In this document: in pieces, positions 1 through 64,000 of the stretch | Layout: every line of letters begins with the position of its first letter | Position numbering within the stretch: the stretch's first letter is position 1 | Origin: Azolla caroliniana | Lineage: Eukaryota; Plantae; Polypodiophyta | Length of the DNA: 64,000 bases | Assembly (NCBI GenBank): GCA_043228905.1 | Contig: JBHGNT010000006.1 | Coordinates: 11,098,001 to 11,162,000, forward strand | Direction of reading: 5' to 3' | The notes under the pieces: model-generated | Databases searched by the model: none | Told to the model about the DNA's origin: nothing | Seen by the model: the letters and a program-made list of their open reading frames with translations, nothing else | Position numbers and translations under genes: made by a program

Positions 1-162
1 GATTGTGTTCATGTCAGTATACACATTTCAAATCATAACACTATATTTGTCAAAAAATGATATCCCAGAGGCTAGCTAGGAATAAACTTTAAACTTTTGG
101 GGAAAGATTTTGTATTTGCGATACAGAATGGATTTGATTTTCTCAATATATGTTTCGTAGTT

Positions 163-188
163 GGGGGGGGGGGGGGGGGGGGGGGGGC
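163..188 (+). repeat. poly-G tract (26 nt), intronic
   Basis: Uninterrupted G run. Confidence 0.95.
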
Positions 189-335
189 TTCCTAGTGGTA
201 AGCTAAGTCTTTACTTACATGTGCACCCAGGCATGGTTAAACACATGACTTCGCTACAACAGTATTGGAATGACCGGATATTTTGTGCTGAATTTAACCT
301 CATTATTTCGTAAACCAGTAGGACAAAAACAATAC

Positions 336-3300
336 CTGGTTTATGACATTAATGTTTTGCAGTTGTTTCTCCTTTTTCCTGTTAATGATTTGCTCTCGTA
401 CTTCCACAGGTGTGTCAGCGACTATCATCTGAAAATGCATCACAAAATAAGTTTATATTTCTGATGTGCACACAAAACATGGTAACACACTCTAATCAGA
501 CTGAAGGGAGCATGTTCGCATATATGCATGCATATATTGCACTTACTAGCTCACTACCAGGCCCAACATAATCATCATATTCCATAATCATTTCCATCAC
601 ACGAGGATGCCATCCAAGTATTAAAATCCGTTCTTTGGGCCCAGCTTGCCAATCTGCCGCCTACCAATAATATTCAAAGCATTTTACTCCTCTTTGGCAA
701 AACAAAAACAACAAAAAAATGTGAAGTTCAGGATTGCAGCTCATAAACTTGCCTTTGGAAGAAATGTTTTTGCTGTAGACGATGGAACAGATGTATTCAT
801 CGAAAGTACGGGTAAATTGTGAATTGATCTTTGAGTAGAATTCTCATTCTTTAGATTTCTACATGTGACAATCTCATTGGGTGCTTGTTTATATTCATTT
901 TTGGCACAGATAAGCATCAGCTAGGCAGAAATAGAAAGGAAAAAGCAATGACATACTTTCAATATCATAACAAATGAGGCAAATTTTTTCAACAATGTAA
1001 CCTTTTATCAACAAATTTAGTGAAGTTAGATTGGAGAAGAAGGTATAATGCATCAACATATCCCTAAAATGGAGCGCCAAGAGATTACCTTATCAGTTTC
1101 CTTGAGCTGCAGTGAATCTTTTGGATGAAAATAAATCTTTCCCTCACGGATGAGACCACATACTATAGCCTGAAGAACAGGAGATCATGAAGTGGAAACA
1201 TGAGACAAAAAAATCAAGATTTCTCCTTGTCTTTTGCAGCCATGTGTTTTTACCTTAGGAAATCCTGTCCTCACTTCTTGATAACTGATCCCTGCAAGGT
1301 TTGGGTAGGTTCTCAAGTTTATTACTTGCTCTGGTTGCAAATTCCAAGTAAGATGTTAAGTAAAGGTTGTGTATGTTTCAGTTTCCTGATAAACTTCACC
1401 ATATTTTCAATAATTTAGAAAGGCATTTACTATCATGCTCAAGAAGTTCACGATACACATCAATCAATCCAGGTTGCCGTGAACATTGGACCAATATCTT
1501 TGACGACAGGTTTTGCAAAGGGTTTACTTTCAGTCTTGTACAGGACTTCAAAAGGTTCAATGTATTCAGATCAATAACCTGAAACAGCCATACAAGCAAA
1601 TCAATGGTTCTTTGTTAATCACCGCGAGAAAATGCCTCCGGAAAGTAGAAAAACAGAAATTAATCCAGAAATTATATTCCAGATAAAAGTTGTTTCTCTA
1701 AATGTTCAAAAATATGCATACATTCTTCCCCATTATTTCCACTCTTTTCTCTAGCTATAAGACGACGTCTTATAAGGTGTCTAAATCGTGTCACTGGAAT
1801 GAATATCAACATGAATAATAACCAAAGCTAAAATGTACAGATACACAGCCATCTGCTACTACAAACAAGCATATGCAAAAAATATATAGACGAGCATGAA
1901 TTGGTTTTGAATAATAACAAGTAGCTACAGCATGAAAGTGGCAAGAAACTAGACCTCTACAACAAGATTCCCTGGTTTATTCTCCAATAATGGTTGTAAT
2001 GCCAAGACAGTTGAGACTGATTCTGCATCCGCTTCATACCTTATACAAGTATTAGTTACCATATTAGAAAATCGCCTTAAGTAACTTTGAAACATTTTTC
2101 TGAAACGCACATACTTGTTTCCAGTTGAAGCTAACACAATGATTGACCGAGCATTGCCAGCAGCTACTTTCTCAAATGAGATTGTATTGCTTAAGTTGCC
2201 ACTGTATTATAATCAAACAACGGAAAACATTGAAACTGGTATGAGGATAGCTAGATATATATGAAAAACATGTTGTGTTAACCAATCATATATCAAGTTA
2301 ACTTGACATATGAAAATGATCCATACACAAAGATGAAGGATGTAATCAAACAAGTAAATGCACACAAAATGTGCCTAATATTTTTAATGAATATTGGATA
2401 ATTGAATTTCTATTATAGTTTGATTATGTAATCGATTTGGAATTGTTACCAACCTTTTTTATGTCCGTCTATAAATCTATAGAGTACTGTGTGAGATGCT
2501 GAAATGTGACGAAATCTTACCATGAGACCAAGGTTTCATAACTGCTGATAGCTGATTGGTAATAAGTAACACCAAAAATATACTAATAGTTGAAAGGCTT
2601 GAGATTGGACATTATCATTCATGATTAGTGCAAAACTTTATAAGTATTAATTTGGTAAGTCCTAGACTCCCTTTTTTAAGGTTGCCTATGTTTCAGTTTC
2701 ATATCGTTTAGAAATTTCTTCCTTGTCAAACTCTTTACTTAATCATAAATGCAGAAAAGAAGATAACGGTCCTCTGACACAAAATGACTTGTTTTGACAT
2801 ACTTGTCAGGGAATTAAACAGCACAATAATGGCATTGATAGCATAGATTACTTTTTTTATCATACTGCTATCTAGCAAAACAAAACAAAGTCCCCAAATT
2901 TCATATATGATCCTCAAAACAGCTCTATGATCTACATCGCATTACGAACTGAAAACAAGAACGAGTAAAACCTTCTCGTATAGATATTGAGCTGATGAAG
3001 GTCTTTGAAAGCATAAGATACCATATTTTCTGTAGTTTTTCTCTCGTGATCTGACAACAACAGGACTGTTTGCTTCCTGGAATAAAATGGTACAGAGATC
3101 ATTCAATGTGAGTTCCTTCCTACTGTTTTATTGCAGAATAGAATTATATCAGAAAAGGTACAAAATGCAGGCAATTCTCCATCCCAGTTTTCATATTTTT
3201 TCTCATATTCTGACAACATTTGAATACAAAAATAAAAAACACCATTTTTTATGTAACTTTTCTCTCATATTCTGACAACAAAAGGACGGTTTGCTTCCTC

Positions 3301-6300
3301 GAAAAAAAATGATACAGAGATCATTCAAAGCGAGTTCCTACTGTTTTTGCAGAACAGAATTATACAGGAAATGGCACAAGACACATGTGATTCTACATCC
3401 AAGTTTTTCATAGCATGCAAAAAAATATATACAATATTGGAATACAAAAACAAAATTTACAATAGACACATATAAAATGAGGATTGCTAAATATACCGTG
3501 GCCATTGCAAACCATTGTGACGAGCTATCTCGTGGGATTTATCCAACTGCTTCAGAACGGTTGTAAGATGATTGTTCATTCCACAAATAACTATATGTCC
3601 ATTTTCCACGACTTCTGAATGTGCTCCTTCCCTCAACCAATCCATGTGACTCTTCAAAAAAATTTAATTATATAGAATAGGATTAAAATTATCATAATTT
3701 TTCAAAGTGCTCCTCTGCTATACAATGCGCATAAATAAACAGATTTCTGTTTTGGACATATACACCCTTTCCTCTTAAGATTAATGCCTCTAAAAATGCT
3801 AAATTAGAGTATGAAAACCATCCATGGACCACACATACCATTTCACTTCTCTGTAGGGTTAATGGTTTAGGTTTTAACATCCGTATACCCACCTAGTAAA
3901 CTTCAGATTACTACTTTTATCATATGTATAAAGCGCCCACTGTCTTCTCCTCATCAAGTAGTAACATGGAAAAAAAAGACATTTTATAAAACAGGACCAT
4001 GATGGCATTGTTAGTTTGATCTCAACATTTTTGCTAGTCCTTCAGAGCAAAATTTGCATTTATGCATCCCAAATGCAAAGCTCAAACTTCAAATAGCTAG
4101 GCCGATTGTTCAGAGAGTCATAATACCGTGAATTGGTCTGTCATTGTGCTTATCAAAAGGGAATAGAAAAGCAGGCCACCGATAGCCAGTATGAAGCCAA
4201 TGGCACGATCCATGCCTGTTGTAAACTAGAAGCACAGAAAAATCAGTCAATTAACAAGGACGCATATGAAAATAAAGAATAACATGGAGAGTATACATGT
4301 TGAAATAATTCAGTGATCTTTTTTATCGTTGTTGCACCTCGAGGTGTGTAGACGAGGAGGAAACACAAGCCCAGGCATCCCAAAAGGAATCTTTAATGCT
4401 TTCTTCGGAGCTCCTGATTCTCATCCAAAACAATAATGTAATGGGTTAGCTTTATAAAATATATAGAAAACATGATTGAAATTTATTGAAAACGTCAAAG
4501 ACAATGCTAGATGCAACAATGCACAAGAGAATGTATAACAAAGTTTGAACAGAAGAACGCTTTCATATACATTATCAAAATGTGTTTCATTGTTCCTGTT
4601 GTTGGTTGCATGTAATAATAACATTTATGCAAAGGATAGCAATTTATAGTTTCCGAACCCTTGGCTAATGGAAGGATATCTTCATTGGAAAATCAATAAA
4701 TAACTTTTTTTGCTCATATCCAAATTATGGTATGCATCTGAATTTTAGAAAAACAGACACAACATTCATACCTAACTTTTGAGAAGAGAAGACCTCCTAT
4801 GCATATAATGGCGAAACATGTGAACGCTAAGAAGAGAATATACCTACCAAAGGGAGGGTAACAATGTTAATGACAATGAACAAAAGAAAGACCTCTGAAT
4901 CTATCAAATTCTGACCACCTCTTTGTACATACTCAATATAATTAAGGTTTTAGCTTACAATATGGGATTCCGTTCCAAAGTAACATTCATCAAATAAGAA
5001 ATCCGAGACAAATCCAAGGAAGGGAAAACAGGTAATCGGTTTTGTAACACTGATGTAATTGCACCAAATTGCCAGAGAGAGTTTGAACTGTCCAAGCTTA
5101 TTTTTCTGGCGACACTCCCACATACAACTTGGAAACAATTAAAACAATCCTTTGGATTTGCCCTTATTTTGGTTGCCATGAAGAAAACAGATCCAACCAA
5201 TCCAATTACAACCTACATATATCCAAAGAAAAATGCCTATATTAGCATAGATTTTGAAGCCAAGATGTGCATTCTTGTTGAAGAGTGTTGATTTCATTAG
5301 AAAGGCAATGAGAATTCATGATATCCAGAAACTGATTGTTGATATGCACATTACCTTTGCAGTTACAATGGAGGGCCATCGAGACTTTTTCAAATGTCCT
5401 TTAGATAAGTCCGCCCTGTTGGGTTCAAAAAAAATGATTTGATCACCACTTTGAGCAGCTTGGCATGCTAGAAGTGGAATACTTTCAGAAATATCCGTGG
5501 AATCTAGCTTCTCCTTTTCTTCTCCTGCATAGAAAATAGTTAATTCATGCCATGGTATGATTCTTATCCCCAATGTGGTTAGGAGCCAAAAGAACTTACC
5601 TTCAGGAGATGAAAATGCTGTAACCCTCTTCGCCTTCTGCCTAACAAAGAGGTATCGGATCCAGAAGCTATTGTCCCTATACCAAGTACAATTTAATGAA
5701 AGATGGCAAAATTTCTAGTAATTCTTCTGGAATGGACGTGTAATGAAAGAATGTAAAGTTTACATGTGCAGTGTGTTAGACCAGCAACGATATATAACCC
5801 CCGACCATCTTCAGCTTCTGGCACATGTTAGTTATTTATTATGGTGGAGAGGAATACAATGTATACTAAAGAAAAGGATAAACAATGGTTATGTGAATAA
5901 CCATCCATTCAATTTGACATGTTTAGCATTGGACTGGAATTTCCAAAAGTTGTGTTATCAACATGGGCTATGGCAATTTATTATGGCAGAGAGGAATACA
6001 ATGTATACTAAAGAAAAGGATAAACAATGGTTATGTGAATAACCATCCATCCGATTTGACATGTTTGGTATTGGAATGGAATTTCCAAAAGTTGTGTTAT
6101 CAACATGGGCTATGGCAATTTATTATGGCGGAGAGGAATACAATGTATACTAAAGAAAAGGATAAACAATGGTTATGTGAATAACCATCCATCCGATTTG
6201 ACATGTTTAGTATTGGAATGGAATTTCCAAAAGTTGTGTTATCAACATGGGCTATGGCATTAACATATCACCAGGAAGAAAACTTCCATAATGCTGTGTA

Positions 6301-6865
6301 AGCATACAACATTCGTGCGGATTTGTATATTCATCCAGTCTATGAGTTGGTTTGTTGAATGGAAGCAATTATAGTCACAAAAGAGGTGCCAAGATATGGT
6401 AATAACATAAAATCAAGCAATTAGAGTATAATGGTTATGGATATACATATATGTTAATGGAATCAAAGCTTTGTATGGGGGAGGTTTTACTAGAATCAAC
6501 TTACCAAGAAGCAACATTATGTAATGGCATGTAAGAATGCAATGGGTTATGCACAATTTATATGGAGGCTCCACGTGAGAGAAGCCTTAGTTACCAGCCA
6601 TTACCAAGAAGCAAAGTCTAAAAAGAATGGTACAATGAGAAATAAGACAATATAATTATTAGTATTACCTAGAGGAAAGAAGACGTTTGGGAGAGACAGG
6701 GAACGGAATCTGGGATATGAAGGGAGAGTGGCACCAACGGTGGCCAATCATTGGCGATGACGATGACGATGATGATGAAGAAAGAGCATCCGGAAGAGGG
6801 GAAGGAAATCTGGAACAGGAGATTCCCAAGAACAGAGCCTGAGTATGGAGTGATGAGTAATACAT
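336..6865 (-). CDS. CASTOR/POLLUX-like cation channel (POLLUX-like / plastid envelope channel PEC family); 17 exons in window, 3' end beyond the left edge
   Basis: Hand-spliced, phase-compatible exons: 6669-6865, 5600-5676, 5355-5524, 4959-5212, 4772-4843, 4338-4413, 4127-4225, 3497-3651, 2972-3076, 2115-2201, 1955-2039, 1431-1578, 1254-1330, 1089-1169, 753-920, 547-660, 336-428. The translation has TM segments ([20 protein letters not shown]; [25 protein letters not shown]), pore region [15 protein letters not shown], and RCK-type motifs [33 protein letters not shown] and [11 protein letters not shown]. These match what I recall of Arabidopsis POLLUX-like/PEC proteins. Ser-rich exon 1 resembles a plastid transit peptide. 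Confidence 0.9.
3051..3410 (-). repeat. ~220-bp tandem duplication of the intron 8/exon 9 boundary (degenerate pseudo-exon at 3249-3297)
   Basis: 3051-3194 aligns with 3272-3410. The copy reads [15 protein letters not shown] versus true exon [16 protein letters not shown]. Confidence 0.85.
5834..6259. repeat. 142-bp tandem repeat x3 in intron 1 of the channel gene
   Basis: Near-identical units start at 5834, 5976 and 6118. Confidence 0.95.
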
Positions 6866-7261
6866 TGTTAATTTTTCTCCTCTCCCTGTTTTTTTTTCCC
6901 TTCTTTATTGATGATGATCCACACAACACCAGGGGAATGATGAATAAACGAATTAGTGAATGAAAAAGAATGGCTAAATGAATTCTGTGTAAGCAAAAAT
7001 TATCTTTTATACTGACTGATTCACGTATTGAATCTTTACTTATACTTTTTGGGCTCCTTTACATTTGTTTTATTGTCATTTTATCCAAAATCTGTCTACG
7101 TATATGGGCTTTTCTTTTCAATAGGCAACAAAATCTCTTGAGAATCCTCGCACAAACCTCGCAAACCCTCGATTTCCCTTCTATAAATTCACATCTGACC
7201 GTTCGATCAGATGCAAATGTGATAGATAGGTTTCTTCTCGGATGCGAATCATGGTCCTAAT

Positions 7262-7325
7262 AGTCATGAGGAAATTGAGTCATGAGGAAATTGAGTCACG
7301 AGGAAATTGAGTCACGAGGAAATTG
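7262..7325. repeat. 16-bp tandem repeat x4 (AGTCAYGAGGAAATTG) upstream of the channel gene
   Basis: Units at 7262, 7278, 7294, 7310; junctions create three TGAGTCA motifs. Confidence 0.9.
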
Positions 7326-8719
7326 AATGATTCGAGGGCTTAATTTGAAGGCTTCTTACAGCTCTTTGAGGAGCCACAACAACAAGGATCAAGATGTTAC
7401 CATGTCTCATTAGGCCTCATCATTGGGGAAGTCGAGAAAAGGTAATACATAAAATAATATACAAATATAGTAGATGTTTTCTTTTACAACTTTACGGACA
7501 AAAAAGGAATGACAAGTTCATGAAGACCGGATAACTATGTTAGCAAGTGTGTCGTCGTTGGTGTTTAGGAACTCCCCCCCACCCCCCCACCCCCCGTGAA
7601 AGGGTAAAAGTTGGCATGGCACTACTTTGATTAAGCATTCGCCTTGCTCAACTTGGATCATCTAGTGATTTGGGTATAGTTTTTCATTGTTATCATAATG
7701 CTTTTGCTCTATTGTTTCATAACGTCTTCGAACCTCAAAAAGATTGTAAATCTTTTTAGCCTTCCTTTGTGTTCACCCACACCTTCTCAACTATGTGTTG
7801 TGGACAGTGGCACCAACAAGTATAAACTTTATCTATCTGTAATAGAATGAATTTACTACAATTAAAAACTCATACCCTACTTTTACTCATCATATGGGCT
7901 CCATGGCACATGCTTTGGATGTTTGCCCTCTCCTAATATTTTCAAACAGAAGGAAGGACTAATAAGGACAAATCACTCACCTTGTGTTTTTTTTTGGCTC
8001 ACGTGGTAAATACCTTTTTGACTTGTTCTTTCCTTTCATGATGGAAGGAATTGGTTTGAAAAGGCAATGCATTATGCCATCATTTTCACTACTTTGTGTT
8101 ATGTAAAGGTTAATGTGTTCTCATAATATTGTTTGTAATTCACGGGCTTTATAACCAATTCTTCCCTATTAATCTACTTTAACTAAAATTTCATCAAACT
8201 TTGGATTATGTCTTTATCATAGAAATCTATGTGCATACGAAATGAGAGTGGAACCACCTAGGTTCTAAACCAGGGAATATGAGATCAACGATGTTGCATT
8301 TATAGCTTGTCGAAGTTGTTGGTTTGCAATGGTACAAAACCCTAGTTATTTCGCGTGTCAATAGTTGCAACTTGCATACACATTTAGAATCGCCTAGGAG
8401 AATGTGTTTGTGAATGGATGCACAAGTTTCAGTTTTCTTGGTTTATGAAAGTTTGTATGGCAACATTGTGTGTGCCAAGAGGGTGCAAAATTGTCTCCTC
8501 TTGAATGATAGACACATTTGTGTGATCTGTAAAATGTGTGTAATAGTGCACATGTAAAGATGCATAATGGTGTATGTGTGTAAATATGTGCATAAGCTCA
8601 AATGCGCAAGTGTACAAATGAATATGCATTCGTATATTTTTGTGTGAATTATTTGCTTGTGTATTGCACGAGTAAAATATTTGTATGAGCATAGAGGTTA
8701 GCGTGCATTTAGCTGAATG

Positions 8720-8743
8720 GTGTGTGTGTGTGTGTGTGTGTGT
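8720..8743. repeat. (GT)n microsatellite
   Basis: Direct reading. Confidence 0.95.
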
Positions 8744-10792
8744 AATCTTGTGTATATGTGTAGACGTAGGTGTTCGTACTCAAGCGAATATGTGAGTGTG
8801 AAATTGTGCATGTGTGGATTTATAGATATGGGCATATATACTTGTATGTGTGTATTGTGGAGTGTCTAGGGGAAAAGTAGTAAGGTATTGTGTGCATGTG
8901 TGGATTTGTTGATGTGGACACACATTGCTTGTATTTGTGTATTGTGGAGTGTCTAGGGTGAAGAAAAGTAGTAAGGAGGGGAACTTTAGGATATAGGGTA
9001 GTTTAGGTATTTATAATTTGTTGGAAGTTCTTCCTTATGAGTGAGTTAAAGTGTTTAGGGAAGAGGGGCAAAAGAGAGGGGAAGTTGAGGAAAAGGGTAA
9101 TGACCATTGACTATAGTGGAAATTAGGCTCAAGCTAACCCCATCTTTGGTTAATCGAATGTAGGGCTTAACATCAAGGATCAGTGTGTTATGACAATGTC
9201 ATTCGCGGTGGTAGTTGCAATGATATAGCATTATCAATTGCTTTGGTACGATTTATAGGCCTGTCGCCTACTCACTTCCCTTCCCTTTTGTTTTTCCCTT
9301 CACTTGTCATAGCTAGGCCTAAACCGGCATAAACTAGGATTAATCAATTTAGCATTCGCTCTCGGTTAGACATATCAGGCAATCAACCTTAGGTAGGGCT
9401 GATTTAGAGAAATTAAGCTTAAGTATGGCCAAAAATGTTTCGTTTGGGCCGATTGTTGGAGTTGGTTCTTATTTTACATTTTGCGGCAATTATTTGCCAA
9501 AAAACCAAGTTTTTGTGTTGTGGCAAGAATTCACGTGTACATGTGAAATGTAGACTAGCACAATCGTGGGCCTAAACCAAGGATAATGGCTCTATCAATG
9601 AAAGGGCTACAAAAGACAACAAATGATTATGCACTCCTTTGTCCTTCTTTAGATTGAGCTTCTTGTCTTTATTTGAGTGGGATCACTTATAAAACATGCA
9701 TTGTTTGTGCGGGATAATGTGCTCACCTTTTGCGATTGTGCCAAAATGTGCGAGTATAAGTACTATGAGAGTAGATACATGTTTACATGAAAATGAAAGA
9801 ATGTAATGTGCATGTGATATATGTTCAAATGTTCATGTGTGATTATAGATAGATATTTTTAGTGTCAATAGAGAGGCAAATATTGACCCATAAGACCTAA
9901 GTACAAAAGCTATCTTGACGCGTGTCTTGTACCTAAGAAGGGATATTCATACTTTGAAGCACCAAGTCTTGATGTGTGAATAAGGCATACATATATGTGC
10001 TCAACCCTCTATGTTCTCTTCAGAAAGAGAACACCTAGAAGGTTGTATGTGTGCACTTTGATAATTGAATGTGAGTGCACATGCAAATGTGGGAACTATG
10101 TGTGAAGCTTAGGCTCAATGTCGAGCTTTGTTGGGATGTGGCTCAAAGCAAGCTCTTTGCCTTGTTTGGTCAAGAACATTGGGTTGCAATAACATCAATT
10201 ATTGGATCAACATGGACCAAGTCAGTTGATTGCCACTCCTTGATGAGCACATCTCTATTGCTCATCGACTTTAGGAGCTTTCCCTTCACTAAGGCCTAAA
10301 TTTTCCTTAGTTAGGCCCAAGTTGGGATCAACACTATGCTCGATCTAGGAAATTGGCCTTCACTAGGGGCGATTTTCCAAATTGGTTTAAAAAAGGGATC
10401 TAGAGATGACTCAAGAATCCCTACAAGGAGATTAAGAGTTCCTAGGTCTGATTTGGGAACCTAGGGATCATTTGGGGGGTAAAATCCCTTCTAGTGTTGG
10501 ATTCTGAGCCAAAATTTTCATCCTGGCCCTCTTGGGAGTGGCTTAGGGTTGGGTTGACTAGTAGAAGTTTGTGTGTTTGAGATCCCACTTGAGGTTTCCC
10601 TTTAGTAATGGAAGTACTAGCAAAATTGAAAATATTTGTTTGTGGTGTCTATATTGGTGATGGTACAAACTGTATGCTTATAACCCCTGTAGATTCAATG
10701 TTCAACATTTTATATCAGACTTGTAAATATTTGCGGGATCTTAAGTAGTCTCCTATGGTGAACTCAATCTCAATTAGTAGCTTAATAGGATA

Positions 10793-10945
10793 GTGAAAGG
10801 GTGGCATCTTCATCAAATGGATGTGAAGAATGTGGTCCATCAAGGTGAGCTAGAGGATGAGGCATACATGGTACAAACACTAGACTTCAAGTTGAGATCA
10901 CACCTGAATGCGAAATGTCGTATGCTGACTCAAGAAGCCCCTCTA
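10793..10945 (+). mobile_element. Ty1/copia reverse transcriptase remnant
   Basis: KGWHLHQMDVKNVVHQGELEDEAYMVQ matches the copia RT motif also seen at 48.6 kb. Confidence 0.85.
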
Positions 10946-11232
10946 TGGTGTCGTGATGTTGACCGACAATGGTGTGCAATTCACATGAAAAGAAAACGAG
11001 TGCGGGTGTGCAAACGTGGGCTAAAGTCGGCAAGGGCACATGCACAAGAACAAAGAAGAGTGCATGAAAGGGAATAAAAGTAGGAGAGAGGAAATTGTAT
11101 GGTAGGCAAAAGAGAGAGTCAAGTCAAAGTGCATATGGGGGTGTGTGTGAAAGGACATGAGGTTGTAAAAGTAAGAGAGATTCTCTCACACGAGTGAGGA
11201 AAGCAAGAGAGAGGGGAGTGCACACATATGTG

Positions 11233-11236
<4 letters not shown>

Positions 11237-11274
<38 letters not shown>
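11237..11274. repeat. (GA)n microsatellite
   Basis: Direct reading. Confidence 0.95.
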
Positions 11275-11278
<4 letters not shown>

Positions 11279-11429
11279 TATATTAACACTTCTAATACCA
11301 AAATTGACCCATGAGACAATTGGTTTACAATAAAAATGGGGTATTTACCCATTCATTGAAAGTAAAAAAGAAAAAAGAACGTAAGCTAAAGAGTTCTAGC
11401 AAAAAAAAACATGTTCTATAACGAAGTGA

Positions 11430-14400
11430 TTTTATACTAGGCCTAGTTTCATTTCCATCCAAGTCTCTTGAAAAGAAGCGGGAGGTCAAAGGGTTTCAAC
11501 GTGGAGGTGACCCATGGTCCCAATGTAAAAGATACCGCAACCATAGCTGCTAGGTGGCGTAGCTCATGTTCCCTTATCTTCTTAATTGTTTCTACTCCAC
11601 ATCGAGTTGCTTTGAAGCCCGACATCCGAGGGCATTTGGTTGTTCTTTGCATTTCTGCTCCCTCAAGAGAGAGGCCGAGTGGTGTAGTGTGTCCACATTC
11701 ATAGTGTCCCCTTGTTCTTGAAAAATGGTATTAGTTACATGTTGGTGAATATTAAAATGATTATGGTTAACATTTCGTAGTTTTTCCTCCCTATGTTGTT
11801 TTAGCTCTAAGATATAACTACCTAGTCTCTTTATATCCGGGTTATCTAATAGTTTAGAGAGGGTGGGAGAGGGTCCTAGTATGTCTTGGTATTTTGCCCC
11901 TATCTCAGCATAAGTTGGACACTTGCATGTAAAGTGATACTCATCCTTATCTCTATATGACATAACCTACATAGCCTTTCCTCTCTAGGGACTCCATTAG
12001 TACGACCATTCTCAATCTCAAGTTGGTGAGATGATATCCTAAGTTGTCAAATGGCCACCCTTAGTGCATTCATCAAGAATGTATCTAGATATTTTGGTTG
12101 TGTAATAAAACCTAGCTTAGAGAAGTGCATGAAGTGTTCCTTATAGTACAATATTTTAGATGTGAGTGGCCCTTGTGGGGTGATCTGTTATATATTGTGT
12201 ATAAAATTTCCATATTTCTTGGCGCATTACTTTATTACGGTCCTCATGAGAGATTAAAGTTTGATCAGTCCCATGGTTGTACTTAAGGGGAGGTAGGTTA
12301 TTAATGTCTATGCCATTTACAAGTAACCAATGCACTACAATGCTATACCAAGAGCTACTATCTCCGGACTCATATAGGGATCGAGATGCCTCAAAAGCTT
12401 GATAGGATATCCTATCTTGTGGTTGGCTATGTATCCTATGAATAAAAACTACCAATTGGAAGAGTGCTTCTACTAACATTGGGGGCAGACTGAACTCTGC
12501 TCTAATAATTTCATGTGGTATTGTCGATTTGCTTCGGAGTTGATGTGATAACATCATCACCAAATGTCTCTCTAATTGTGTCCACATGAAAGACGGTAGA
12601 CCTAGAGCCCATACATGAGTGAAGGGGTCACTAATTAATTGAAGAGCCATCCCTTAGACTGTGGCTCTTGAAAGTATGCCCGGTGGCATTGTCTCTCTAA
12701 GAGTGAGAGGGATGCATACCCTCTTGTTAGCCTATCTTTGGCTGCCTGGGTCATCGAGAATTTATCTGAGCGAGCACTAAAAGTGACTCCAAGATATACA
12801 TATGATCCACCTACCTCGACTGGTTTATGAGAGAAGAGTAGGTGACACTTACTCCTAACTCGAGACGATGTGTGAAAGATGAGGGCTTTAGTTTTCGTTA
12901 GATTCACTACCCAATCCTCGTTGTGTGCAAAAATCATCTAGGGCATTAAGGTGCTTTTGTAGGTCGTGTTTAGACTCCGAGAGCAAAACTATGTCATTAG
13001 CATAGAGTAAGAGACTAACTTGCATGTCCCCAATGGCTACTTCGTTGCCTCCCTTACGAGCAATAAAATCAGTGATCTCATCAATGTAGATACAAAAATA
13101 GTCAGTGATAGGGGACAACCCTGTTTTACGCCAATGGTGCTAGTGAAACAATCGGAGAGGCCACCTGGGCATCTGACGCACCAGAGACTTGCTCATATAG
13201 AGCATAGATGGCCCAAATTATGTCATTTGGTATCTCCAAGATTCCAAGCCTATCAAACAACCGCTCCCTAGGAATTGTGTCAAAGGCTCTGCGGAAGTCC
13301 ACAAAGCAACAATATAGTTTCTTCTTGAGAGCCTTCGTTTGGTCACTTAAGCATCTAAGTGTGAAGATATCGTCAATAGTTGAGAAGGCTCGTCTAAAGC
13401 CAGCATGCTCAGGTGCTCAAAGGCTTAAGGTCTCCATATAATCCCTAAGCTCTACTTCCATTACCGCACCATATAGTTTAGCGAGTGTATGACCTATCAT
13501 GATGGTCCTATATGTATTTCGGTCCACATTATGTTCATGGTCCTCGGCAAGGGCGCGGTTGAAGATTAGAGTGAGAAAAGGAGATAGGCACTCTCGAGCA
13601 TATATGATGTGTTCGGCTTGCAATCTTGTGTGGTCCATGGACTTCCAATGTTGTAATTTTTTTATGACCTTCGTGACCCTAGAGGTCGTGAAATGTGTCC
13701 CCGTGGTGGGTCGAGGTGTGGAAGGCCTTGGAATGGGTGGTTGGTTCGGGACATGGTAGAGTCTCTTTGTATATGTGTGCCAAAGTGTGAGGATCCTTGA
13801 TGGGTGTTTGTGGTCTCAGTTCTCGTAGTCTCTTCCATGCAAGGGCGCAATCCCTACTCATGAGCATGTGGTAGAGTTCCCTATATTGAGATACTTCCCA
13901 AGCTCGTCTTTTACGACGTGTCATATTGCGCATCTCTTTGCAAGCCTATATTGAGGAAATAATACCACTAAGTCGCGAAACTTTAAGTTGTCTATACAAA
14001 GCTCTACAATCTTCATCATACCACCTATTCTGTGGCATAGACCCTATTCTATTTTGATTGGAGTGTTTCATGTATGGGAAGCTACTAATCGTTGTTGAGT
14101 GAAGGATGTGTGTGAGTTCTATACTTAGGTTCTCTAAAGGCAGGGATGGATCAATAAAGGAGAGTTGGGCTTGAACATGTCGGGAGTAGATGTCAGAGAG
14201 CTCATGCGTGAAATGTATGGCGGTGTGATGGTTTGGTTTACTAGAGTTGGTGGCGTTGGAGGTGTCGTACTTTAGCTCAAAGTATAGGAAGCTATGGTAT
14301 GCACCAATGGGGCATGGGGCTACCCAGAAAGAGTTAATCATGTGGGTAGCTTCAAGGCGTCCTATGAGGTAATCAATTGTGCTTTCCCCTCCTCCATGTG

Positions 14401-15203
14401 GGAAACATGTGAGCTCTTCTGAGCCCAACCACTTGGCTAAACCATTATATATGATCATCTGGTGTCGACTTCCAAGTTCAAGCAAATGATGGCCAAAGCT
14501 TGTGGTGTCTGAACCTTGATCTTTTGACCTACGTGTGATGCCTATGGCTAAAGGGTCGACATTCACCATGTCTAGGTTTTTATCCATCTGAAATAGTGTG
14601 CATTGTCGGGGATTGAGTTCTCGCATTGAAGTCTCCTACGAGGAAGACTTGACCTTGGGAAGAATATTGGATTATGTCATTCGATAAAGGTTCGTATGGA
14701 GAATGCCCATGTGGCACTCCTTCATCAACTATACTCGCCTCTCCAGCCATATTATATCGGGATCCTTTCGGGGAAAAGTAACAAATGGCGATAAATATTG
14801 CCTGATCTTTGCCTGTGAGGACTTTCACCCCCATAAAACCGGCTTTTGGGTCTGTATTTAGTATTTCTATCCTATTATGTATCTCTCTCCGAAATAGTAT
14901 TGCAACCCCTCCAGACCCTTTAGTAGTGTGTCGACATGAGGTTTGTCTAAAGACAGATTCCCAACGGAAACCGTCAACTTGTGGCAGTCCTCTATTTGGA
15001 CTTTGATGTCTTTCTACTAAGAAAAATATCAGATACCTTCAAAATCTCCTGTAGACCAGCTAGGGTGTGTCCAAAGTGCATCGACGTGTCTATTATGACA
15101 CAAATCATAAAGAGGGCTGGTGAGGGAATCACGACCACAACGGTGCAGGTCGCTCAGAGGAAGGTGTGTGCAATCTGTACCGTCAGATTTCGATAAGAAA
15201 GAA
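11430..15203 (-). mobile_element. Degenerate LINE (APE endonuclease + RT + C-terminal Cys/His motif); clade uncertain, possibly RTE-X/L2-like; ends approximate
   Basis: Endonuclease motifs DIFLVE, GSGGVAILFR, LVGDFNART, STIDY. RT motifs YRTIMIGHTLAKLYG and LLYANDIVLL (YADD-type). C-terminal DEYHFTCKCPTY. Multiple frameshifts and stops. Confidence 0.88.
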
Positions 15204-15224
15204 CACGTGAAAAAAAGAGTTGTC

Positions 15225-15748
15225 AGAGGTTGCCCAACTTTGAGTCGTTGGTCACCCAACCCTGTTAGAGGTCCCCCAACTTATTTGATTATGGGCGCCC
15301 AATTGAGTTACATTTTTTAAACGGTTGGGTGACCGGTTTAAGCAGGTCACCGAATAGAGGTTGCCCAACTTTGAGTCGTTGGTCACCCAACCCTGTTAGA
15401 GGTCCCCCAACTTATTTGATTATGGGCGCCCAATTGAGTTACATTTTTTAAACGGTTGGGTGACCGGTTTAAGCAGGTCACCGAACAGAGGTTGCCCAAC
15501 TTTGAGTCGTTGGTCACCCAACCCTGTTAGAGGTCCCCCAACTTATTTGATTATGGGCGCCCAATTGAGTTACATTTTTTAAACGGTTGGGTGACCGGTT
15601 TAAGCAGGTCACTGAACAGAGGTTGCCCAACTTTGAGTCGTTGGTCACCCAACCCTGTCAAAGGTCCCCCAACTTATTTGATTATGGGCACCCAACTAAG
15701 TTACATTTTTAAAATGGTTGGGTGACCGGTTTAAGCAGGTCACTGAAC
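15225..15748. repeat. 131-bp tandem repeat x4, each unit with ~6 GGTCRCCCAA-like motifs
   Basis: Units start at 15225, 15356, 15487, 15618. Confidence 0.95.
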
Positions 15749-17308
15749 CGCAAGTAAGTTTATATTAAGTTGGTCGCCCAACCATCGACCTCATCAAAGC
15801 AGGTCGCCCAACCGACGACTATAAAACCCTAAAACCTGTCATTATCTCTCATTTTTTCAAACGAGATTGACAGGTTTTTTTGCCCGGAAAGAAAAGTATC
15901 TTCAGGTGGCCTACAATCGACATACGCGGCAATCAATCTCATCCTCTACTATTCCCAGGTATGTACTAAACCCTATAACATCAATTTTTATATTTTTTTA
16001 CATGTGGTTAGAATAATTGAGGGATTTATGTTCATGTTGAGGGATTAGGCTTTGGGAGAAGGTTATGTTTCACTATTATGATTGTAATGTGATAGTATGA
16101 CTTGATTTTAGAATGATTGGGACAATGTTTAGGGTTTAGACTCAAAGATATGATTGTATAAACTGTTTGGGGTTTAGGAGTGAAGAGGTTTAGGGTTTAG
16201 AACATGTTTTTGATGATTTTAATGCTTGCTATTAGAATGTTTATCGGTTTAATGCTTTGCTAGGTTAAAGTTAATATTGTGTGATATGTGAGCTTAAAGT
16301 ATACAGTGTATTGATATGTGACCTTAATAGCTATATTGGTTTACGGTTAAAATTATGATTTCAATGCGTGATATTAGAATGTGAATGGTTTACGGTTTAA
16401 TGATTTGCTTGCTTAACCTTTTGATGAGAATAGTACTTTTCCAATCCCTTAATTGAAGCTCCAATTGTTCCCATACATTTATCAAGTGGCTACCACAAAA
16501 CTTCCATGCATGTTGGGCCTAAGGATCTAATCCTAATCCTTACAAATCCATGTATGCCCTCACTGTCTCACATGTCTATTCAATGGCATTGCAAAACCCT
16601 ATAATGGATAAGTTATAGATCATGGAGTATGACATGTTACACCTCCCAATCATCACTCTTCATGCTTGCATAACTTAAAATACCAATGTAGGACACATGT
16701 TTCAAGATTTCAGATCGGTGTGCCCACATGAGCTAAATAAATGATAGTAATCTAATGCGGCTAGAGAGGAGCCATGACCTATGTTGCGTGCAAATGATAC
16801 TCCAAATTAACATACGATTGGAAAATCAAAGCAGATGTATTCTACACAATACTAGATAATGGAACCACATTAATTACTAAATGAATTTATGTATACATAA
16901 ATCGAAACGATTTGGCTGTCAACTTCATTTCAAAATCCAAAAACATCCAGTATGTACAAGACACCTCAAGTTGGTATACTATTTCTCATCACTTACATCA
17001 AGATACATGAATGGGCTATGTTTCACTATTATGATTGTAATGTGATAGTATGACTTGATTTTAGAATGATAGGGACAATGTTTAAGGTTGAGACTCAAAC
17101 ATATGATTGTATAAATTGTTTAGGGTTTAGGAGTGAAGAGGTTTAGCGTTTGGAAACTATTTAGAACATGTTTTTGATTATTTTAATGCTTGCTATTAGA
17201 ATGTTTATCGGTTTAATGCTTTGCTAGATTAAAGTTAATATTGTGTGATATGTGACCTTAAAGTATACGGTTTATTGATGTGACCTTGATAACTATATTG
17301 GTTTACGG

Positions 17309-20300
17309 TGTCGCGAAGATGTGCGTGCGAGCGTGCTTCGCTTGAGCGGGACCACCGGGGTCTTGGACCAAGGAGGATGTCCGTCAAGGTATTGAGAAGA
17401 GGATGATGTGAATGTAAGATTGGAGGAAGAACTATTACACTTGAGAAGATTGAAGATTGTACACTTTCAGAAGTAGATAAATAATTACAAGATAGATGCA
17501 GAGAAGAAGAAATAAAAGCTTATATTATTGATGGTGATGATGATCGTCATATCATATTGAGCCCCCCCCTTTACACAAGCCGTACTAGGGGTTTTATAGG
17601 TTTGTCCATGCACAAAACCATGGGCTTGGAGCCATGGTTTCTATGCACACAGTTTTGCTTTGTAACATGCAGGAAACCATGGGCTTAAAACCGTGGTTTT
17701 GTGTACACGATTTTGTTCGTTTGTTTCCTACGGAATACTGAATATGAGAAAGAAATATAGAACATCTAAAGCACTTAGTAGTAGCTTTAGTGGTAAGGTA
17801 ATTGCCTCTTATCTTAGAGGTGTAAGGTTCAAATCCTACTTGCAACCCTCTACATGCACTCAATGCCATTGTGACCTAGGTTTATTTATTTTCATTTTTA
17901 CAAGTATTCGTGAAATGTGTGTGGATCCTCAATTTTTGACTTTTTCTCGCACTAGACATGCCACATCACGACATCCACCCCCACCAAACCGCACATGCTC
18001 CGGTATGTGCCAAGAAGAAAAGAGTGATGTGGAAGGGTCAAAGGTGCTGGTGTTTGATTTCCTTCTTTCTTGCGCCTCGTCCGCACCGTCTTTTTGTCGT
18101 CTACTTCGAACTGTCGGTACCATCCGATCCACCATATCATTCGCTTACCTTTTTTATTGCCATGTCTAGTTGTCATGGCTCCCTTTGCTCCTCCCGAGCA
18201 TAACGCTTCATGCCTCATGCATGTGCCACCTTCATCTCGGCCATCTCCTTGGTCACCTAACTTTCCTTTATCATCATTTCTCGTCTCATGCTTGCCTTTC
18301 CTTATGCTCACTAGCCTCAACCAGGTGTCACGACTCGTCTGCTTCGACCTCCGCCTAGGCCAGTTCAACTTTTGTCTGTCTCGACCAATCAACTTCTGGC
18401 TTGGTCGGCCTTCCTCCGGATTCGCATTCGGCTGAATCAGACTCAGACGATCGACTTTCGTCCGGGTCAGTTTCCATCCGGTTTTCGGTTGGGTCGGGCC
18501 CGTTTGATCAACTCTCATTCGGGTCAGCTTCCGTTCGGGTCGGAATACCAATCGCGTCATCTTCCATCCGGATTGTATTCTGGTTCTTCCTTTCTTGCCG
18601 CTATCTGGCTCTTCATCGAACTCTATTGTAGCTTTGTTTTTGGCATCCTTGTTGGCCACCGTTCCTCCGTATGCGCTGGCGTCGACCCTCATCTCCTCGC
18701 CGCCACCTTCCATCTCTCCGGTCTTATGTTCGCTCTCGGGCACAACTGCCGAAGTCTCCAGAATCGGTGTGGAGGGATTCCTTCGTCTATGGCCATCCTC
18801 CTCATCGTTGTTTCGGTCCTTTGATTTCCAGCCGCCACCTTCTGTCTCTCCGGTCTCACGTTGACACTCGGGCACAACTGCCGAAGTCTCAGGAACAATT
18901 GTGGGGAGAACCTCGACACCATCGGTCACCGTCTTCTCATCCGTAGCCATCTTTCGCTCAATGTTGTTATTCACATTTTCTTCAATATTTTCTTCCCCAC
19001 CACTTTCCGTCTCTTGGTCTCATGTTGGCTCTCGGACGCAACTACCCAAGTCTCTAGATCAAGTGTTAGGAAAGTCTTGACACGGTCATTCGCCATGGAC
19101 TCTTCCTTAGCCATGTTCGACTCGATGTCGTTCCTCGTGGCTACCACCACAATCATGTCGACCTCGCACTCTTTACATCCCTTGATCACGCAAGCTTCCC
19201 TCATGCTTGCACCTTCATTACTCGATATTTCAGACACAACATGTGTTCCGAAATGCTCCTCCACTCTTAAAGCAGCATTTCCCGCTCTCGAGTCTTCGGC
19301 CTTTCTCTTGACCGTCATTCCTCCATAAGTCGAGAAGGTGGCTTGTTTCACACCTTCTCCCATGGTACTGTCATACCGAACCTGGGCCTTCGTATTGGCC
19401 GCATCATTAGTCTGCATTTGTTGGGAGGTCTCCTCTTCGTCGATCACCATTTTCCTCGGTTTTGTTTTCAGCTTCTCTTCAACCTCGATTTGTGCCTTTA
19501 AGTTCATGAATGCCTCTCTCATCAAGGCTTCTATGTTGAGTTCTGTCGAAGCTTCCCTCTTCGAGCTTTCTTCCTTCGGTGGGTTTTTATTGCCACATCC
19601 CATTCTCCTTTGAACATCCCTTGTGGGTCGTGTTGTTGTCGATGAGAATCTCATCTCCCTCTTATCGTGTTGTCGGCATACCCTTTTCACTTTGGCCCAA
19701 TCCTCAGTGAGGCCATTTTCACCATTGTCATCCTCGAGTTGGATTCCAATGGCCTTCCTTTCATTCCAATCGATTGACTTTACAAACAGCAGAACTTTAT
19801 TCACCCCCACCAATCTTCGATCCCGGTCCGAGAGTTGAGCGAATCGATACTCAAACTCAACAAATGTATGCATAGCACTCTGGTGGGTCTTTCTCGATGA
19901 CACCCATTTGTGAAACTCATATAGACCTCGTCCCTTTTGCTCTTCGTAACCATATGACTCGTAAAGCTTCTTTGAAGGACACCCACGAATCGTGAGTTTT
20001 TTGAATCTCTTTAATCTCTTCGAAGATCGGTTCGGCCACCACTCGACAGAAGTACTCCAGCCTCATTGCTTCCTCCACTCCTCTTGAATCCATTTCGGCA
20101 TTGTAGGCCTTTAGAAATATTTGGACTTCGCCTCCATCGAAAAACCCGACTTGCTTGATCATGCTTTCAACGGCTTGTTGGGCTGCATCTCGTGTTTTCC
20201 CTTCTCTTGAAAACTCCATCATCATCTTTGACATTGCCTTCATTAGATATTCCTCGTCCATCTTCATCCTCCCCTACCGCTCTTCACATCGGGTTCACCA

Positions 20301-20970
20301 AAAAATGTCGCGAAGATGCGCGTGCGAGCGTGCTTCGCTTGAGCGGGACCACCGGGGTCTTGGACCAAGGAGGATGTCCGTCAAGGTATTGAGAAGAGGA
20401 TGATGTGAATGTAAGATTGGAGGAAGAACTATTACACTTGAGAAGATTGAAGATTGTACACTTTCAGAAGTAGATAAATAATTACAAGATAGATGCAGAG
20501 AAGAAGAAATAAAAGCTTATATTATTGATGGTGATGATGATCGTCATATCATATTGAGCCCCCCCCTTTACACAAGCCGTACTAGGGGTTTTATAGGTTT
20601 GTCCATGCACAAAACCATGGGCTTGGAGCCATGGTTTCTATGCACACAGTTTTGCTTTGTAACATGCAGGAAACCATGGGCTTAAAACCGTGGTTTTGTG
20701 TACACGATTTTGTTCGTTTGTTTCCTACGGAATACTGAATATGAGAAAGAAATATAGAACATCTAAAGCACTTAGTAGTAGCTTTAGTGGTAAGGTAATT
20801 GCCTCTTATCTTAGAGGTGCAAGGTTCAAATCCTACTTGCAACCCTCTACATGCACTCAATGCCATTGTGACCTAGGTTTATTTATTTTCATTTTTACAA
20901 GTATTCGTGAAATGTGTGTGGATCCTCAATTTTTGACTTTTTCTCGCACTAGACATGCCACATCACGACA
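17309..20970 (-). mobile_element. Element A: non-autonomous gag-only Ty3/gypsy (Phygy-like) LTR retrotransposon
   Basis: 665-bp LTRs at 17309-17973 and 20306-20970 (TG..CA, only 2 differences seen); 4-bp TSD ACGG; PBS TGGTGAACCCGATGTGA (tRNA-Trp-like) at ~20284-20300; PPT at 17974-17990; gag-like ORFs 19917-20267 and 18971-19903; no RT or integrase core. Confidence 0.92.
17774..17846 (+). ncRNA. tRNA-like / SINE-head-like Pol III cassette inside the LTR of element A (second copy at ~20771-20843)
   Basis: Box A-like TAGCTTTAGTGG, box B GGTTCAAATCC, tRNA-like spacing; cloverleaf imperfect. Confidence 0.6.
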
Positions 20971-21109
20971 ACGGTTGAAATTATGATTTCAATGCTTGAT
21001 ATTAGAATATGAATGGTTTACAATTTAATGATTTGCTCCAATGCTCTTAATATTGTGTATGTTTGAGTATTAAATTCGGAAAATGTTTGATTACTTGAAT
21101 GGTGGTAGA

Positions 21110-22135
21110 TGGCTTCCAAGTCCAAGTACAAAGATTGGTGGGATTCTGATAATGGTGACATATATCCAACTCAAGAGAGGTATGTCACGAACCAATCTCC
21201 CCTAATACTGGTAATGAGGTGTGATGCATGTATGTTGACTTGTGATTTGTTAAAGGGTTTTCGTTAGAAGACATTGGAGAAGTTCGTCGGTTGACATGTC
21301 TAAGGGTGGGGAGAGAATGGATCAGACACTAGTGGTTCATCTGCCTCAGATCGAGCCGATACATGCCATGGCAACATTCGACAAGATGCTCCTCCAAATG
21401 GTATGTGGATTTGGTGTCGTTGTAATATGTCAATCTTTATGCCAATCTTTATGTCAATCTTAAATATGTAACACATACAGAAGGAACAGATGCTCCTAGC
21501 CCAGACTCGTTGTATAAGGTTGGAAGAGATGCAAATGGGAACGAGGCTCGTGCATGAAGGGGCAAGCCATCCTTAGGAAGATGGCTGAACATGATTTTAT
21601 GTTCATTCCGATCATGCTTGACGGCCATTGGGTGTTGTGGATGAAGATGAGACAGAAAGTTTCTAAGCTTACCAACGAAGTAGTCTTCTATGATCCATTA
21701 AACAACGCGACTATTGACAACGTACGGAGTCTAGCAGAGTTGGCGATTCAGACCATTTCATCTGAACCGTCAGACCACACCATTATGTCCAAGGGTCGAC
21801 ATCACGTATTGCACATCCCAAATCAGCCAAATTCTTGGGATTGTGGCTTTTACATGATGAAGACTATCCAGATTCTAGTGGAGGAGTTCTTACGAGGATG
21901 GATACCTCTGACTTTTGTAAGTGTAATTGCAATGCCTTATTCATGTGGATTGTGTATAGATGTGTTCTTATACATATTTGGTGACAGGGCACAGAGATGT
22001 GGTTCACCAAACGCGAAGTGGATTCACTTCGGATTCATGTGGACGAGTGGATTTGCACCTGCGACCGGTGGCCCCATATTGTAAATTTCGTGTCTGCTGT
22101 TTTCAGCACAAATTTTGTTATAGAGTTGATGTTGT
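21110..22135 (+). pseudogene. Spliced Ulp1-like (peptidase C48) cysteine protease gene, transposon-borne; 5' exons probably frameshifted
   Basis: Catalytic His/Asp/Gln/Cys motifs FIPIMLDGHW, VVFYDPL, QPNSWDCG. An intron at 21917-21988 is followed by GTEMWFTKREVDSLR. Upstream candidate exons at 21110-21179 and ~21256-21401. Confidence 0.8.
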
Positions 22136-22504
22136 AACTATATTTTGGAATCCCATATTGTAAATTTTGTGTCTGCTGTTTTCAGCATAGATTTTGGTAT
22201 AGACTTGATGTTGTAACTATATTTTGGAATCCACACAAATTTTGTATAGCGAGTATTGACTCATTGTATATCGCGAGTACTTATTAATGGAAAACTTGTT
22301 TACAACAAGTGTTTATCTCAAGTTGATTTGCTATTTTAAACCAATCTCAAGTTGATTTGTTGTTTTAAACCAATCTCAAGTTGTGATCTCAAGTTGATTT
22401 GCTGATTTCATGCGTATGGTGTATTTTTTCTTATTTGTGTCTGCTGAGTTGAGTAAGATGTTTTCAAAGATATGGAGTATTTTCTTTGAATTGTAATAAA
22501 CCAT

Positions 22505-22830
22505 GTTGCCCAAACCTCTTAAAAATAATTCTCTCATAACCCAGGTCGCCCAAACCTCTTAAAAAACATTCTCTCATAATCTAGGTCGCCCAACCTGTTT
22601 AAATATGGAAAACATTATAAGCAGGTTCCCCAACCTATATTTACTAGGTCACCCAACCCTCGTAAAAAACATTGATGGTAATAAAGAAGGTCGCCCAAAA
22701 CTGTTAAAAATCATTCTTTATCATAAGCCAGGTCACCCAACTGTTTTAAAAAACAGCTCGCGATCATAACCCAGGTCGCCCAACCTCTTTTAATATGGTC
22801 ACCCAACCATAAGCCAAGTCGCCCAACCTG
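22505..22830 (+). repeat. Second array of ~10 GGTCRCCCAA motifs at ~40-bp spacing
   Basis: Same motif and orientation as 15225-15812. Confidence 0.85.
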
Positions 22831-22869
22831 TTAAATAAACGGCCAAAAAAAGGGTCATATTAACATATA

Positions 22870-23165
22870 AATTAATCACATTTTAAGTCACATTAAACCC
22901 TAAACCGTCATTTTAATCAGAGTTGATTCCATCTCCAATTAATTACCTCTTAACATCAGATTCAATTAAGCACATTCTCTGTCTTAATCAGGTTCAATTA
23001 ATCACATTCTTTGTCTCAGGTTCAAATCATCACATTCTTTGTCCTAATCACATTTTCTGGCTTAATCAGATTCTTATAATCACATTCTCTATCTTAATCA
23101 CAGTCTCTATCTTAATCAAATTCACTTAATCACATTCTCTGTCTTAAATTACCTCTAATTAATCA
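22870..23165. repeat. Degenerate TAATCACATTCT-type short tandem array
   Basis: Repeated aatcacattct / cttaatca units. Confidence 0.75.
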
Positions 23166-23189
23166 CTACAAGAATTAGAAGTTATTGAG

Positions 23190-24046
23190 ATGAATCCAAA
23201 TGAACTAGATTTCATCACATCCTTGTATGATTCTGAGGATGGTTAGGCATCACCATACTCCGCAACCATCGACAATGACTTGGACTCGTCTACATCTGAA
23301 GACTATGAGTCGGCTTCATCTGAAGAAGAGGCGGAGGAGGTTGATCCCTTCATATACTGTTCGGCGAGGTATTTTGCGTTCACAAGAGATATGTACGATT
23401 TAATGCTTAAAGATTTATCGGGTCTAGTTAAGGTAACGTTTGAAACATTAAGCACAATCGCAAGGGGTGCACCTCTTAATTTACATGCATGGAGGTGCAT
23501 GAACAATCGTCTCACGCTTAGAAATGAGAACGCAATACACCTTAAGGCATCACCTCATCTTCAGGTTATGAATGTAGAGAAATGGAGGGAGATAGTACTG
23601 GCGTCACATTGTGGCGCATCGCACCGTTCTTTGACGGGTACTCTGACAGAGTTAAAGAGACTTTGGTCCAATGACCTTCGTGACTAGACAACTTATTGCC
23701 AAAGGTAAGTGCAACAGAGAGAAACCATCTTTATAATCGGAGGTGCCAACTCATGCAATGCATTACAGAATCCACATTCGAATGCCCAATGTGAGGAGTT
23801 AAAAGGTAGAATATGCAAATAAGCCAAAGTGTTTGGCAATATATAGGAGGATGGTGTGGCTTGACATGTGTGTGGAGGACACTGTGGCCCAAATTTGGTA
23901 GAATGTTCAACTATGGAAATGTTGACACTACCAATCCTGTGGAGAGACATTGGCAATGCCCCTTTAGATCAAGGGACTCAGATGTGGATTGTTGCAAGAA
24001 TTGTGGCCGCATATTGCCAACATCTACAGATGAGCCAGAAACATAG
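23190..24046 (+). pseudogene. Internally deleted MULE-like transposase with an N-terminal integrase zinc-binding (H2C2-like) segment
   Basis: WREIVLASHCGASHRSLTGTLTELKRLW resembles the H-x4-7-H half of the integrase Zn domain. YIGGW...WPKFGRMFNYGNVDTTNPVERHW resembles the catalytic-E region of MULE transposases. In-frame stops present. Confidence 0.6.
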
Positions 24047-24094
24047 CTTGAGTGGTTTTGCGGACCGATGCATTTGGGTTTACAATGTTTAAAG

Positions 24095-24490
24095 TGGATT
24101 TATGTTGATTTATGAGTGCATTTGGGAGAATGTCATATGTTGATTTATGTTTTAAGTTTCCTGTTTCAAGTATGTCGTATGTTGATTTATGTTTTAAGCT
24201 TCCTGTTTCAAGTATGCCATATGTTGATTTATGTTTTAAGTTTCCTGTTTCAAGTATGTCATATTTTGATTTATGCTTCAAGTATGTCATATTTTGATTT
24301 GGGTTTACGATGTTTAAATTGGATTTATGTTCAAAGGATGTCATATGTTGATTTATGTTTCAAATATGTCGTATGTAGATTTATGTTTCAAGTATGTCAT
24401 ATTTTGATTCATGTTTCAAGTATGTTATAAGTTGATCTCTGTTTTAAGTTTTAAGTTTTAAGTTTTTTAACTTTTAACTTTTATGTTTTA
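24095..24490. repeat. 21/42-bp degenerate tandem array (ATGTTGATTTATGTTTTAAG...TTTCAAGTATGTC)
   Basis: Direct reading; it produces the repetitive ORFs at 24024-24430. Confidence 0.9.
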
Positions 24491-25433
24491 AGATGATTAT
24501 TTGTTTTATGTTAAGTATGGTGAAGATTTTCGATTTTGAATAATTTAAGGTTGGATTTTGTGACTGATTGATATGTTATTGTAAGTTTTAAGGGTAATGA
24601 TCAAGCTTATTTATTTGAAGATTTTGGTGCAGATTCCATGCGCCTTCCTCCTAGCGACCTTCACCGTCTGTGGCCGTGATTCCCTCGCCAACCCTAATTT
24701 GAAGCAGAATAGACACGAGCAAAGTGCGAAAAGAGAGAAAGGGGATTGATTGTACACACATCATACATGTGCGAAAAGAGAGAGAAGGGAAAAGTAGAGA
24801 CATGTCTGAAAAAACACAGAGAGGGGATTGTACCCAATCATGTCTTCTTCTTCTTCTTCCTCCTCTCCATCGTTTTGCACGCCCATCTTGATCCAACCCC
24901 ATCTCTCTCTCTCTCTCTCTCTCCCTCTGTGCTTCGTCTGCAGGCTTCCTGTCGGGCTGAACAGCAAGCAAGGTGGAGTGTGCGTTACATACTTAGCGCG
25001 GATGTGAGAGCAGTCCTCAGGTACACTCCCCCAAAGATACATGAACCAATGAATCTGTTGACGCACCTAATCTATAGTATCCATACTCTTCTGTGAAAAT
25101 AGATTGCATCTCTTTTTAAGCCTCATAGGAGGCTACAGTTCTGTTCTCTTCAAGAATGTATGTTGATCCGTTGAAATTTGTATCAGTTATGGATCTTATT
25201 TCCTATGTATCTTGACTCTGTGTGTACTGTCTCTGTACTAATAAATTAATCTTTCACTAATGATAACTCCTTGTTTTGCAGGCTGTCGAGCATTGGGCTT
25301 TTGACAGAGCAGTGCTGCCCATAGAAAACTCTCGTGGTGGAAGTATACATAGAAACCATGATTTATAACTCAGACACAGGCTTCATATTGTTGGTGACGT
25401 CCAGTTCTCCGAGCATCATTGTCTTCTTGGGTC

Positions 25434-25467
25434 TAGGGTTTAGGGTTTAGGGTTTAGGGTTTAGGGT
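25434..25467 (+). repeat. Interstitial plant telomere-like repeat (TTTAGGG) x~5
   Basis: Direct reading. Confidence 0.9.
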
Positions 25468-26375
25468 GGAAAAAAAGCAAGGATTTGAGGCTTGAGCTCT
25501 AGTAATTTACTTACCGTGAATTTATGGATTGCTTATTTCCATTTCCATGCAACTTGTACATGCATGTAAATCTAACATGAGATGTTTTGTATGAACAATC
25601 ATGTACGTTATCCCATCTTATTACTATTTTGATGTCATTTGGGATATGTTGCTCTCTTCTTCTTATCATCATGCCTTAAAGTAGAGATGAGATTTGCAGA
25701 TAATTGCTCCCTGATTAATGATTTGTAATGCTTCCTTTACTTGTCATTGTGTGTCATTTTAATCCCGTGTAATCTTGGTTCACTGTGGTAAAAGTTGGCC
25801 AATAGTATCACAATGCCTATCCATCCATATACATGTTCAATAACTTTCGTGAACTCTGAAAGCAAACCTACTTTGTAGTAGAGTATGTTGCAGAGATATG
25901 GATGTTTGTTATGGTTAAATTCTGATTGTGAAGGCAACAATCGTGGTGTCATGAAGAATCATCAAATAAACTTTCTCACTCCGCCTTGCTTGCTGTTCGG
26001 CCCCAATTTTGTTTTTCTAAAACTTTTTATAAAGCATTTTATCTATTTTAATGTTTCTTTTTACTTTTACTTCAATAAACAATATTGGACGGCCCTGATC
26101 GTCGACGATTCCCGAGACGAGTTCAGGGCCGTCCAAGCCCTAGATGCACGGGCTTTCACTATTTAATGATCTTATGTCAAGTGTAGTGACGAGACGACGG
26201 GGGATTGTACACACACACATGTGACATGTCTGAAAAGAGAGAGAGAGAGGGGGACAAATATTGACATGTCCGAAAAGAGAGAGAGAGAGAGAGGCCACAT
26301 GGCTCCAAAAGCACCATATCTTGATTGGCTTGATTTAAGGCCATTACTCAAGTAATATTTTCATTAAATGTAAAG

Positions 26376-26490
26376 GTGGCACGGTGCACCCTCTCTCTTG
26401 CTTTCACTATAGAACGGAGAGGGGAGCCTCTTCTATCTTCTCGGAGATTGTTGGTGTTTTGGGGTGGTCTTCTCGGCTTTGGTGGAGTTT

Positions 26491-26526
<36 letters not shown>

Positions 26527-27263
26527 TGTGGAAGCGATTGGTGTTCGTGGTCGTGGTTCATCGCTTGCATGCTCGTGTGCTCATCATTAGCTCATCGTTG
26601 CTAGTTGTGTGCGTGGTGTGCTTGTGGTACCTGCGATCATTGTTGGGATGTTCGTGCACTCGCCGTTTGTGGCTGGTGTGGTGGTGTTGCGAATTTGTGT
26701 GTTCGTGGTTTGGTGTTTGTGCATTTGAGTATGCTTGCTTGTATGGTCATTGTCATCGTGTTGGCGTGTGCGTGTTCGTATAGTCGTTGCTCGTGTGCTC
26801 GTCATGTCAGTGATTGTTGTGCTCGTGCTTGCTTGTTCGTGTGCTCATGCTCATCATGTTGGTGTTCACGTGCTCGTCATGTCGGTGATCGTATGCTAGG
26901 TATTCGGTGTGTGGCGTGCGGTGCTCGTACTCGGTGTTGGTGTGTTCATGTCCGCACGCCCGTGTGCATAATGCTTGAGTTTCATCGCTTGTGGTGTTCG
27001 TGTTCGTGGTCTCGGTTCGTCATTTCCGTAGTAGTGGGGTCGTCGTGCGTGATGTGGTTTGGTGCCCCTTTTCATGTGCTCGGTGTGCGGATCTCGCATT
27101 TGTGTGTCTGGGTCAGTGGCCCACAACATGCTCGTGTTCGTTGTTTATCGTGTTTGAGTGCTCGAGTGCTCGAGTGCTCTCCATTTGTGGCTCGTGCACT
27201 CACGAGTTTGGGTCTGATACTCGGGAGGTCATCAATTCAAAGGTGGGGGGTGCTCGTACGCGT
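26376..27263 (+). repeat. GT-rich low-complexity tract built on GTGCTCGT-like words, with a (CT)n run at ~26493-26523
   Basis: Strong strand-asymmetric composition; ends in a PPT-like AAAGGTGGGGGG. Confidence 0.7.
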
Positions 27264-27515
27264 TGTCGTGACATTTTCACACCACGATGAGAAAATAATC
27301 TCTACCGAATTAAAATATTTGTAAATGGTTGCTTAGCTAAGTGATAGCTAATAACTTGATAAGAATCAGTCACCACAGGATGATAATATTATGTGTAAAT
27401 AGCTAGTTGAAACTACCAAAAAACATAATGCCGAGTAAAATATTTTAAAGCTAAATACCAATTCAATCACATTTTGCCATTATCACTATCATGTATTTTA
27501 GCTATTAAAGCTATT

Positions 27516-30500
27516 GTGAAATGCACATAAGAGGTTGTTTGTTTGCGGATGGTACGGGGATGTAAACACCTAATGGACACCTAGTTGAGTTGCAACCGCA
27601 TTGAGGACGTCCCCATGGAACTGGCGGCCCTGATTAGATAAGAGTTGGACATGGCAACCATGCTGAAAAATTACCTTGTGCAAAAGTTGGGATGCAATTG
27701 TTGGCGCAGTAATGTCAGGGATGGCAACAGTTTCAGCCCATCTGGTGAGGTATTCTGTTATGACCAGGATATACTTGTTGCCACTGGGGGTTTCGGGAAA
27801 AGGTCCCATGAAATCCCATTCGACGAGCTCGAAAGGCGATGTGACGGTGATAAGTTGGAGCGTTCCGGCGGGCTTGCTCGCGGGTTTCATGGCGTCCCAA
27901 TTCCCTCCCGTCGCCGTCGAAGTCGATACCCCTATGCAATCTGAGTTCCCGCAACCTCTTGAGTGGCCACCCCCCTTCCAAATGGAGCAACTCCTGCAAC
28001 TCCTCTCCAACGCCATGCTTCAAATCAGCCACACGAACCATGCTATGCTCTCCTTCCTCTTCGCTACCAACAATCGGTCTCTAGATCGGCCAGATTCCAA
28101 GGTTCGCCCAAAGTCCTTCTCCGGCTTGCCCTTTGAGGACGTCTTAGCATGGTTGGATCACTTTGAGATGATCTCAAGTTACCACAAATGGTCTGACGAG
28201 CGCAAGGCTTTGGAAGTTCGCACCTTGCTCGAAAATGTCGTCGCCACTTGGTATGTACAACAAGCCAATGAAGTGACGGAGAACTGGGTGATCCTCCGGG
28301 ATCTCCTCGTGCAAAACTTCGCCCATCAAAATTCAGCCCAGACGGCATTGCAACAACTCGAGACGTTGTAACAGCAGGCGCACGAACCAGTAGGCCAATT
28401 TGGTGTTTGCCTAAATCAGCTCCTCGTCCGTGCCGATCCAACCATGCCCGAGCATGTCAAGCTTTTCTTCTTGTAAAGAATGAATGGTGATTCTTGTGTA
28501 GTGGAATAGATGTGTGTTATGTGCGTATATGTGTGAGAGAAGAAGAGTGGAAAGAAAAGAGAACTCAAGATAGATAAATGATAGGAAAATAGAATACTCA
28601 AGAAGAAGGTGTATATTTCACAAGTAGAATGAGATTTACAAAATGTAGCATAACAAGGAGTCACAACCGACTTGTATGAAGTATGAGGAGGGTGCTTTAT
28701 ATAGAGTCACCCTCTCTCTTCATTAACTTTACAACAATCACTCTCTCTCTTGGGGAATGTGAAGGCTCATAGTCATGGGGAATATGTAACTCATTAGTTA
28801 TGTGTCATAGAATATGATTCTATGACACATAGTTAATGTGTAGAGAGTAGTGGTGTGACTCTTGACTTTTGAGTAATCATGGATTCTCAAAAGGTGTGTT
28901 CACACGTTGTGCTATGTTGAGCTTGATTCTCAACACGCCCCCTCAAGCTCAACTCGGGTTGGTATCCAGTTCGGACGATCTCCGGTGTCCGCTCGGTATC
29001 TGGTTCTCGCTTTTACTCCCCCTCAAGCTTGGCAAGTCAAGGATCGTCAATCCAAGATTTGAGATGAATTGCCGAAGCTTGTCGGCTCCTAGGGCCTTCG
29101 TGAAGATGTCGGCCGTTTGAAGATTTGTATTCATGCGTTGAAGGTCAACATCTCCGGCTTGAACACGCTCCCGAATGAAGTGATAGTACACTTAGATATG
29201 CTTCGTGTGTGCATGGAACACCGGGTTCCGAGCCAGATAAATACTGCTCATTTTGTCGCAGTAAAGGGGAGTTGGATCCTTGATGGGAACACCCAGATCC
29301 TTCTAAATCCTCTTGAGCCATATGGCTTCACACGTAGCTATGGCTGCCCCCTTGTATTCCGCCTCCATACTCGAAAGAGTGACGATAGGCTGCTTCTTGC
29401 TACTCCATGAAATCGCTCCGCTGTTGAGGGAGAAGATAAATCCGGAGGTCAATCGTCTCGGCTTTGTAGCTAGCCCAATCCGCGTCTGTGTACCCTTCGA
29501 GTCATATTGGTGTGGCTGATGTGTAGAGAACGCTGTAATCCATTGTGCCACGCACGTAATGTAAAACTCGCTTAGCGTAATCCAAGTGAGTGTCGCGTGG
29601 TTTTTGCATGAATTGGCTGAGGAGTCCGACTAGATAGCTAAGGTCGGGTCGAGTGAACCTGAGGTAGATGAAGCTCCCGATCAGCTGACGATATTGAGTC
29701 GGATCACACTCGTTCGTGCCGGAGTCGGCATCTAGTTTGAGGTTTTTATCGAGAGGCGTAGCGATCGATTTGCACTCTGTCATCCCGAACTTGTATAATA
29801 GGTTGAGAATATAGTGCGGTTGAGAGATCATAATGCCGGCCGGAATCCGAATTACTTCGATGCCAAGGATGTAATGGAGCTCCTTCATGCTCGTCATCTC
29901 GAATTTTCATGAGAAGAGGGACTTGACCTTGTTGATGTCGACTAGACTTTCACCTCCAATGACCAGATCATCCACGTATATGATGATGAGAATTAAGCTT
30001 CTAGAGTCTTGTCGTACGTAGAGGGAGTTGTCGGATTTCGACATTCGAAAGCCGATTTGATGAAGCTAGTGCGTAGTCTTTGAATGCCAAGCACGCGGTG
30101 CTTGCTTAAGGCCGTAGAGTGGCTTCTTGAGTTGGCATACGACTTTTGGATGAATGCGCGATTCGAAGCCGGGTGGTTGTACAATGTAGATCTCCTCGTC
30201 TAATTCTTCTTGGAGAAAGGCGTTCTTGACGTCCATTTGGTGGAGGTGCCACCCTTTTGCCACTGCAAGTGCGATCACGGTCCGCACCATCGTCATCTTT
30301 GCCACCGTGGCAATGGTCTCTTCATAGTCGATGCCATGCGTTTGAGTGTATCCTTTCGCTACAAGTCGAGCTTTGTAGCGGTTTACGGAACCATCAACGT
30401 ATACTTCACCTTGTAGATCCATTTGCAACTGATTACCTTCTTGTGCGGTGAGTGGGGAACGAGATCCCATGTCTCGTTCTTGCGTAATGCATGCATCTCC

Positions 30501-33500
30501 TCATTCATTGCTTCGATCCATCGCGGCTTCGGAAAAGGTTTCCGGCTCCCGTACTGTTGCTACCTTCATCATAAAGGCGTAATGGTACGCCGTATAATCA
30601 TTGTAGCCGAATCAGCTTACGGGGTTCTTTTCACGGGTGGATCGGCGGAGCTTCTCGTTTGCAGATACTACAGCGTTCTCCGCTCCATTTGTCCAGATCT
30701 CAAGGCCTTCGAACTCACTATCGAGGGAGTGAGTTGATTCGTTGCCGTCGAAGTGATCGTCTTCATACTCCAGCATTTTCGTCTTCCCTTTGTCCATCTT
30801 TGGACTTGGCTGAGATGTCCTTTGATCGCTCGGGGGCTCTTGTGGCCCACTAAGTCTTGTCGTAATTGGGCTTTCTTTGAACATGTGCGTGAGTCGATCT
30901 TCGGCTTCTATCTCTATTTCGGCGGAATCCGGGTCGAGCGAAATCGAAGTCGAAGTTGTCTCTGGTGTGTACCAGGATGCGGACTCGTCGAAAACAATGT
31001 CTTGACTTATGCGAGATTTTCGAGTTGAGGGGTTGTAGCACTTGTACCCCTTTTTCTCCAGTGAGTATCCTACGAGGATACATTTCTCCGACTTCAGGTC
31101 TAGCTTTTGTCGCTTCTCGTCGGGGATGTGCACGTATGCAATGGAGCCAAATATTTGAACATGCGATAGGTCCGACTTCTTTCCGAAGAACTTCTCGCCC
31201 GGAGTAAGTTCGTGCACACCCGATGTCGTACACCGATTCATGAGATAGACGGCTGTGTTAGCTGCTTCCGCCCAATACGATTTCAGCATGTGCTTTTCGT
31301 TAAGCATAGCCCGTGCCACTTCGAGGATGTGCCTATTCTTGCGTTCGACCACTCTGTTTTGTTGTGGCATATGTCGACTCGAAAACTCTCGCCGTATACC
31401 TTCTTTCCGTAGAAACGCCGAAAATTTGTCGGAGAAGTACTCCTTGCCTCCATCCGACTGAAGACATCGTACATGTTGGCCTGTGGCTTTCTCGTCTTCA
31501 TTCTTGAGTTTTTGGAAGTGTCCAAAGACTTCGCTCTTTTGCTGCATCGGGTGAATCCAAGTGTGTCTAGAGAAGTCGTTGATGAAGGTCACGTAGTATC
31601 GGCTTCCGCCGAATGTTGCCGTCTGAGTCGGACCCCATACATCGGAATGAATTACGTCGAGTATGCCTTGGCTCACATTCCGCTACTTCGGAAATGGGTG
31701 CCGATGTTGCTTGCCGAATTGGCAAGCGGCACACACGCCTTCAATCTCTTTCTTCGCGAGTGTCGGGAGCCCGATAACGACTCCTTTCAATTGCATTTCC
31801 TTGAGCTTTTGGAGATTTATATGGCCAATCTGCTTGTGCCATAACTCTATGTCGGAATCGGCTTTCACGCCTTTCGCGAACATGGCCGATTTCATCTCAT
31901 GTGAGTCGAGAATGAACAGTCAGCCCTCTCTTCGTCCGCGAGCGATGAGTTGGCCCTCTTTTTCGATGAAGTAACCGCCTTGATTAAATCGTACTTGCAT
32001 TCCTTGCTCTACAATTTGGCCGAGGAGACCAAATTCTTTGTGATAGTTGGTACATGCAAGACATTTTTAATGTAAGTTTGCTTACCTTCTTCTCCGAACG
32101 GAACATTGTTGATGTGCCGAATCGGGTGCGTAGTGTCATCTCTGGTTTCGACATAGCCGGTTCAGTCCGGGCTCTCGAAGTTCTCGGAACCATTCTTGAT
32201 GTGATGTCATATGGTTCGAGGCACCAGAATCGACGAACCATACGTCTTCCGGACCGGAGGCACTAGTAGAAGTAGAGGCCGACATAGAATTCGCTCTATG
32301 TCTCATCACAAACATTCCGCCGCGATCATCATAATTGGAGTTGATGGCGTAGTTGGTGAGTTGTCGGCTAGTGGAAGTCGACTCACATATCTTCTTACGA
32401 CATTCTTCTTCGTGGTGACCAATTTTTCCGCAATATCCGCATTCGATCGAGCTTTGTCGGTTCGGACCGGAATGGAAGCTCCCCCTTCTTCCGAAGGTTC
32501 CTCAATGGCTTCCGTCTTGATGCCGAAATTGCGAGTTGTTTTCATAAATCGGGCCTTGTCCGCCTCGTCCACCACATCCTTGGCCGAATCGACCTCTTTT
32601 TGCACGACCGCGTCCTCTTCTTCCGTCCGAATGCGTGTAGAGCATTTGGCCTTCCGAGGCGTTTTTCCTTGTTCGAACATGATTCTCTTTAACCAACAAC
32701 ATGGATTGAAGATTGAAGAAGGAAGGCAGATTCTCCCGTGCTAGTACGACGGTCCGCATCATGCCGAATCGTGGTGCAAGGCTGCCGAGGCATATTCTCA
32801 CCATCTCATCATTATCCACATTGACGCTTATCGAGCCGAGCGAGTCGCAAAGCTCCTTGATCTTCAAGGTGTATCTTGTAACGGACATATCCCGTTGTTG
32901 AATGTTATTCAACACTTCTTGGCGGAGTTGAAGCTTTCTCGCAGTTGTGGTTGCGGCAAAAATCTTTCGTAGATTCTCCCACGCTTCCTTCGGTGTCTCG
33001 GCTTCTCGAATGTAGCCGAGCATATGGTCGTGAACACATGTCGCCAAGCAATACATCACTCGGCTTGCCGCTCGCTCCCACGTTGCATAGTTGGTGTCTT
33101 CCAACTTGGGTCGGTTTTCTTGTGCTCCCTTGATGTAACCCCAATAGCCTTGGCCGACAAGGTATTGGTGCATCTTGTACTCCCAAAATGCGAAGTTGTT
33201 TCAATCCAATTTCTCGCTTGGGAGAGCGCTCCCCATTTGAGTATTCATTGTCGATTAAGCTTCCTTTTTCTTTTCCTTCTCTCTCGAACACGAGCTATGT
33301 AGTGGTACTACGATAGCGATGAGCCGGTTCTTCTTGAAAGTCGGCGTAGAGTGCAACACACGATCACGATGAGGCGAGTGGGCTCGATCGAGCTACCAAA
33401 TCGCTCTGATACCATGTAAAGAATGAATGGTGATTCTTGTGTAGCGGAATAGATGTGTGTTATGTGCGTATATGTGTGAGAGAAGAAGAGTGGAGAGAAA

Positions 33501-35152
33501 GGAGAACTCAAGATAGATAAATGATAGGAAAATAGAATACTCAAGAAGAAGGTGTATATTTCACAAGTAGAATGAGATTTACAAAATGTAGCATAACAAG
33601 GAGTCACAACCGACTTAGTATGAAGTATGAGGAGGGTGCTTTATATAGAGTCACCCTCTCTCTTCATTAACTTTACAACAACCACTCTCTCTCTTGGGGA
33701 ATGTGAAGGCTCATAGTCATGGGGAATATGTAACTCATTAGTTATGTGTTATAGAATATGATTCTATGACACATAGTTAATATGTAGAGAGTAGTGGTGT
33801 GACTCTTGACTTTTGAGTAATCATGGATTCTCAAAAGGTTTGTTCACACATTGTGCTATGTTGAGCTTGATTCTCAACACTTCTTATGGCCCTGTCTGCG
33901 CCCTGATATCACTCGCCATGCCCGCGACCAAGGTCCCAAGACCTTCAATGATGTGATCCTCATTGCCCAACGAATCGAAGCTTGTACGCATTGACGTTAA
34001 TGCCGGAAATGGCAACCATAATCTCACAACCAGCAAGCCCAGATAACCATGGCTGACGCAACATGGTTGGCCGAGCTTCCGGGAATCTAACTTCCGGGGT
34101 ACTGATAGAAGAGCCAGCCCCCCACGTCCAAGCGTCCGCCTCTTCTAGTTCACAGGTATGCACCGCTCTCGCCACCATTAATCACTCCACACACACCATC
34201 CTATTAGACTCTGGTAGTAGTATCTCTTCAATTAGCACTGCCTTAGTTCACCAATTAGGCCTCCCCACAACCACCGCTCCTTCTGTCCAAGTCCTTTTTG
34301 GCTATCACCATCATCTATACCACTCTCGCACGCAAGCCCACTGCACCGTTACCTTAGGCACTCTCACATTCTCACACCACTTTTATGTCTTGCCCCACGA
34401 ACTCCCCCCCCTCACCTTGGGTTGTGATTGATTTCGATGCTCACAAACTGATTGTCCCACAAGCTCCCCCTATCCCCCTCCTACACGATAGCCCCCATGT
34501 CCCCCACCTCAGCCAAGTCCAGGTGGCCCTCAGTCCCAAGGAGTGGTTAATCTTCGTCCGCCAATTGTTAGCTCGTTTTCCGTCACTAGCCCCCCAACCC
34601 ATGCATGCCGCTACTGTCTCTTTCCCGGTACAACATGTCATTCGTACCGGGGACGCCGCTCCCATCCGCATGGCTACACGCCGACGTTCCCCCCTCGACC
34701 ACAATCACATCGATGCTGCCATCACCGATATGGTCACCAAAGGTATTATCATTCCTTCCACCAACGATTGGGTTTCAGAACCCCACCTCGTCAAGAAGGA
34801 TAATGACAACTTCTGCTTCTGCATCAACTTTAGGCCTCTCAACAAAGTGACGATCCATGACCTCTACCCGCTCCCTCATGTGGACAACCTCTTGGACCAG
34901 CTCGGGGGCTCCCGTTATTTCACCTCCCTTGACTTAGCCTTGGGATATTGGCAAATCCTCTTAAAGCCGTCTGACGCCCACAAGACCGCATTCCGCACAT
35001 GACGCGGGCTATTCCAGTTCACCCGCATGCCGTTTGGTTTGTCTGATGCCGACAACACATTCCAACACATGGCAAACTCCATCTTTGCCGGTCTTATCAG
35101 TAAAGATGTCCTCCTCGTTTATCTCGACGACATCCTTATCCACACACCACAT
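27516..35152. mobile_element. LTR-less Ty3/gypsy fragment: inverted integrase core (27516-27888, minus) fused to gag-protease-RT (27889-35150, plus); interrupted by a copia
   Basis: Integrase DFMGPFPETPSGNKYILVITEYLTRWAE; gag KVRPKSFSGLPFEDVLAWLDHFE; protease ILLDSGSS; RT YPLPHVDNLLDQLGGSRYFTSLDLALGYWQI, MPFGL, VYLDDILI. The gag frame rejoins across the copia insertion (HVKLFF|LWP). Confidence 0.85.
28472..33879 (-). mobile_element. Full-length degenerate Ty1/copia LTR retrotransposon
   Basis: LTRs 28472-28935 and 33415-33879; 5-bp TSD CTTCT; PBS TGGTATCAGAGC (tRNA-iMet) 33403-33414; PPT at 28936-28947; gag-PR-INT-RT-RH order with frameshifts and stops. Confidence 0.96.
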
Positions 35153-37788
35153 TATTATTCACTTTTAGAGCCAAATACCTATTATCAACTGATTGTGCTA
35201 TTATCACTATGAGGTATTTTAGCTATTAAATCTATTACCCACTTTTAAAGCTAAATACCTATTCGACGAACATTTTTGCTATTATCACTATCATGTATTT
35301 TAGCTATTAAAGTTATTACCCACTAATGTAGATGCCTCTTATGCATGGGTAACACTTGGCACTCATGCACCCACCTTCCTCATGTATAAAAGGGGGGGTG
35401 AGTAATCTTATCAAAGGGGGGGGATACATAAGTGAATTACTATTGTAATAAGATAGGCAAGAAATACTATTGTAATCATCTTGGGATAATCAATACAAGC
35501 TATTTCGTTTCTCCTCTTTCTTTGACAAGAAGCTTGGTGATTACTTCTCGGATTCACAACTTTCTTTTCCATTGCACGCGTACGCCGTGATCAACATCAC
35601 AGTGGTGAATCCGACGTGAAATAGGAAAGTTAAGAGAGATGGAGAACCAACAAGCAGTCCCGGAGCCACGAATCAACCAAGAAGCTTTTGTGGAGCCAAA
35701 AATCAAAGTGGTGTTGCAAATGATTGAAAGAATGATGCAAACCCAAGAATGTGCAATTGCTCTTCAACGAATCGATCATGCTATTGACAAGCTTGTAGAG
35801 AAAATAGGACTCTTTGAAGGTAAAAATATATCTAAATTCTTACATGTATATGTTACTAAGATGGGAAGTGTAAAACGTCCAACACGATGTTCAAATGAAT
35901 TTTGTGAGGATGGTTGAACTCCCTTTGAGAAATAGAGTCTTTGAACTCGCAACAAGTTCTAATGATTGGGTTGCATTCGAACAAGCTTTATTAAATGAAT
36001 ACATTCTTGGTGATACAAATCGAGCATCAAGGAGGAGTTTCCTGGATTGGGTGGACAAAGAGGAAAAGAAGATTTTGGTGATAGAGTTGTTGAAAGAATT
36101 TGAAGCTCAGTATAACCAATTAACAACGACCAAAAGGACTCTTTTGGAACCAGAGAAGGTCATATTACTCTTGAAGGCATCAGACCGATCCTACGGAGAA
36201 AATTAGTTGCATTTCTTCATGATTGGACTACACCCACTGGTTTAGTGTCCGATTGGAATCGAGTACATGAAGCCTGCAACAAAATCAATAAAAGAGCCCA
36301 ATGGTGTGAATATCTTTCGATTGTTGGGGGTATGAACAAAATTAGTTCTCGAGATGAAGTGAAGACAACCACTAGGGAGGATACTAGGAGTTCATAAACT
36401 ATTTCCAAGGTACCTGTAAGAGTGATGGACGATCTTATCAAAGGTATAAAAGGTCTTTCATTACCAGTTGCAAGGCTACAAGAAGAAAAATCCTCATAGC
36501 CCCAAAAGGATTATGAAAGAAGATGGATATGGTGTGATAACATCAACCATTCATGAGGAGGGCGTGATAACTATCAAGAAGCGATAGACAGAGGAGTGAT
36601 AGTCTTCAAGGATGGTAAGATTCATTCTTCTAAAACTCGATTACCTCTCCGAACTAACTTTAGAAGAGGTGGTATGAGAAGGATCATGGAAGGTGCGGAA
36701 ACAAATAGGGCACAAGCTATCTATCAACCAACAATTGAAGTCATCCATGTTCAAGGTGAAGGAGGATCTAAATCTGAATTTTGGCCATGTATTTCAAAAG
36801 CTGCAAGAAAGGGTAAAATCGAGTTTAAAAAGCTGAAGTTTGGAGGTGATGTTGTCTGAAGCAATACTGGATGGTAAGATCTTGTGGATGTCCTCTCACC
36901 TTTCGCAAGGATAGCAACAAGCCAAGCCCATGAAGTGATCATGGAAGAGAAACGAAGAAGGGCAGAAAATGAAGATAAGAAGAAGTGGGAGCTCAGAAGC
37001 TTGAAAAAGAGGGAGACGGAAAATCTGAAAATGGTATGCCTTGATGTTGAAAAAAATAAGGATAAGAAAAGTCCCTCATTCAAATTATTATCAGATATTG
37101 ACGCTTCATCTAATTTAAAAAAGTATTGGAAGAAAGAATATTAGATAGCAAAGTGGAGCTTTCCTTGAGGGAGCTTTTGGGCATAACTAAAAAATAATTT
37201 CATGATGTAATAATAGATGGGATTAAAAGAAAATGGCAAAGTATTGAAGCCATTGAAAACCTAGGCAGTGAGGTGAAGAAATCAACGGTGGAAGTCATCA
37301 AAGGTGAACCAAGCTCCTCCATTGTTGGTACACAAGCTATTGTGACGACAACTTTTGAAGAGAAGTTGAAAGAACTAAAAAACTACTATGCTAAGAAACA
37401 TTGGGCAAGAGCAACAACCGAGACACCCGTGAAGAGTGGAAACCTTGAAGATCTGGAACATGGATGGAGGGTAAAATCAACTAATTCAACGACTGAGGAA
37501 CTTTATGGAGCTTGCCTGAACATCAAAGTCACCATTGGAGATGTGCCAATGGAGCAACATTTCGTTATCCAGAAGACCTCGTCATACCCAATGATTCTTG
37601 GTCAACTACATCACATCTTCTAGGATAGAGACGAATGTGCTTGAAGATGGCTCGACATATGCAAAGATTCGAAGTATCAATGGTAAAAGGAGTGTTCAAC
37701 TTCTTACTGTTAGGCAAGTCTAGCATGATAGAAATAAAGAAGAATTACGAATTAATTCATGTGGGTATGATATGTCATCTTATGAGTC

Positions 37789-37849
37789 AGATTTTTAAAT
37801 AGGATCATTGATGGGCAGGGACACAATGGTCCCAAAGCTTTCCTTGCCC
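37789..37849 (+). promoter_or_regulatory. Candidate -1 frameshift signal with H-type pseudoknot (element D)
   Basis: A_GAU_UUU_UAA, 6-nt spacer, stem 1 GGAUCAUUG/CAAUGGUCC; loop GGGCAGGGA is complementary to downstream UCCUUGCCC. Confidence 0.65.
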
Positions 37850-38886
37850 TGTAAAAATGTTTTCCGATTAATAAAACAATCAATACTTTCTATAATACAA
37901 TGCATGGATTTACCCATTACTTTGGTGTGAAAAGTCATGCACAAAATAAAGGGAGCAAGAAGATTTTGATGCATTGTGTACTTCAGGGATGACATAATTA
38001 TTTGGTATGTTGCTCAAATATTCAGATGTGGATATAGTCAAAATATTAGAAAATTTCTTGAATGAGAAAGAATGCAACAAAAGATTCGTTCATGTAAATT
38101 CTATTGAAATGTAACTTCATATTGCTGATTTTATTTAAAAAAATGGTTGTATAGATAATAGTGAAATAGCTACCAATAGCTATCACGGAATAACTAATGA
38201 TAAAAAAGCAAGTGAAAATGGCTATGCAATAATAGTTAACACTAAATTTAAACAATAGACAAAAAGGTCAAGCTTGTGGCCAAGCATCTGCCTATGGATA
38301 GTACTGAAATGAAGAAGAATGTTACGTTTGAGCAAATGTTACAGGATTCTAAGGATATTGGTCATAAGTTTACAAATGCTACTCTAGATCAACTAAAAAT
38401 TCGTGAGAATGATTTTCTTTTACCCGCTGTCGTGAAGATCCGTCACTACGCGCGGATCGTGAGGCGGAACTGTCGGGGTTCTGGACCGGAAGGATTCAAA
38501 GTCGGTACAAGCTTTGGCGCAAGCTTTAGCGAGAAAGTACTTAAGATAGATTGGGAAAGAGAGAAGTTGAGATCAAACGATTGAGAGAGATTGATTGAAC
38601 TTTTATCTTTGGATTTAAGAAACAAGTTACACGATCAATTTGATAACGAATTTCTTCTTCTTAATTTCATAACCCAAAAAAACGTGTTTTTTCTCCTCCC
38701 CCCTCCTTTTATAGATGCTCTCATGCATATGATGCATGTGAGGGTACAAGACATGCATAAAATGCATGTTTGCCATTTGGCGCTTATGTATTACATGTGG
38801 TGCATGATAACCATGTCACTCATTTTAGCTCTCATGTATGAGAATTTACATGTAAAAGTACAATGATAGAAATATAAATTCAACTA

Positions 38887-38958
38887 ATTGGCATGGCTTA
38901 ATGGTAAGCCAATTGACTCCTAACTTGGAGGTGCAAGGTTCGAATCCTTACTTGCCCT
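38887..38958 (+). ncRNA. tRNA-like / SINE-head-like Pol III cassette inside the LTR of element B (second copy at ~51637-51708)
   Basis: Box A-like TGGCTTAATGG with D-arm GCTT/AAGC; anticodon-loop-like CT-CCT-AA; T-arm AAGG-TTCGAAT-CCTT; GGCA/TGCC acceptor-like pairing. Confidence 0.65.
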
Positions 38959-41900
38959 CCTTGTATATGTATATGTTTATATATTTATTTATCTAGTCAC
39001 CGGACGCCGGTTCATCGGATGCCGTCGGTTACTGGTGCCTCGCCGGATGCCGTCGGTTACCGATGCCGTCACCGGATGCTGCCGCTGGATCACCGGCTCC
39101 ATCGCCGGTCCTGTTTTGGTTGGCCAAAACCCTTTACGAGTAGCTAGCCCACCTCCACTCTTAGTTCAAGTTACCTTGAACTCTCTATGCTCCACACATA
39201 GACACAAAGATAATATCTTTTGCTCTACCTTATATATGATGAGAGTCGTATTTGTCGTGCCTACGTGGGATATCTCACAATTTTCTCTTTTCCTTTCACA
39301 AACTTTATACCCTCATATCTTGACATTTAGTTGTTTGTTTCTCGTGTAATAAAGTGCATTCGAAACCTCCATCATTTTGTACTTAGATATTAAATTTATT
39401 TAAAATGTTATCTTCACAATTATTGTATTATGTGATTCATACTCGATTTCGTACGTTTTATGGGATTTTCACACTATTGCCGAAAATCTTCACAACATCC
39501 ACCCCCACCAAACCGCACATCCTCCGGTACGTGCCAAGATTTTGGCTACGGTGATCAATTAGATTCCTCCATGTCTTCATTTACATCCGCCCTATTATGT
39601 TCATCGTCGAGGTGATCGAGGTCAGGATCCTTGTCTTGTCTTTTCTTGAAAATCTTTACTCTTTTTCCCGCAATGGGTACGGCCAACCTTGATCCGTCTA
39701 GTTCCGCAAGGTGGTATGTGGCATTATCGTTGGCACTTGTCACCACATACGGCCCGAACCATCTTCTTGCGAACTTCCTTGTTGTACTGTGTTGATTGTC
39801 AAGAGTGCTGTCGTAAACCAAAACTCAATCCCCTTCTTCAATCTTCTCGGGACGAAGTCGATGCGTGTTGTCGAACCGAACTTTGTTCTTTACTCAGGCT
39901 GCCTCCATCATCTTTCGCGCTTTTCCTAAATCTTCAGGTCTTCTTTCAAGTTGCCTTATCCGCGCCGCTAATAACTCTTCTCGGCTCATCTCGTTCTCCC
40001 ACGGTATCGCTACCCATGAGGCGATCGTCCTTTCGATGGGCATAATCGGCTTTTGTCCATACATAAGCTCCGTCGGCATATACCCTGTCACCGAGCTATG
40101 TGTCGTTCTATCGGCCCACAAGGCATAGGGTAATAGTCGTGGCCAATTCCCGACTCGACCGTTGCATGCCCGTACGATGGCTTTAACGATAGGTCCATGC
40201 CCTCGCTCGATCTTCCCATTCGCTTCCGGATTGTAGGCAGTCATGAGGGAGAGCTTCACGCCTAGTCTTTCGAAGAGCTCCGTCGCTTCGTGCACGTCCA
40301 ACTCCCCTCAATCGGCCACTATCTTCCCTACACATCCATATCGGCAAACAACCTCTTCAAGCAGAAATTTGCAAACGGTTGAAGTCGTCTTATTTGTCAA
40401 GGCTCGTCCTTCCACTTGATTTGTCAAGTCTTCCCTTACCAGCGCTAAGTACTTCATTTGTCCCACTCCCATTGGCATTGAGACCAGATCCACCATCCAT
40501 TTGAAGTGTATGGTGAGTGGGTATGTCGGCTGTAACTCATCACGATGACGTATATTTGAATATATTTGGCAAGTTTCGCATGTGGACACGAAATGGAGTA
40601 CATCTTTGTACATGCTTGGCCACCAGTACTTCTCCTTCAACTTTTCGAACGTCGCCCATGTTCCTCTATGACCTGCCCAAGCACTCTCGTGGAATTCGGT
40701 CATCAGCGTCTCTTGCTCTTCTTTCTTTACCACCACTCGACGTGGTATTCCTGTCCTTCTTTTTGGATGTCGCCAAAGGAATCCTCCCTTCAAGAAGTAT
40801 CGGTAAGCTTTCTTTCGGATTTGTAGGGCCTCCTCCTTTGTCAACGAAGCATCTATCGTCAATGTTCTTAGGAATCTACCGATGAGTAACCACTCTCCTT
40901 TGTACTCGTTCTCGTTGAAGGTGTGGAGGGTTTGCGTGTCCTGGTCTTCCGCCGACAATCGAGCCATCTTGAAGAAGTCGAGGGTGACATCTTCATCTTC
41001 CGAAACCATGTTACTTCCATTTGAAAATCTTGCCCTCGACAGCATGTCAGCCATGGCGTTCTTCTTCCTTGCAATGTGACGGATCTCTAGGTTTAAAGAC
41101 TTGATGTAGGCAATCCACCTTAGCATAGCAAGATCTGGGGTCGCACATCCCGAGACCATTCCGAGAATTGGGAGACAATCTGTCTCTATTATCACTTCTG
41201 ATCCGATCAGGTAATCTTTGTCCGTCTTCACTACCGACACAATACCCCAAAGTTCCCGCTTGACTTGGGCATATCTTTGTTGCTGTTCGCTAAGAACCTT
41301 TGCTCCGAACCGGACGGCATATCGCGCATTATCTTCACCTTCTTGATTGATGACCCACCTGATTCCGGTTGGGCTCGTATCTACGGTCACGTAAATTGGC
41401 TTTCCTTCGGCATAGTCAGCCTTCCTTAGTGCCGGAGCTTCAAGAAGCAGTTTCTTTAATCTTCGCATCGCATTTGTGTGCTCATCTCGCCATTCAAACT
41501 TCATTCTTTTCTTTAGTAGTCCATATAACGGTTCGGCGACATGAGCGTAGTGAGGAATCCATATATGATAAAACGCGCACACTCCAAGGAACCTTCGAAC
41601 CTCCGAACCTCCGTTTGGTTTTCGCATTCTTCTTTCATGTCTTGGATTGCGTTCACTTTGGATGACGAGGGCTTCCGGCCGTATGCTCCACACAAGTGAC
41701 CTACCACCAAGATCTCCGGTTGCCCGAATGCGGATTTTTCTCCCGAAAATGTCAAATTCGCATCTTCGAGCCTTTGAAGCACCTTCTCGCAATCTTTCAT
41801 ATGATCCGCAACGAACTTTCTACAACCTTCCTTATCTTTCGATTCATCTTTCTCCTCATCCGAACATCCTTTTATCGGAATATCATCCAAGAATGGCATC

Positions 41901-42994
41901 GTGATGTCCGGGATGCAATCCTTCAAGACTTTATTCATGGCATTCACCATATGAGCCACCGAGTTCGTTGCGCCTTGGGGTAAGGTACACATCCGCACAA
42001 GCCCGATTGGAGTCCTCATGGTTGTAATGTCCCGACTGTCGATCGCCAATTGGAATTGGTCATATCCGGAGTAGAGATCGCCAATGGAGTAGATGGACCG
42101 GCCCGCAAATGCTTCGGCAAATTCGTCCATGCTCGGACCGATTCAGGCATTTCGAATTGTCACCTTGTTGACGGGTTGAAGATCTTGGATGAATCGCAAT
42201 GATCCATTCTTCTTTGGCACCGTGAACCACCTATTGGAATAAGGAGCATTCGACGGTTCTAGAATTCCCATACTCACCTTCTCCTTTAAGAGCTCGATCA
42301 GCTTCGGAAGGTGTGCTCTCGGAACCGGTATCGGTTTCAAATTCCAAGGCACATGAGGCACCGTGAAGATCACCATCGGCTCTATAACCTTTGGGTCGGC
42401 GCTTCCGATTTCTCGTGGGAAGAATGCGAAAGCCTTCCCATGTCTCTCAAGCATATCGCGAAACATTCGATCCTCTTCAGGGAGAAGGAAATCCTTCTTT
42501 CCAACTCGTAGCTTCCCCTTCGTCTCTTTGGTGAAGACATGACCTATCTTCTTCGGATGTCTTAAGCTTGGATCGTTTGCTACTTCCTTAATCTTTTGCC
42601 AGCTATCTTCCGGTAACGGAGCTGCAACTGGCTTGATCTTCTTATCCACCGTTTTATATTTCGTGTTGATGTCAGCTTCCTTCATCGAGATGCCACGACG
42701 GTATTCATCGATGATAGCGTACATGTTGACGGAGTTAACCGAAAGCACCCGTTGGTTGTGAAGATAGCTCAAGTCCATGACGTCCTCGATTTTGGCAATG
42801 GTGTCGTTAAATGAGGATTCTTCCATAATATGAGTCACGAACTCTCCTTCTTCTATTATGTTTTCTTCTTTCAGCATCTTCTCGAATTCTTGTATCCGGT
42901 GCTTGTGCTTCTTGTCGGGTAGTACTAGTTTACATGCGCCACTAGGTGTGACACATGTTGCTTCTCCTCGCAATCCACGCACTCTTCTTTCTTG

Positions 42995-43057
42995 TGGGGT
43001 CTTGTGATTGCTCGGACTATTTGTGCCCTATGCTTCAATAGTCCGCTCTAAAAATCC
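42995..43057 (-). promoter_or_regulatory. Candidate programmed -1 ribosomal frameshift signal between protease and RT (element B)
   Basis: G_GAU_UUU_UAG, 5-nt spacer, perfect 9-bp stem CGGACUAUU/AAUAGUCCG; the downstream pol ORF (42143-42982) is in the -1 frame. Confidence 0.7.
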
Positions 43058-45117
43058 GAGGATTCGCCTTCGAGACTATCTCGATTCCTTTCATGATTGG
43101 CTGGCACCGTTAGGAATTGGACCGATCTTTGGTTGTCAAGACTCTTTATTCGTGCAAAGGCTGCTCCATTATCGAACACTTTGGTCTCCATCCGAGATGA
43201 TGTGATATAAGGTTGCCCTAGGATGACAAGATGTGATGCCGATTCTTGTACGAAGAAGTGTTGATCCATCTCCACATCCCCAATTGTGACTTTGATATTG
43301 GGACAAGCTCCGTACAAGTCCTCCGTAGACTTTGTTGCCGTGCGAATCTTCCATCCGTGGTTTGTATTGATTGGCCATCTTCCTTTTTTGTAGAAGTCGG
43401 TTGACATGAGATTGATCTCTGAGCCGTGGTCGATCAAGGCTACCACGGTCTCTTTCTTCTCCCCGATCTTCACCGGCGTCTCCGTTGGCGCTCGTGCCCA
43501 ATGAGGTCAAGTATAGTGGCTGTCCACCATATCTTCATCGACTTCGTCTCTTGCCATCGTTATGGCATTCGTTTTTGCTTTTTGCGGCTTCTCTTCTTCT
43601 TCGTCCGATTGTTGTCTCTTTCTCTTTACAAGGTCCACGATCGTGTGATGGAACTCCTTCTTCGTAATGCCAAGCAATTCCCTCAAGGACAAAGCTACGT
43701 GGCTATCAAGAACTCGTTCTTCGAGAATCTTCTTTAGGTCCGTCGTCCGCTCTATGTCCGACCTTAGCTTATAGGTAGGTATAGTCCTTGTCCTCCGAGC
43801 GGGGTCTTCGACACCAACCTTGACGGGCCGAACCGTGTCTTCAACGCGTATGCTCGGCTCCCCTTTTCGGCTTGATTTTCGTTCCTCCGTTTGTAACGGT
43901 CGACTCGTCTCCGCATCGTCCTTCTTTTTCGCGTTCCTTGTTTCATGTCTTTTTGATGGGCCTTGCTCTTCTATTCTCTTTCTCTTTTCTTCGACGAACA
44001 CCTCGTGGTTGTCGCACATCACCTCTGCGAGTATGGTGTTGTCGTCCACCGGATCCGTCTACCCGGTTATGCTTTGCACGCTTCGGTCCGCAAGCTCTAC
44101 CTCGTTCGATGTGACTTTTCCCTTCTTCTCATATTCGAGAACGGAAGTCCAAAACTTTGCTCCCACTCTAGCAGCTTCAGTCTTGTTTTTCCCGACTCTT
44201 ATTCCGGCCGACCCAGCATAGTACATCGCATCCACATGAGTCGCATCGGCATCCTCCATAGATTTCTTCATTCCTCCTCTTCCGAAATTCACCTGTAGGG
44301 GTTTTCTAGTCTCACTTGAGCGGATCATGTTGTCCTCTATGTATACGATATTTTGTCGAATCGCCTCTCGAAGGCTCGCACAATCCCTTCTCATGTGGTC
44401 CATGCTATCGCACCACACGCATCTAAAGGGTTCTTTTCCTTTAGGGCCCCAACGATTCATGTTGGCTAGCGTGACCTTCTCAAACTTCTTCGCTAGCTCT
44501 TCAATGATGTCATCATCAATCTTCTTTTCTTCCACGTTACTTTGTCTTGGCGGCTCAGCTACTTTCGGCGGTCTTGCTTTCTCCGTGGTAGTCGATCCCG
44601 TCAAGTCGGTGTCATCAACCCATTGGCGACGCTTGTCGAGCCTATTGCATGCCCGCTTCACCGCGATCCAGTCCGCTATGAGCCCATTTGCTTGGGTATC
44701 ATCTTCGAGAAGAGTCCCCAACTCCCGTCTATCCTTTATGTCCACGGCCTTCAAGAAGTACAAAGTCTTGTCCTCTTCAAGCAACACTTGGTCCGTATTG
44801 GGGAGACGACGAAACATCTGGTCGAATTCGTCGTACACCCTCGAGACGCTCATCTTCTTATTCTTCTTCTCTATCCACTTCATCAGGGCATGTCGAGTCA
44901 TCCTCGTTGAGTCTTCGGTCACGAACTCCGCTAGTATCGTTTTCTCGAACTCGGACCATGTTGTCTTACCTTCTTGAAGCTCGATGACACGTCTTTGAAT
45001 GTTGTTGGCGAAAACTCTCTTGAAGCTTGCGATTTGACGTGCCTCGGACACGTCCCTCTGATTCATCTCCCTTCTATATGCATCAAGGAACTTCGTAACG
45101 TTCCTTCCATCGAATTG

Positions 45118-45455
45118 TGTTGAGCGGCAAGCTCAACCGGAGCCGGATCGGCTGAATAAGCCGGAGCCGGTAAGCGAGACGGATCGGGCGAAACGGATTG
45201 GTATGACGGTGAGCAACCGAACTGGCAAGCAGTGGAGGCCGGGTGCAATCCGTAACTGGAAGTCCAATCCGAAGCCTAGTATAGGATAGACTACTAGGTA
45301 GCTATAGTCTCGTAGTAAGTGTTAGATGCTCGTGTGAGCATTGAAGTACATGGTACTTCTATCAGTCCCAAGAGGACTTGTATAAATAGTGCTACTTAGC
45401 ACAGTGTGTAGATAGAGTCTCGATATAATTTTGAAATAGTGTTCTGCTCTCTCTG

Positions 45456-45517
<62 letters not shown>

Positions 45518-48500
45518 GTTCTCTGTTTTTTTACGCTTCCGCAAACACTTACGTTTACATGGTATCAGAGCGTGAGGGTTGAGAACCTATGCTGCAGACA
45601 TTTACTCTTGAGAAGAAAACCCTAACAGGTCGAAAACAGACACAGTAGAAGACATGGATAGAGGCATGGCTACGTCGCTCCCGGTGGAGAAGCTCGACAG
45701 GAGCAACTACACATCCTGGTCTTACAAGATGCACTAGTACCTGCTTGGACATGGGTATTGGAGTTATGTCGAAGGAGCGAATGATGCGGCGCCCGACTCG
45801 GCACAGAAGGACTTCCCGGTATGGGAACAGGCGGCAAGCAGGGTGATGTACTGCTTCGCGTCTAGTGTCGGCGATCAGCTACTCAGCCACATCCGTGACG
45901 CCAAGACACCGAAGGATGCTTGGGGGAACCTGAAAAAGGTTTTCGCCGCAAGCACCACTGCTCGGAAGCTGCAACTTAGACAGGAGTTGAGCAATGTTCG
46001 ACAGAAGAACATGTCCGTGGTAGACTACACGGGCCGGATAAAGGAGATCTGGGACTCGCTCACCTCTATCAATGTTACCGTAGAGGAAGACGAGATGGTG
46101 CAGGTATGTCTCGGAGGCCTGGCGTCCAAGTTCGGAGGATTCCGGACTGCGGTGTGTACAAGGGAGAATACCCCCTCATTCTTCGACATACAATCGATGC
46201 TCCTTGTAGAGGAGAACCACGCCGGTGCATCTACCAGTGCATCCCCGGACAACCGAATGCTGTACACGGGAACGGATCAGCTCCGTGGGCATGGTGGAAG
46301 AGGTGGGTCGGCACGCAATGGAGGCGGCCGGCAAGAGCAGGAACGGAGGCACTATGAGCGTGCCGACAGCAGTTCCGGGACTCCAGAGAAAGCGAGTGCT
46401 GGAGAAAGCGAGTGCTGGAGAAAGCATGCCGATTCGGACAAATCCGGATCCGGCAAGACCGGTAAGGATGGCCGGCAAAACTCGCACTACGCAAACGGAT
46501 TAGGAGGATCCGGAACCGGAAAGGCCGGTAAGGGGCCAGCCTTGGTGATGAATCACAAGGCAAACTCAATGAAAAAGACGACTTCCAAAACGGAGGAAGT
46601 GTGGTATGTTGATTCCGGCGCGTCGAACCACATGAAGAGCCACAAAGAGTGGTTCTCCTTTCTAGAGAAACCGGATCAACCAGGAGTAGTCGAAACCGGA
46701 GACGACACTCCTCACCCAATCGTGCACGTCGGAGAAGTCCCTCTAAGCCACATTGGACAGAAAGGAAAGCTGATGAACGTATTACACGTTCCGACAATCA
46801 CGAAGAACCTGGTGTCCGTCGGTCAGATTGTCGACCAGGGGATGCAGGTGTGGTTTACGCACCTCGGGTGCTTCATTGAGGATGAGGGCGAAGTCATTGC
46901 GCAAGGGCGCAAAGACGGGAGGATGTTTATCCTCAACACCAATGACTTTGGCACCGCTCTGTTCACGAAACGACAGAAGGTCGAGTCGGACATCGACCTA
47001 TGGCACAAGCGTATAGGCCACGTCAACTACCGGAGGCTTCAAGACCTGCAAACGAAACAAGTCGTTTTCGGTTTGCCGAAGTTCAGCGGCCGGAGAGCCG
47101 AAATTTGTGAAGCCTGCCAACTTGGGAAGCAACACCGGCTTCCATTCCCCACCGAACGGAACCGGAGCCGTAACAAGCTCGATCTCATCCATTTGGATGT
47201 GTGGGGACCGACACAAAGTGTAAGCCTTGGCGGGAGCCGATACTTCGTCTCCTTCAACGATGACTATACTCGCCATACTTGGATCTACCTCATTGAGCGG
47301 AAGAGCGAAGTCTTCGACTGTTTCTGGAGCCTCCAGAAGATGGTGGAACAGGAATCAGAGAGGAAGATCAAATGCCTTCGGTCGGATGGCGGAAAGGAAT
47401 ATTTTTCGGGCCAATTCACTAGTTATCTGCAGCAGAAGGGAATTCAGCGAGAGTTCAGCTGCAGATACACACCGGAGCAAAACGGTGTGGCCGAAAGGAA
47501 GAACCGGACACTCGTCGAAGCGGCAAGGGCGATGCTGGAGGAGAAGAGCATGCGCCGACTCTACTGGGCTGACAAGGTGTTAGCTCATGAGCTGTATTTC
47601 GGGCGCAAGCCGAACTTAAGACACCTTCAGATATTTGGCAGCATAGCGTATGTGCATGTGCCGGATCAGAAGCGGAGAAAGCTGGATGCAAAATCGGAAA
47701 AATGCATTCTAGTCGGCTATGCTCAAGAGCAAAAGGGGTATAAGTGCTTTAACCCCCGAACGAAGGAAGTCTGAGTTAGCCGGGATGTCGAGTTCGATGA
47801 ATCGGCATCCTGGTACTCCGTACCGACTCCGACTTCTGATCCCGACCCAATGTCGGAAGATCAGGCCAGTGAGCCTGAATCATCCCTGGCAGAGGATGAC
47901 GAAGCCTGGACTCAAGATGAGAGTCCGGAATCGTTACGGTTAAGTGGACCGAACGAGCAACTGAGTCGGTTGGACCAGTCGGATGAAGAGACGACAAGTG
48001 GTGGAGACTCTGCCGTGCTCTCCCCGCGCAAGGAACCGAGGAAACGGTTCACGCGCAAAGAGAAGGGGAAGAGGAAGATGCCTGAATTCGAAACCGGCAA
48101 CAATGAGTCGGATCGGTGCGTCTCCGACTCTGGAAAGGAGAAAGGCGGATCTTCGAAAACGAAGACCGAACTGGCCAAGAAGGGCCTGAAATCAGGTGAC
48201 GGTGCGTTGCGCAGATCAACCTGCCAGAAGGATCCCGTCATACGGTACAGGTATAATGAATACATGGCGCATCATTATGTGTACATGACTAAGGTGACAG
48301 AAGTGCGTGAGCCGGAGAGCTACGCAGAAGCGGCAAAGGACGCAAATTGGCATGCCGCTATGGACGAAGAAATGCGGGCACTCGACGCCAACGAAACTTG
48401 GGACCTAGTTGATCCTCCCCGTCACTATAAACCGATCGGATGCAAGTGGGTGTACAAGGTCAAGTACAACGCCGATGGTTCTGTTAACCGGTACAAAGCC

Positions 48501-50976
48501 CGGTTAGTGGCGAAGGGATACACGCAGACCCATGGAATCGACTACGACGAGACCTTCGCTCCTGTGGCGAAGATGACGACGGTTCGTGTGGTACTGGCGG
48601 TTGCTGCGGCAAGGGGGTGGCATCTTCACCAGATGGATGTGAAGAACGCCTTCCTTCAAGGAGATCTTGAAGAAGAAGTCTTTATGACTCAGCCCCCCGG
48701 ATTTCACTCGGAGATGAGCAAGTCGGCGGTATGCCGACTGAAGAAGTCGCTTTACGGCTTGAAGCAAGCCCCCCGAGCTTGGAACGCGAAGATCACGCAC
48801 CGGTTGCGTAAGCTGGGGTTTGCTGTCTCTAAGTCAGACTCTTCGTTGTTCATCCGGCAAGGCTCTGACAGTCCGGTATGTATACTCTTGTATGTGGATG
48901 ATTTAGTCATCATCGGACCGGGTCTTCCCGAAATCAACCGCGTCAAGTTCCGGTTGTCGGACGCCTTCGAAATGAAGGACCTGGGGGACCTTCATTATTT
49001 TCTTGGGATCGAAGTGATCCGGACCCCCGATGGCATATTGCTCTCACAACGACATTACGTGTTGAATATGCTGTATAAGTTCGGCATGACGGATTGCCGA
49101 CCTGTCTCCACACCCCTAGACCGGAAGCAGAAGCTCCGTCCCAACTCCGGACCGACCTGCAATGAGAAACGGTTCCGACAGGTTGTCGGAAGCCTGATTT
49201 ACTTAACCATCACCCGACCCGACATCAGCTATCCGGTCGGGATGGTAAGTCAGTTCATGCAGAAGCCGACCGTGGAGCACCTTCAGTGCGCGCAACGAAT
49301 ATTACGGTATTTCAGCGGCACTAAGGACCGGGGACTGCTATACCGGCGAGGTATACCCGAAGAGCTTGTCGGTTGCACAGATGCTGACTGGGCCGGCGAT
49401 GCGTCTGATTGCCGCTCCACTTCCGGATACATGTTCTCCATAGGTAGCGCGGCCGTTGCGTGGAGCAGCAAGAAGTAGCCCACAATGGCTTTGTCAAGCA
49501 CTGAGGCTGAGTACCGGGCCGCTACCGTTGCCACTTGTGAAGCCATCTGGCTTCGGCGACTGCTGTGAGACTTGCGGATCGAGGTACCGACCCCGATCCC
49601 GATTTACTGCGATAACATGAGCAGCCTGTAGCTCGCCAGAAACCCTGTGTTCCATGCTTTCACAAAGCACATCGAGGTGCACTACCACTTCGTGCGTGAG
49701 CGGGTCCTGAGCGGTGAAGTTGACCTACGGTATGTTCATACGGATCGGCAAGTTGCCGACATCTTCACCAAGCCGCTCGGATCGGACAAGTTGCAACACT
49801 TTACCGACATGCTTGGTATTCAGCATCTCGACGTGCTGCACTTGAGGGGGAGAAGCAAGGGCAAAGGCCAAAAAATTGTTGAACCTGTCGGTAAGAGGAG
49901 AGCCGGAAGAAGAGGAGACAAGAAGATGAAGGAAGCCGAGTCGACGAAGGAAGTTGACACATCCGAACAGGTCGGAGCAAGCGGCTGTGAAGAAGAGTTG
50001 TGCACTCAGGAAGAGAAGTGCATGCTGTGCGGAGGTCATCACGACTGTATTGACCATGATGCAGAGTCGAATGAAGAATTCGATTTCGGTTCACCGGCTG
50101 AAGAAGTCGAGGGAAGCATGGAGAAGGCCAAGACTCGGAAGTGGTCCGATGTGGTGAGAGGCCTGAAGCCGGAAGTCGAATCGGAGTGTACCGATTCGGA
50201 CAAGAGCTGGAACGAGTCGGAGATAGCTGACTCGGATCAACAGATAGATCCGAATGAGTTAGATCGATTGAAGGCCAAGGGGACACGGACACAGCGGAAG
50301 TCGATGCCATCGTGGGAGAACCGACGGATCGGCAAGCGCCGGAGTCACAACAACGTGAGTGTTGAGATGGGCCTATTGAGCAGACATGTCGACCGAGAGG
50401 GTCGAGGCGCGCAGAACCAAAGGGGTCGCGGCAAATGGGACCGGACCGGACGAGGAGCGCGAGCAAGGCGTAGTGATGCCAGGAGAAGTCGGTTGGAAGA
50501 ACCGACTGTCACAGAGGTCGACACTACGACCCCACCTCAGGTTGAGCTTGAGGGGGAGTGTTGAGCGGCAAGCTCAACCGGAGCCGGATCGGCTGAATAA
50601 GCCGGAGCCGGTAAGCGAGACGGATCGGGCGAAACGGATCGGTATGACGGTGAGCAACCGAACCGGCAAGCAGTGGAGGCCGGGTGCAATCCGTAACCGG
50701 AAGTCCAATCCGAAGCCTAGTACAGGATAGACTATTAGGTAGCTATAGTCTCGTAGTAAGTGTTAGATGCTCGTGTGAGCATTGAAGTACATGGTACTTC
50801 TGTCAGTCCCAAGAGGACTTGTATAAATAGTGCTACTTAGCACAGTGTGTAGATAGAGTCTCGATATAATTTTGAAATAGTGTTCTGCTCTCTCTGTCTC
50901 TCCCTCTCTGTCGAGCTCTCTGTCTCTCTCTGTTGTTCTCTGTTTTTTTACGCTTCCGCAAACACTCACGTTTACA
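45118..50976 (+). mobile_element. Full-length, nearly intact Ty1/copia LTR retrotransposon inserted in the gag of B
   Basis: LTRs 45118-45559 and 50559-50976; 5-bp TSD AATTG; PBS TGGTATCAGAGC 45560-45571; PPT 50548-50558; gag-PR-INT 45843-47774, RT 47850-49478, RNase H plus long extension 49647-50564; a few in-frame stops. Confidence 0.96.
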
Positions 50977-52914
50977 AATTGGCCCTCGAGCTCTACGACA
51001 CGATCGACAACCTTCTCCACGCTCGCGTCGTTGTCCTGAGATCTCATCATTTGCTCGACGATTAGCATCATTCTTTCGAGCTCTCCCGCTTGGTTGCTTG
51101 AGGACGCCATCTCCAAGTATTAATCTCGACTTGATCCTCCCTACCGCCTCTTTCACGTCGGGTTCACCACTTAATTATGTCGTGAAGATCCATCACTACG
51201 CGCGGATCGTGAGGCGGAACCGCCGGGGTTCTGGACCGGAAGGATTCAAAGTCGGTACAAGCTTTGGCGCAAGCTTTAGCGAGAAAGTACTTAAGATAGA
51301 TTGGGAAAGAGAGAAGTTGAGATCAAACAATTGAGAGAGATTGATTGAACTTTTATCTTTGGATTTAAGAAACAAGTTACATGATCAATTTGATAATGAA
51401 TTTCTTCTTCTTAATTTCATAACCCAAAAAAACGTGTTTTTTCTCCTCCCCCCTCCTTTTATAGATGCTCTCATGCATATGATGCATGTGGGGGTACAAG
51501 ACATGCATAAAATGCATGTTTGCCATTTGGTGCCGATGTATTACATGTGGTGCATGATAACCATGTCACTCATTTTAGCTCTCATGTATGAGAATTTACA
51601 TGTAAAAGTACAATGATAGAAATATAAATTCCACTAATTGGCATGGCTTAATGGTAAGCCAATTGACTCCTAACTTGGAGGTGCAAGGTTCGAATCCTTA
51701 CTTGCCCTCCACACATAGACACAAAGATAATATCTTTTGCTCTACCTTATATATGATGAGAGCCGTATTTGTCGTGCCTATGTGGGATATCTCACAATTT
51801 TCTCTTTTCCTTTCACAAAGTTTATACCCTCATATCTTGACATTTAGTTGTTCGTTTCTCGTGTAATAATGTGCATTCGAAACCTCCATCATTTTGTACT
51901 TAGATATTAAATTTATTTAAAATGTTATCTTCACAATTATTGTATTATGTGATTCATACTCGATTTCGTACGTTTTATGGGATTTTCACACTATTGCCGA
52001 AAATCTTCACAACACCGCTAAGACACAATGTTTTTTCAAAATATGATTGCTAGTCATGGGAAAACATTTGCATTTCAGTTGAGTGAAATTGGTTGTGTAG
52101 ACTCAACATTTGTGGAACCAATGACTATATTCACGGTTCCACATATTCCTTGGAATTTAAGGCCTATCCATGTTCCTCAAGCCCAAATACCGCAAGTAAT
52201 ACCTTTGCTTAAGGAAAAATAGAAATGGGTATCTTGGAGCCATCAGATGCCCCCTACTTGAATAAGTGGTTTACTGTACCTAAAAAGAATGGTTCATTAA
52301 GGTTCATTCAATATTTACAACTTGTCAATAGAGTTACTATTTGAAACGTTAGTGTTGGACTAATTGTAGATGCCTCTATAGAAGCTTTCACAGGAAGAGG
52401 TATAAATTCCATGCGTGATTTATATTCAGGATATGATCAATTTCAGCTTGCTATTTATAGTCGTGATATAATTACTATAAGAACACCAATTGCAAAATGC
52501 TCGGTGAATAAGAAGGATGAAAAATTCATGCCGAACGGATGTAGAAAGTTTGTTGTGGACCACATTCGTGATTGTTAAAGAATCCTTTGAAGGTTAGACG
52601 AGGTTCATCTTACATTTTCAGGTCAAAAATCCATGTTTGGGGCTCCCAAAGTTTTGATTGTGGGGCACATGTGAGGCCCCTACGGAAAAAAGGCATCCCC
52701 AATTAAGGTAAATGCAATTCAAAATCTAAAGGATGATTGTAAGTCTCTAACGGAAGACGTAGGTTTCTAGGTGCTTGTGTGTTTTACCAAATTTGGATTC
52801 CACATTTCGCACATGTGGCTGATCCACTTTATTAGTTGCTTAAGAAAAATTCAAGGTTCCTTTGGATTAATGTACATATAGAAGCAATTCGCCAACTAAA
52901 GGAAATGTTATTGA

Positions 52915-54769
52915 ATGCCCACAGAAGGCTATCCGATCATAGGGCTTTATGTATTGACCTGAAATGTATGTATTGGTTTGATTGCGAGAAGGCCATTGAA
53001 GATAATAAACAACCCCACTTGAGGATGAACCTTAAGCGAGTGCCCTTGTATTCCAAGATGGTTGAGGATATGTTACAAATGACAAAGATACAACATGGTG
53101 CCACATAAATGCAAATGAGAAGCTTTTAAGGAAGTCATTCTCTCATGCACAAACAAATGTTTTTTGACCAAGCACACATCTTGGAAATGCATCACGAAAT
53201 GTTGTTCAAAGAAATATGGTTTGATAAAGAATGTCATGAAGCTCGAAAGTGCCATATGATTTTGGATGTAAATAAGGATAAAGAAAATTTTACCAAAAGC
53301 ATTTGCATGAGTACAAAAGGCTGATTCAAAGAAGGAGAAGAATATGGGAAATTGCTCAAAAATTTCTCAATTTCTCCAAACACAAGAGAAAGCTCATGCA
53401 TGTGCTAAAATTTGGGGAAATCTAAAGGGGAAACATGTTGAGAGTTATGGTGACTTCACTCTTATTGACTTGTCTATGCATTGTAAGAATTTATATGAGC
53501 CATCTCCCATTCCTCTACCTCGTCTAAAGGCGTGGAGGTCTAGATAGGGAGGGCTATAGGGAGAGTTAGGTCAAATGGAGGAGGGGTAGAGGCATAAATA
53601 GGAAAATTGGAAGGGTAGAGGAAAAAAGGTTAAAGGTGGGATGGGGTAAAAAACATTTTAAAACAAAGTGGAGGGAGGGGGTAGAGGTAAAAGTGAGGGA
53701 GGGGTAGAGGTATGATAATAAGAAAAAAAAGAAAGGTGAGGGTTTAAAGGGTTTGGAGGGTATTTAAACAAAGGTAAGGGGAGGGGTCGGAGGGTGGTAA
53801 TTTAGGAAAAGTGAGGGGAAGGGTAGGGTGGTAATTTTGAAAAGTAGAGGAAGGGGTAGGAGGGTAATTTGGGAAAGTAAAGGGAGGGGTAGGAGGGTAG
53901 TTTTAGGAAAGTAAAGAGTGGGTAGAGTTTTGAAAAGTTACAAAATGCCGGCTACTAAAAATGTAGTCCCAAGCACATCCTACAAACGGGAAAAAAAAGG
54001 ATGGGAAGTAAAATAAAACATTACACGGCTACATTAAGTAGTTGGGGAGCGATGCGTATGAGGGGGATGTAGAGAAGCGAGAGAAAGTCGATGACACCAT
54101 TTGCAATGCCACGTAACGTTTTGTGGAGGCACTCGACACGAACGAGGGCTCGGTGGTTGACGATGCTATCCCGTTGTGGGTGCCTATCCCCGATACGTGG
54201 GGCTCCGTAGAAAGTAAGAGCATGTTCTATGTTGACCATACGGTTGTGACAAGGAGTGCGGAATGGTAGATCATCGGTGGGTAGAGCTTAGATGTAAGAG
54301 AGGTTTAGGGTTTAGGGGTTTAAGAGGGGTGTAGGGTTTAGGGTTTAGGGTTGATGACCTTACGGTTGTAACAAGCACTGCGGAATGGTGGATCATCGAC
54401 GGGTAGAGGTAGGCGAAGAGGAACACCAAGCTTGATTTGAGCGCACTCGAATCGAAGACGAGGTAGAGGAAGGGGAGAGGGGAAACGTATAAAGGCTGAA
54501 ATGCTTACTTATTAAATGGATGGGGAATGAAGCACCATCATGGTTGGCTCACTAATGGAAAAACTATTTGGATGTATGGTACTTCAAGAAAGCTTTTGAT
54601 ATGGTACTTCGTGAGCATCTTTGGAGGCAAATGGAAGAACTTGAGGTGCCATGTGAATATATGCTTACAATCTCCTGAATATATACAAAGGTTATATGTT
54701 GTGTGCGTATGAGCAATAAAATTTCAGATTTTTTCAATACCACTATTGGTGTTAAGCAAGGATGCCCTC
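52915..54769 (+). mobile_element. Degenerate LINE fragments (endonuclease end and RT start), interrupted by a TIR element and truncated by copia E
   Basis: LSDHRALCIDL and IWFDKECHEARK at 52.9-53.3 kb; KAFDMVLREHLW and TTIGVKQGCPL at 54.6-54.77 kb. Confidence 0.75.
53500..54481. mobile_element. ~1-kb non-coding element bounded by 26-bp inverted repeats (MITE-like)
   Basis: CCATCTCCCATTCCTCTACCTCGTCT (53500-53525) versus the reverse complement of 54456-54481, 24/26 match; no clear TSD. Confidence 0.6.
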
Positions 54770-57700
54770 TGAAAAGAGTAGAGTGCGAAAGCTTGTAGAC
54801 GAAACCGGCTTCACCGGTTAGCAACAGAGAATAAGCACAGGTTTAATGGAAAGCTTAATAACACACAGAGAGAGAGAGAGAGTGTACGGGGGAGAGAGAG
54901 AGAGAGCAAAACAACATAAACTCAATTTCAAAATATCACTCTATACATACAATGTGCTCACAGACCACGTTTTATACAAGTCCTTAAAAGGAATGGCAGA
55001 AGTATTGACATGTACTTCAATGCTCATACAAGCAACTAACACTAACTCCAAAAAATATGCCTACGTACTAGGCTAGGACCATAAGCCTCGAATGACCTAT
55101 AGGTTACAATCCTATCCGGCTCTTGGTTCGGGGTACCGATCCAGATACCTATCCGGTTCTCCGTTCCGGATACTGATCCGACTCTGGCTTATTCAGCCGA
55201 TCTATATCCGGTTGAGCTTGTCCGCTCAACACTCCCCCTCACGGTCAGCTTGAGGTCGGATCGTGGTGTCAATGTTTGCCAATCCTTCCCTCCGGCCCCT
55301 CTTGGTGTCTTCATGCCTCACTCGTGCTCCTTGACCCGTCCGGTTCCGCTTTCCACGACCCATTCAGTTCCACGCACCTCGGCCTTCTTGATCGGCTAGC
55401 CTGCTCAAAAGGCCCATCTCAGCTCCTTTGTTGCGACGACTTTGGCGCTTCTCGACCCATCGATTTCCGCTCCCTTCTAGTCCGTTTAAAATTGAGTTGA
55501 TTTGATTCCTTCGAATCAAACGCCTCTTCTGATTCGGGTGCCTCCGATTCGTTCTAGCTCTTGTCCGAATTGGCTGTCTCCAATTCGTCCTCAATTTTCA
55601 AGCCCTTTACCAAATCAGACCATGTCTTGGTCTTGGCCTTCTTCTTCCGGTCGGCTCTGGCCTTCTTGACTCTACCGCCATCGCCACTTGTTCTGACTTG
55701 TTCGGATGTGCCAACTTCTTCAATCGACTCAGCTCCCTTTTTCTTCTTGTCTCCCCCTATTTCAGTTTCCATATCTTCGGCTCTTCGTCCGATGCCATTA
55801 CTTGTTTTCCCGATTTCTGTTCTAGTTCTCCCCATATCAGTACCGGTTCTCCATCACAAGTGCGGCATGTCGAGATGTTGTGGCCCAAGCACCTCCAAAA
55901 AATGTTGCAACTTGTTGGTGCCAAGTGCCTTGGTGAAGATGTAGGAAACTTGTCGATTCGTCCGAACATACCAATGTTCAACTTCACCGCCGAAGTCCCA
56001 CTCATCCTCAAAGTGATCATGCACTTCTATGTGCTTCGTCCGAGCATGGAACACGGGGTTCTTGGCCAGCTGCATGCTACTCATGTTGTCGTAGTAGATC
56101 GATAGTGCCCTGATACTCAACCTTAATGCTCGACAGAGCCATTGTCGGCTGCTTTTTGCTGCTCCATGCAACAACAACGCTAGCAAGAGAGAACATAAAT
56201 TTGGAACTAGACCGATGATCCGACGCGTCACAGGCCCAGTCAACATTTGTATAACCGACTAGCTTCTCGGTTATACCGTGTCGGTGTAACAGTTCCTGAT
56301 CCTTAGTGCCGCTAACATACATGAGTATTTGGTGCGCGCACTGAAGGTGCTCCACGGTCGGCTTCTACGTAAACAAACTCATCATACCGATCAGATATCT
56401 GGTGTCAGGTCGGGTGATAGTAAGATAAATGAGGCTTCTGACAATTTGTTGGAACCGTTTCTCGTTGCAGGCTAGTCCGAAGTCCGGACATAGTTTCAAG
56501 TTCTGGTCCAGGGGTGTGGAGATTAGTCAACAATCGGTCCTCTAGGTCCTTCATTTCGAATGCATCTAATAGTTGGGATTTCACTTGGCTGATTTCAGCG
56601 AGTCCGGGTCCGGTAACGACTAGATCATCCACATATAGCAGGATACATACCGGACCGTCCGGACCTTTCCGGATGAACAACGAGGAGTTAGACTTGGAGG
56701 CTGCAAACCCCATCTTATGCAACCGGTGTGTGATTTTCGAATTCCAAGCACGGGGGGCTTCCTTCAAGCAGTAAAACGCCTTCCTGAGTCGGTAGACTAC
56801 CAACTTATTCATCTTCGACTGAAAACCGGGGGGCTGAGTCATATAGACTTACTCTTCAAGATTTCCTTGAAGAAACACATTCTTCACGTCCATCTGGTGA
56901 AGATTCCACCCCCTTGCCACAACAACCGCTAGCACCACACGAAGCGTCGTCATCTTCGCTACGATGGGAGCGAAGGTCTCGTCGTAGTCGATTCTGTGGG
57001 TCTGCGCATATCCTTTGGCCACTAACCGGACCTTGTATCGGTTGACCGAACTGTCGGCATTGTACTTCACTTTGAATACCCACTTGCAGCCGATTGGTTT
57101 GCAATGTCGGGGATGGTCAACCAGGTCCCATGTGTCATTGCCATCAAGTGCCCGCATCTCTTCCTCCATAACGGCACGCTAGTTCGCGTCCTTTGCCGCC
57201 TTTATGTATCTCTCTGGCTCACGCACTTCTGCCACTTTCGTCATGTATGCATAGTGATACGCCATGTACTCATTATAATAGTGTCATTTTACGAGGTTCT
57301 TCTAGTGGCTTGATCGGCATAATTTCTCATTAGACGATTTCAAAGCCCTCTTGGCCGGCTCGGACTTCGTTTCCGAATGTTTGTCTTCGTTCTTTCTCGA
57401 GTCGGATTCACTCCGATCCCACTTGTCTCTGCCAATGCTGTATTCCGACATCTTCTTCTTCCCCTCCTCTTTTTGCGTGAATTGTCTCCTTGATTTCTTG
57501 CAATGAGGACATCACGACTAAATCTCCAGTACTCACCGAGTGTTCATTTGATTGGTTATTCCGACTGCTCGTACGGCCTACTTAGCCGAAATGAGATGGG
57601 ACTCTCTTCTAGAGTACTGAATTATTTTTCCTCTTCCACCTGGATTGTTTCAGGCTCACTGGCCTCATCTTCCGGAATTGGGTCAGAGTCAGTAAGGAGT

Positions 57701-58252
57701 ACCTGGATGCCAACTCGTTAAATTCGACATCTCGGCTCACTCAAACTTGTTTTGTTCGGGGTTATAGCACTTATAACCCTTTTGCTCATGTGAGTAGCCA
57801 ACAAAGATACACTTTCATCGCCTCTCATCCGCCACATGCACATAGGCTATGCTGCCGAATACCCTACAGTGTCATAAATTCGGCTTATGCCCGAAATACA
57901 GCTCGTGTGCTAACACCTTATTCCCGATCCATTTTTGAATGGCTGTCTGGACCGCTTCGGCCTAGTAGAACTTAGGCATGCTTTTCTCCTCAAGCATCGC
58001 CCTTAGCACCTACACAATCGACCGGTTCTTCCTTTCGGCTACGCCATTCTGTTCCGGTATGTATCAACAACTTAATTCCCTCCAAATTCCTTTCTGCTAC
58101 ATATAATAGTTGAATTGGCCGGAAAAGTATTCTTTTCCGCCATCCGACCATAGATACTTGATCTTTCTCTCTGTTTCCCATTTGACAAAACTTTGCAAGT
58201 TCTGAAAATAGTCGAAGACTTCGCTTTTCTTCTCGATGAGATAGATCCATGT
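54770..58252 (-). mobile_element. Element E: 3' part of a degenerate Ty1/copia related to the 45-51 kb copia
   Basis: 3' LTR 54770-55231 (start TGTTGAGCGGACAAGCTCAACCGG on minus); PPT 55232-55240; RH, RT and integrase fragments; cut at 58252 by LTR C. Confidence 0.9.
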
Positions 58253-59471
58253 TGTCGTGGAAATCCATGGATATGTGTTGGAACAAGGCAGGACCACCGG
58301 GGTCTTGGACCAAGGAGTCGACAAAAGAAGAGGGGTCGTTCGGATCAGTCTCTTGATAACCTCACCGGATCGATGTCCGGAAGAGTATTCCGATCGAGGA
58401 GTGCATGGCTCAGAGATGTATGTTTTCCTAGACCGGATGTTAGGTAGAACGAAGAACTCATGGCCTCACGCTCCTGAAAACGGACGTTCATACACGATCA
58501 GAGAAGAAACAAAGCACAACGATACCAAAACACATGAGGAATCAACAAAACTAATGATTAATAGAGGAACAGAAAGAGTACAACCAGATGCAATTGGCAA
58601 AAGAGCTACAAGCTCGCGACGCACGCACATAGACATAGAATAATGAGCAGCTAGTCGGGAGCACACGGGCTACCTACGCGGGCAGTGGACTACACCTTCT
58701 TCTCGAAATCAGCTCAAAACAGAAAACAGAGGGAATGACAGAGCTCGGATCTCAAACCTGCAACACTTCGTTCTCCAAAACGGTCAATCCCATGTCAACC
58801 TTTCTCCCTCCTTTTATAGTTCAAGGAAGGAGAGACCGTTACATCAGGCTGTTTAAGAGAACCGCTTTCAGTCCCTGATTCTCTCCTCCATTCCCTCACA
58901 TCATATCTCTCATTCCTCTCTATACGTGTGGGGCATAAAGTACTTTAACAAATCACTCTACCTAGTATTAACACACATAAGTATTTACATATTTCTGTAC
59001 ATAAAGACTAATTCGTGTGTATCCATGCACACGCCTGTTCCCGCGCTCTTCGTCTCCCTTCTCCTAGTAGCTGGAATTCCTCACGACATCCAACCCCACC
59101 AAACTGCACATCCTCCGACTTATGCCAAGTAGTGAAGTGTTGGGGATTTTGGCTTGCACTTTACCCGCCCTCCCTCGATCTGTCGTCGGTCCAGTCTTCA
59201 GCCGACTCCTCACCCTCACTGGTGCTTTCGTCTCTAATTTCCATATCTGGATCCGCTTCGTGCCGTTTCTTGAAGGCCTTGATCCATTTTCCCGCAACCG
59301 GTACTGTGATCCTTGTTCCGTCAAGCTCTGCAAGGTGATATGTCATGTTGTCATTGGCACTTGTCACCACGTACGGCCCGAACCATTGCTGTGTGAACTT
59401 CCGGGTCAATCTGTGCTGATTGTCGAGGCTATTGTCGTAGACTAGCACCAAATCGCCTTCCTTGATCTTCT
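58253..59471 (-). mobile_element. Element C: 3' LTR (58253-59088), PPT and integrase C-terminus of a Phygy-like gypsy
   Basis: TGTCGTGG..TCACGACA; PPT at 59089-59104; ORF 59161-59451 WFGPYVVTSANDN homologous to B. Confidence 0.9.
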
Positions 59472-59649
59472 TGTAACTATTCTAGATAATAAAGCATCTA
59501 TGTATAAAAAACCCTAACATAATGATTCTTATTGATAGTAGATATATAGGTACAATCTTGGAAAGTAGTTACATATGAACCTTCATGGTTCTTGAAGTAA
59601 AAACAATTACATGTGAACCTTCATGGTTCTTTATTCATGGTAAAGTATT

Positions 59650-60916
59650 ATCTAATGTACCGGTTGACCGAACCATCGATATTGTACTTTACCTTGTACA
59701 CCCACTTACAACCAATCGGTTTACAGTGTCGGGGAGGGTCGACTAGGTCCCAAGTGTCGTTGGCATCGAGTGCCCGCATTTCTTCCTCCATAGTGGCACG
59801 CCAATTTGCGTCTTTGGCTGCTTCTACGTAGCTCTCCGGCTCACGCACTTCCGTCACCTTGATCATGTACACATAGTGATGCGTCAAGTACTCATTGTAC
59901 CCGTATCTCTTTACGGGGTTCTTCTGGCGGGTTGATTGGCATAACTTGTCCTTACCCGGTTTGAAGCCCTTCTTGGCTGGTTCAGACTTCACTTCTGAAG
60001 ATCCGCCTTCTTCCTTTCCGTAGTCGGATTCGCTCCGATCCGACTCATCGGTACCGATTTCGTATTCCAACGTCTTCTTCTTCCCCTTCTCTTTGCGTGT
60101 GAACTGTCTCCTCGGTTCCTTCCGCGGGGAGAGCACGATAGAGTCTCCACTACTCGCTGGTTCGGCATCCGACTGGTCAGTTTGACCCAGTTGCTCGTTC
60201 GGCCCGCTCAACCGAAACGATTCTAGACTCTCTTCTAGAATACCAAACTCTTCATCTTCTACCGAGACCTCTTCGGCCTCACTAGCCTCATCCTCCGGAA
60301 TCAGGTCGGAGTCCGAAGTTGGAGTCGGTAGGGTGTACCATGATGCCAATTAATCAAACTCGACATCTCGGCTTACTCGGACTTGCTTAGTCCGGGGGTT
60401 ATAACACTTATACCCCTTCTGCTCATGCGAGTAGCTGACTAGGATGCACTTCTCCGACTTCGGATCCAGCTTCCTCCGCTTCTCATCCGGTACATGCACA
60501 TATGCAATGCTACCGAATATCCAAAGGTGTCTCAAATTCTTCTTGTGCTCGAAATACAACTCGTGTGCTGACACCTTGTCTTCGATCCTGTTTTGGATGT
60601 AGACAGTCGTCTGGATGGCCTCAGCCCAGTAGAATTTGGGCATGCTCTTCTCCTCCAGCATTGCCCTTGTCACGTTGACAATCGACCGGTTCTTCCTTTC
60701 GGCCACACCGTTCTATTCCGGTGTGTATTTGCAGTTGAATTCTCTCTGAATTCCCTTTTGTTGTAGATAATTGTTGAATTGGTCAGAAAAGTATTCTTTT
60801 CCTCCATCTGACCTCAGGCTCTTGATCTTCCTCTCAATTTCCCGTTCGATGAAACTTTGCAAGTTCTGGAAACAATCAAAGACTTCGCTCTTCCTCTCAA
60901 TGAGGTAGGTCTACGT
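59650..60916 (-). mobile_element. Element F: internal Ty1/copia fragment (integrase to RT start)
   Basis: AERKNR, SEKCILV, GYKCYNP, CKPIGCKWVYKVKY; cut at 60916 by LTR G. Confidence 0.9.
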
Positions 60917-63900
60917 TGTCGTGAACTTATTGCTTCACGATGTCAAAACAATGTCAAAAATCTATAGAAAAAAATTTCCTTTATGGAGCTTGTGACGAGG
61001 AGCATGTGCAAATTTTCGGTCCGTGAATTGGAGTTTTGGAGCGCAAGATACAAGCTTCGGAAGGATTAATGTTACTCGGGACACAAATGTAATTATGTCA
61101 AAAGTGGGAGTCAAACTTAAATGAGGGCTATCTCTATAAATTCTCAAATGTACAACTACAAAATCGAATTTGTAGATTCAATAAATCAAATAATAGTAAA
61201 TATAAATAAATAAATAATACCAACCGCCTCAAGAGGGTGGTAGGGCGGTTGACCATCCTATATAAGCCATGCCCATGGTGCCTAAAGAAGGGAAGAAGGA
61301 GAAGAAGAAGAAGAAGGAGAAGAAGAAGAAGGAAAAGTGAGTGAAGAAGCTCACGTGGGTGTGGGATGCAGAGCTCGCCAAAGAAGATGGTGGCCTGCAT
61401 AAATCAAGACAAGAGTTGAAGAAAAGAAACAAAATAGAAGAAAAGGAAGAAATGGAAGCGGTGTATCTTAGATGCCACTTTGTAAACAAATGGTTGTGAG
61501 TTTGAAAATTTATATATAAAGTGAATGAGAAAGACAAATAAATAGAAACCAAAGAGATTGAAGTGGTCTATCTCAAACGCTTCTTCTCAAATAGAGTTCG
61601 TGAATTCAAGTCTTGCCACGTAACTTTTGGCAAATAAATATTGTAAGTGGTTGTTTTACAAATAAAATTCTTTTCACACCATCTGCGATTACGCCTTGTC
61701 ACCCCGATCATCCCCGAGTCACAGAACCCCAGCGGTTGCGACACACAACCACAATCTTCTTGACACAAATTTGGTGAACCCGACGTGAAGTGTCGTCGAC
61801 AAGGGGAGTTTTGGAGTTAAAGTTTTCCAAGAGAAGGATGGAAAATCAAAGAAAATGGCGGATAAAGGTGCCAACACAGAGATGGCAAATAAGGGCTTCA
61901 ATGAAGATATGAAAAGTTTCATGATGAAGATGATGAATCAGATGCTTCAAGAGCAAAGTGCAATGAACCGGATGGAAAGTGAGTTAACGCTCGCCGTACA
62001 AACGGTCATCTAAAGGATAAGCAAATTTAATGGCGAGGACGTCACCCAGTTCCTTGAGGTCTACGAATACGAGATGGCCAGTAGAGGGGCAACCGGGGTA
62101 CAAATGGTGTCGCATATCAACCGGGTTTGCACACTTGATGTCTGAGCGAGGGTAACGGAATTATCGGAGAAATTTTGTGAAGATTGGCCTAGGTTTCATC
62201 AAGCATTGCTTGATGAATATATGCTAGATGACCAGACCAGAATGTCAAAGAAAAGCTTTCTCGAATGGATCGAGAAAGGGGGTAAAGGACTCTTAGTGTT
62301 AGAGTTGTTGAGAGAGTTCGAGAAAAGATATAATGAGCTCTCGGTGAAAGACCGAGAACTATTACAATTAGAGAAAGTGGATTTATTCGTTCGAGCGACA
62401 GATAAATCTTTTAGAAAAGATATCACCATCCTTCTAGAAGACCGGACAAGCACAACCAGTTTGGTGTCCGATTGGGCAGAAGTACTCGAGGCTTGTCAAG
62501 TACTAAGAAAGAGGGCGCCAAGGATAGAGGATAGCTATGACAATAGAATAAAGACAACAGCCAGAGAACATCCAAAACAAGAATCAAGAACTCGAACGGA
62601 TGATAGCAAAGGAAAGGAGCCAAAATCTGCGATTGATGAACTGATAAAGGGAATGCGGGATCTACAACTCAAGTTCACAAAACTTGAGAAGGGTGAAAGC
62701 TCGGGTGTTCAACAAAAGCCCAATGAATGAGAAAAGGTTGAATTCGTCCACCGATGCATATGGTGCAATAACACGGAGCACCAAAAAAGGGATTGGCAGA
62801 GCCATAAGGAAGCATTAGAAAGAAATGTTATCTTCTATCAAAATGGGAGAATCCACTCCTCGGAGACCCGACAACCCCTAAAAACCAACTTTGGCAAAGG
62901 TGGGATGAAGAATGTGATGGAGGAAGAAGAGTCGAAGAATGTTCAAACAATGTGCTTTTCGACTACTTCCGGATTGAAGGTCGACGATCCCTAGATTGGA
63001 TCAGGATTCTGGGGAACAATGATAAAGTCCGCTACTGACAAAAGAGTCCAACCACAGGACTTGCGAAAGGTCAACGACGAAATGAGGAATAGTACTGGGT
63101 GGGATCACCCTGTAGATTCACTCACAACAATCACAAAGATAGCAGGGGTGAATGCCCACGAAGTGACAGTCGAAGAAAAGAGAAGGAAAACTGAAGAAGT
63201 GGGACCTTCTAGAAAACCCGAGAACAAAAGAGATGAGAAACTGAAAGAGTTGCTGCAGAGGCGATGAAAGAAGACAAAGGTAAGCAAAAGATAGCCCCGT
63301 CATTCAAACTCGCCTCCGACATCGAAACATGTGCTAGAATCAAGGATTCTAGATAGTAAAGTTGAGTTAACACTCCGAGAAGTACTAGGGATCGCGAAGA
63401 AGGAATTTCATGAAGTGATTATTGATGTGATCCGGAGAAAAAGACAAGTGGTTGAAGAAATGGGTGGAGTAAATACCAACATGATACAGGAGGAAGATGA
63501 AGATACAAAGATTGCATTGTTAGCGGGGGTACGAAGTGCGGACATGCAGTGTAGTCATGAAGAGGAAAGAAGCCATTACACCCGCACACACTAGGCTCGG
63601 GCGACAACTGAGGCTCCAATCAGAATTGGAGATTAGATGGAACTATCTGTGGCACTCATCAACCACGGCTCCGAGATTAACATCATATCATCTGATTTCT
63701 ACAATCGCGGGAGATGACCAATAGAGAGAAACCACGGGTCGAAGGTCAGAGCAGCGACCGAGGTCATAGAGGATTTATGTGGCGCATGCCCCAATATTAA
63801 AGTTACAATTGGGGACGTATCAATAGATCAAAACTTCTTTGTCCAAGAGAAGAAGTCATTTTATCCAGTAATCCTAGGGCAATCGTACATCACAACAATA

Positions 63901-64000
63901 CGAATGGAGACTAAAGTGATTGATAACGGAGCAACATTTGCTAGGATTCAGAGTTAGGATGGGAAAAGGTCGGTACAGTTCCTTATTGTTCGACCAAATC
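60917..64000 (+). mobile_element. Element G: 5' LTR (60917-61765), PBS and degenerate gag-protease of a Phygy-like gypsy, running off the window
   Basis: TGTCGTGA..TTGACA; PBS TGGTGAACCCGACGTGA 61772-61788; gag and protease homologous to B (LTLREVLGIAKKEFH, ALINHGSEIN). Confidence 0.9.

What the first reader, a model, noticed from the sequence alone, without database searches (positions are those of the whole stretch)
17305..60920. Gypsy lineage inserts into 4-bp target sites centred on CpG
Seen: confirmed TSDs are ACGG (A; 17305-17308 / 20971-20974, with the empty site preserved in the duplicate at ~16343) and CCGC (B; 38424-38427 / 52015-52018). The 4 bp preceding the other three LTRs are GCGT (D, 27260), ACGT (G, 60913) and ATGT (C, 58249). 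Four of five have a central CG and the fifth is the expected deamination product TG. Element A landed on a CG within an AT-rich tract. The neighbouring copias have ordinary 5-bp TSDs without CG. Inference: the chromodomain-less integrase prefers NCGN, possibly methylated CpG, which would steer insertions into silenced TE DNA and help explain the nesting.
Basis: partly seen in the sequence, partly recalled or inferred. Interest (0 to 1): 0.75.

Follow-up and report, generated by a model that had tools for sequence, protein, structure and literature searches.

The report
Phygy-type retrotransposons insert at CG
These jumping genes insert almost only into four-letter DNA sites centred on CG, a habit already published for the moss retrotransposon group they likely belong to; here it holds genome-wide in what is likely a fern, and is likely read from the DNA letters rather than from methyl marks.

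Summary
All five sites are as described, and all five elements share one Ty3/gypsy design: tRNA-Trp primer site, and in B an integrase without a chromodomain.

Elsewhere in the genome, 142 of 172 outer LTR ends abut a central CG and 25 a TG/CA (background CG 5%). All 53 two-sided sites keep CG in at least one copy; none duplicates 5 bp.

This is the published signature of the Phygy lineage (Neumann 2019: 4-bp TSD, NCGN, tRNA-Trp), so the core claim is known. Added here: the motif is VCGB (T first in 3 of 167 ends, 33% expected), and the host is likely a fern.

Methyl-CpG dependence is neither shown nor needed. Transposon DNA here is CG-rich, so the motif alone lifts expected nesting from 26% to 41% (observed 55%); selection or chromatin could give the rest.

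Distal flanks of C, D and G were not recovered, so those three stay one-sided.

The parts
16343..16346 (.). Empty paralogous site of insertion A (single ACGG)
17305..17308 (.). A, left TSD ACGG
17309..20970 (-). Element A, 3,662 bp, likely non-autonomous: 3' LTR 17309-17973, PPT 17974-17985, gag-like remnant within 18971-20062, tRNA-Trp PBS 20284-20300, 5' LTR 20306-20970; LTRs 99.7% identical
   Evidence: gag similarity E=7e-11; no Pfam hit in its two long ORFs
20971..20974 (.). A, right TSD ACGG
27260..27263 (.). D, one-sided flank GCGT
27264..35601 (+). D 5' LTR, split (27264 to about 27520, and about 35153-35601) by a nested gypsy-like stretch that holds a copia; the two halves are contiguous in other copies
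35603..37768 (+). D tRNA-Trp PBS and decayed gag-protease
38424..38427 (.). B, left TSD CCGC (B lies inside D's pol)
38428..52014 (-). Element B, 7,723 bp without its nested copia: 3' LTR 38428-39497, PPT 39498-39509, gag-PR-RT-RH-INT 39558-45132 with stops and a frameshift, PBS 51153-51169, 5' LTR 51178-52014; integrase ends in a GPY/F-like motif and acidic tail, no chromodomain
45118..50976 (+). Copia nested in B, 5-bp TSD AATTG (control)
28472..33879 (-). Copia nested within D's LTR insertion, 5-bp TSD CTTCT (control)
52015..52018 (.). B, right TSD CCGC
52022..52919 (+). Continuation of D (decayed RT) after B
58249..58252 (.). C, one-sided flank ATGT, inside a copia integrase region
58253..59472 (-). 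Element C remnant: 3' LTR 58253-59088, PPT, integrase C-terminus 59260-59472
60913..60916 (.). G, one-sided flank ACGT, at the copia position homologous to C's site
60917..64000 (+). Element G: 5' LTR 60917-61765, PBS 61772-61788, gag-protease; a truncated 3' LTR lies just past the window end

Best explanation
These Ty3/gypsy retrotransposons, likely of the Phygy lineage, leave 4-bp duplications of the form V-C-G-B, and their integrase likely picks that site from the DNA letters without needing a methyl group. Shown: the 4-bp duplication, the CG centre, the near-absence of T in the first position, weak preferences outside the four bases, no chromodomain. Inferred from retroviral integrase work: a 4-bp stagger kinks the target at its central step, which favours pyrimidine-purine, and T at the joining position clashes through its methyl group. 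Inferred here: because TG, CA and TA centres are rare or absent as primary targets, bendability alone is not enough and some base-specific reading of CG is likely added. Nesting then follows largely from transposon bodies being the CG-rich part of this genome, plus likely loss of insertions in genes. TG/CA centres are likely later deamination of methylated copies.
For:: 142 of 172 ends CG, 25 TG/CA, 5 other; 53 of 53 pairs with CG; 0 of 53 with 5 bp. VCGB+LTR-start 8,958 matches (reversed control 1,502) vs TCGB 440 (control 272), so T is about 2% of the excess. T first in 3 of 167 ends vs 33% expected; 0 of 49 concordant TSDs contain TCG/CGA vs about 27 expected; outside the TSD only two modest biases among 12 positions (p about 0.001); 0 of 53 pairs lack CG in both copies (upper 95% bound about 5.5%); hits to the window's TE library 26% (uniform), 41% (VCGB-weighted), 55% (61 of 111 targets); target GC and CG density equal the VCGB control; closest solved integrase is foamy-virus integrase (E=1.6e-20), a 4-bp cutter. 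(PMC5053271, passages): 4-bp stagger favours central pyrimidine-purine, and T is disfavoured at the joining site. (PMC5408687, passages): CGCG targets in Drosophila errantiviruses. Phygy features.
Against: Targets are still more TE-rich than VCGB weighting predicts (55% vs 41%; Fisher p=0.004, but the stretch-level 95% interval of the control is 28-53%), and their flanks are more CWG-depleted (0.59 vs 0.68, p=0.007 unclustered). Host-gene domains lay near 0 of 50 unclassified targets vs 4 of 50 controls (p=0.12). Methyl-CG or chromatin targeting would also give these results. One old D-family solo LTR (L258) has no CG in either copy. No residue that reads CG was identified, and no structure was modelled. 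Placement in Phygy rests on features, not on a tree with reference Phygy sequences.
Confidence: 0.65

Rival explanations
1. The integrase prefers 5-methyl-CpG, either by contact with the methyl groups or because methylation changes bending, and so homes into methylated DNA without a chromodomain.
For: CG is used to the near-exclusion of the other pyrimidine-purine steps. Residual TE excess and lower CWG o/e at targets. Target CGs decay at the methylated rate after insertion. An effect of CpG methylation on retroviral integration in vitro is the title of Kitamura 1992 (seen only as a reference line; the paper was not held).
Against: Decay after insertion says nothing about the state before it. 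The motif alone gives about half of the nesting excess. 12% of target flanks show no CWG depletion. CGCG targeting exists in Drosophila, which has almost no CpG methylation (recalled). Tree-fern gene bodies are CG-methylated too.
Confidence: 0.17
2. The CG is read from sequence, but a separate tether (for example the integrase's acidic tail or a host factor) brings the complex to heterochromatin, and this gives the residual nesting.
For: Residual TE excess. Phygy is reported as enriched at centromeres of a liverwort (passage). Phygy nested in Tcn1 was the commonest repeated pair in the moss (passage).
Against: No targeting domain was found in the integrase. Survival bias against genic insertions would give the same picture. 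The excess barely leaves the control's interval.
Confidence: 0.15
3. The pattern is an artefact of LTR boundary calling, of duplicated loci, or of chance in five sites.
For: 26 of 53 pairs are exact; 23 differ by transitions and 4 are discordant.
Against: All three bases outside the CG vary between sites, the empty site of A exists, duplicated flanks were removed (11 dropped), and copia ends score 0 of 30.
Confidence: 0.01

Closest known systems
Phygy lineage, non-chromovirus Ty3/gypsy (Neumann et al. 2019, PMC6317226; passages and supplementary table MOESM5 read)
   Same: 4-bp TSD with NCGN, tRNA-Trp PBS, 7.7-10 kb, no chromodomain, no extra domain or extra ORF.
   Different: Defined as specific to the moss Physcomitrella; here the host is likely a fern (weak: one gene fragment). 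The motif is resolved to VCGB, and a 3.7-kb likely non-autonomous family (A) shares it. The paper's per-element TSD table was not among the parts I read and may already show the T exclusion.
TatI (same paper)
   Same: 4-bp TSD and tRNA-Trp PBS, about 9 kb.
   Different: TatI carries an archaeal-type RNase H in 100% of its 4 elements; none was found here, and no NCGN motif is listed for it.
Drosophila errantiviruses of the ZAM subgroup (review PMC5408687, passages)
   Same: Sequence-specific, CG-centred palindromic target (CGCG).
   Different: Different lineage with AGT/AnT termini; here the ends are TG...CA and the motif is the looser VCGB.
Prototype foamy virus integrase (PDB 3oym; PMC5053271 and PMC4005685, passages)
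   Same: 4-bp stagger, central pyrimidine-purine step, bias against T at the joining position.
   Different: Foamy virus shows a preference among flexible steps; here CG is near-obligate. The residue aligned near its Ala188 is Glu in this family.

Membership tests
Phygy | Ty3/gypsy order PR-RT-RH-INT | tested here: met
Phygy | 4-bp TSD | tested here: met
   0 of 53 pairs duplicate 5 bp; 49 of 53 match over 4 bp exactly or with transitions only
Phygy | NCGN target motif | tested here: met
Phygy | PBS complementary to tRNA-Trp | tested here: met
   PBS in A, B, G and D; the complementary sequence lies in ARAGORN tRNA-Trp(CCA) genes in 4 of 4 loci checked
Phygy | No chromodomain | tested here: met
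   B-family integrase ends before the PPT with no Chromo hit at E<=1; tested on the B family only
Phygy | Length 7,656-9,968 bp, no extra ORF | tested here: met
   B 7,723 bp without its nested copia; six other full B copies 8,049-8,596 bp. Family A (3.5-3.7 kb) is a short derivative.
Phygy | RT/RH/INT fall in the Phygy clade of REXdb | not testable with these tools
   No labelled Phygy reference sequences were available. Named homologues are liverwort (Riccia, 44-68%) and fern (Adiantum, 63-67%) proteins.
Phygy | Host range as first described (Physcomitrella only) | tested here: inconclusive
   Host likely a fern (other notes). Phygy has since been reported in a liverwort, so the range is not defining.
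TatI | Additional archaeal-type RNase H | tested here: not met
   No such Pfam hit in the PR-RT linker, RT-RH or INT ORFs
Chromoviruses (Galadriel, Tekay, with some 4-bp TSDs) | Chromodomain and tRNA-Met PBS | tested here: not met
Selgy | tRNA-Ala PBS, about 5 kb | tested here: not met

The most novel reading that the evidence does not exclude
The Phygy-type integrase reads 5-methyl-CpG directly, a chromodomain-free way for a plant retrotransposon to home into methylated DNA, conserved from mosses to ferns.
Probability: 0.15. Interest if true: 0.75.

Novelty: new member of a known kind. Interest (0 to 1): 0.25.

Why it matters
Neumann 2019 names Phygy as the only plant LTR lineage with a TSD sequence preference. 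This genome holds several thousand such junctions in at least five families, some with LTR pairs over 99% identical. That makes it a good system to ask how an integrase reads CG and whether methylation matters. There is also a practical point: only 26 of 53 paired TSDs are still exact, so finders that demand perfect or 5-bp TSDs will miss many copies. The core finding itself is published.

Tried and rejected
Galadriel chromovirus (first guess from the 4-bp TSD): rejected, there is no chromodomain and the PBS is tRNA-Trp.

Hot spot: C and G sit at the same homologous copia position, and two more such junctions exist elsewhere. But that site has 1,609 copies with an intact ACGT and 0.8-1.8 junctions are expected, so there is no genome-wide hot spot. 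The 21 target sites mapped at their junction to window elements did not cluster.

Longer palindromic consensus: little support; only two modest biases outside the TSD among 12 positions.

Strand asymmetry of CG decay as a trace of methylation at the time of insertion: none (left TG 6, left CA 4, right TG 3, right CA 3).

Distal flanks of C, D and G: not found.

The 400-kb random sample held only 2 VCGB junction motifs against about 7 expected from the genome count, so that control may under-sample insertion-rich regions.

Host placement: one search gave nothing; the other is weak.

Literature: searches listed no paper that tests methylation dependence of Phygy or describes its motif in ferns. 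Most hits were seen as listings only, subscription journals are largely not held, and Kitamura 1992 was not available. No structure prediction was run.

Full report
Observation. All coordinates check out. A has ACGG on both sides and B has CCGC on both sides, and neither extends to five bases. A's empty site is a single ACGG at 16343-16346. D, C and G are preceded by GCGT, ATGT and ACGT. The two intact copias have 5-bp TSDs CTTCT and AATTG.

Anatomy. A, B and C lie on the minus strand; D and G on the plus strand. B encodes gag, protease, RT, RNase H and integrase with stops and a frameshift, and measures 7,723 bp without its nested copia. The B-family integrase ends in a GPY/F-like motif (label recalled) and a short acidic tail, and Pfam finds no chromodomain at E<=1. 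A, B, D and G have the same PBS, complementary to tRNA-Trp(CCA) genes of this genome (4 of 4 loci checked). A is a 3.66-kb element with only a gag remnant recognised. D is a 5' LTR split by a nested insertion; its pol continues after B, so B inserted into D. G's 3' LTR is truncated just past the window, C's second LTR was not found to +86 kb, and D's was not seen.

Genome-wide test. I searched the own genome with the LTRs of A, B, C and G (40 candidates scored each, 30 loci each) and fetched 40 more stretches. Of 288 distinct termini, 105 were internal and 11 had duplicated flanks; 22 alignments without a clean terminal motif had been set aside before. Of the 172 left, 142 have a central CG, 25 TG or CA and 5 other, against 5.1% CG in their own flanks. 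The TG/CA share is 9%, 8%, 16% and 40% in A, B, G and C, rising as copies are less alike. Of 53 two-sided sites (3 unclear pairs left out), 26 are identical, 23 differ by transitions and 4 are discordant; all 53 have CG in at least one copy and none duplicates 5 bp. In family D, read by eye from 25 loci, 15 of 26 outer ends have CG, 8 TG/CA, 2 TA and 1 other, and one old solo LTR lacks CG on both sides. Copia control: 0 of 30 ends.

The motif is VCGB. The outer TSD base is A 78, C 52, G 34, T 3 of 167, where T is expected in 33%. Whole-genome counts agree: VCGB before an LTR start 8,958 (reversed control 1,502), TCGB 440 (control 272), so T is about 2% of the excess. Outside the four bases there are only two modest biases.

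Mechanism. A review of retroviral integration (PMC5053271, passages) states that a 4-bp stagger favours a flexible pyrimidine-purine centre and that T is disfavoured at the joining site because of its methyl group. PMC4005685 (passages) gives the same bending picture. The closest solved structure is foamy-virus integrase. These rules likely explain the V and B positions and a pyrimidine-purine centre. They do not explain why CG alone is used: no pair among 53 lacks CG in both copies. I infer an added base-specific reading of CG; the residues are not identified. TSD CGs decay like CGs inside LTR pairs (5 of 38 vs 72 of 870; CHH 53 of 3,253), which fits methylation after insertion and supports reading ATGT as decayed ACGT, though C itself is one-sided.

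Methylation and nesting. I compared 111 target flanks with 40 random 10-kb stretches. Hits to a library of the window's own elements were 26% at random positions, 41% at random VCGB sites and 55% at targets. The motif alone thus gives about half of the excess, because transposon bodies are CG-rich here. The residue is borderline (control interval 28-53%). Among unclassified flanks, Pfam found transposon domains in 11 of 50 targets and 11 of 50 controls (the first 50 of 75 prepared), and host-gene domains in 0 and 4 (p=0.12). Targets are slightly more CWG-depleted. Selection, a chromatin tether or methyl read-out all fit this, and nothing here separates them. In the moss, methylation is confined to transposons (PMC6453930, passages); in a tree fern, gene bodies carry CG methylation as well (PMC9122828, passages).

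What is known. Neumann et al. 2019 (PMC6317226; passages and one supplementary table) define Phygy: 186 elements, 4-bp TSD in 100%, NCGN, tRNA-Trp in 81%, 7,656-9,968 bp, no extra domain. Every feature I could test is met; the phylogenetic placement could not be tested. PMC6911290 (passages) confirms mostly 4-bp TSDs for Phygy and its nesting in the moss, and PMC12885004 (passages) reports Phygy in a liverwort. PMC7466625, PMC13469084, PMC8282616, PMC9002660 and PMC9033089 (passages) added nothing on the motif. Named homologues of the RT-RH are from Riccia and Adiantum. One host gene fragment is closest to fern proteins (84% and 81%, vs 76% or less for the named flowering plants and algae; no moss was listed), and other notes on this genome also say fern, so the host is likely a fern. 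Supplements I did not read, above all Neumann's per-element table, may already hold the VCGB detail.

Verdict. A real and strong pattern, already published for the lineage these elements likely belong to. The VCGB refinement, the likely fern host and the measure of how much nesting the motif explains are small additions. The methyl-CpG idea stays open at about 15%.

Noticed in passing
window 58249-58252 and 60913-60916: C and G, two different families in opposite orientation, sit at the exactly homologous position of two copia fragments (74% alike) 2.6 kb apart. No genome-wide hot spot; likely coincidence.
   Followed up: yes
TSD-LTR junctions, loci L001-L163: A C just before the LTR's TG, or a G just after its CA, has turned to T or A in 7 of 23 cases, against 16 of 196 for TSD CG cytosines (p=0.005) and with direction 7:1. 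Likely strong CHG methylation at the junction that the insertion creates.
   Followed up: partly
L006, L126, L141, L148 (5' LTR starts): Four of the five ends with A next to the LTR are at the 5' end, where the PPT-side base is A; in L006 and L126 the partner copy has C there. Possibly a donor overhang base kept during gap repair; untested.
   Followed up: partly
random stretches L198-L237: CWG is more depleted than CpG (o/e 0.67-0.69 vs 0.80; CCG about 1.0), and young transposon bodies in the window have CpG o/e near 1.
   Followed up: no
G000 C8:17796786-17823371, C16:4989495-5105657, C5:10105608-10112201: Clusters of a tRNA-Trp 3'-end motif, about 1.2 kb apart on C8; 63 matches genome-wide. 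Likely tandem tRNA gene arrays; only 4 loci outside these clusters were checked with ARAGORN.
   Followed up: no
window 17309-20970: Family A is a high-copy, young (LTR pairs 98-99.7% alike), likely non-autonomous family that shares PPT region and termini with B; 1,601 first-look candidates.
   Followed up: partly
window 27520-35152: A gypsy-like stretch (gag, protease, RT) with a minus-strand integrase-like piece at 27537-27776 splits D's LTR; no LTRs or TSD of its own were identified.
   Followed up: no
window 11900-15100 and 21518-22084: Endonuclease (Exo_endo_phos) hit, likely a LINE remnant, and a Ulp1-type protease fragment.
   Followed up: no
L165 (G000 C6:11216713): A copia LTR with the same flank as the copia nested in B, about 70 kb downstream; suggests a local duplication of part of B.
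   Followed up: no
L145 LTRs: B-family LTRs vary from about 840 to 1,690 bp, apparently through a GC-rich internal tandem repeat.
   Followed up: no

What the first reader, a model, noticed from the sequence alone, without database searches (positions are those of the whole stretch)
17589..17846. tRNA-like Pol III cassette built into the U3 of two LTR families at the same distance from the TATA box
Seen: both LTRs of A (17774-17846, 20771-20843) and both LTRs of B (38887-38958, 51637-51708) contain box A- and box B-like motifs with tRNA spacing, antisense to the element. Each begins ~180 bp upstream of the minus-strand TATA (CTATAAAA at ~17592-17599 in A and ~51457-51464 in B), although the surrounding LTR sequence is poorly alignable. 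A central hairpin covaries (CCTCT-TATCTT-AGAGG versus CTCC-TAACTT-GGAG). I did not find the cassette in LTRs C, D or G. Known: Cassandra TRIMs carry a 5S Pol III promoter in their LTRs, and TFIIIC-bound B boxes can act as chromatin barriers. Inference: a tRNA-based analogue that may insulate or activate the LTR promoter or produce antisense RNA.
Basis: partly seen in the sequence, partly recalled or inferred. Interest (0 to 1): 0.72.

Follow-up and report, generated by a model that had tools for sequence, protein, structure and literature searches.

The report
Backward tRNA-like promoter in retrotransposon ends
Many families of a plant jumping-gene lineage carry, in each end repeat, a backward-facing decayed tRNA copy about 190 bases before their own start signal; it keeps its polymerase III promoter boxes and likely serves as a protein landing pad that would help keep the element's promoter open, though this is untested.

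Summary
Real feature; function unproven. All four cassettes are at the stated places, antisense in U3. They are the only strong similarity between LTRs A and B (58 nt, 84%). A and B have Phygy-type Ty3/gypsy hallmarks: 4-bp NCGN TSD, shared PBS and PPT. B has gag-PR-RT-RH-INT, broken. The cassette recurs in 27 of 122 metagenome LTR loci (12 of 70 clusters, three unalignable LTR types). Box spacing is nearly fixed, and box A lies 141-212 bp from the TATA. Boxes A and B and the stem before box B are kept; the acceptor stem is not, so it is not a tRNA gene. B-type LTRs hold a second, decayed sense copy just past the TATA. Related LTRs lack the cassette, so it is dispensable. The closest known kind is Helenus, but those are tiny elements with a sense cassette. 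Best reading: a domesticated Pol III/TFIIIC promoter module (0.45); main rival, an old SINE relic (0.3). The scan noted Helenus-type and internal antisense tRNA-like cassettes on other DNA, not this one.

The parts
17309..20970 (-). Element A: non-autonomous Phygy-type Ty3/gypsy, 3.66 kb, gag-like remnant only, 4-bp TSD ACGG
   Evidence: LTRs differ at 2 of 665 positions
17309..17973 (-). 3' LTR of A
17776..17851 (+). tRNA-derived cassette, antisense to A (3' LTR): box A 17782-17793 (one extra base), box B 17826-17836, hairpin around box B about 17816-17851; first T4 at 17889
17592..17599 (-). TATA box of LTR A (3' copy), predicted Pol II core promoter
   Evidence: same motif and position in related LTRs
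17974..17990 (-). polypurine tract of A
20283..20300 (-). primer-binding site of A (tRNA-Trp type by Phygy analogy and recall)
20306..20970 (-). 5' LTR of A; TATA 20589-20596
20773..20848 (+). tRNA-derived cassette in the 5' LTR of A (box A 20779-20790, box B 20823-20833; first T4 at 20886)
38428..52014 (-). Element B: full-size Phygy-type Ty3/gypsy (about 7.7 kb without nested copia C), gag-PR-RT-RH-INT with stops and a frameshift, 4-bp TSD CCGC
   Evidence: LTRs differ at 16 of 837 aligned positions
38428..39497 (-). 3' LTR of B (1070 bp); TATA 38707-38714
38887..38960 (+). tRNA-derived cassette in the 3' LTR of B (canonical box A 38894-38904, box B 38937-38947)
38586..38655 (-). second, decayed tRNA-derived copy, sense to B, about 60 bp downstream of the TATA (3' LTR)
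   Evidence: profile from five non-window sense copies, E 1.7e-13; link to the main cassette is weak
38961..39193 (.). 233-bp U3 segment abutting the cassette; present in the 3' LTR and in relatives, deleted from B's 5' LTR
   Evidence: L017; loose ends
39498..39514 (-). polypurine tract of B
45118..50976 (+). nested copia element C (no cassette)
51152..51169 (-). primer-binding site of B
51178..52014 (-). 5' LTR of B (837 bp); TATA 51457-51464
51336..51405 (-). second, decayed sense copy in the 5' LTR of B
   Evidence: E 2.9e-12
51637..51710 (+). tRNA-derived cassette in the 5' LTR of B (box A 51644-51654, box B 51687-51697; first T4 at 51735)

Best explanation
A decayed tRNA-derived sequence sits antisense in U3 of a subset of Phygy-type Ty3/gypsy LTR families, about 190 bp upstream of the TATA, and its A and B boxes are likely kept as a polymerase III promoter module that would recruit TFIIIC and so help keep the element's own Pol II promoter open. 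Shown: presence, orientation, position, near-fixed box spacing, conservation limited to tRNA positions 8-60, loss of the acceptor stem, and no free-standing copy among the strong hits examined. Inferred: it entered once, as a tRNA or SINE head, into an ancestral LTR and was copied to both LTRs by reverse transcription. Inferred: TFIIIC (perhaps with TFIIIB, which would sit between cassette and TATA) binds it. Inferred: any Pol III transcript would be about 70-230 nt, antisense, with a hairpin around box B, and would end inside U3. Inferred: the benefit is chromatin opening or barrier activity. The module is helpful at most, not essential, because related LTRs without it exist.
For: Found in 27 of 122 PPT-anchored metagenome loci and 12 of 70 LTR clusters; reversed-sequence control best E 0.13. 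Of 32 strong hits, 29 are antisense in U3. A14-G53 spacing is 38 nt in 26 of 29. Ungapped identity between LTR types is 23-37% in the flanks and 19-56% over positions 1-7, against 63-74% at box A, 74-83% over positions 40-51 (not an anchor motif) and 75-85% at box B; the anticodon arm falls to 34-35% against type C. Gapped alignment gives the same trend with less contrast: boxes 60-86%, flanks 49-59%. Box B consensus is met in 17 of 23; box A is canonical in 8 of 23 and has one extra base in 8 more. G53-C61 pairs in 23 of 23 while the acceptor stem does not pair. Distance to the TATA has sd 17 bp, against sd 121 bp to the LTR start (n=18). 17 of 25 listed weak phage BLAST hits fall on annotated tRNA genes (E 0.05-8). 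TFIIIC binds boxes A and B, and yeast tRNA genes are nucleosome-depleted with ordered upstream nucleosomes (PMC5911963, passages). Barrier activity of tDNAs is recalled, from no call.
Against: No binding, chromatin or transcription data. Within one LTR type the cassette (62-90%) is barely more conserved than the region toward the TATA (69-80%). Box A and box B served as alignment anchors, which inflates their identity. 15 of 23 copies lack a canonical box A and 6 of 23 fail box B. LTRs E and H of the same lineage lack the cassette, as do 27 of 35 clusters read to at least 700 nt. L047 (a high-coverage B-type contig) has it deleted, L119 (C-type) lacks it, and L079 and L036 keep only the box A half. 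Positions 40-51 and the hairpin around box B are not needed by a pure A/B-box promoter. At least one LTR (L059) is a mosaic with its junction at the cassette, so recombination could homogenise it. The loci come from one series of assemblies and are not an independent phylogenetic sample.
Confidence: 0.45

Rival explanations
1. Neutral relic. An old SINE or tRNA pseudogene inserted once into U3 of an ancestral Phygy LTR and has been carried along since, homogenised by template switching between co-packaged families; it does nothing now.
For: Dispensable. Little excess conservation within LTR types. A shared segment of about 35-40 nt and a T-rich stretch follow the cassette in A-type and some B-type LTRs, like a SINE body and tail (by eye). 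Mosaic L059. Frequent box mutations. Kojima proposes SINE insertion into an LTR as the origin of such sequences (PMC10886601).
Against: Between types A/B and C, the anticodon arm and acceptor stem sit at background while the boxes and positions 40-51 stay at 63-83%. Spacing is free of indels in 26 of 29 while the flanks are unalignable. Orientation and distance to the TATA are constant.
Confidence: 0.3
2. RNA-level element. Because the cassette is antisense, the 3' end of the genomic RNA carries the complement of a tRNA plus a hairpin. This would pair with a host tRNA (the primer) or pause RT, aiding initiation, minus-strand transfer or template switching, as with the U3 part of the Ty3 bipartite PBS or the HIV-1 U3 S1 site.
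For: Orientation and U3 position fit. Precedents: PMC5371799 (passages) and PMC9757044 (passages). The conserved span 8-60 is roughly the part of a primer left free by the PBS (inference). The hairpin around box B has z<-2 in 15 of 23 (16 of 23 on the genomic strand) against 3 of 68 flank windows; 5 of 8 pairs show a double change, reached by 8 of 500 shuffles.
Against: The cassette is not a copy of the primer where this can be tested. Positions 59-73 match the primer end read from the PBS at only 3-7 of 15. Positions 49-53 are mostly CAAGG, whereas the primer's T-stem predicts RYGTG. Elements with the same PBS lack the cassette. Primer positions 8-48 could not be tested because no host tRNA gene was obtained.
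Confidence: 0.14
3. Small-RNA gene. The important product is the short antisense Pol III transcript (tRNA-like head, hairpin, T run), acting in trans as a decoy or a self-regulating small RNA.
For: Box A, box B, hairpin and a T4 within 72-227 nt in 27 of 29. The B family is very abundant in the host's DNA contigs. Earlier unchecked notes describe similar antisense units inside fungal Gypsy elements.
Against: The distance to T4 and the 3' sequence vary widely, so no fixed transcript is conserved. The RNAalifold consensus is weak (-0.95 kcal/mol).
Confidence: 0.09
4. Helenus/Cassandra-type promoter that transcribes the element's genomic RNA by Pol III.
For: tRNA-derived A/B boxes in both LTRs, as in Helenus.
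Against: Antisense orientation, T4 within about 70-230 nt, elements of 3.7 and 7.7 kb, and a conserved Pol II TATA. The three Helenus LTRs seen in the supplement carry the tRNA-like part in sense.
Confidence: 0.02

Closest known systems
Helenus / TRIMp3 (Kojima 2024, PMC10886601; read: abstract, introduction, methods, results, discussion = parts 1-4 of 6, figure legends, supplement passages)
   Same: [quoted passage not shown]
   Different: Helenus are 311-1263 bp non-coding TRIMs. The three LTRs seen in the supplement, including the only plant family (Selaginella, 325 bp, 5-bp TSD), carry the cassette in sense. Here it is antisense, upstream of a Pol II TATA, in 665-1070 bp LTRs of 3.7-7.7 kb elements, one with gag-pol. 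Kojima argues autonomous partners must use Pol II and notes only in passing that 'not a few' other LTRs hold part of a tRNA.
Cassandra (5S-derived Pol III promoter in TRIM LTRs; as described in PMC10886601 and the listing abstract of bioRxiv 10.1101/2023.07.14.548913)
   Same: Pol III internal promoter inside a plant LTR.
   Different: 5S type, drives the element's own RNA, short non-coding TRIM.
Phygy lineage of non-chromovirus Ty3/gypsy (Neumann 2019, PMC6317226; passages and one supplementary table row)
   Same: 4-bp NCGN TSD, tRNA-Trp-dominated PBS, size 7.7-10.0 kb.
   Different: No tRNA-like LTR cassette is mentioned in the passages seen; only some families here carry it.
Ty3 bipartite PBS with a U3 segment (PMC5371799, passages) and HIV-1 U3 S1 / tRNA-Lys3-like sequence (PMC9757044 passage; the original 2010 paper was seen as a title only)
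   Same: tRNA-complementary sequence in U3 of the genomic RNA.
   Different: Those match the primer tRNA; this cassette does not match the primer's T arm or acceptor end.
tDNA and extra-TFIIIC (ETC) sites (TFIIIC binding and chromatin state from PMC5911963 passages; barrier activity recalled)
   Same: A/B boxes without need for a tRNA product; candidate TFIIIC landing pad next to a Pol II promoter.
   Different: Those are host loci in fungi and animals; here the site is carried by a mobile element in a plant, and binding is untested.

Membership tests
Helenus (TRIMp3) | tRNA-derived sequence with boxes A and B in both LTRs | tested here: met
Helenus (TRIMp3) | miniature non-coding TRIM (311-1263 bp) | tested here: not met
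   A is 3.66 kb with a gag remnant; B is about 7.7 kb with gag-pol
Helenus (TRIMp3) | cassette oriented to transcribe the element (sense) | tested here: not met
   29 of 32 strong hits antisense; three Helenus LTRs seen are sense
Helenus (TRIMp3) | 5-bp TSD in plant and fungal families | tested here: not met
   4-bp ACGG and CCGC
Cassandra | 5S rRNA-derived box A/IE/box C | tested here: not met
   no Rfam match window-wide; motif is A/B-box type
functional tRNA gene | cloverleaf with paired acceptor, D, anticodon and T stems | tested here: not met
   ARAGORN 0; Rfam 12.2 of 29 bits; six of seven acceptor pairs formed in at most 8 of 23
Pol III type 2 promoter | box A and box B consensus at tRNA spacing | tested here: met
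   B canonical in both boxes; A has box B plus box A with one extra base; 17 of 23 meet box B, 8 of 23 canonical box A
Pol III type 2 promoter | TFIIIC/TFIIIB/Pol III binding and transcription | not testable with these tools
   no ChIP data; only contigs, no raw RNA reads
SINE (free, active family) | own TSD and tail, dispersed outside LTRs | tested here: inconclusive
   no TSD seen; the 11 listed loose ends at the cassette borders resemble LTR flanks by eye, but 309 rows were not shown; the locus sample was LTR-anchored and no genome was held
Phygy (REXdb) | 4-bp NCGN TSD | tested here: met
   ACGG and CCGC
Phygy (REXdb) | PBS for tRNA-Trp | tested here: inconclusive
   the PBS complement equals an abundant plant small RNA (miR894, PMC5846777); that it is tRNA-Trp is recalled and fits; no tRNA gene obtained
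Phygy (REXdb) | size 7.7-10 kb, gypsy domain order PR-RT-RH-INT | tested here: met
   B about 7.7 kb; order
Phygy (REXdb) | placement in the Phygy clade of an RT-RH-INT tree | not tested
   no REXdb reference sequences on hand; the tree held no references
primer-complementary U3 element (Ty3/HIV type) | complementarity to the primer tRNA | tested here: inconclusive
   not met for positions 49-73; positions 8-48 untestable without the host tRNA gene

The most novel reading that the evidence does not exclude
A clade of full-size plant Gypsy retrotransposons has domesticated a tRNA-type Pol III promoter as a portable chromatin barrier. B-type LTRs bracket their own TATA with two outward-pointing tRNA-derived copies, so the element carries a self-insulated promoter into heterochromatin.
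Probability: 0.25. Interest if true: 0.8.

Novelty: new variant of a known kind. Interest (0 to 1): 0.5.

Why it matters
tRNA-derived LTR sequences were described as sense promoters of miniature elements (Helenus). An antisense copy held upstream of the Pol II TATA in full-size elements must do something else, if it does anything. If TFIIIC binds there, retrotransposons can carry their own anti-silencing or insulator module, and an abundant family would scatter many TFIIIC sites through a plant genome, where tDNA-type insulation is little studied (my judgement). Natural cassette-less and half-cassette subfamilies give ready controls. If it is neutral, it is still a lineage marker and a warning for tRNA and SINE annotation in seed-free plants.

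Tried and rejected
No whole genome was held. RNA: no RNA holder listed. Two runs guessed to be RNA gave 6 and 0 contigs on LTR A and one gave 3 on LTR B; contigs show neither strand nor level, so this says nothing on expression. Summed contig depth over cassette A (28,400-41,800 against 1,560-14,400 elsewhere in the LTR, run X1) first looked like a free SINE. On LTR B there is no such peak, so cross-mapping from the abundant B family and other LTR families explains it. A host tRNA-Trp gene was not obtained: 0 hits in genome and viral contigs, only small-RNA papers, none, and relaxed ARAGORN on the loci was noise. The PPT pattern found 0 in viral contigs. Rfam on 8 cassette loci gave no tRNA hit. 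An integrase tree could not test monophyly: 12 rows, one with a cassette. The central hairpin covariation was rejected. The isotype of origin is unresolved (phage hits to Arg, Trp, Gln, Lys and Asn). The 233-bp segment was first read as an insertion into B's 3' LTR; L017 and loose ends show it is the family norm. The HIV-1 U3 paper and a related review were not held. Not-in-print claim: paper searches found no description of this cassette in Phygy LTRs. One search listed 20 of 68, subscription papers are not searched, and Repbase/REXdb entries were not seen.
Full report
Observation. A box A...box B pattern matches only at 17782-17836, 20779-20833, 38894-38947 and 51644-51697, all on the + strand. 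The pattern was written after seeing the cassettes; it gives 4 hits in the window and 0 in 200 block shuffles. Elements A (17309-20970) and B (38428-52014) run on the - strand, as PBS and PPT show, so the cassette is antisense and in U3. Among the LTRs of the window it is the only strong match between A and B (58 nt, 84.5%, E 1.7e-12). A14 of box A lies 190 bp (A) and 186 bp (B) from the TATA. It is not a tRNA gene: ARAGORN finds none and Rfam finds nothing window-wide. Locally B scores 12.2 bits against a cut-off of 29 and A has no tRNA hit.

Host elements. A and B share a PBS (one base apart), a PPT and 4-bp NCGN target duplications. Neumann et al. list 4-bp NCGN, tRNA-Trp (81%) and 7.7-10.0 kb for the Phygy lineage (PMC6317226; passages, supplement row). 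B is about 7.7 kb without its nested copia, and has gag, PR, RT, RH and INT with stops and a frameshift. A is a 3.66-kb derivative with a gag remnant and LTRs differing at 2 of 665 positions. Named protein relatives are from a fern (Adiantum, 57% for the best hit) and liverworts (Riccia). The host is therefore probably a seed-free land plant (inference; earlier unchecked notes on this genome disagree between fern and moss). Tree placement in Phygy was not tested.

Distribution. To sample LTRs without regard to the cassette I scanned metagenome contigs for the PPT-LTR junction. An iterated profile found the antisense cassette at E<1e-6 in 27 of 122 loci; the reversed-sequence control's best E was 0.13. 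The 109 sequences with at least 120 nt of LTR, four of them from the window, form 70 clusters. Twelve of these carry the cassette, as do 8 of the 35 clusters read to at least 700 nt. Of 32 strong hits, 29 are antisense in U3, 2 are sense inside the LTR, and 1 lies in a neighbouring LTR fragment. Carriers fall into three LTR types whose flanks do not align (A-like, B-like, and L072/L073/L014/L090). Contigs of two other organisms of one study also cover the cassette in B-type LTRs. These loci come from one series of assemblies and are not independent samples.

What is conserved. A14-G53 spacing is 38 nt in 26 of 29. The distance from A14 to the TATA is 141-212 bp (median 190, sd 17, n=18 with a TATA in reach), whereas the position from the LTR start is 129-657 (sd 121). 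So the cassette travels with the core promoter, but the distance is not fixed. Ungapped identity between types is 23-37% in the flanks. It is 63-74% at box A, 74-83% over positions 40-51 and 75-85% at box B. The anticodon arm is 76% between A and B but 34-35% against type C. The boxes were the anchors, which inflates them; positions 40-51 were not. Free gapped alignment shows the same trend with less contrast (boxes 60-86%, flanks 49-59% between types). Within a type the cassette is barely above the region toward the TATA. Box B consensus is met in 17 of 23 distinct cassettes; box A is canonical in 8 and has one extra base in 8. The acceptor stem does not pair; the three T-stem pairs next to the loop do (21-23 of 23).

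Structure. A longer hairpin enclosing box B does better: 5 of 8 pairs show a double change (8/500 shuffles), the covariation score is reached by 21/500, and folding gives z<-2 in 15 of 23 against 3 of 68 flank windows. This is modest. The RNAalifold consensus is only -0.95 kcal/mol, and the structure was chosen from these same sequences.

SINE or LTR part. No TSD flanks the cassette. A shared segment of about 35-40 nt and a T-rich stretch follow it in many carriers (by eye), which fits an old SINE-like origin. The depth peak over cassette A is explained by the abundant B family, which shows no such peak. The 11 listed loose ends at the cassette borders look like known LTR flanks; 309 rows were not shown. 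A free SINE is not excluded without the genome.

Evidence against a vital role. LTRs E and H in the window have no cassette. L047, a high-coverage B-type contig, has it deleted; L119 (C-type) lacks it; L079 and L036 keep only the box A half. L059 is a mosaic with its junction at the cassette, so exchange between families may keep copies alike.

Second copy. B-type LTRs hold a second, more decayed copy in sense about 60 bp downstream of the TATA: window 38586-38655 and 51336-51405, at E 1.7e-13 and 2.9e-12 with a profile built from five non-window copies. A profile of the main cassette alone finds L001's second copy at E 1.4e-5 and those of L040 and L058 at only 0.03-0.04. Kinship is likely but weak.

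Mechanism. The cassette points away from the element's promoter and meets a T4 run within 72-227 nt in 27 of 29 (113 nt in A, 98 nt in B's 5' LTR). It therefore cannot make genomic RNA as in Cassandra or as proposed for Helenus. Keeping boxes, spacing and position while losing the tRNA fold fits a TFIIIC-binding module. TFIIIC recognises boxes A and B, and yeast tRNA genes are nucleosome-depleted with ordered upstream nucleosomes (PMC5911963, passages). I infer that this helps keep the Pol II promoter 190 bp away open (0.45); barrier activity of such sites is recalled, not from a call. A neutral relic homogenised by recombination is the main rival (0.3). A role at the RNA level has precedents in Ty3 (PMC5371799, passages; paper pointed out by earlier notes) and HIV-1 (PMC9757044, passage). 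However, the cassette matches the primer end read from the PBS at only 3-7 of 15, and its T-stem differs from the primer's; positions 8-48 are untested (0.14). A trans-acting small RNA gets 0.09.

Comparison and novelty. Helenus (PMC10886601; parts 1-4 of 6, legends and supplement passages) is the closest described kind, but it fails on size, orientation and TSD. Kojima notes without detail that other LTRs hold tRNA parts. A 2026 sugar beet paper mentions only Cassandra and Helenus/Ajax (PMC13570524, passages). Searches found no account of this cassette in Phygy LTRs; subscription papers and Repbase were not seen. The scan's notes hold Helenus-type TRIMs and antisense tRNA-like units inside fungal Gypsy elements on other DNA (unchecked), and nothing like this sequence. 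Verdict: new variant of a known kind, interest 0.5.

Noticed in passing
window 38586-38655 and 51336-51405; L040, L058, L079, L017, L001: A second, more decayed tRNA-derived copy lies in sense about 60 bp downstream of the TATA in B-type LTRs, so the TATA is flanked by two outward-pointing copies. L040, L058 and L001 keep a box B consensus in it; L056 and L057 keep only its 5' half.
   Followed up: partly
window 17600-17720 and 51470-51600: The region between cassette and TATA is an array of short CATG/TGCA-containing palindromes in all three LTR types, though the sequences differ; a candidate enhancer.
   Followed up: no
window 38961-39193: A 233-bp U3 segment is missing from B's 5' LTR; the deletion starts at the cassette's 3' end between short CTCC repeats.
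   Followed up: yes
L059 (also L102 by eye): Mosaic LTR: B-type on the TATA side, A-type on the other side, with the junction at the cassette.
   Followed up: partly
window 58253-59088 (-), 60917-61766 (+), about 35327-35600 (+): Three more LTRs of the same lineage (same PBS or PPT); none has the cassette, and the one near 35.4 kb is truncated upstream of its TATA.
   Followed up: partly
window 20283-20300 and 51152-51169: The complement of B's PBS equals the abundant plant small RNA annotated as miR894 (PMC5846777); A's differs by one base. A tRNA fragment could target these elements.
   Followed up: no
window 191-218: A weak box A-half match (E 0.15) directly after a long G run; probably chance or a remnant.
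   Followed up: partly
window 21518-22084: Ulp1 protease (PF02902) fragment beside element A, probably from a DNA transposon.
   Followed up: no
window 34358-35140: A GC-rich RT fragment (RVT_1) only about 32% identical to the Phygy-type RT; it belongs to another retroelement lineage.
   Followed up: no
window 5834-6259, 15093-15747, 24100-24480: Tandem repeats of 142, 131 and 14/28 bp units.
   Followed up: no

Follow-up and report, generated by a model that had tools for sequence, protein, structure and literature searches.

The window analyzed here is a stretch of 64,000 nucleotides (G000:C6:11098001-11162000) from a eukaryotic, repeat-rich host genome of 523 Mb. It contains a nested stack of retrotransposons at 38428-52014: a Ty1/copia element lies within a Ty3/gypsy element, B, which is itself inserted in the reverse transcriptase (RT) of an older element, D. 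On the minus strand, element B spans 52014 to 38428. Its 5′ LTR (51178..52014) and 3′ LTR (38428..39497) are ~98% identical, the latter being ~230 nt longer, and a GCGG target duplication flanks them at 52015-52018 and 38424-38427. A primer binding site (PBS) complementary to tRNA-Trp is found at 51153..51169 (−). The gag (DUF4100) and aspartic protease frame (43048..45132, −) carries two in-frame stops, and its 5′ part is split by the copia element (45117-50857), whose LTRs are 98% alike and which has close relatives at ~55700-60900 on the minus strand. The pol gene (39560..43056, −; 3′ end approximate) starts in the −1 frame and encodes a linker of ~130 aa, RT, RNase H and integrase, with several breaks. 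Pfam searches returned DUF4100 and an aspartyl protease upstream of the junction of the two frames, both weak and below curated cut-offs, and RT, RNase H and an integrase zinc finger downstream of it.

Element D retains a decayed gag-protease and the start of pol on the plus strand (35800..38423; 5′ end approximate), and its RT continues beyond 52018. In the window, B and D are both dead elements with numerous breaks. A third family, E, is represented by a gag-protease at 62000..64000 (+), with its G_GAU_UUC site and predicted pseudoknot just past the window end (L061:2562-2636). The window further holds a second copia element on the minus strand (28472-33880), with terminal repeats 98–99% alike and ~4.9 kb apart, a fragment of another gypsy-type protease-RT upstream of D (34000-35150; LLDSGSS and YLDD motifs), and tandem arrays at 5834-6259 (142-nt units), 15093-15747 (131-nt units) and 24106-24481 (14/28/42-nt units).

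The site after the protease in B, D and related families

The Gag-protease frame of B ends with the heptamer G_GAU_UUU (43051..43057, −), followed directly by a TAG stop (43048..43050, −); D has A_GAU_UUU and a TAA stop (37789..37798, +). The sequence-only reading had located both sites correctly (G GAT TTT TAG, minus 43057-43048; A GAT TTT TAA, 37789-37798), and the 9-bp stems that it described after the stops can be read directly in the sequence. In B, stem 1 of the predicted pseudoknot pairs CGGACUAUU (43037..43045, −) with AAUAGUCCG (43013..43021, −), corresponding to registers 13-21 and 37-45 when the heptamer is numbered 1-7. Stem 2 would pair 43026..43030 (−) with CCCCA (42995..42999, −), 14 nt downstream of stem 1. 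In D, stem 1 pairs GGAUCAUUG (37802-37810, +) with CAAUGGUCC (37824-37832, +), and the 5′ strand of stem 2 is GCAGGG at 37815-37820.

As proposed earlier, RT of B lies in the −1 frame with one TAG in the loop (43030-43028), which cuts stem 2 of the window copy to 3 bp. This TAG is not the sole break in pol; further stops and a frame change lie beyond it. The idea that reverting it to TGG would both open the −1 frame and restore pairing with CCCCA is matched by the relatives, since all 29 B copies other than the window's have TGG as the loop codon. For D, an H-type fold is likewise predicted, but with a different stem 2: the pairing initially noted, GGGCAGGGA/UCCUUGCCC, is confined to the window copy among 30 D copies. 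In the D family, GCAGGG instead pairs with register 59-64, forming 6 bp in 22 of 30 copies and 5 bp in 5, and this pairing is kept in the window copy too (3′ strand at 37847..37852, +). The A_GAU_UUU of D is a decayed state, G_GAU_UUU being present in 20 of 30 copies.

A 58-nt piece containing the B hairpin is more stable than 200 of 200 shuffles (z −3.55). The equivalent D piece is unremarkable in nested folding (z −0.92), which favors the stem-2 helix over stem 1. When the window and its flank were searched with a covariance model of 26 related sites, exactly three sites emerged, namely B, D and E (E-values 2.6e-10, 6e-6 and 7.5e-8), the last just past base 64000; this result holds partly by construction, because relatives of all three are in the model.

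The signal occurs in six families of the host genome (B, D, E, F, G and H); D, E, F and H have the same signal as B, and heptamer, stem 1 and stem 2 are found together in 32 of the 40 loci tested. Of the best 30 B loci, 28 have the gag-protease stop directly behind G_GAU_UUU; of the other two, one retains the heptamer but no stop and one retains the stop behind an altered heptamer, so that each feature is intact in 29. At 15 of these 30 loci, the −1 frame stays open over the 500 codons to the end of the locus. In 20 full-length B copies, selected for an open gag-pro frame, ORF1 measures 734–752 aa, terminating at the site in 19 of them; ORF2 is always in the −1 frame, begins 16–28 nt before the end of ORF1 and is unbroken over 1170 aa in two. 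None of the 20 has the single continuous ORF that had been named beforehand as evidence against recoding. In the D family, the 9-bp stem 1 is present in 26 of 30 copies and a stem 2 of 5–6 bp in 27. ORF1 is 710 aa long in F, 739 aa in G and 709–726 aa in H; in F and H, pol lies in the −1 frame and is unbroken over 1152–1163 codons in many copies.

Three copies with long open frames (L303, L304 and L305) were considered as single-ORF families and rejected: L303 is one ORF fused through an indel upstream of the site, L304 is rearranged and L305 has a normal site. Family E shows tandem G_GAU_UUC heptamers 12 nt apart (L158:2977-2995; L061:2550-2568), and only the second is correctly spaced to the pseudoknot.

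Predicted pseudoknot and spread of the signal

We compared 26 representatives, one natural copy per cluster and two for a few, with protease-region identities of 57–96%. L188, L061 and the six single- or broken-copy clusters L057, L084, L090, L091, L179 and L185 were left out. Statistics on this set are partly circular, because its members were picked by heptamer pattern and intact frames. The alignment is gap-free across the signal, and the spacer from the heptamer to the conserved first pair of stem 1 is 6 nt in 24 representatives and 5 nt in two, both with pol in the −2 frame. Positions 14-25 pair with 33-44 to form stem 1, whose eight core pairs are paired in 202 of 208 cells. Over all twelve pairs, pairing reaches 85%, compared with 27–41% for slid registers; the upper four pairs are only 46–81% paired. 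Two-sided changes occur in 10 of the 12 pairs and are spread over several tree branches, and the covariation score was reached by none of 500 shuffles, a control that ignores relatedness.

Stem 2 would form between positions 27-32 and a strand 11–16 nt downstream of stem 1. It is better than 95% of same-locus control windows in 25 of 26 representatives, and own partners pair better than swapped ones (permutation p ~1e-5, relatedness not corrected). Its pairs differ between loci, for example GCGAGA/UCUCGC, CAAGG/CCUUG and UGAGGG/CCCUCA. Both stems therefore covary, as the sequence-only reading had anticipated for a working signal. The comparison predicts a local H-type pseudoknot in fixed register with two interleaved, covarying stems: stem 1 of up to 12 bp, a 1-nt loop 1, a stem 2 of 4–7 bp abutting stem 1, no loop 2 and a loop 3 of 11–16 nt. 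Searching four loci against Rfam returned no family matching this pseudoknot, the sole hit being a sub-threshold match to the RSV PBS.

The signal extends well beyond the host genome. A metagenome scan yielded 80 loci, 70 of which have the heptamer at most eight codons from the stop and 10 of which lack it; G_GAU_UUU/C or G_GGU_UUU accounts for 68 and G_GUU_UUU for two. The G preceding the site is a wobble base in codons for nine amino acids, with a background third-position G of 28%; because the search pattern required G, the unbiased figure for it is 70 of 80 loci. Where the metagenome sequence reaches RT (64 loci), the path from the site into RT is open in the −1 frame in 58, open in the −2 frame in two and broken in four. 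At the protein level, [DGNV]F occurs within the last eight residues of 66/71 and 18/21 Gag-protease homologues (proteins ending 50–80 residues past the protease GxP motif), against a background of 4.8%. It is found at the extreme C-terminus or five residues before it, and Physcomitrium, Riccia and Adiantum entries are included. Even very distant gag-protease relatives terminate in DF, NF or GF (P0253, P0261, P0286, P0301, P0303 and P0314). In one branch (L168, L175, L190, L192; P0002, P0081 and others), the stop lies five codons beyond the heptamer, at the top of stem 1, and the proteins end DF/GF-x-x-x-PL. A distant relative on one contig, P0229, encodes gag, protease, RT and integrase in a single ORF. 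A scan of a viral contig set for relatives of the signal-bearing elements found none.

Lineage placement and translation across the site

PBS, target duplication and domain content place B and D as decayed members of a Phygy-like Ty3/gypsy lineage. The PBS of window B and of B, F and G copies is complementary to the 3′ end of genomic tRNA-Trp(CCA); three tRNA-Trp(CCA) genes lie inside 1.5 kb at L112:43-1520. Wherever the ends could be resolved, in 8 of 13 LTR-bearing B copies and 7 of 10 F/G copies, an NCGN target duplication is seen (GCGG at window B); one of the B copies shows a one-base difference at a single end. Pfam found only RT, RNase H, zinc-binding and integrase core domains in three intact pol ORFs, with neither aRH nor chromodomain. 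Physcomitrium homologues are ~50–66% identical in the protease region, and close ones end DF-x-x-x-PL. The tRNA-Trp PBS, the 4-bp NCGN duplication and the lack of an extra domain are all as in Phygy of REXdb (PMC6317226); with a length of ~8 kb (7.4–8.0 kb in resolved copies), the elements lie at the lower edge of the Phygy range (7.7–10 kb).

The lineage differs from that description in its ORF layout. In the accessible part of Neumann et al. (PMC6317226), Phygy is listed as 'ND' for ORF organization with no frameshift signal given, and a GAG-PROT frame overlapping RT-RH-INT, as found here, is missing from the table. The overlaps tabulated there concern only gag/protease (Tcn1, Selgy and SIRE), and the protease/RT splits only a spacer (Ogre) or a stop (Ogre and Retand). 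The sequence-only reading was thus right to set a break after the protease apart from the usual gypsy position between gag and protease, but it missed the protease/RT split in Ogre and Retand (PMC6317226). Those two Tat elements share with our lineage an expression break at protease/RT; unlike it, Ogre has a spliced spacer of ~274 bp and Retand a single stop; in addition, the two possess aRH, make 5-bp target duplications and use other primers.

Overlapping ORFs are also known in Ty3/gypsy elements of non-seed plants, namely Tcn1/Tf1-sushi chromoviruses and Selgy, where the overlap is at gag/protease rather than after the protease. In RSV, an alpharetrovirus, the protease lies in the Gag frame and the primer is tRNA-Trp, both as in the present lineage. 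RSV also uses a −1 shift with a pseudoknot (PMC5009743), whereas the present elements are LTR retrotransposons without env that have another heptamer and a two-stem knot without RSV's stem 3. For Tf1/sushi elements outside fission yeasts, −1 shifting is predominant (10.1101/2022.12.06.519325). Pea enation mosaic virus RNA2 has a functional −1 site with the heptamer G_GAU_UUU, and dianthoviruses use G_GA (PMC5009743). These umbravirus and dianthovirus signals share the heptamer and a nearby stop with ours, but employ a bulged stem-loop and long-range pairing rather than a local H-type knot with an 11–16-nt loop 3. In geometry, the predicted knot resembles the IBV class (stem of at least 11 bp in IBV, up to 12 bp here; PMC7618472).

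These observations suggest, with a probability of about 0.88, that the Phygy-like lineage expresses pol by a pseudoknot-aided −1 frameshift at the heptamer after the protease. The Gag-protease frame would end at G_GAU_UUU/C, which pol overlaps in the −1 frame, and the H-type pseudoknot 6 nt downstream would cause a minority of ribosomes to slip by −1, presumably through tandem slippage. Slipped ribosomes would produce a Gag-protease-RT-RNaseH-integrase polyprotein and most would stop, releasing Gag-protease. If the pseudoknot folds in vivo, protease would be made 1:1 with Gag, and RT and integrase would be rationed. The pseudoknot-stimulated −1 recoding of RT/IN postulated from the window is thus supported, as a sequence-based prediction, by the two-ORF layout, the heptamer, the fixed geometry and the covariation. 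Counting against it are the 10 metagenome loci that lack the heptamer and the four with a broken frame, the single-ORF copies P0229 and L303, the Riccia gene models discussed below, the incomplete pairing in the upper part of stem 1 and the nested fold of D. The features of classical −1 PRF are present: a relaxed G_GA-type heptamer in the zero frame, a 5–9-nt spacer and a −1 downstream ORF without a conserved start.

The main competing explanation, that pol comes, as in Ogre, from a spliced RNA in which the stop is lost and the frame restored, with the stem-loop acting in splicing or packaging, draws on Riccia gene models (P0145, P0152, P0156 and others) in which predicted introns bridge protease and RT, the junction being similar in three, and on the site of the −2 clade described below, which contains CAG|GU and so resembles a splice donor. 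Yet the Riccia junctions vary widely (gaps of 71–245 aa), and in 60 of the 64 metagenome loci that reach RT, one frame of the would-be intron runs from the heptamer to RT with no stop; that frame shows protein-level selection. The Ogre-type layout of non-overlapping ORFs separated by a non-coding intron was not found; here the ORFs overlap and the stretch codes in the pol frame. Splicing would also leave unexplained why the heptamer sits at a fixed 6 nt from the pseudoknot. A false intron was once drawn over a programmed frameshift in Tcn1 (10.1101/2022.12.06.519325), and the introns drawn over the frameshift site in the fused Riccia models are probably false as well. Contigs of four sequencing runs compared with the B and H sites gave no informative junction; one 191-nt contig spans the B site ungapped, but it comes from a run only guessed to be RNA and is too weak to use. 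We regard splicing as very unlikely.

Reinitiation or internal initiation at an AUG downstream of the Gag-protease stop, helped by RNA structure, is less probable again. A stop followed by structure could favor it, and some families have an early AUG (codons 4–6 in L151 and L155). Across the lineage, however, the first AUG of pol lies anywhere between codons 4 and 108, and the overlap of pol with the heptamer never falls below three codons. The stretch before the AUG comprises 1329 codons free of stops in the 26 representatives, where ~109 stops would be expected at off-frame density, a count that is partly circular because intact copies were chosen. Over 274 codons compared in 7 pairs, this stretch has a pN/pS of 0.51 when read as pol, the two alternative frames giving 0.84 and 1.02. 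A wandering AUG behind a stop-free, selected stretch favors entry at the heptamer over both reinitiation and splicing. That the split is instead a fixed inactivating lesion, with Pol supplied in trans and stems arising by chance or serving another step, we consider barely credible: most copies are broken and the single-ORF relatives P0229 and L303 exist, but the boundary is shared by relatives from moss, liverwort and fern, protease identity falling as low as 57% in the sampled DNA, pol is unbroken over 1150–1170 codons in many young copies, and stems 1 and 2 covary.

If the frameshift reading holds, it would fill the 'not determined' ORF entry of a major repeat lineage of non-seed plants and would add a third route by which RT and integrase are rationed relative to Gag-protease, beside the Ogre intron and the Retand stop. 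It would also account for false introns in gene models and would provide dozens of compact, naturally covarying frameshift pseudoknots for plant ribosomes.

A sister clade with pol in the −2/+1 frame

Family G (L273-L278) groups with two metagenome loci, L167 and L170, in a single clade (tree support 100/99) in which pol lies in the −2/+1 frame. The clade has AG_GUU_UUU, a 5-nt spacer and a conserved pseudoknot with 12/12 stem-1 pairs and a 6–7-bp stem 2, and its −1 frame closes within 0–5 codons in all loci shown but one. Among 30 sampled copies, 29 have AG_GUU_UUU; of the 29 in which RT was matched, 28 have it in the −2/+1 frame. The pol frame is unbroken over 1152–1153 codons in 6 of 13 family G loci of the host genome. 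These six, examined over their whole length together with two others, have both ORFs intact and LTRs 99.4–100% alike.

To reach this frame, the clade likely shifts by −2 under the drive of its pseudoknot rather than by +1 or another route, a reading that we hold with some reserve. AG_GUU_UUU is the −2/−1 site of PRRSV (PMC7618472), and the optimal spacer for −2 shifting, pseudoknots included, is 1–2 nt shorter than for −1 (PMC3458567). That spacer work used a U6A heptamer, on which a change of the first base abolished −2 shifting (PMC3458567); P-site re-pairing in the sister clade would therefore be poor, as in PRRSV. Like PRRSV nsp2TF, the clade has a −1 frame that closes almost immediately (mostly after 0 codons, after 5 in L170). 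PRRSV differs in having no downstream RNA structure and in requiring nsp1beta and the CCCANCUCC motif, whereas the clade has a pseudoknot at 5 nt. This motif, 10 nt downstream in PRRSV, is absent from the clade sequences, where the pseudoknot occupies its place.

A +1 shift, for instance by tRNA-Phe moving forward at UUU_G/U or by a shift at the nearby stop, would lead to the identical frame and is a less probable candidate for this clade. The antizyme precedent shows that a 3′ pseudoknot can aid +1 shifting (PMC5009743), and the intact copy L278 (LTR identity 99.8%) carries A_GAU_UUU, which would be poorly suited to −2 slippage and counts against it. The change from GAU to GUU, however, lets the A-site tRNA re-pair perfectly at −2 and offers no gain for +1. 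The octamer is identical to the PRRSV −2 site (PMC7618472) and is retained in 29 of 30 sampled copies, and a spacer shortened by 1–2 nt favors −2 with pseudoknots (PMC3458567). We lean, by a little, toward the view that an ancient, land-plant-wide −1 signal was retuned to −2 in one active clade through two coupled steps, a spacer change from 6 to 5 nt and a heptamer change from G_GAU_UUU to AG_GUU_UUU; the single origin of the clade on the tree counts against this. Since the −1 and −2/+1 sisters have a common pseudoknot and are one spacer base and one heptamer base apart, the direction of the frameshift is testable. If the −2 reading is true, the clade would represent a cis-pseudoknot-driven −2 frameshift required for LTR retrotransposon replication. 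It would also provide a natural, evolved replicate of the mRNA-tension model, hitherto shown on engineered cassettes.

The mechanism is already known in kind, and its position, spread and frame switch appear new. Our literature search, whose coverage lay outside most subscription papers, two relevant older papers and bioRxiv supplements, found no description of a post-protease signal. Skipper is said to have been described with a protease/pol boundary by Leng et al. in 1998, and Gao et al. reportedly surveyed gag-pol recoding in 2003; both could lessen the novelty. PMC7466625 does not mention frameshift, ORF or gag, and the accessible parts of PMC12786077, PMC11963269, PMC5911963 and 10.1101/2022.12.06.519325 contain nothing on a post-protease signal. 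Within the part of a 2016 review that was accessible, the plant recoding cases named, after a 2003 survey, are only +1-frame ones, and −2 shifting is recorded for phage Mu, arteriviruses and Trichomonas virus 1 (PMC5009743).

An 18-base signature covering the G site and the start of its stem has 104 genome matches, corresponding to ~100 copies of the family. The 323 genome matches of a 15-nt pattern of the −2 site were rejected as a measure of family size, because 17 of 18 extra sites lie in an unrelated repeat and have no protease, stem or open frame, the remaining one being a damaged G copy. This unrelated repeat (L323-L340) carries the same 15 bases near one end, and many of its copies are paired ~6.4 kb apart in an LTR-like manner.
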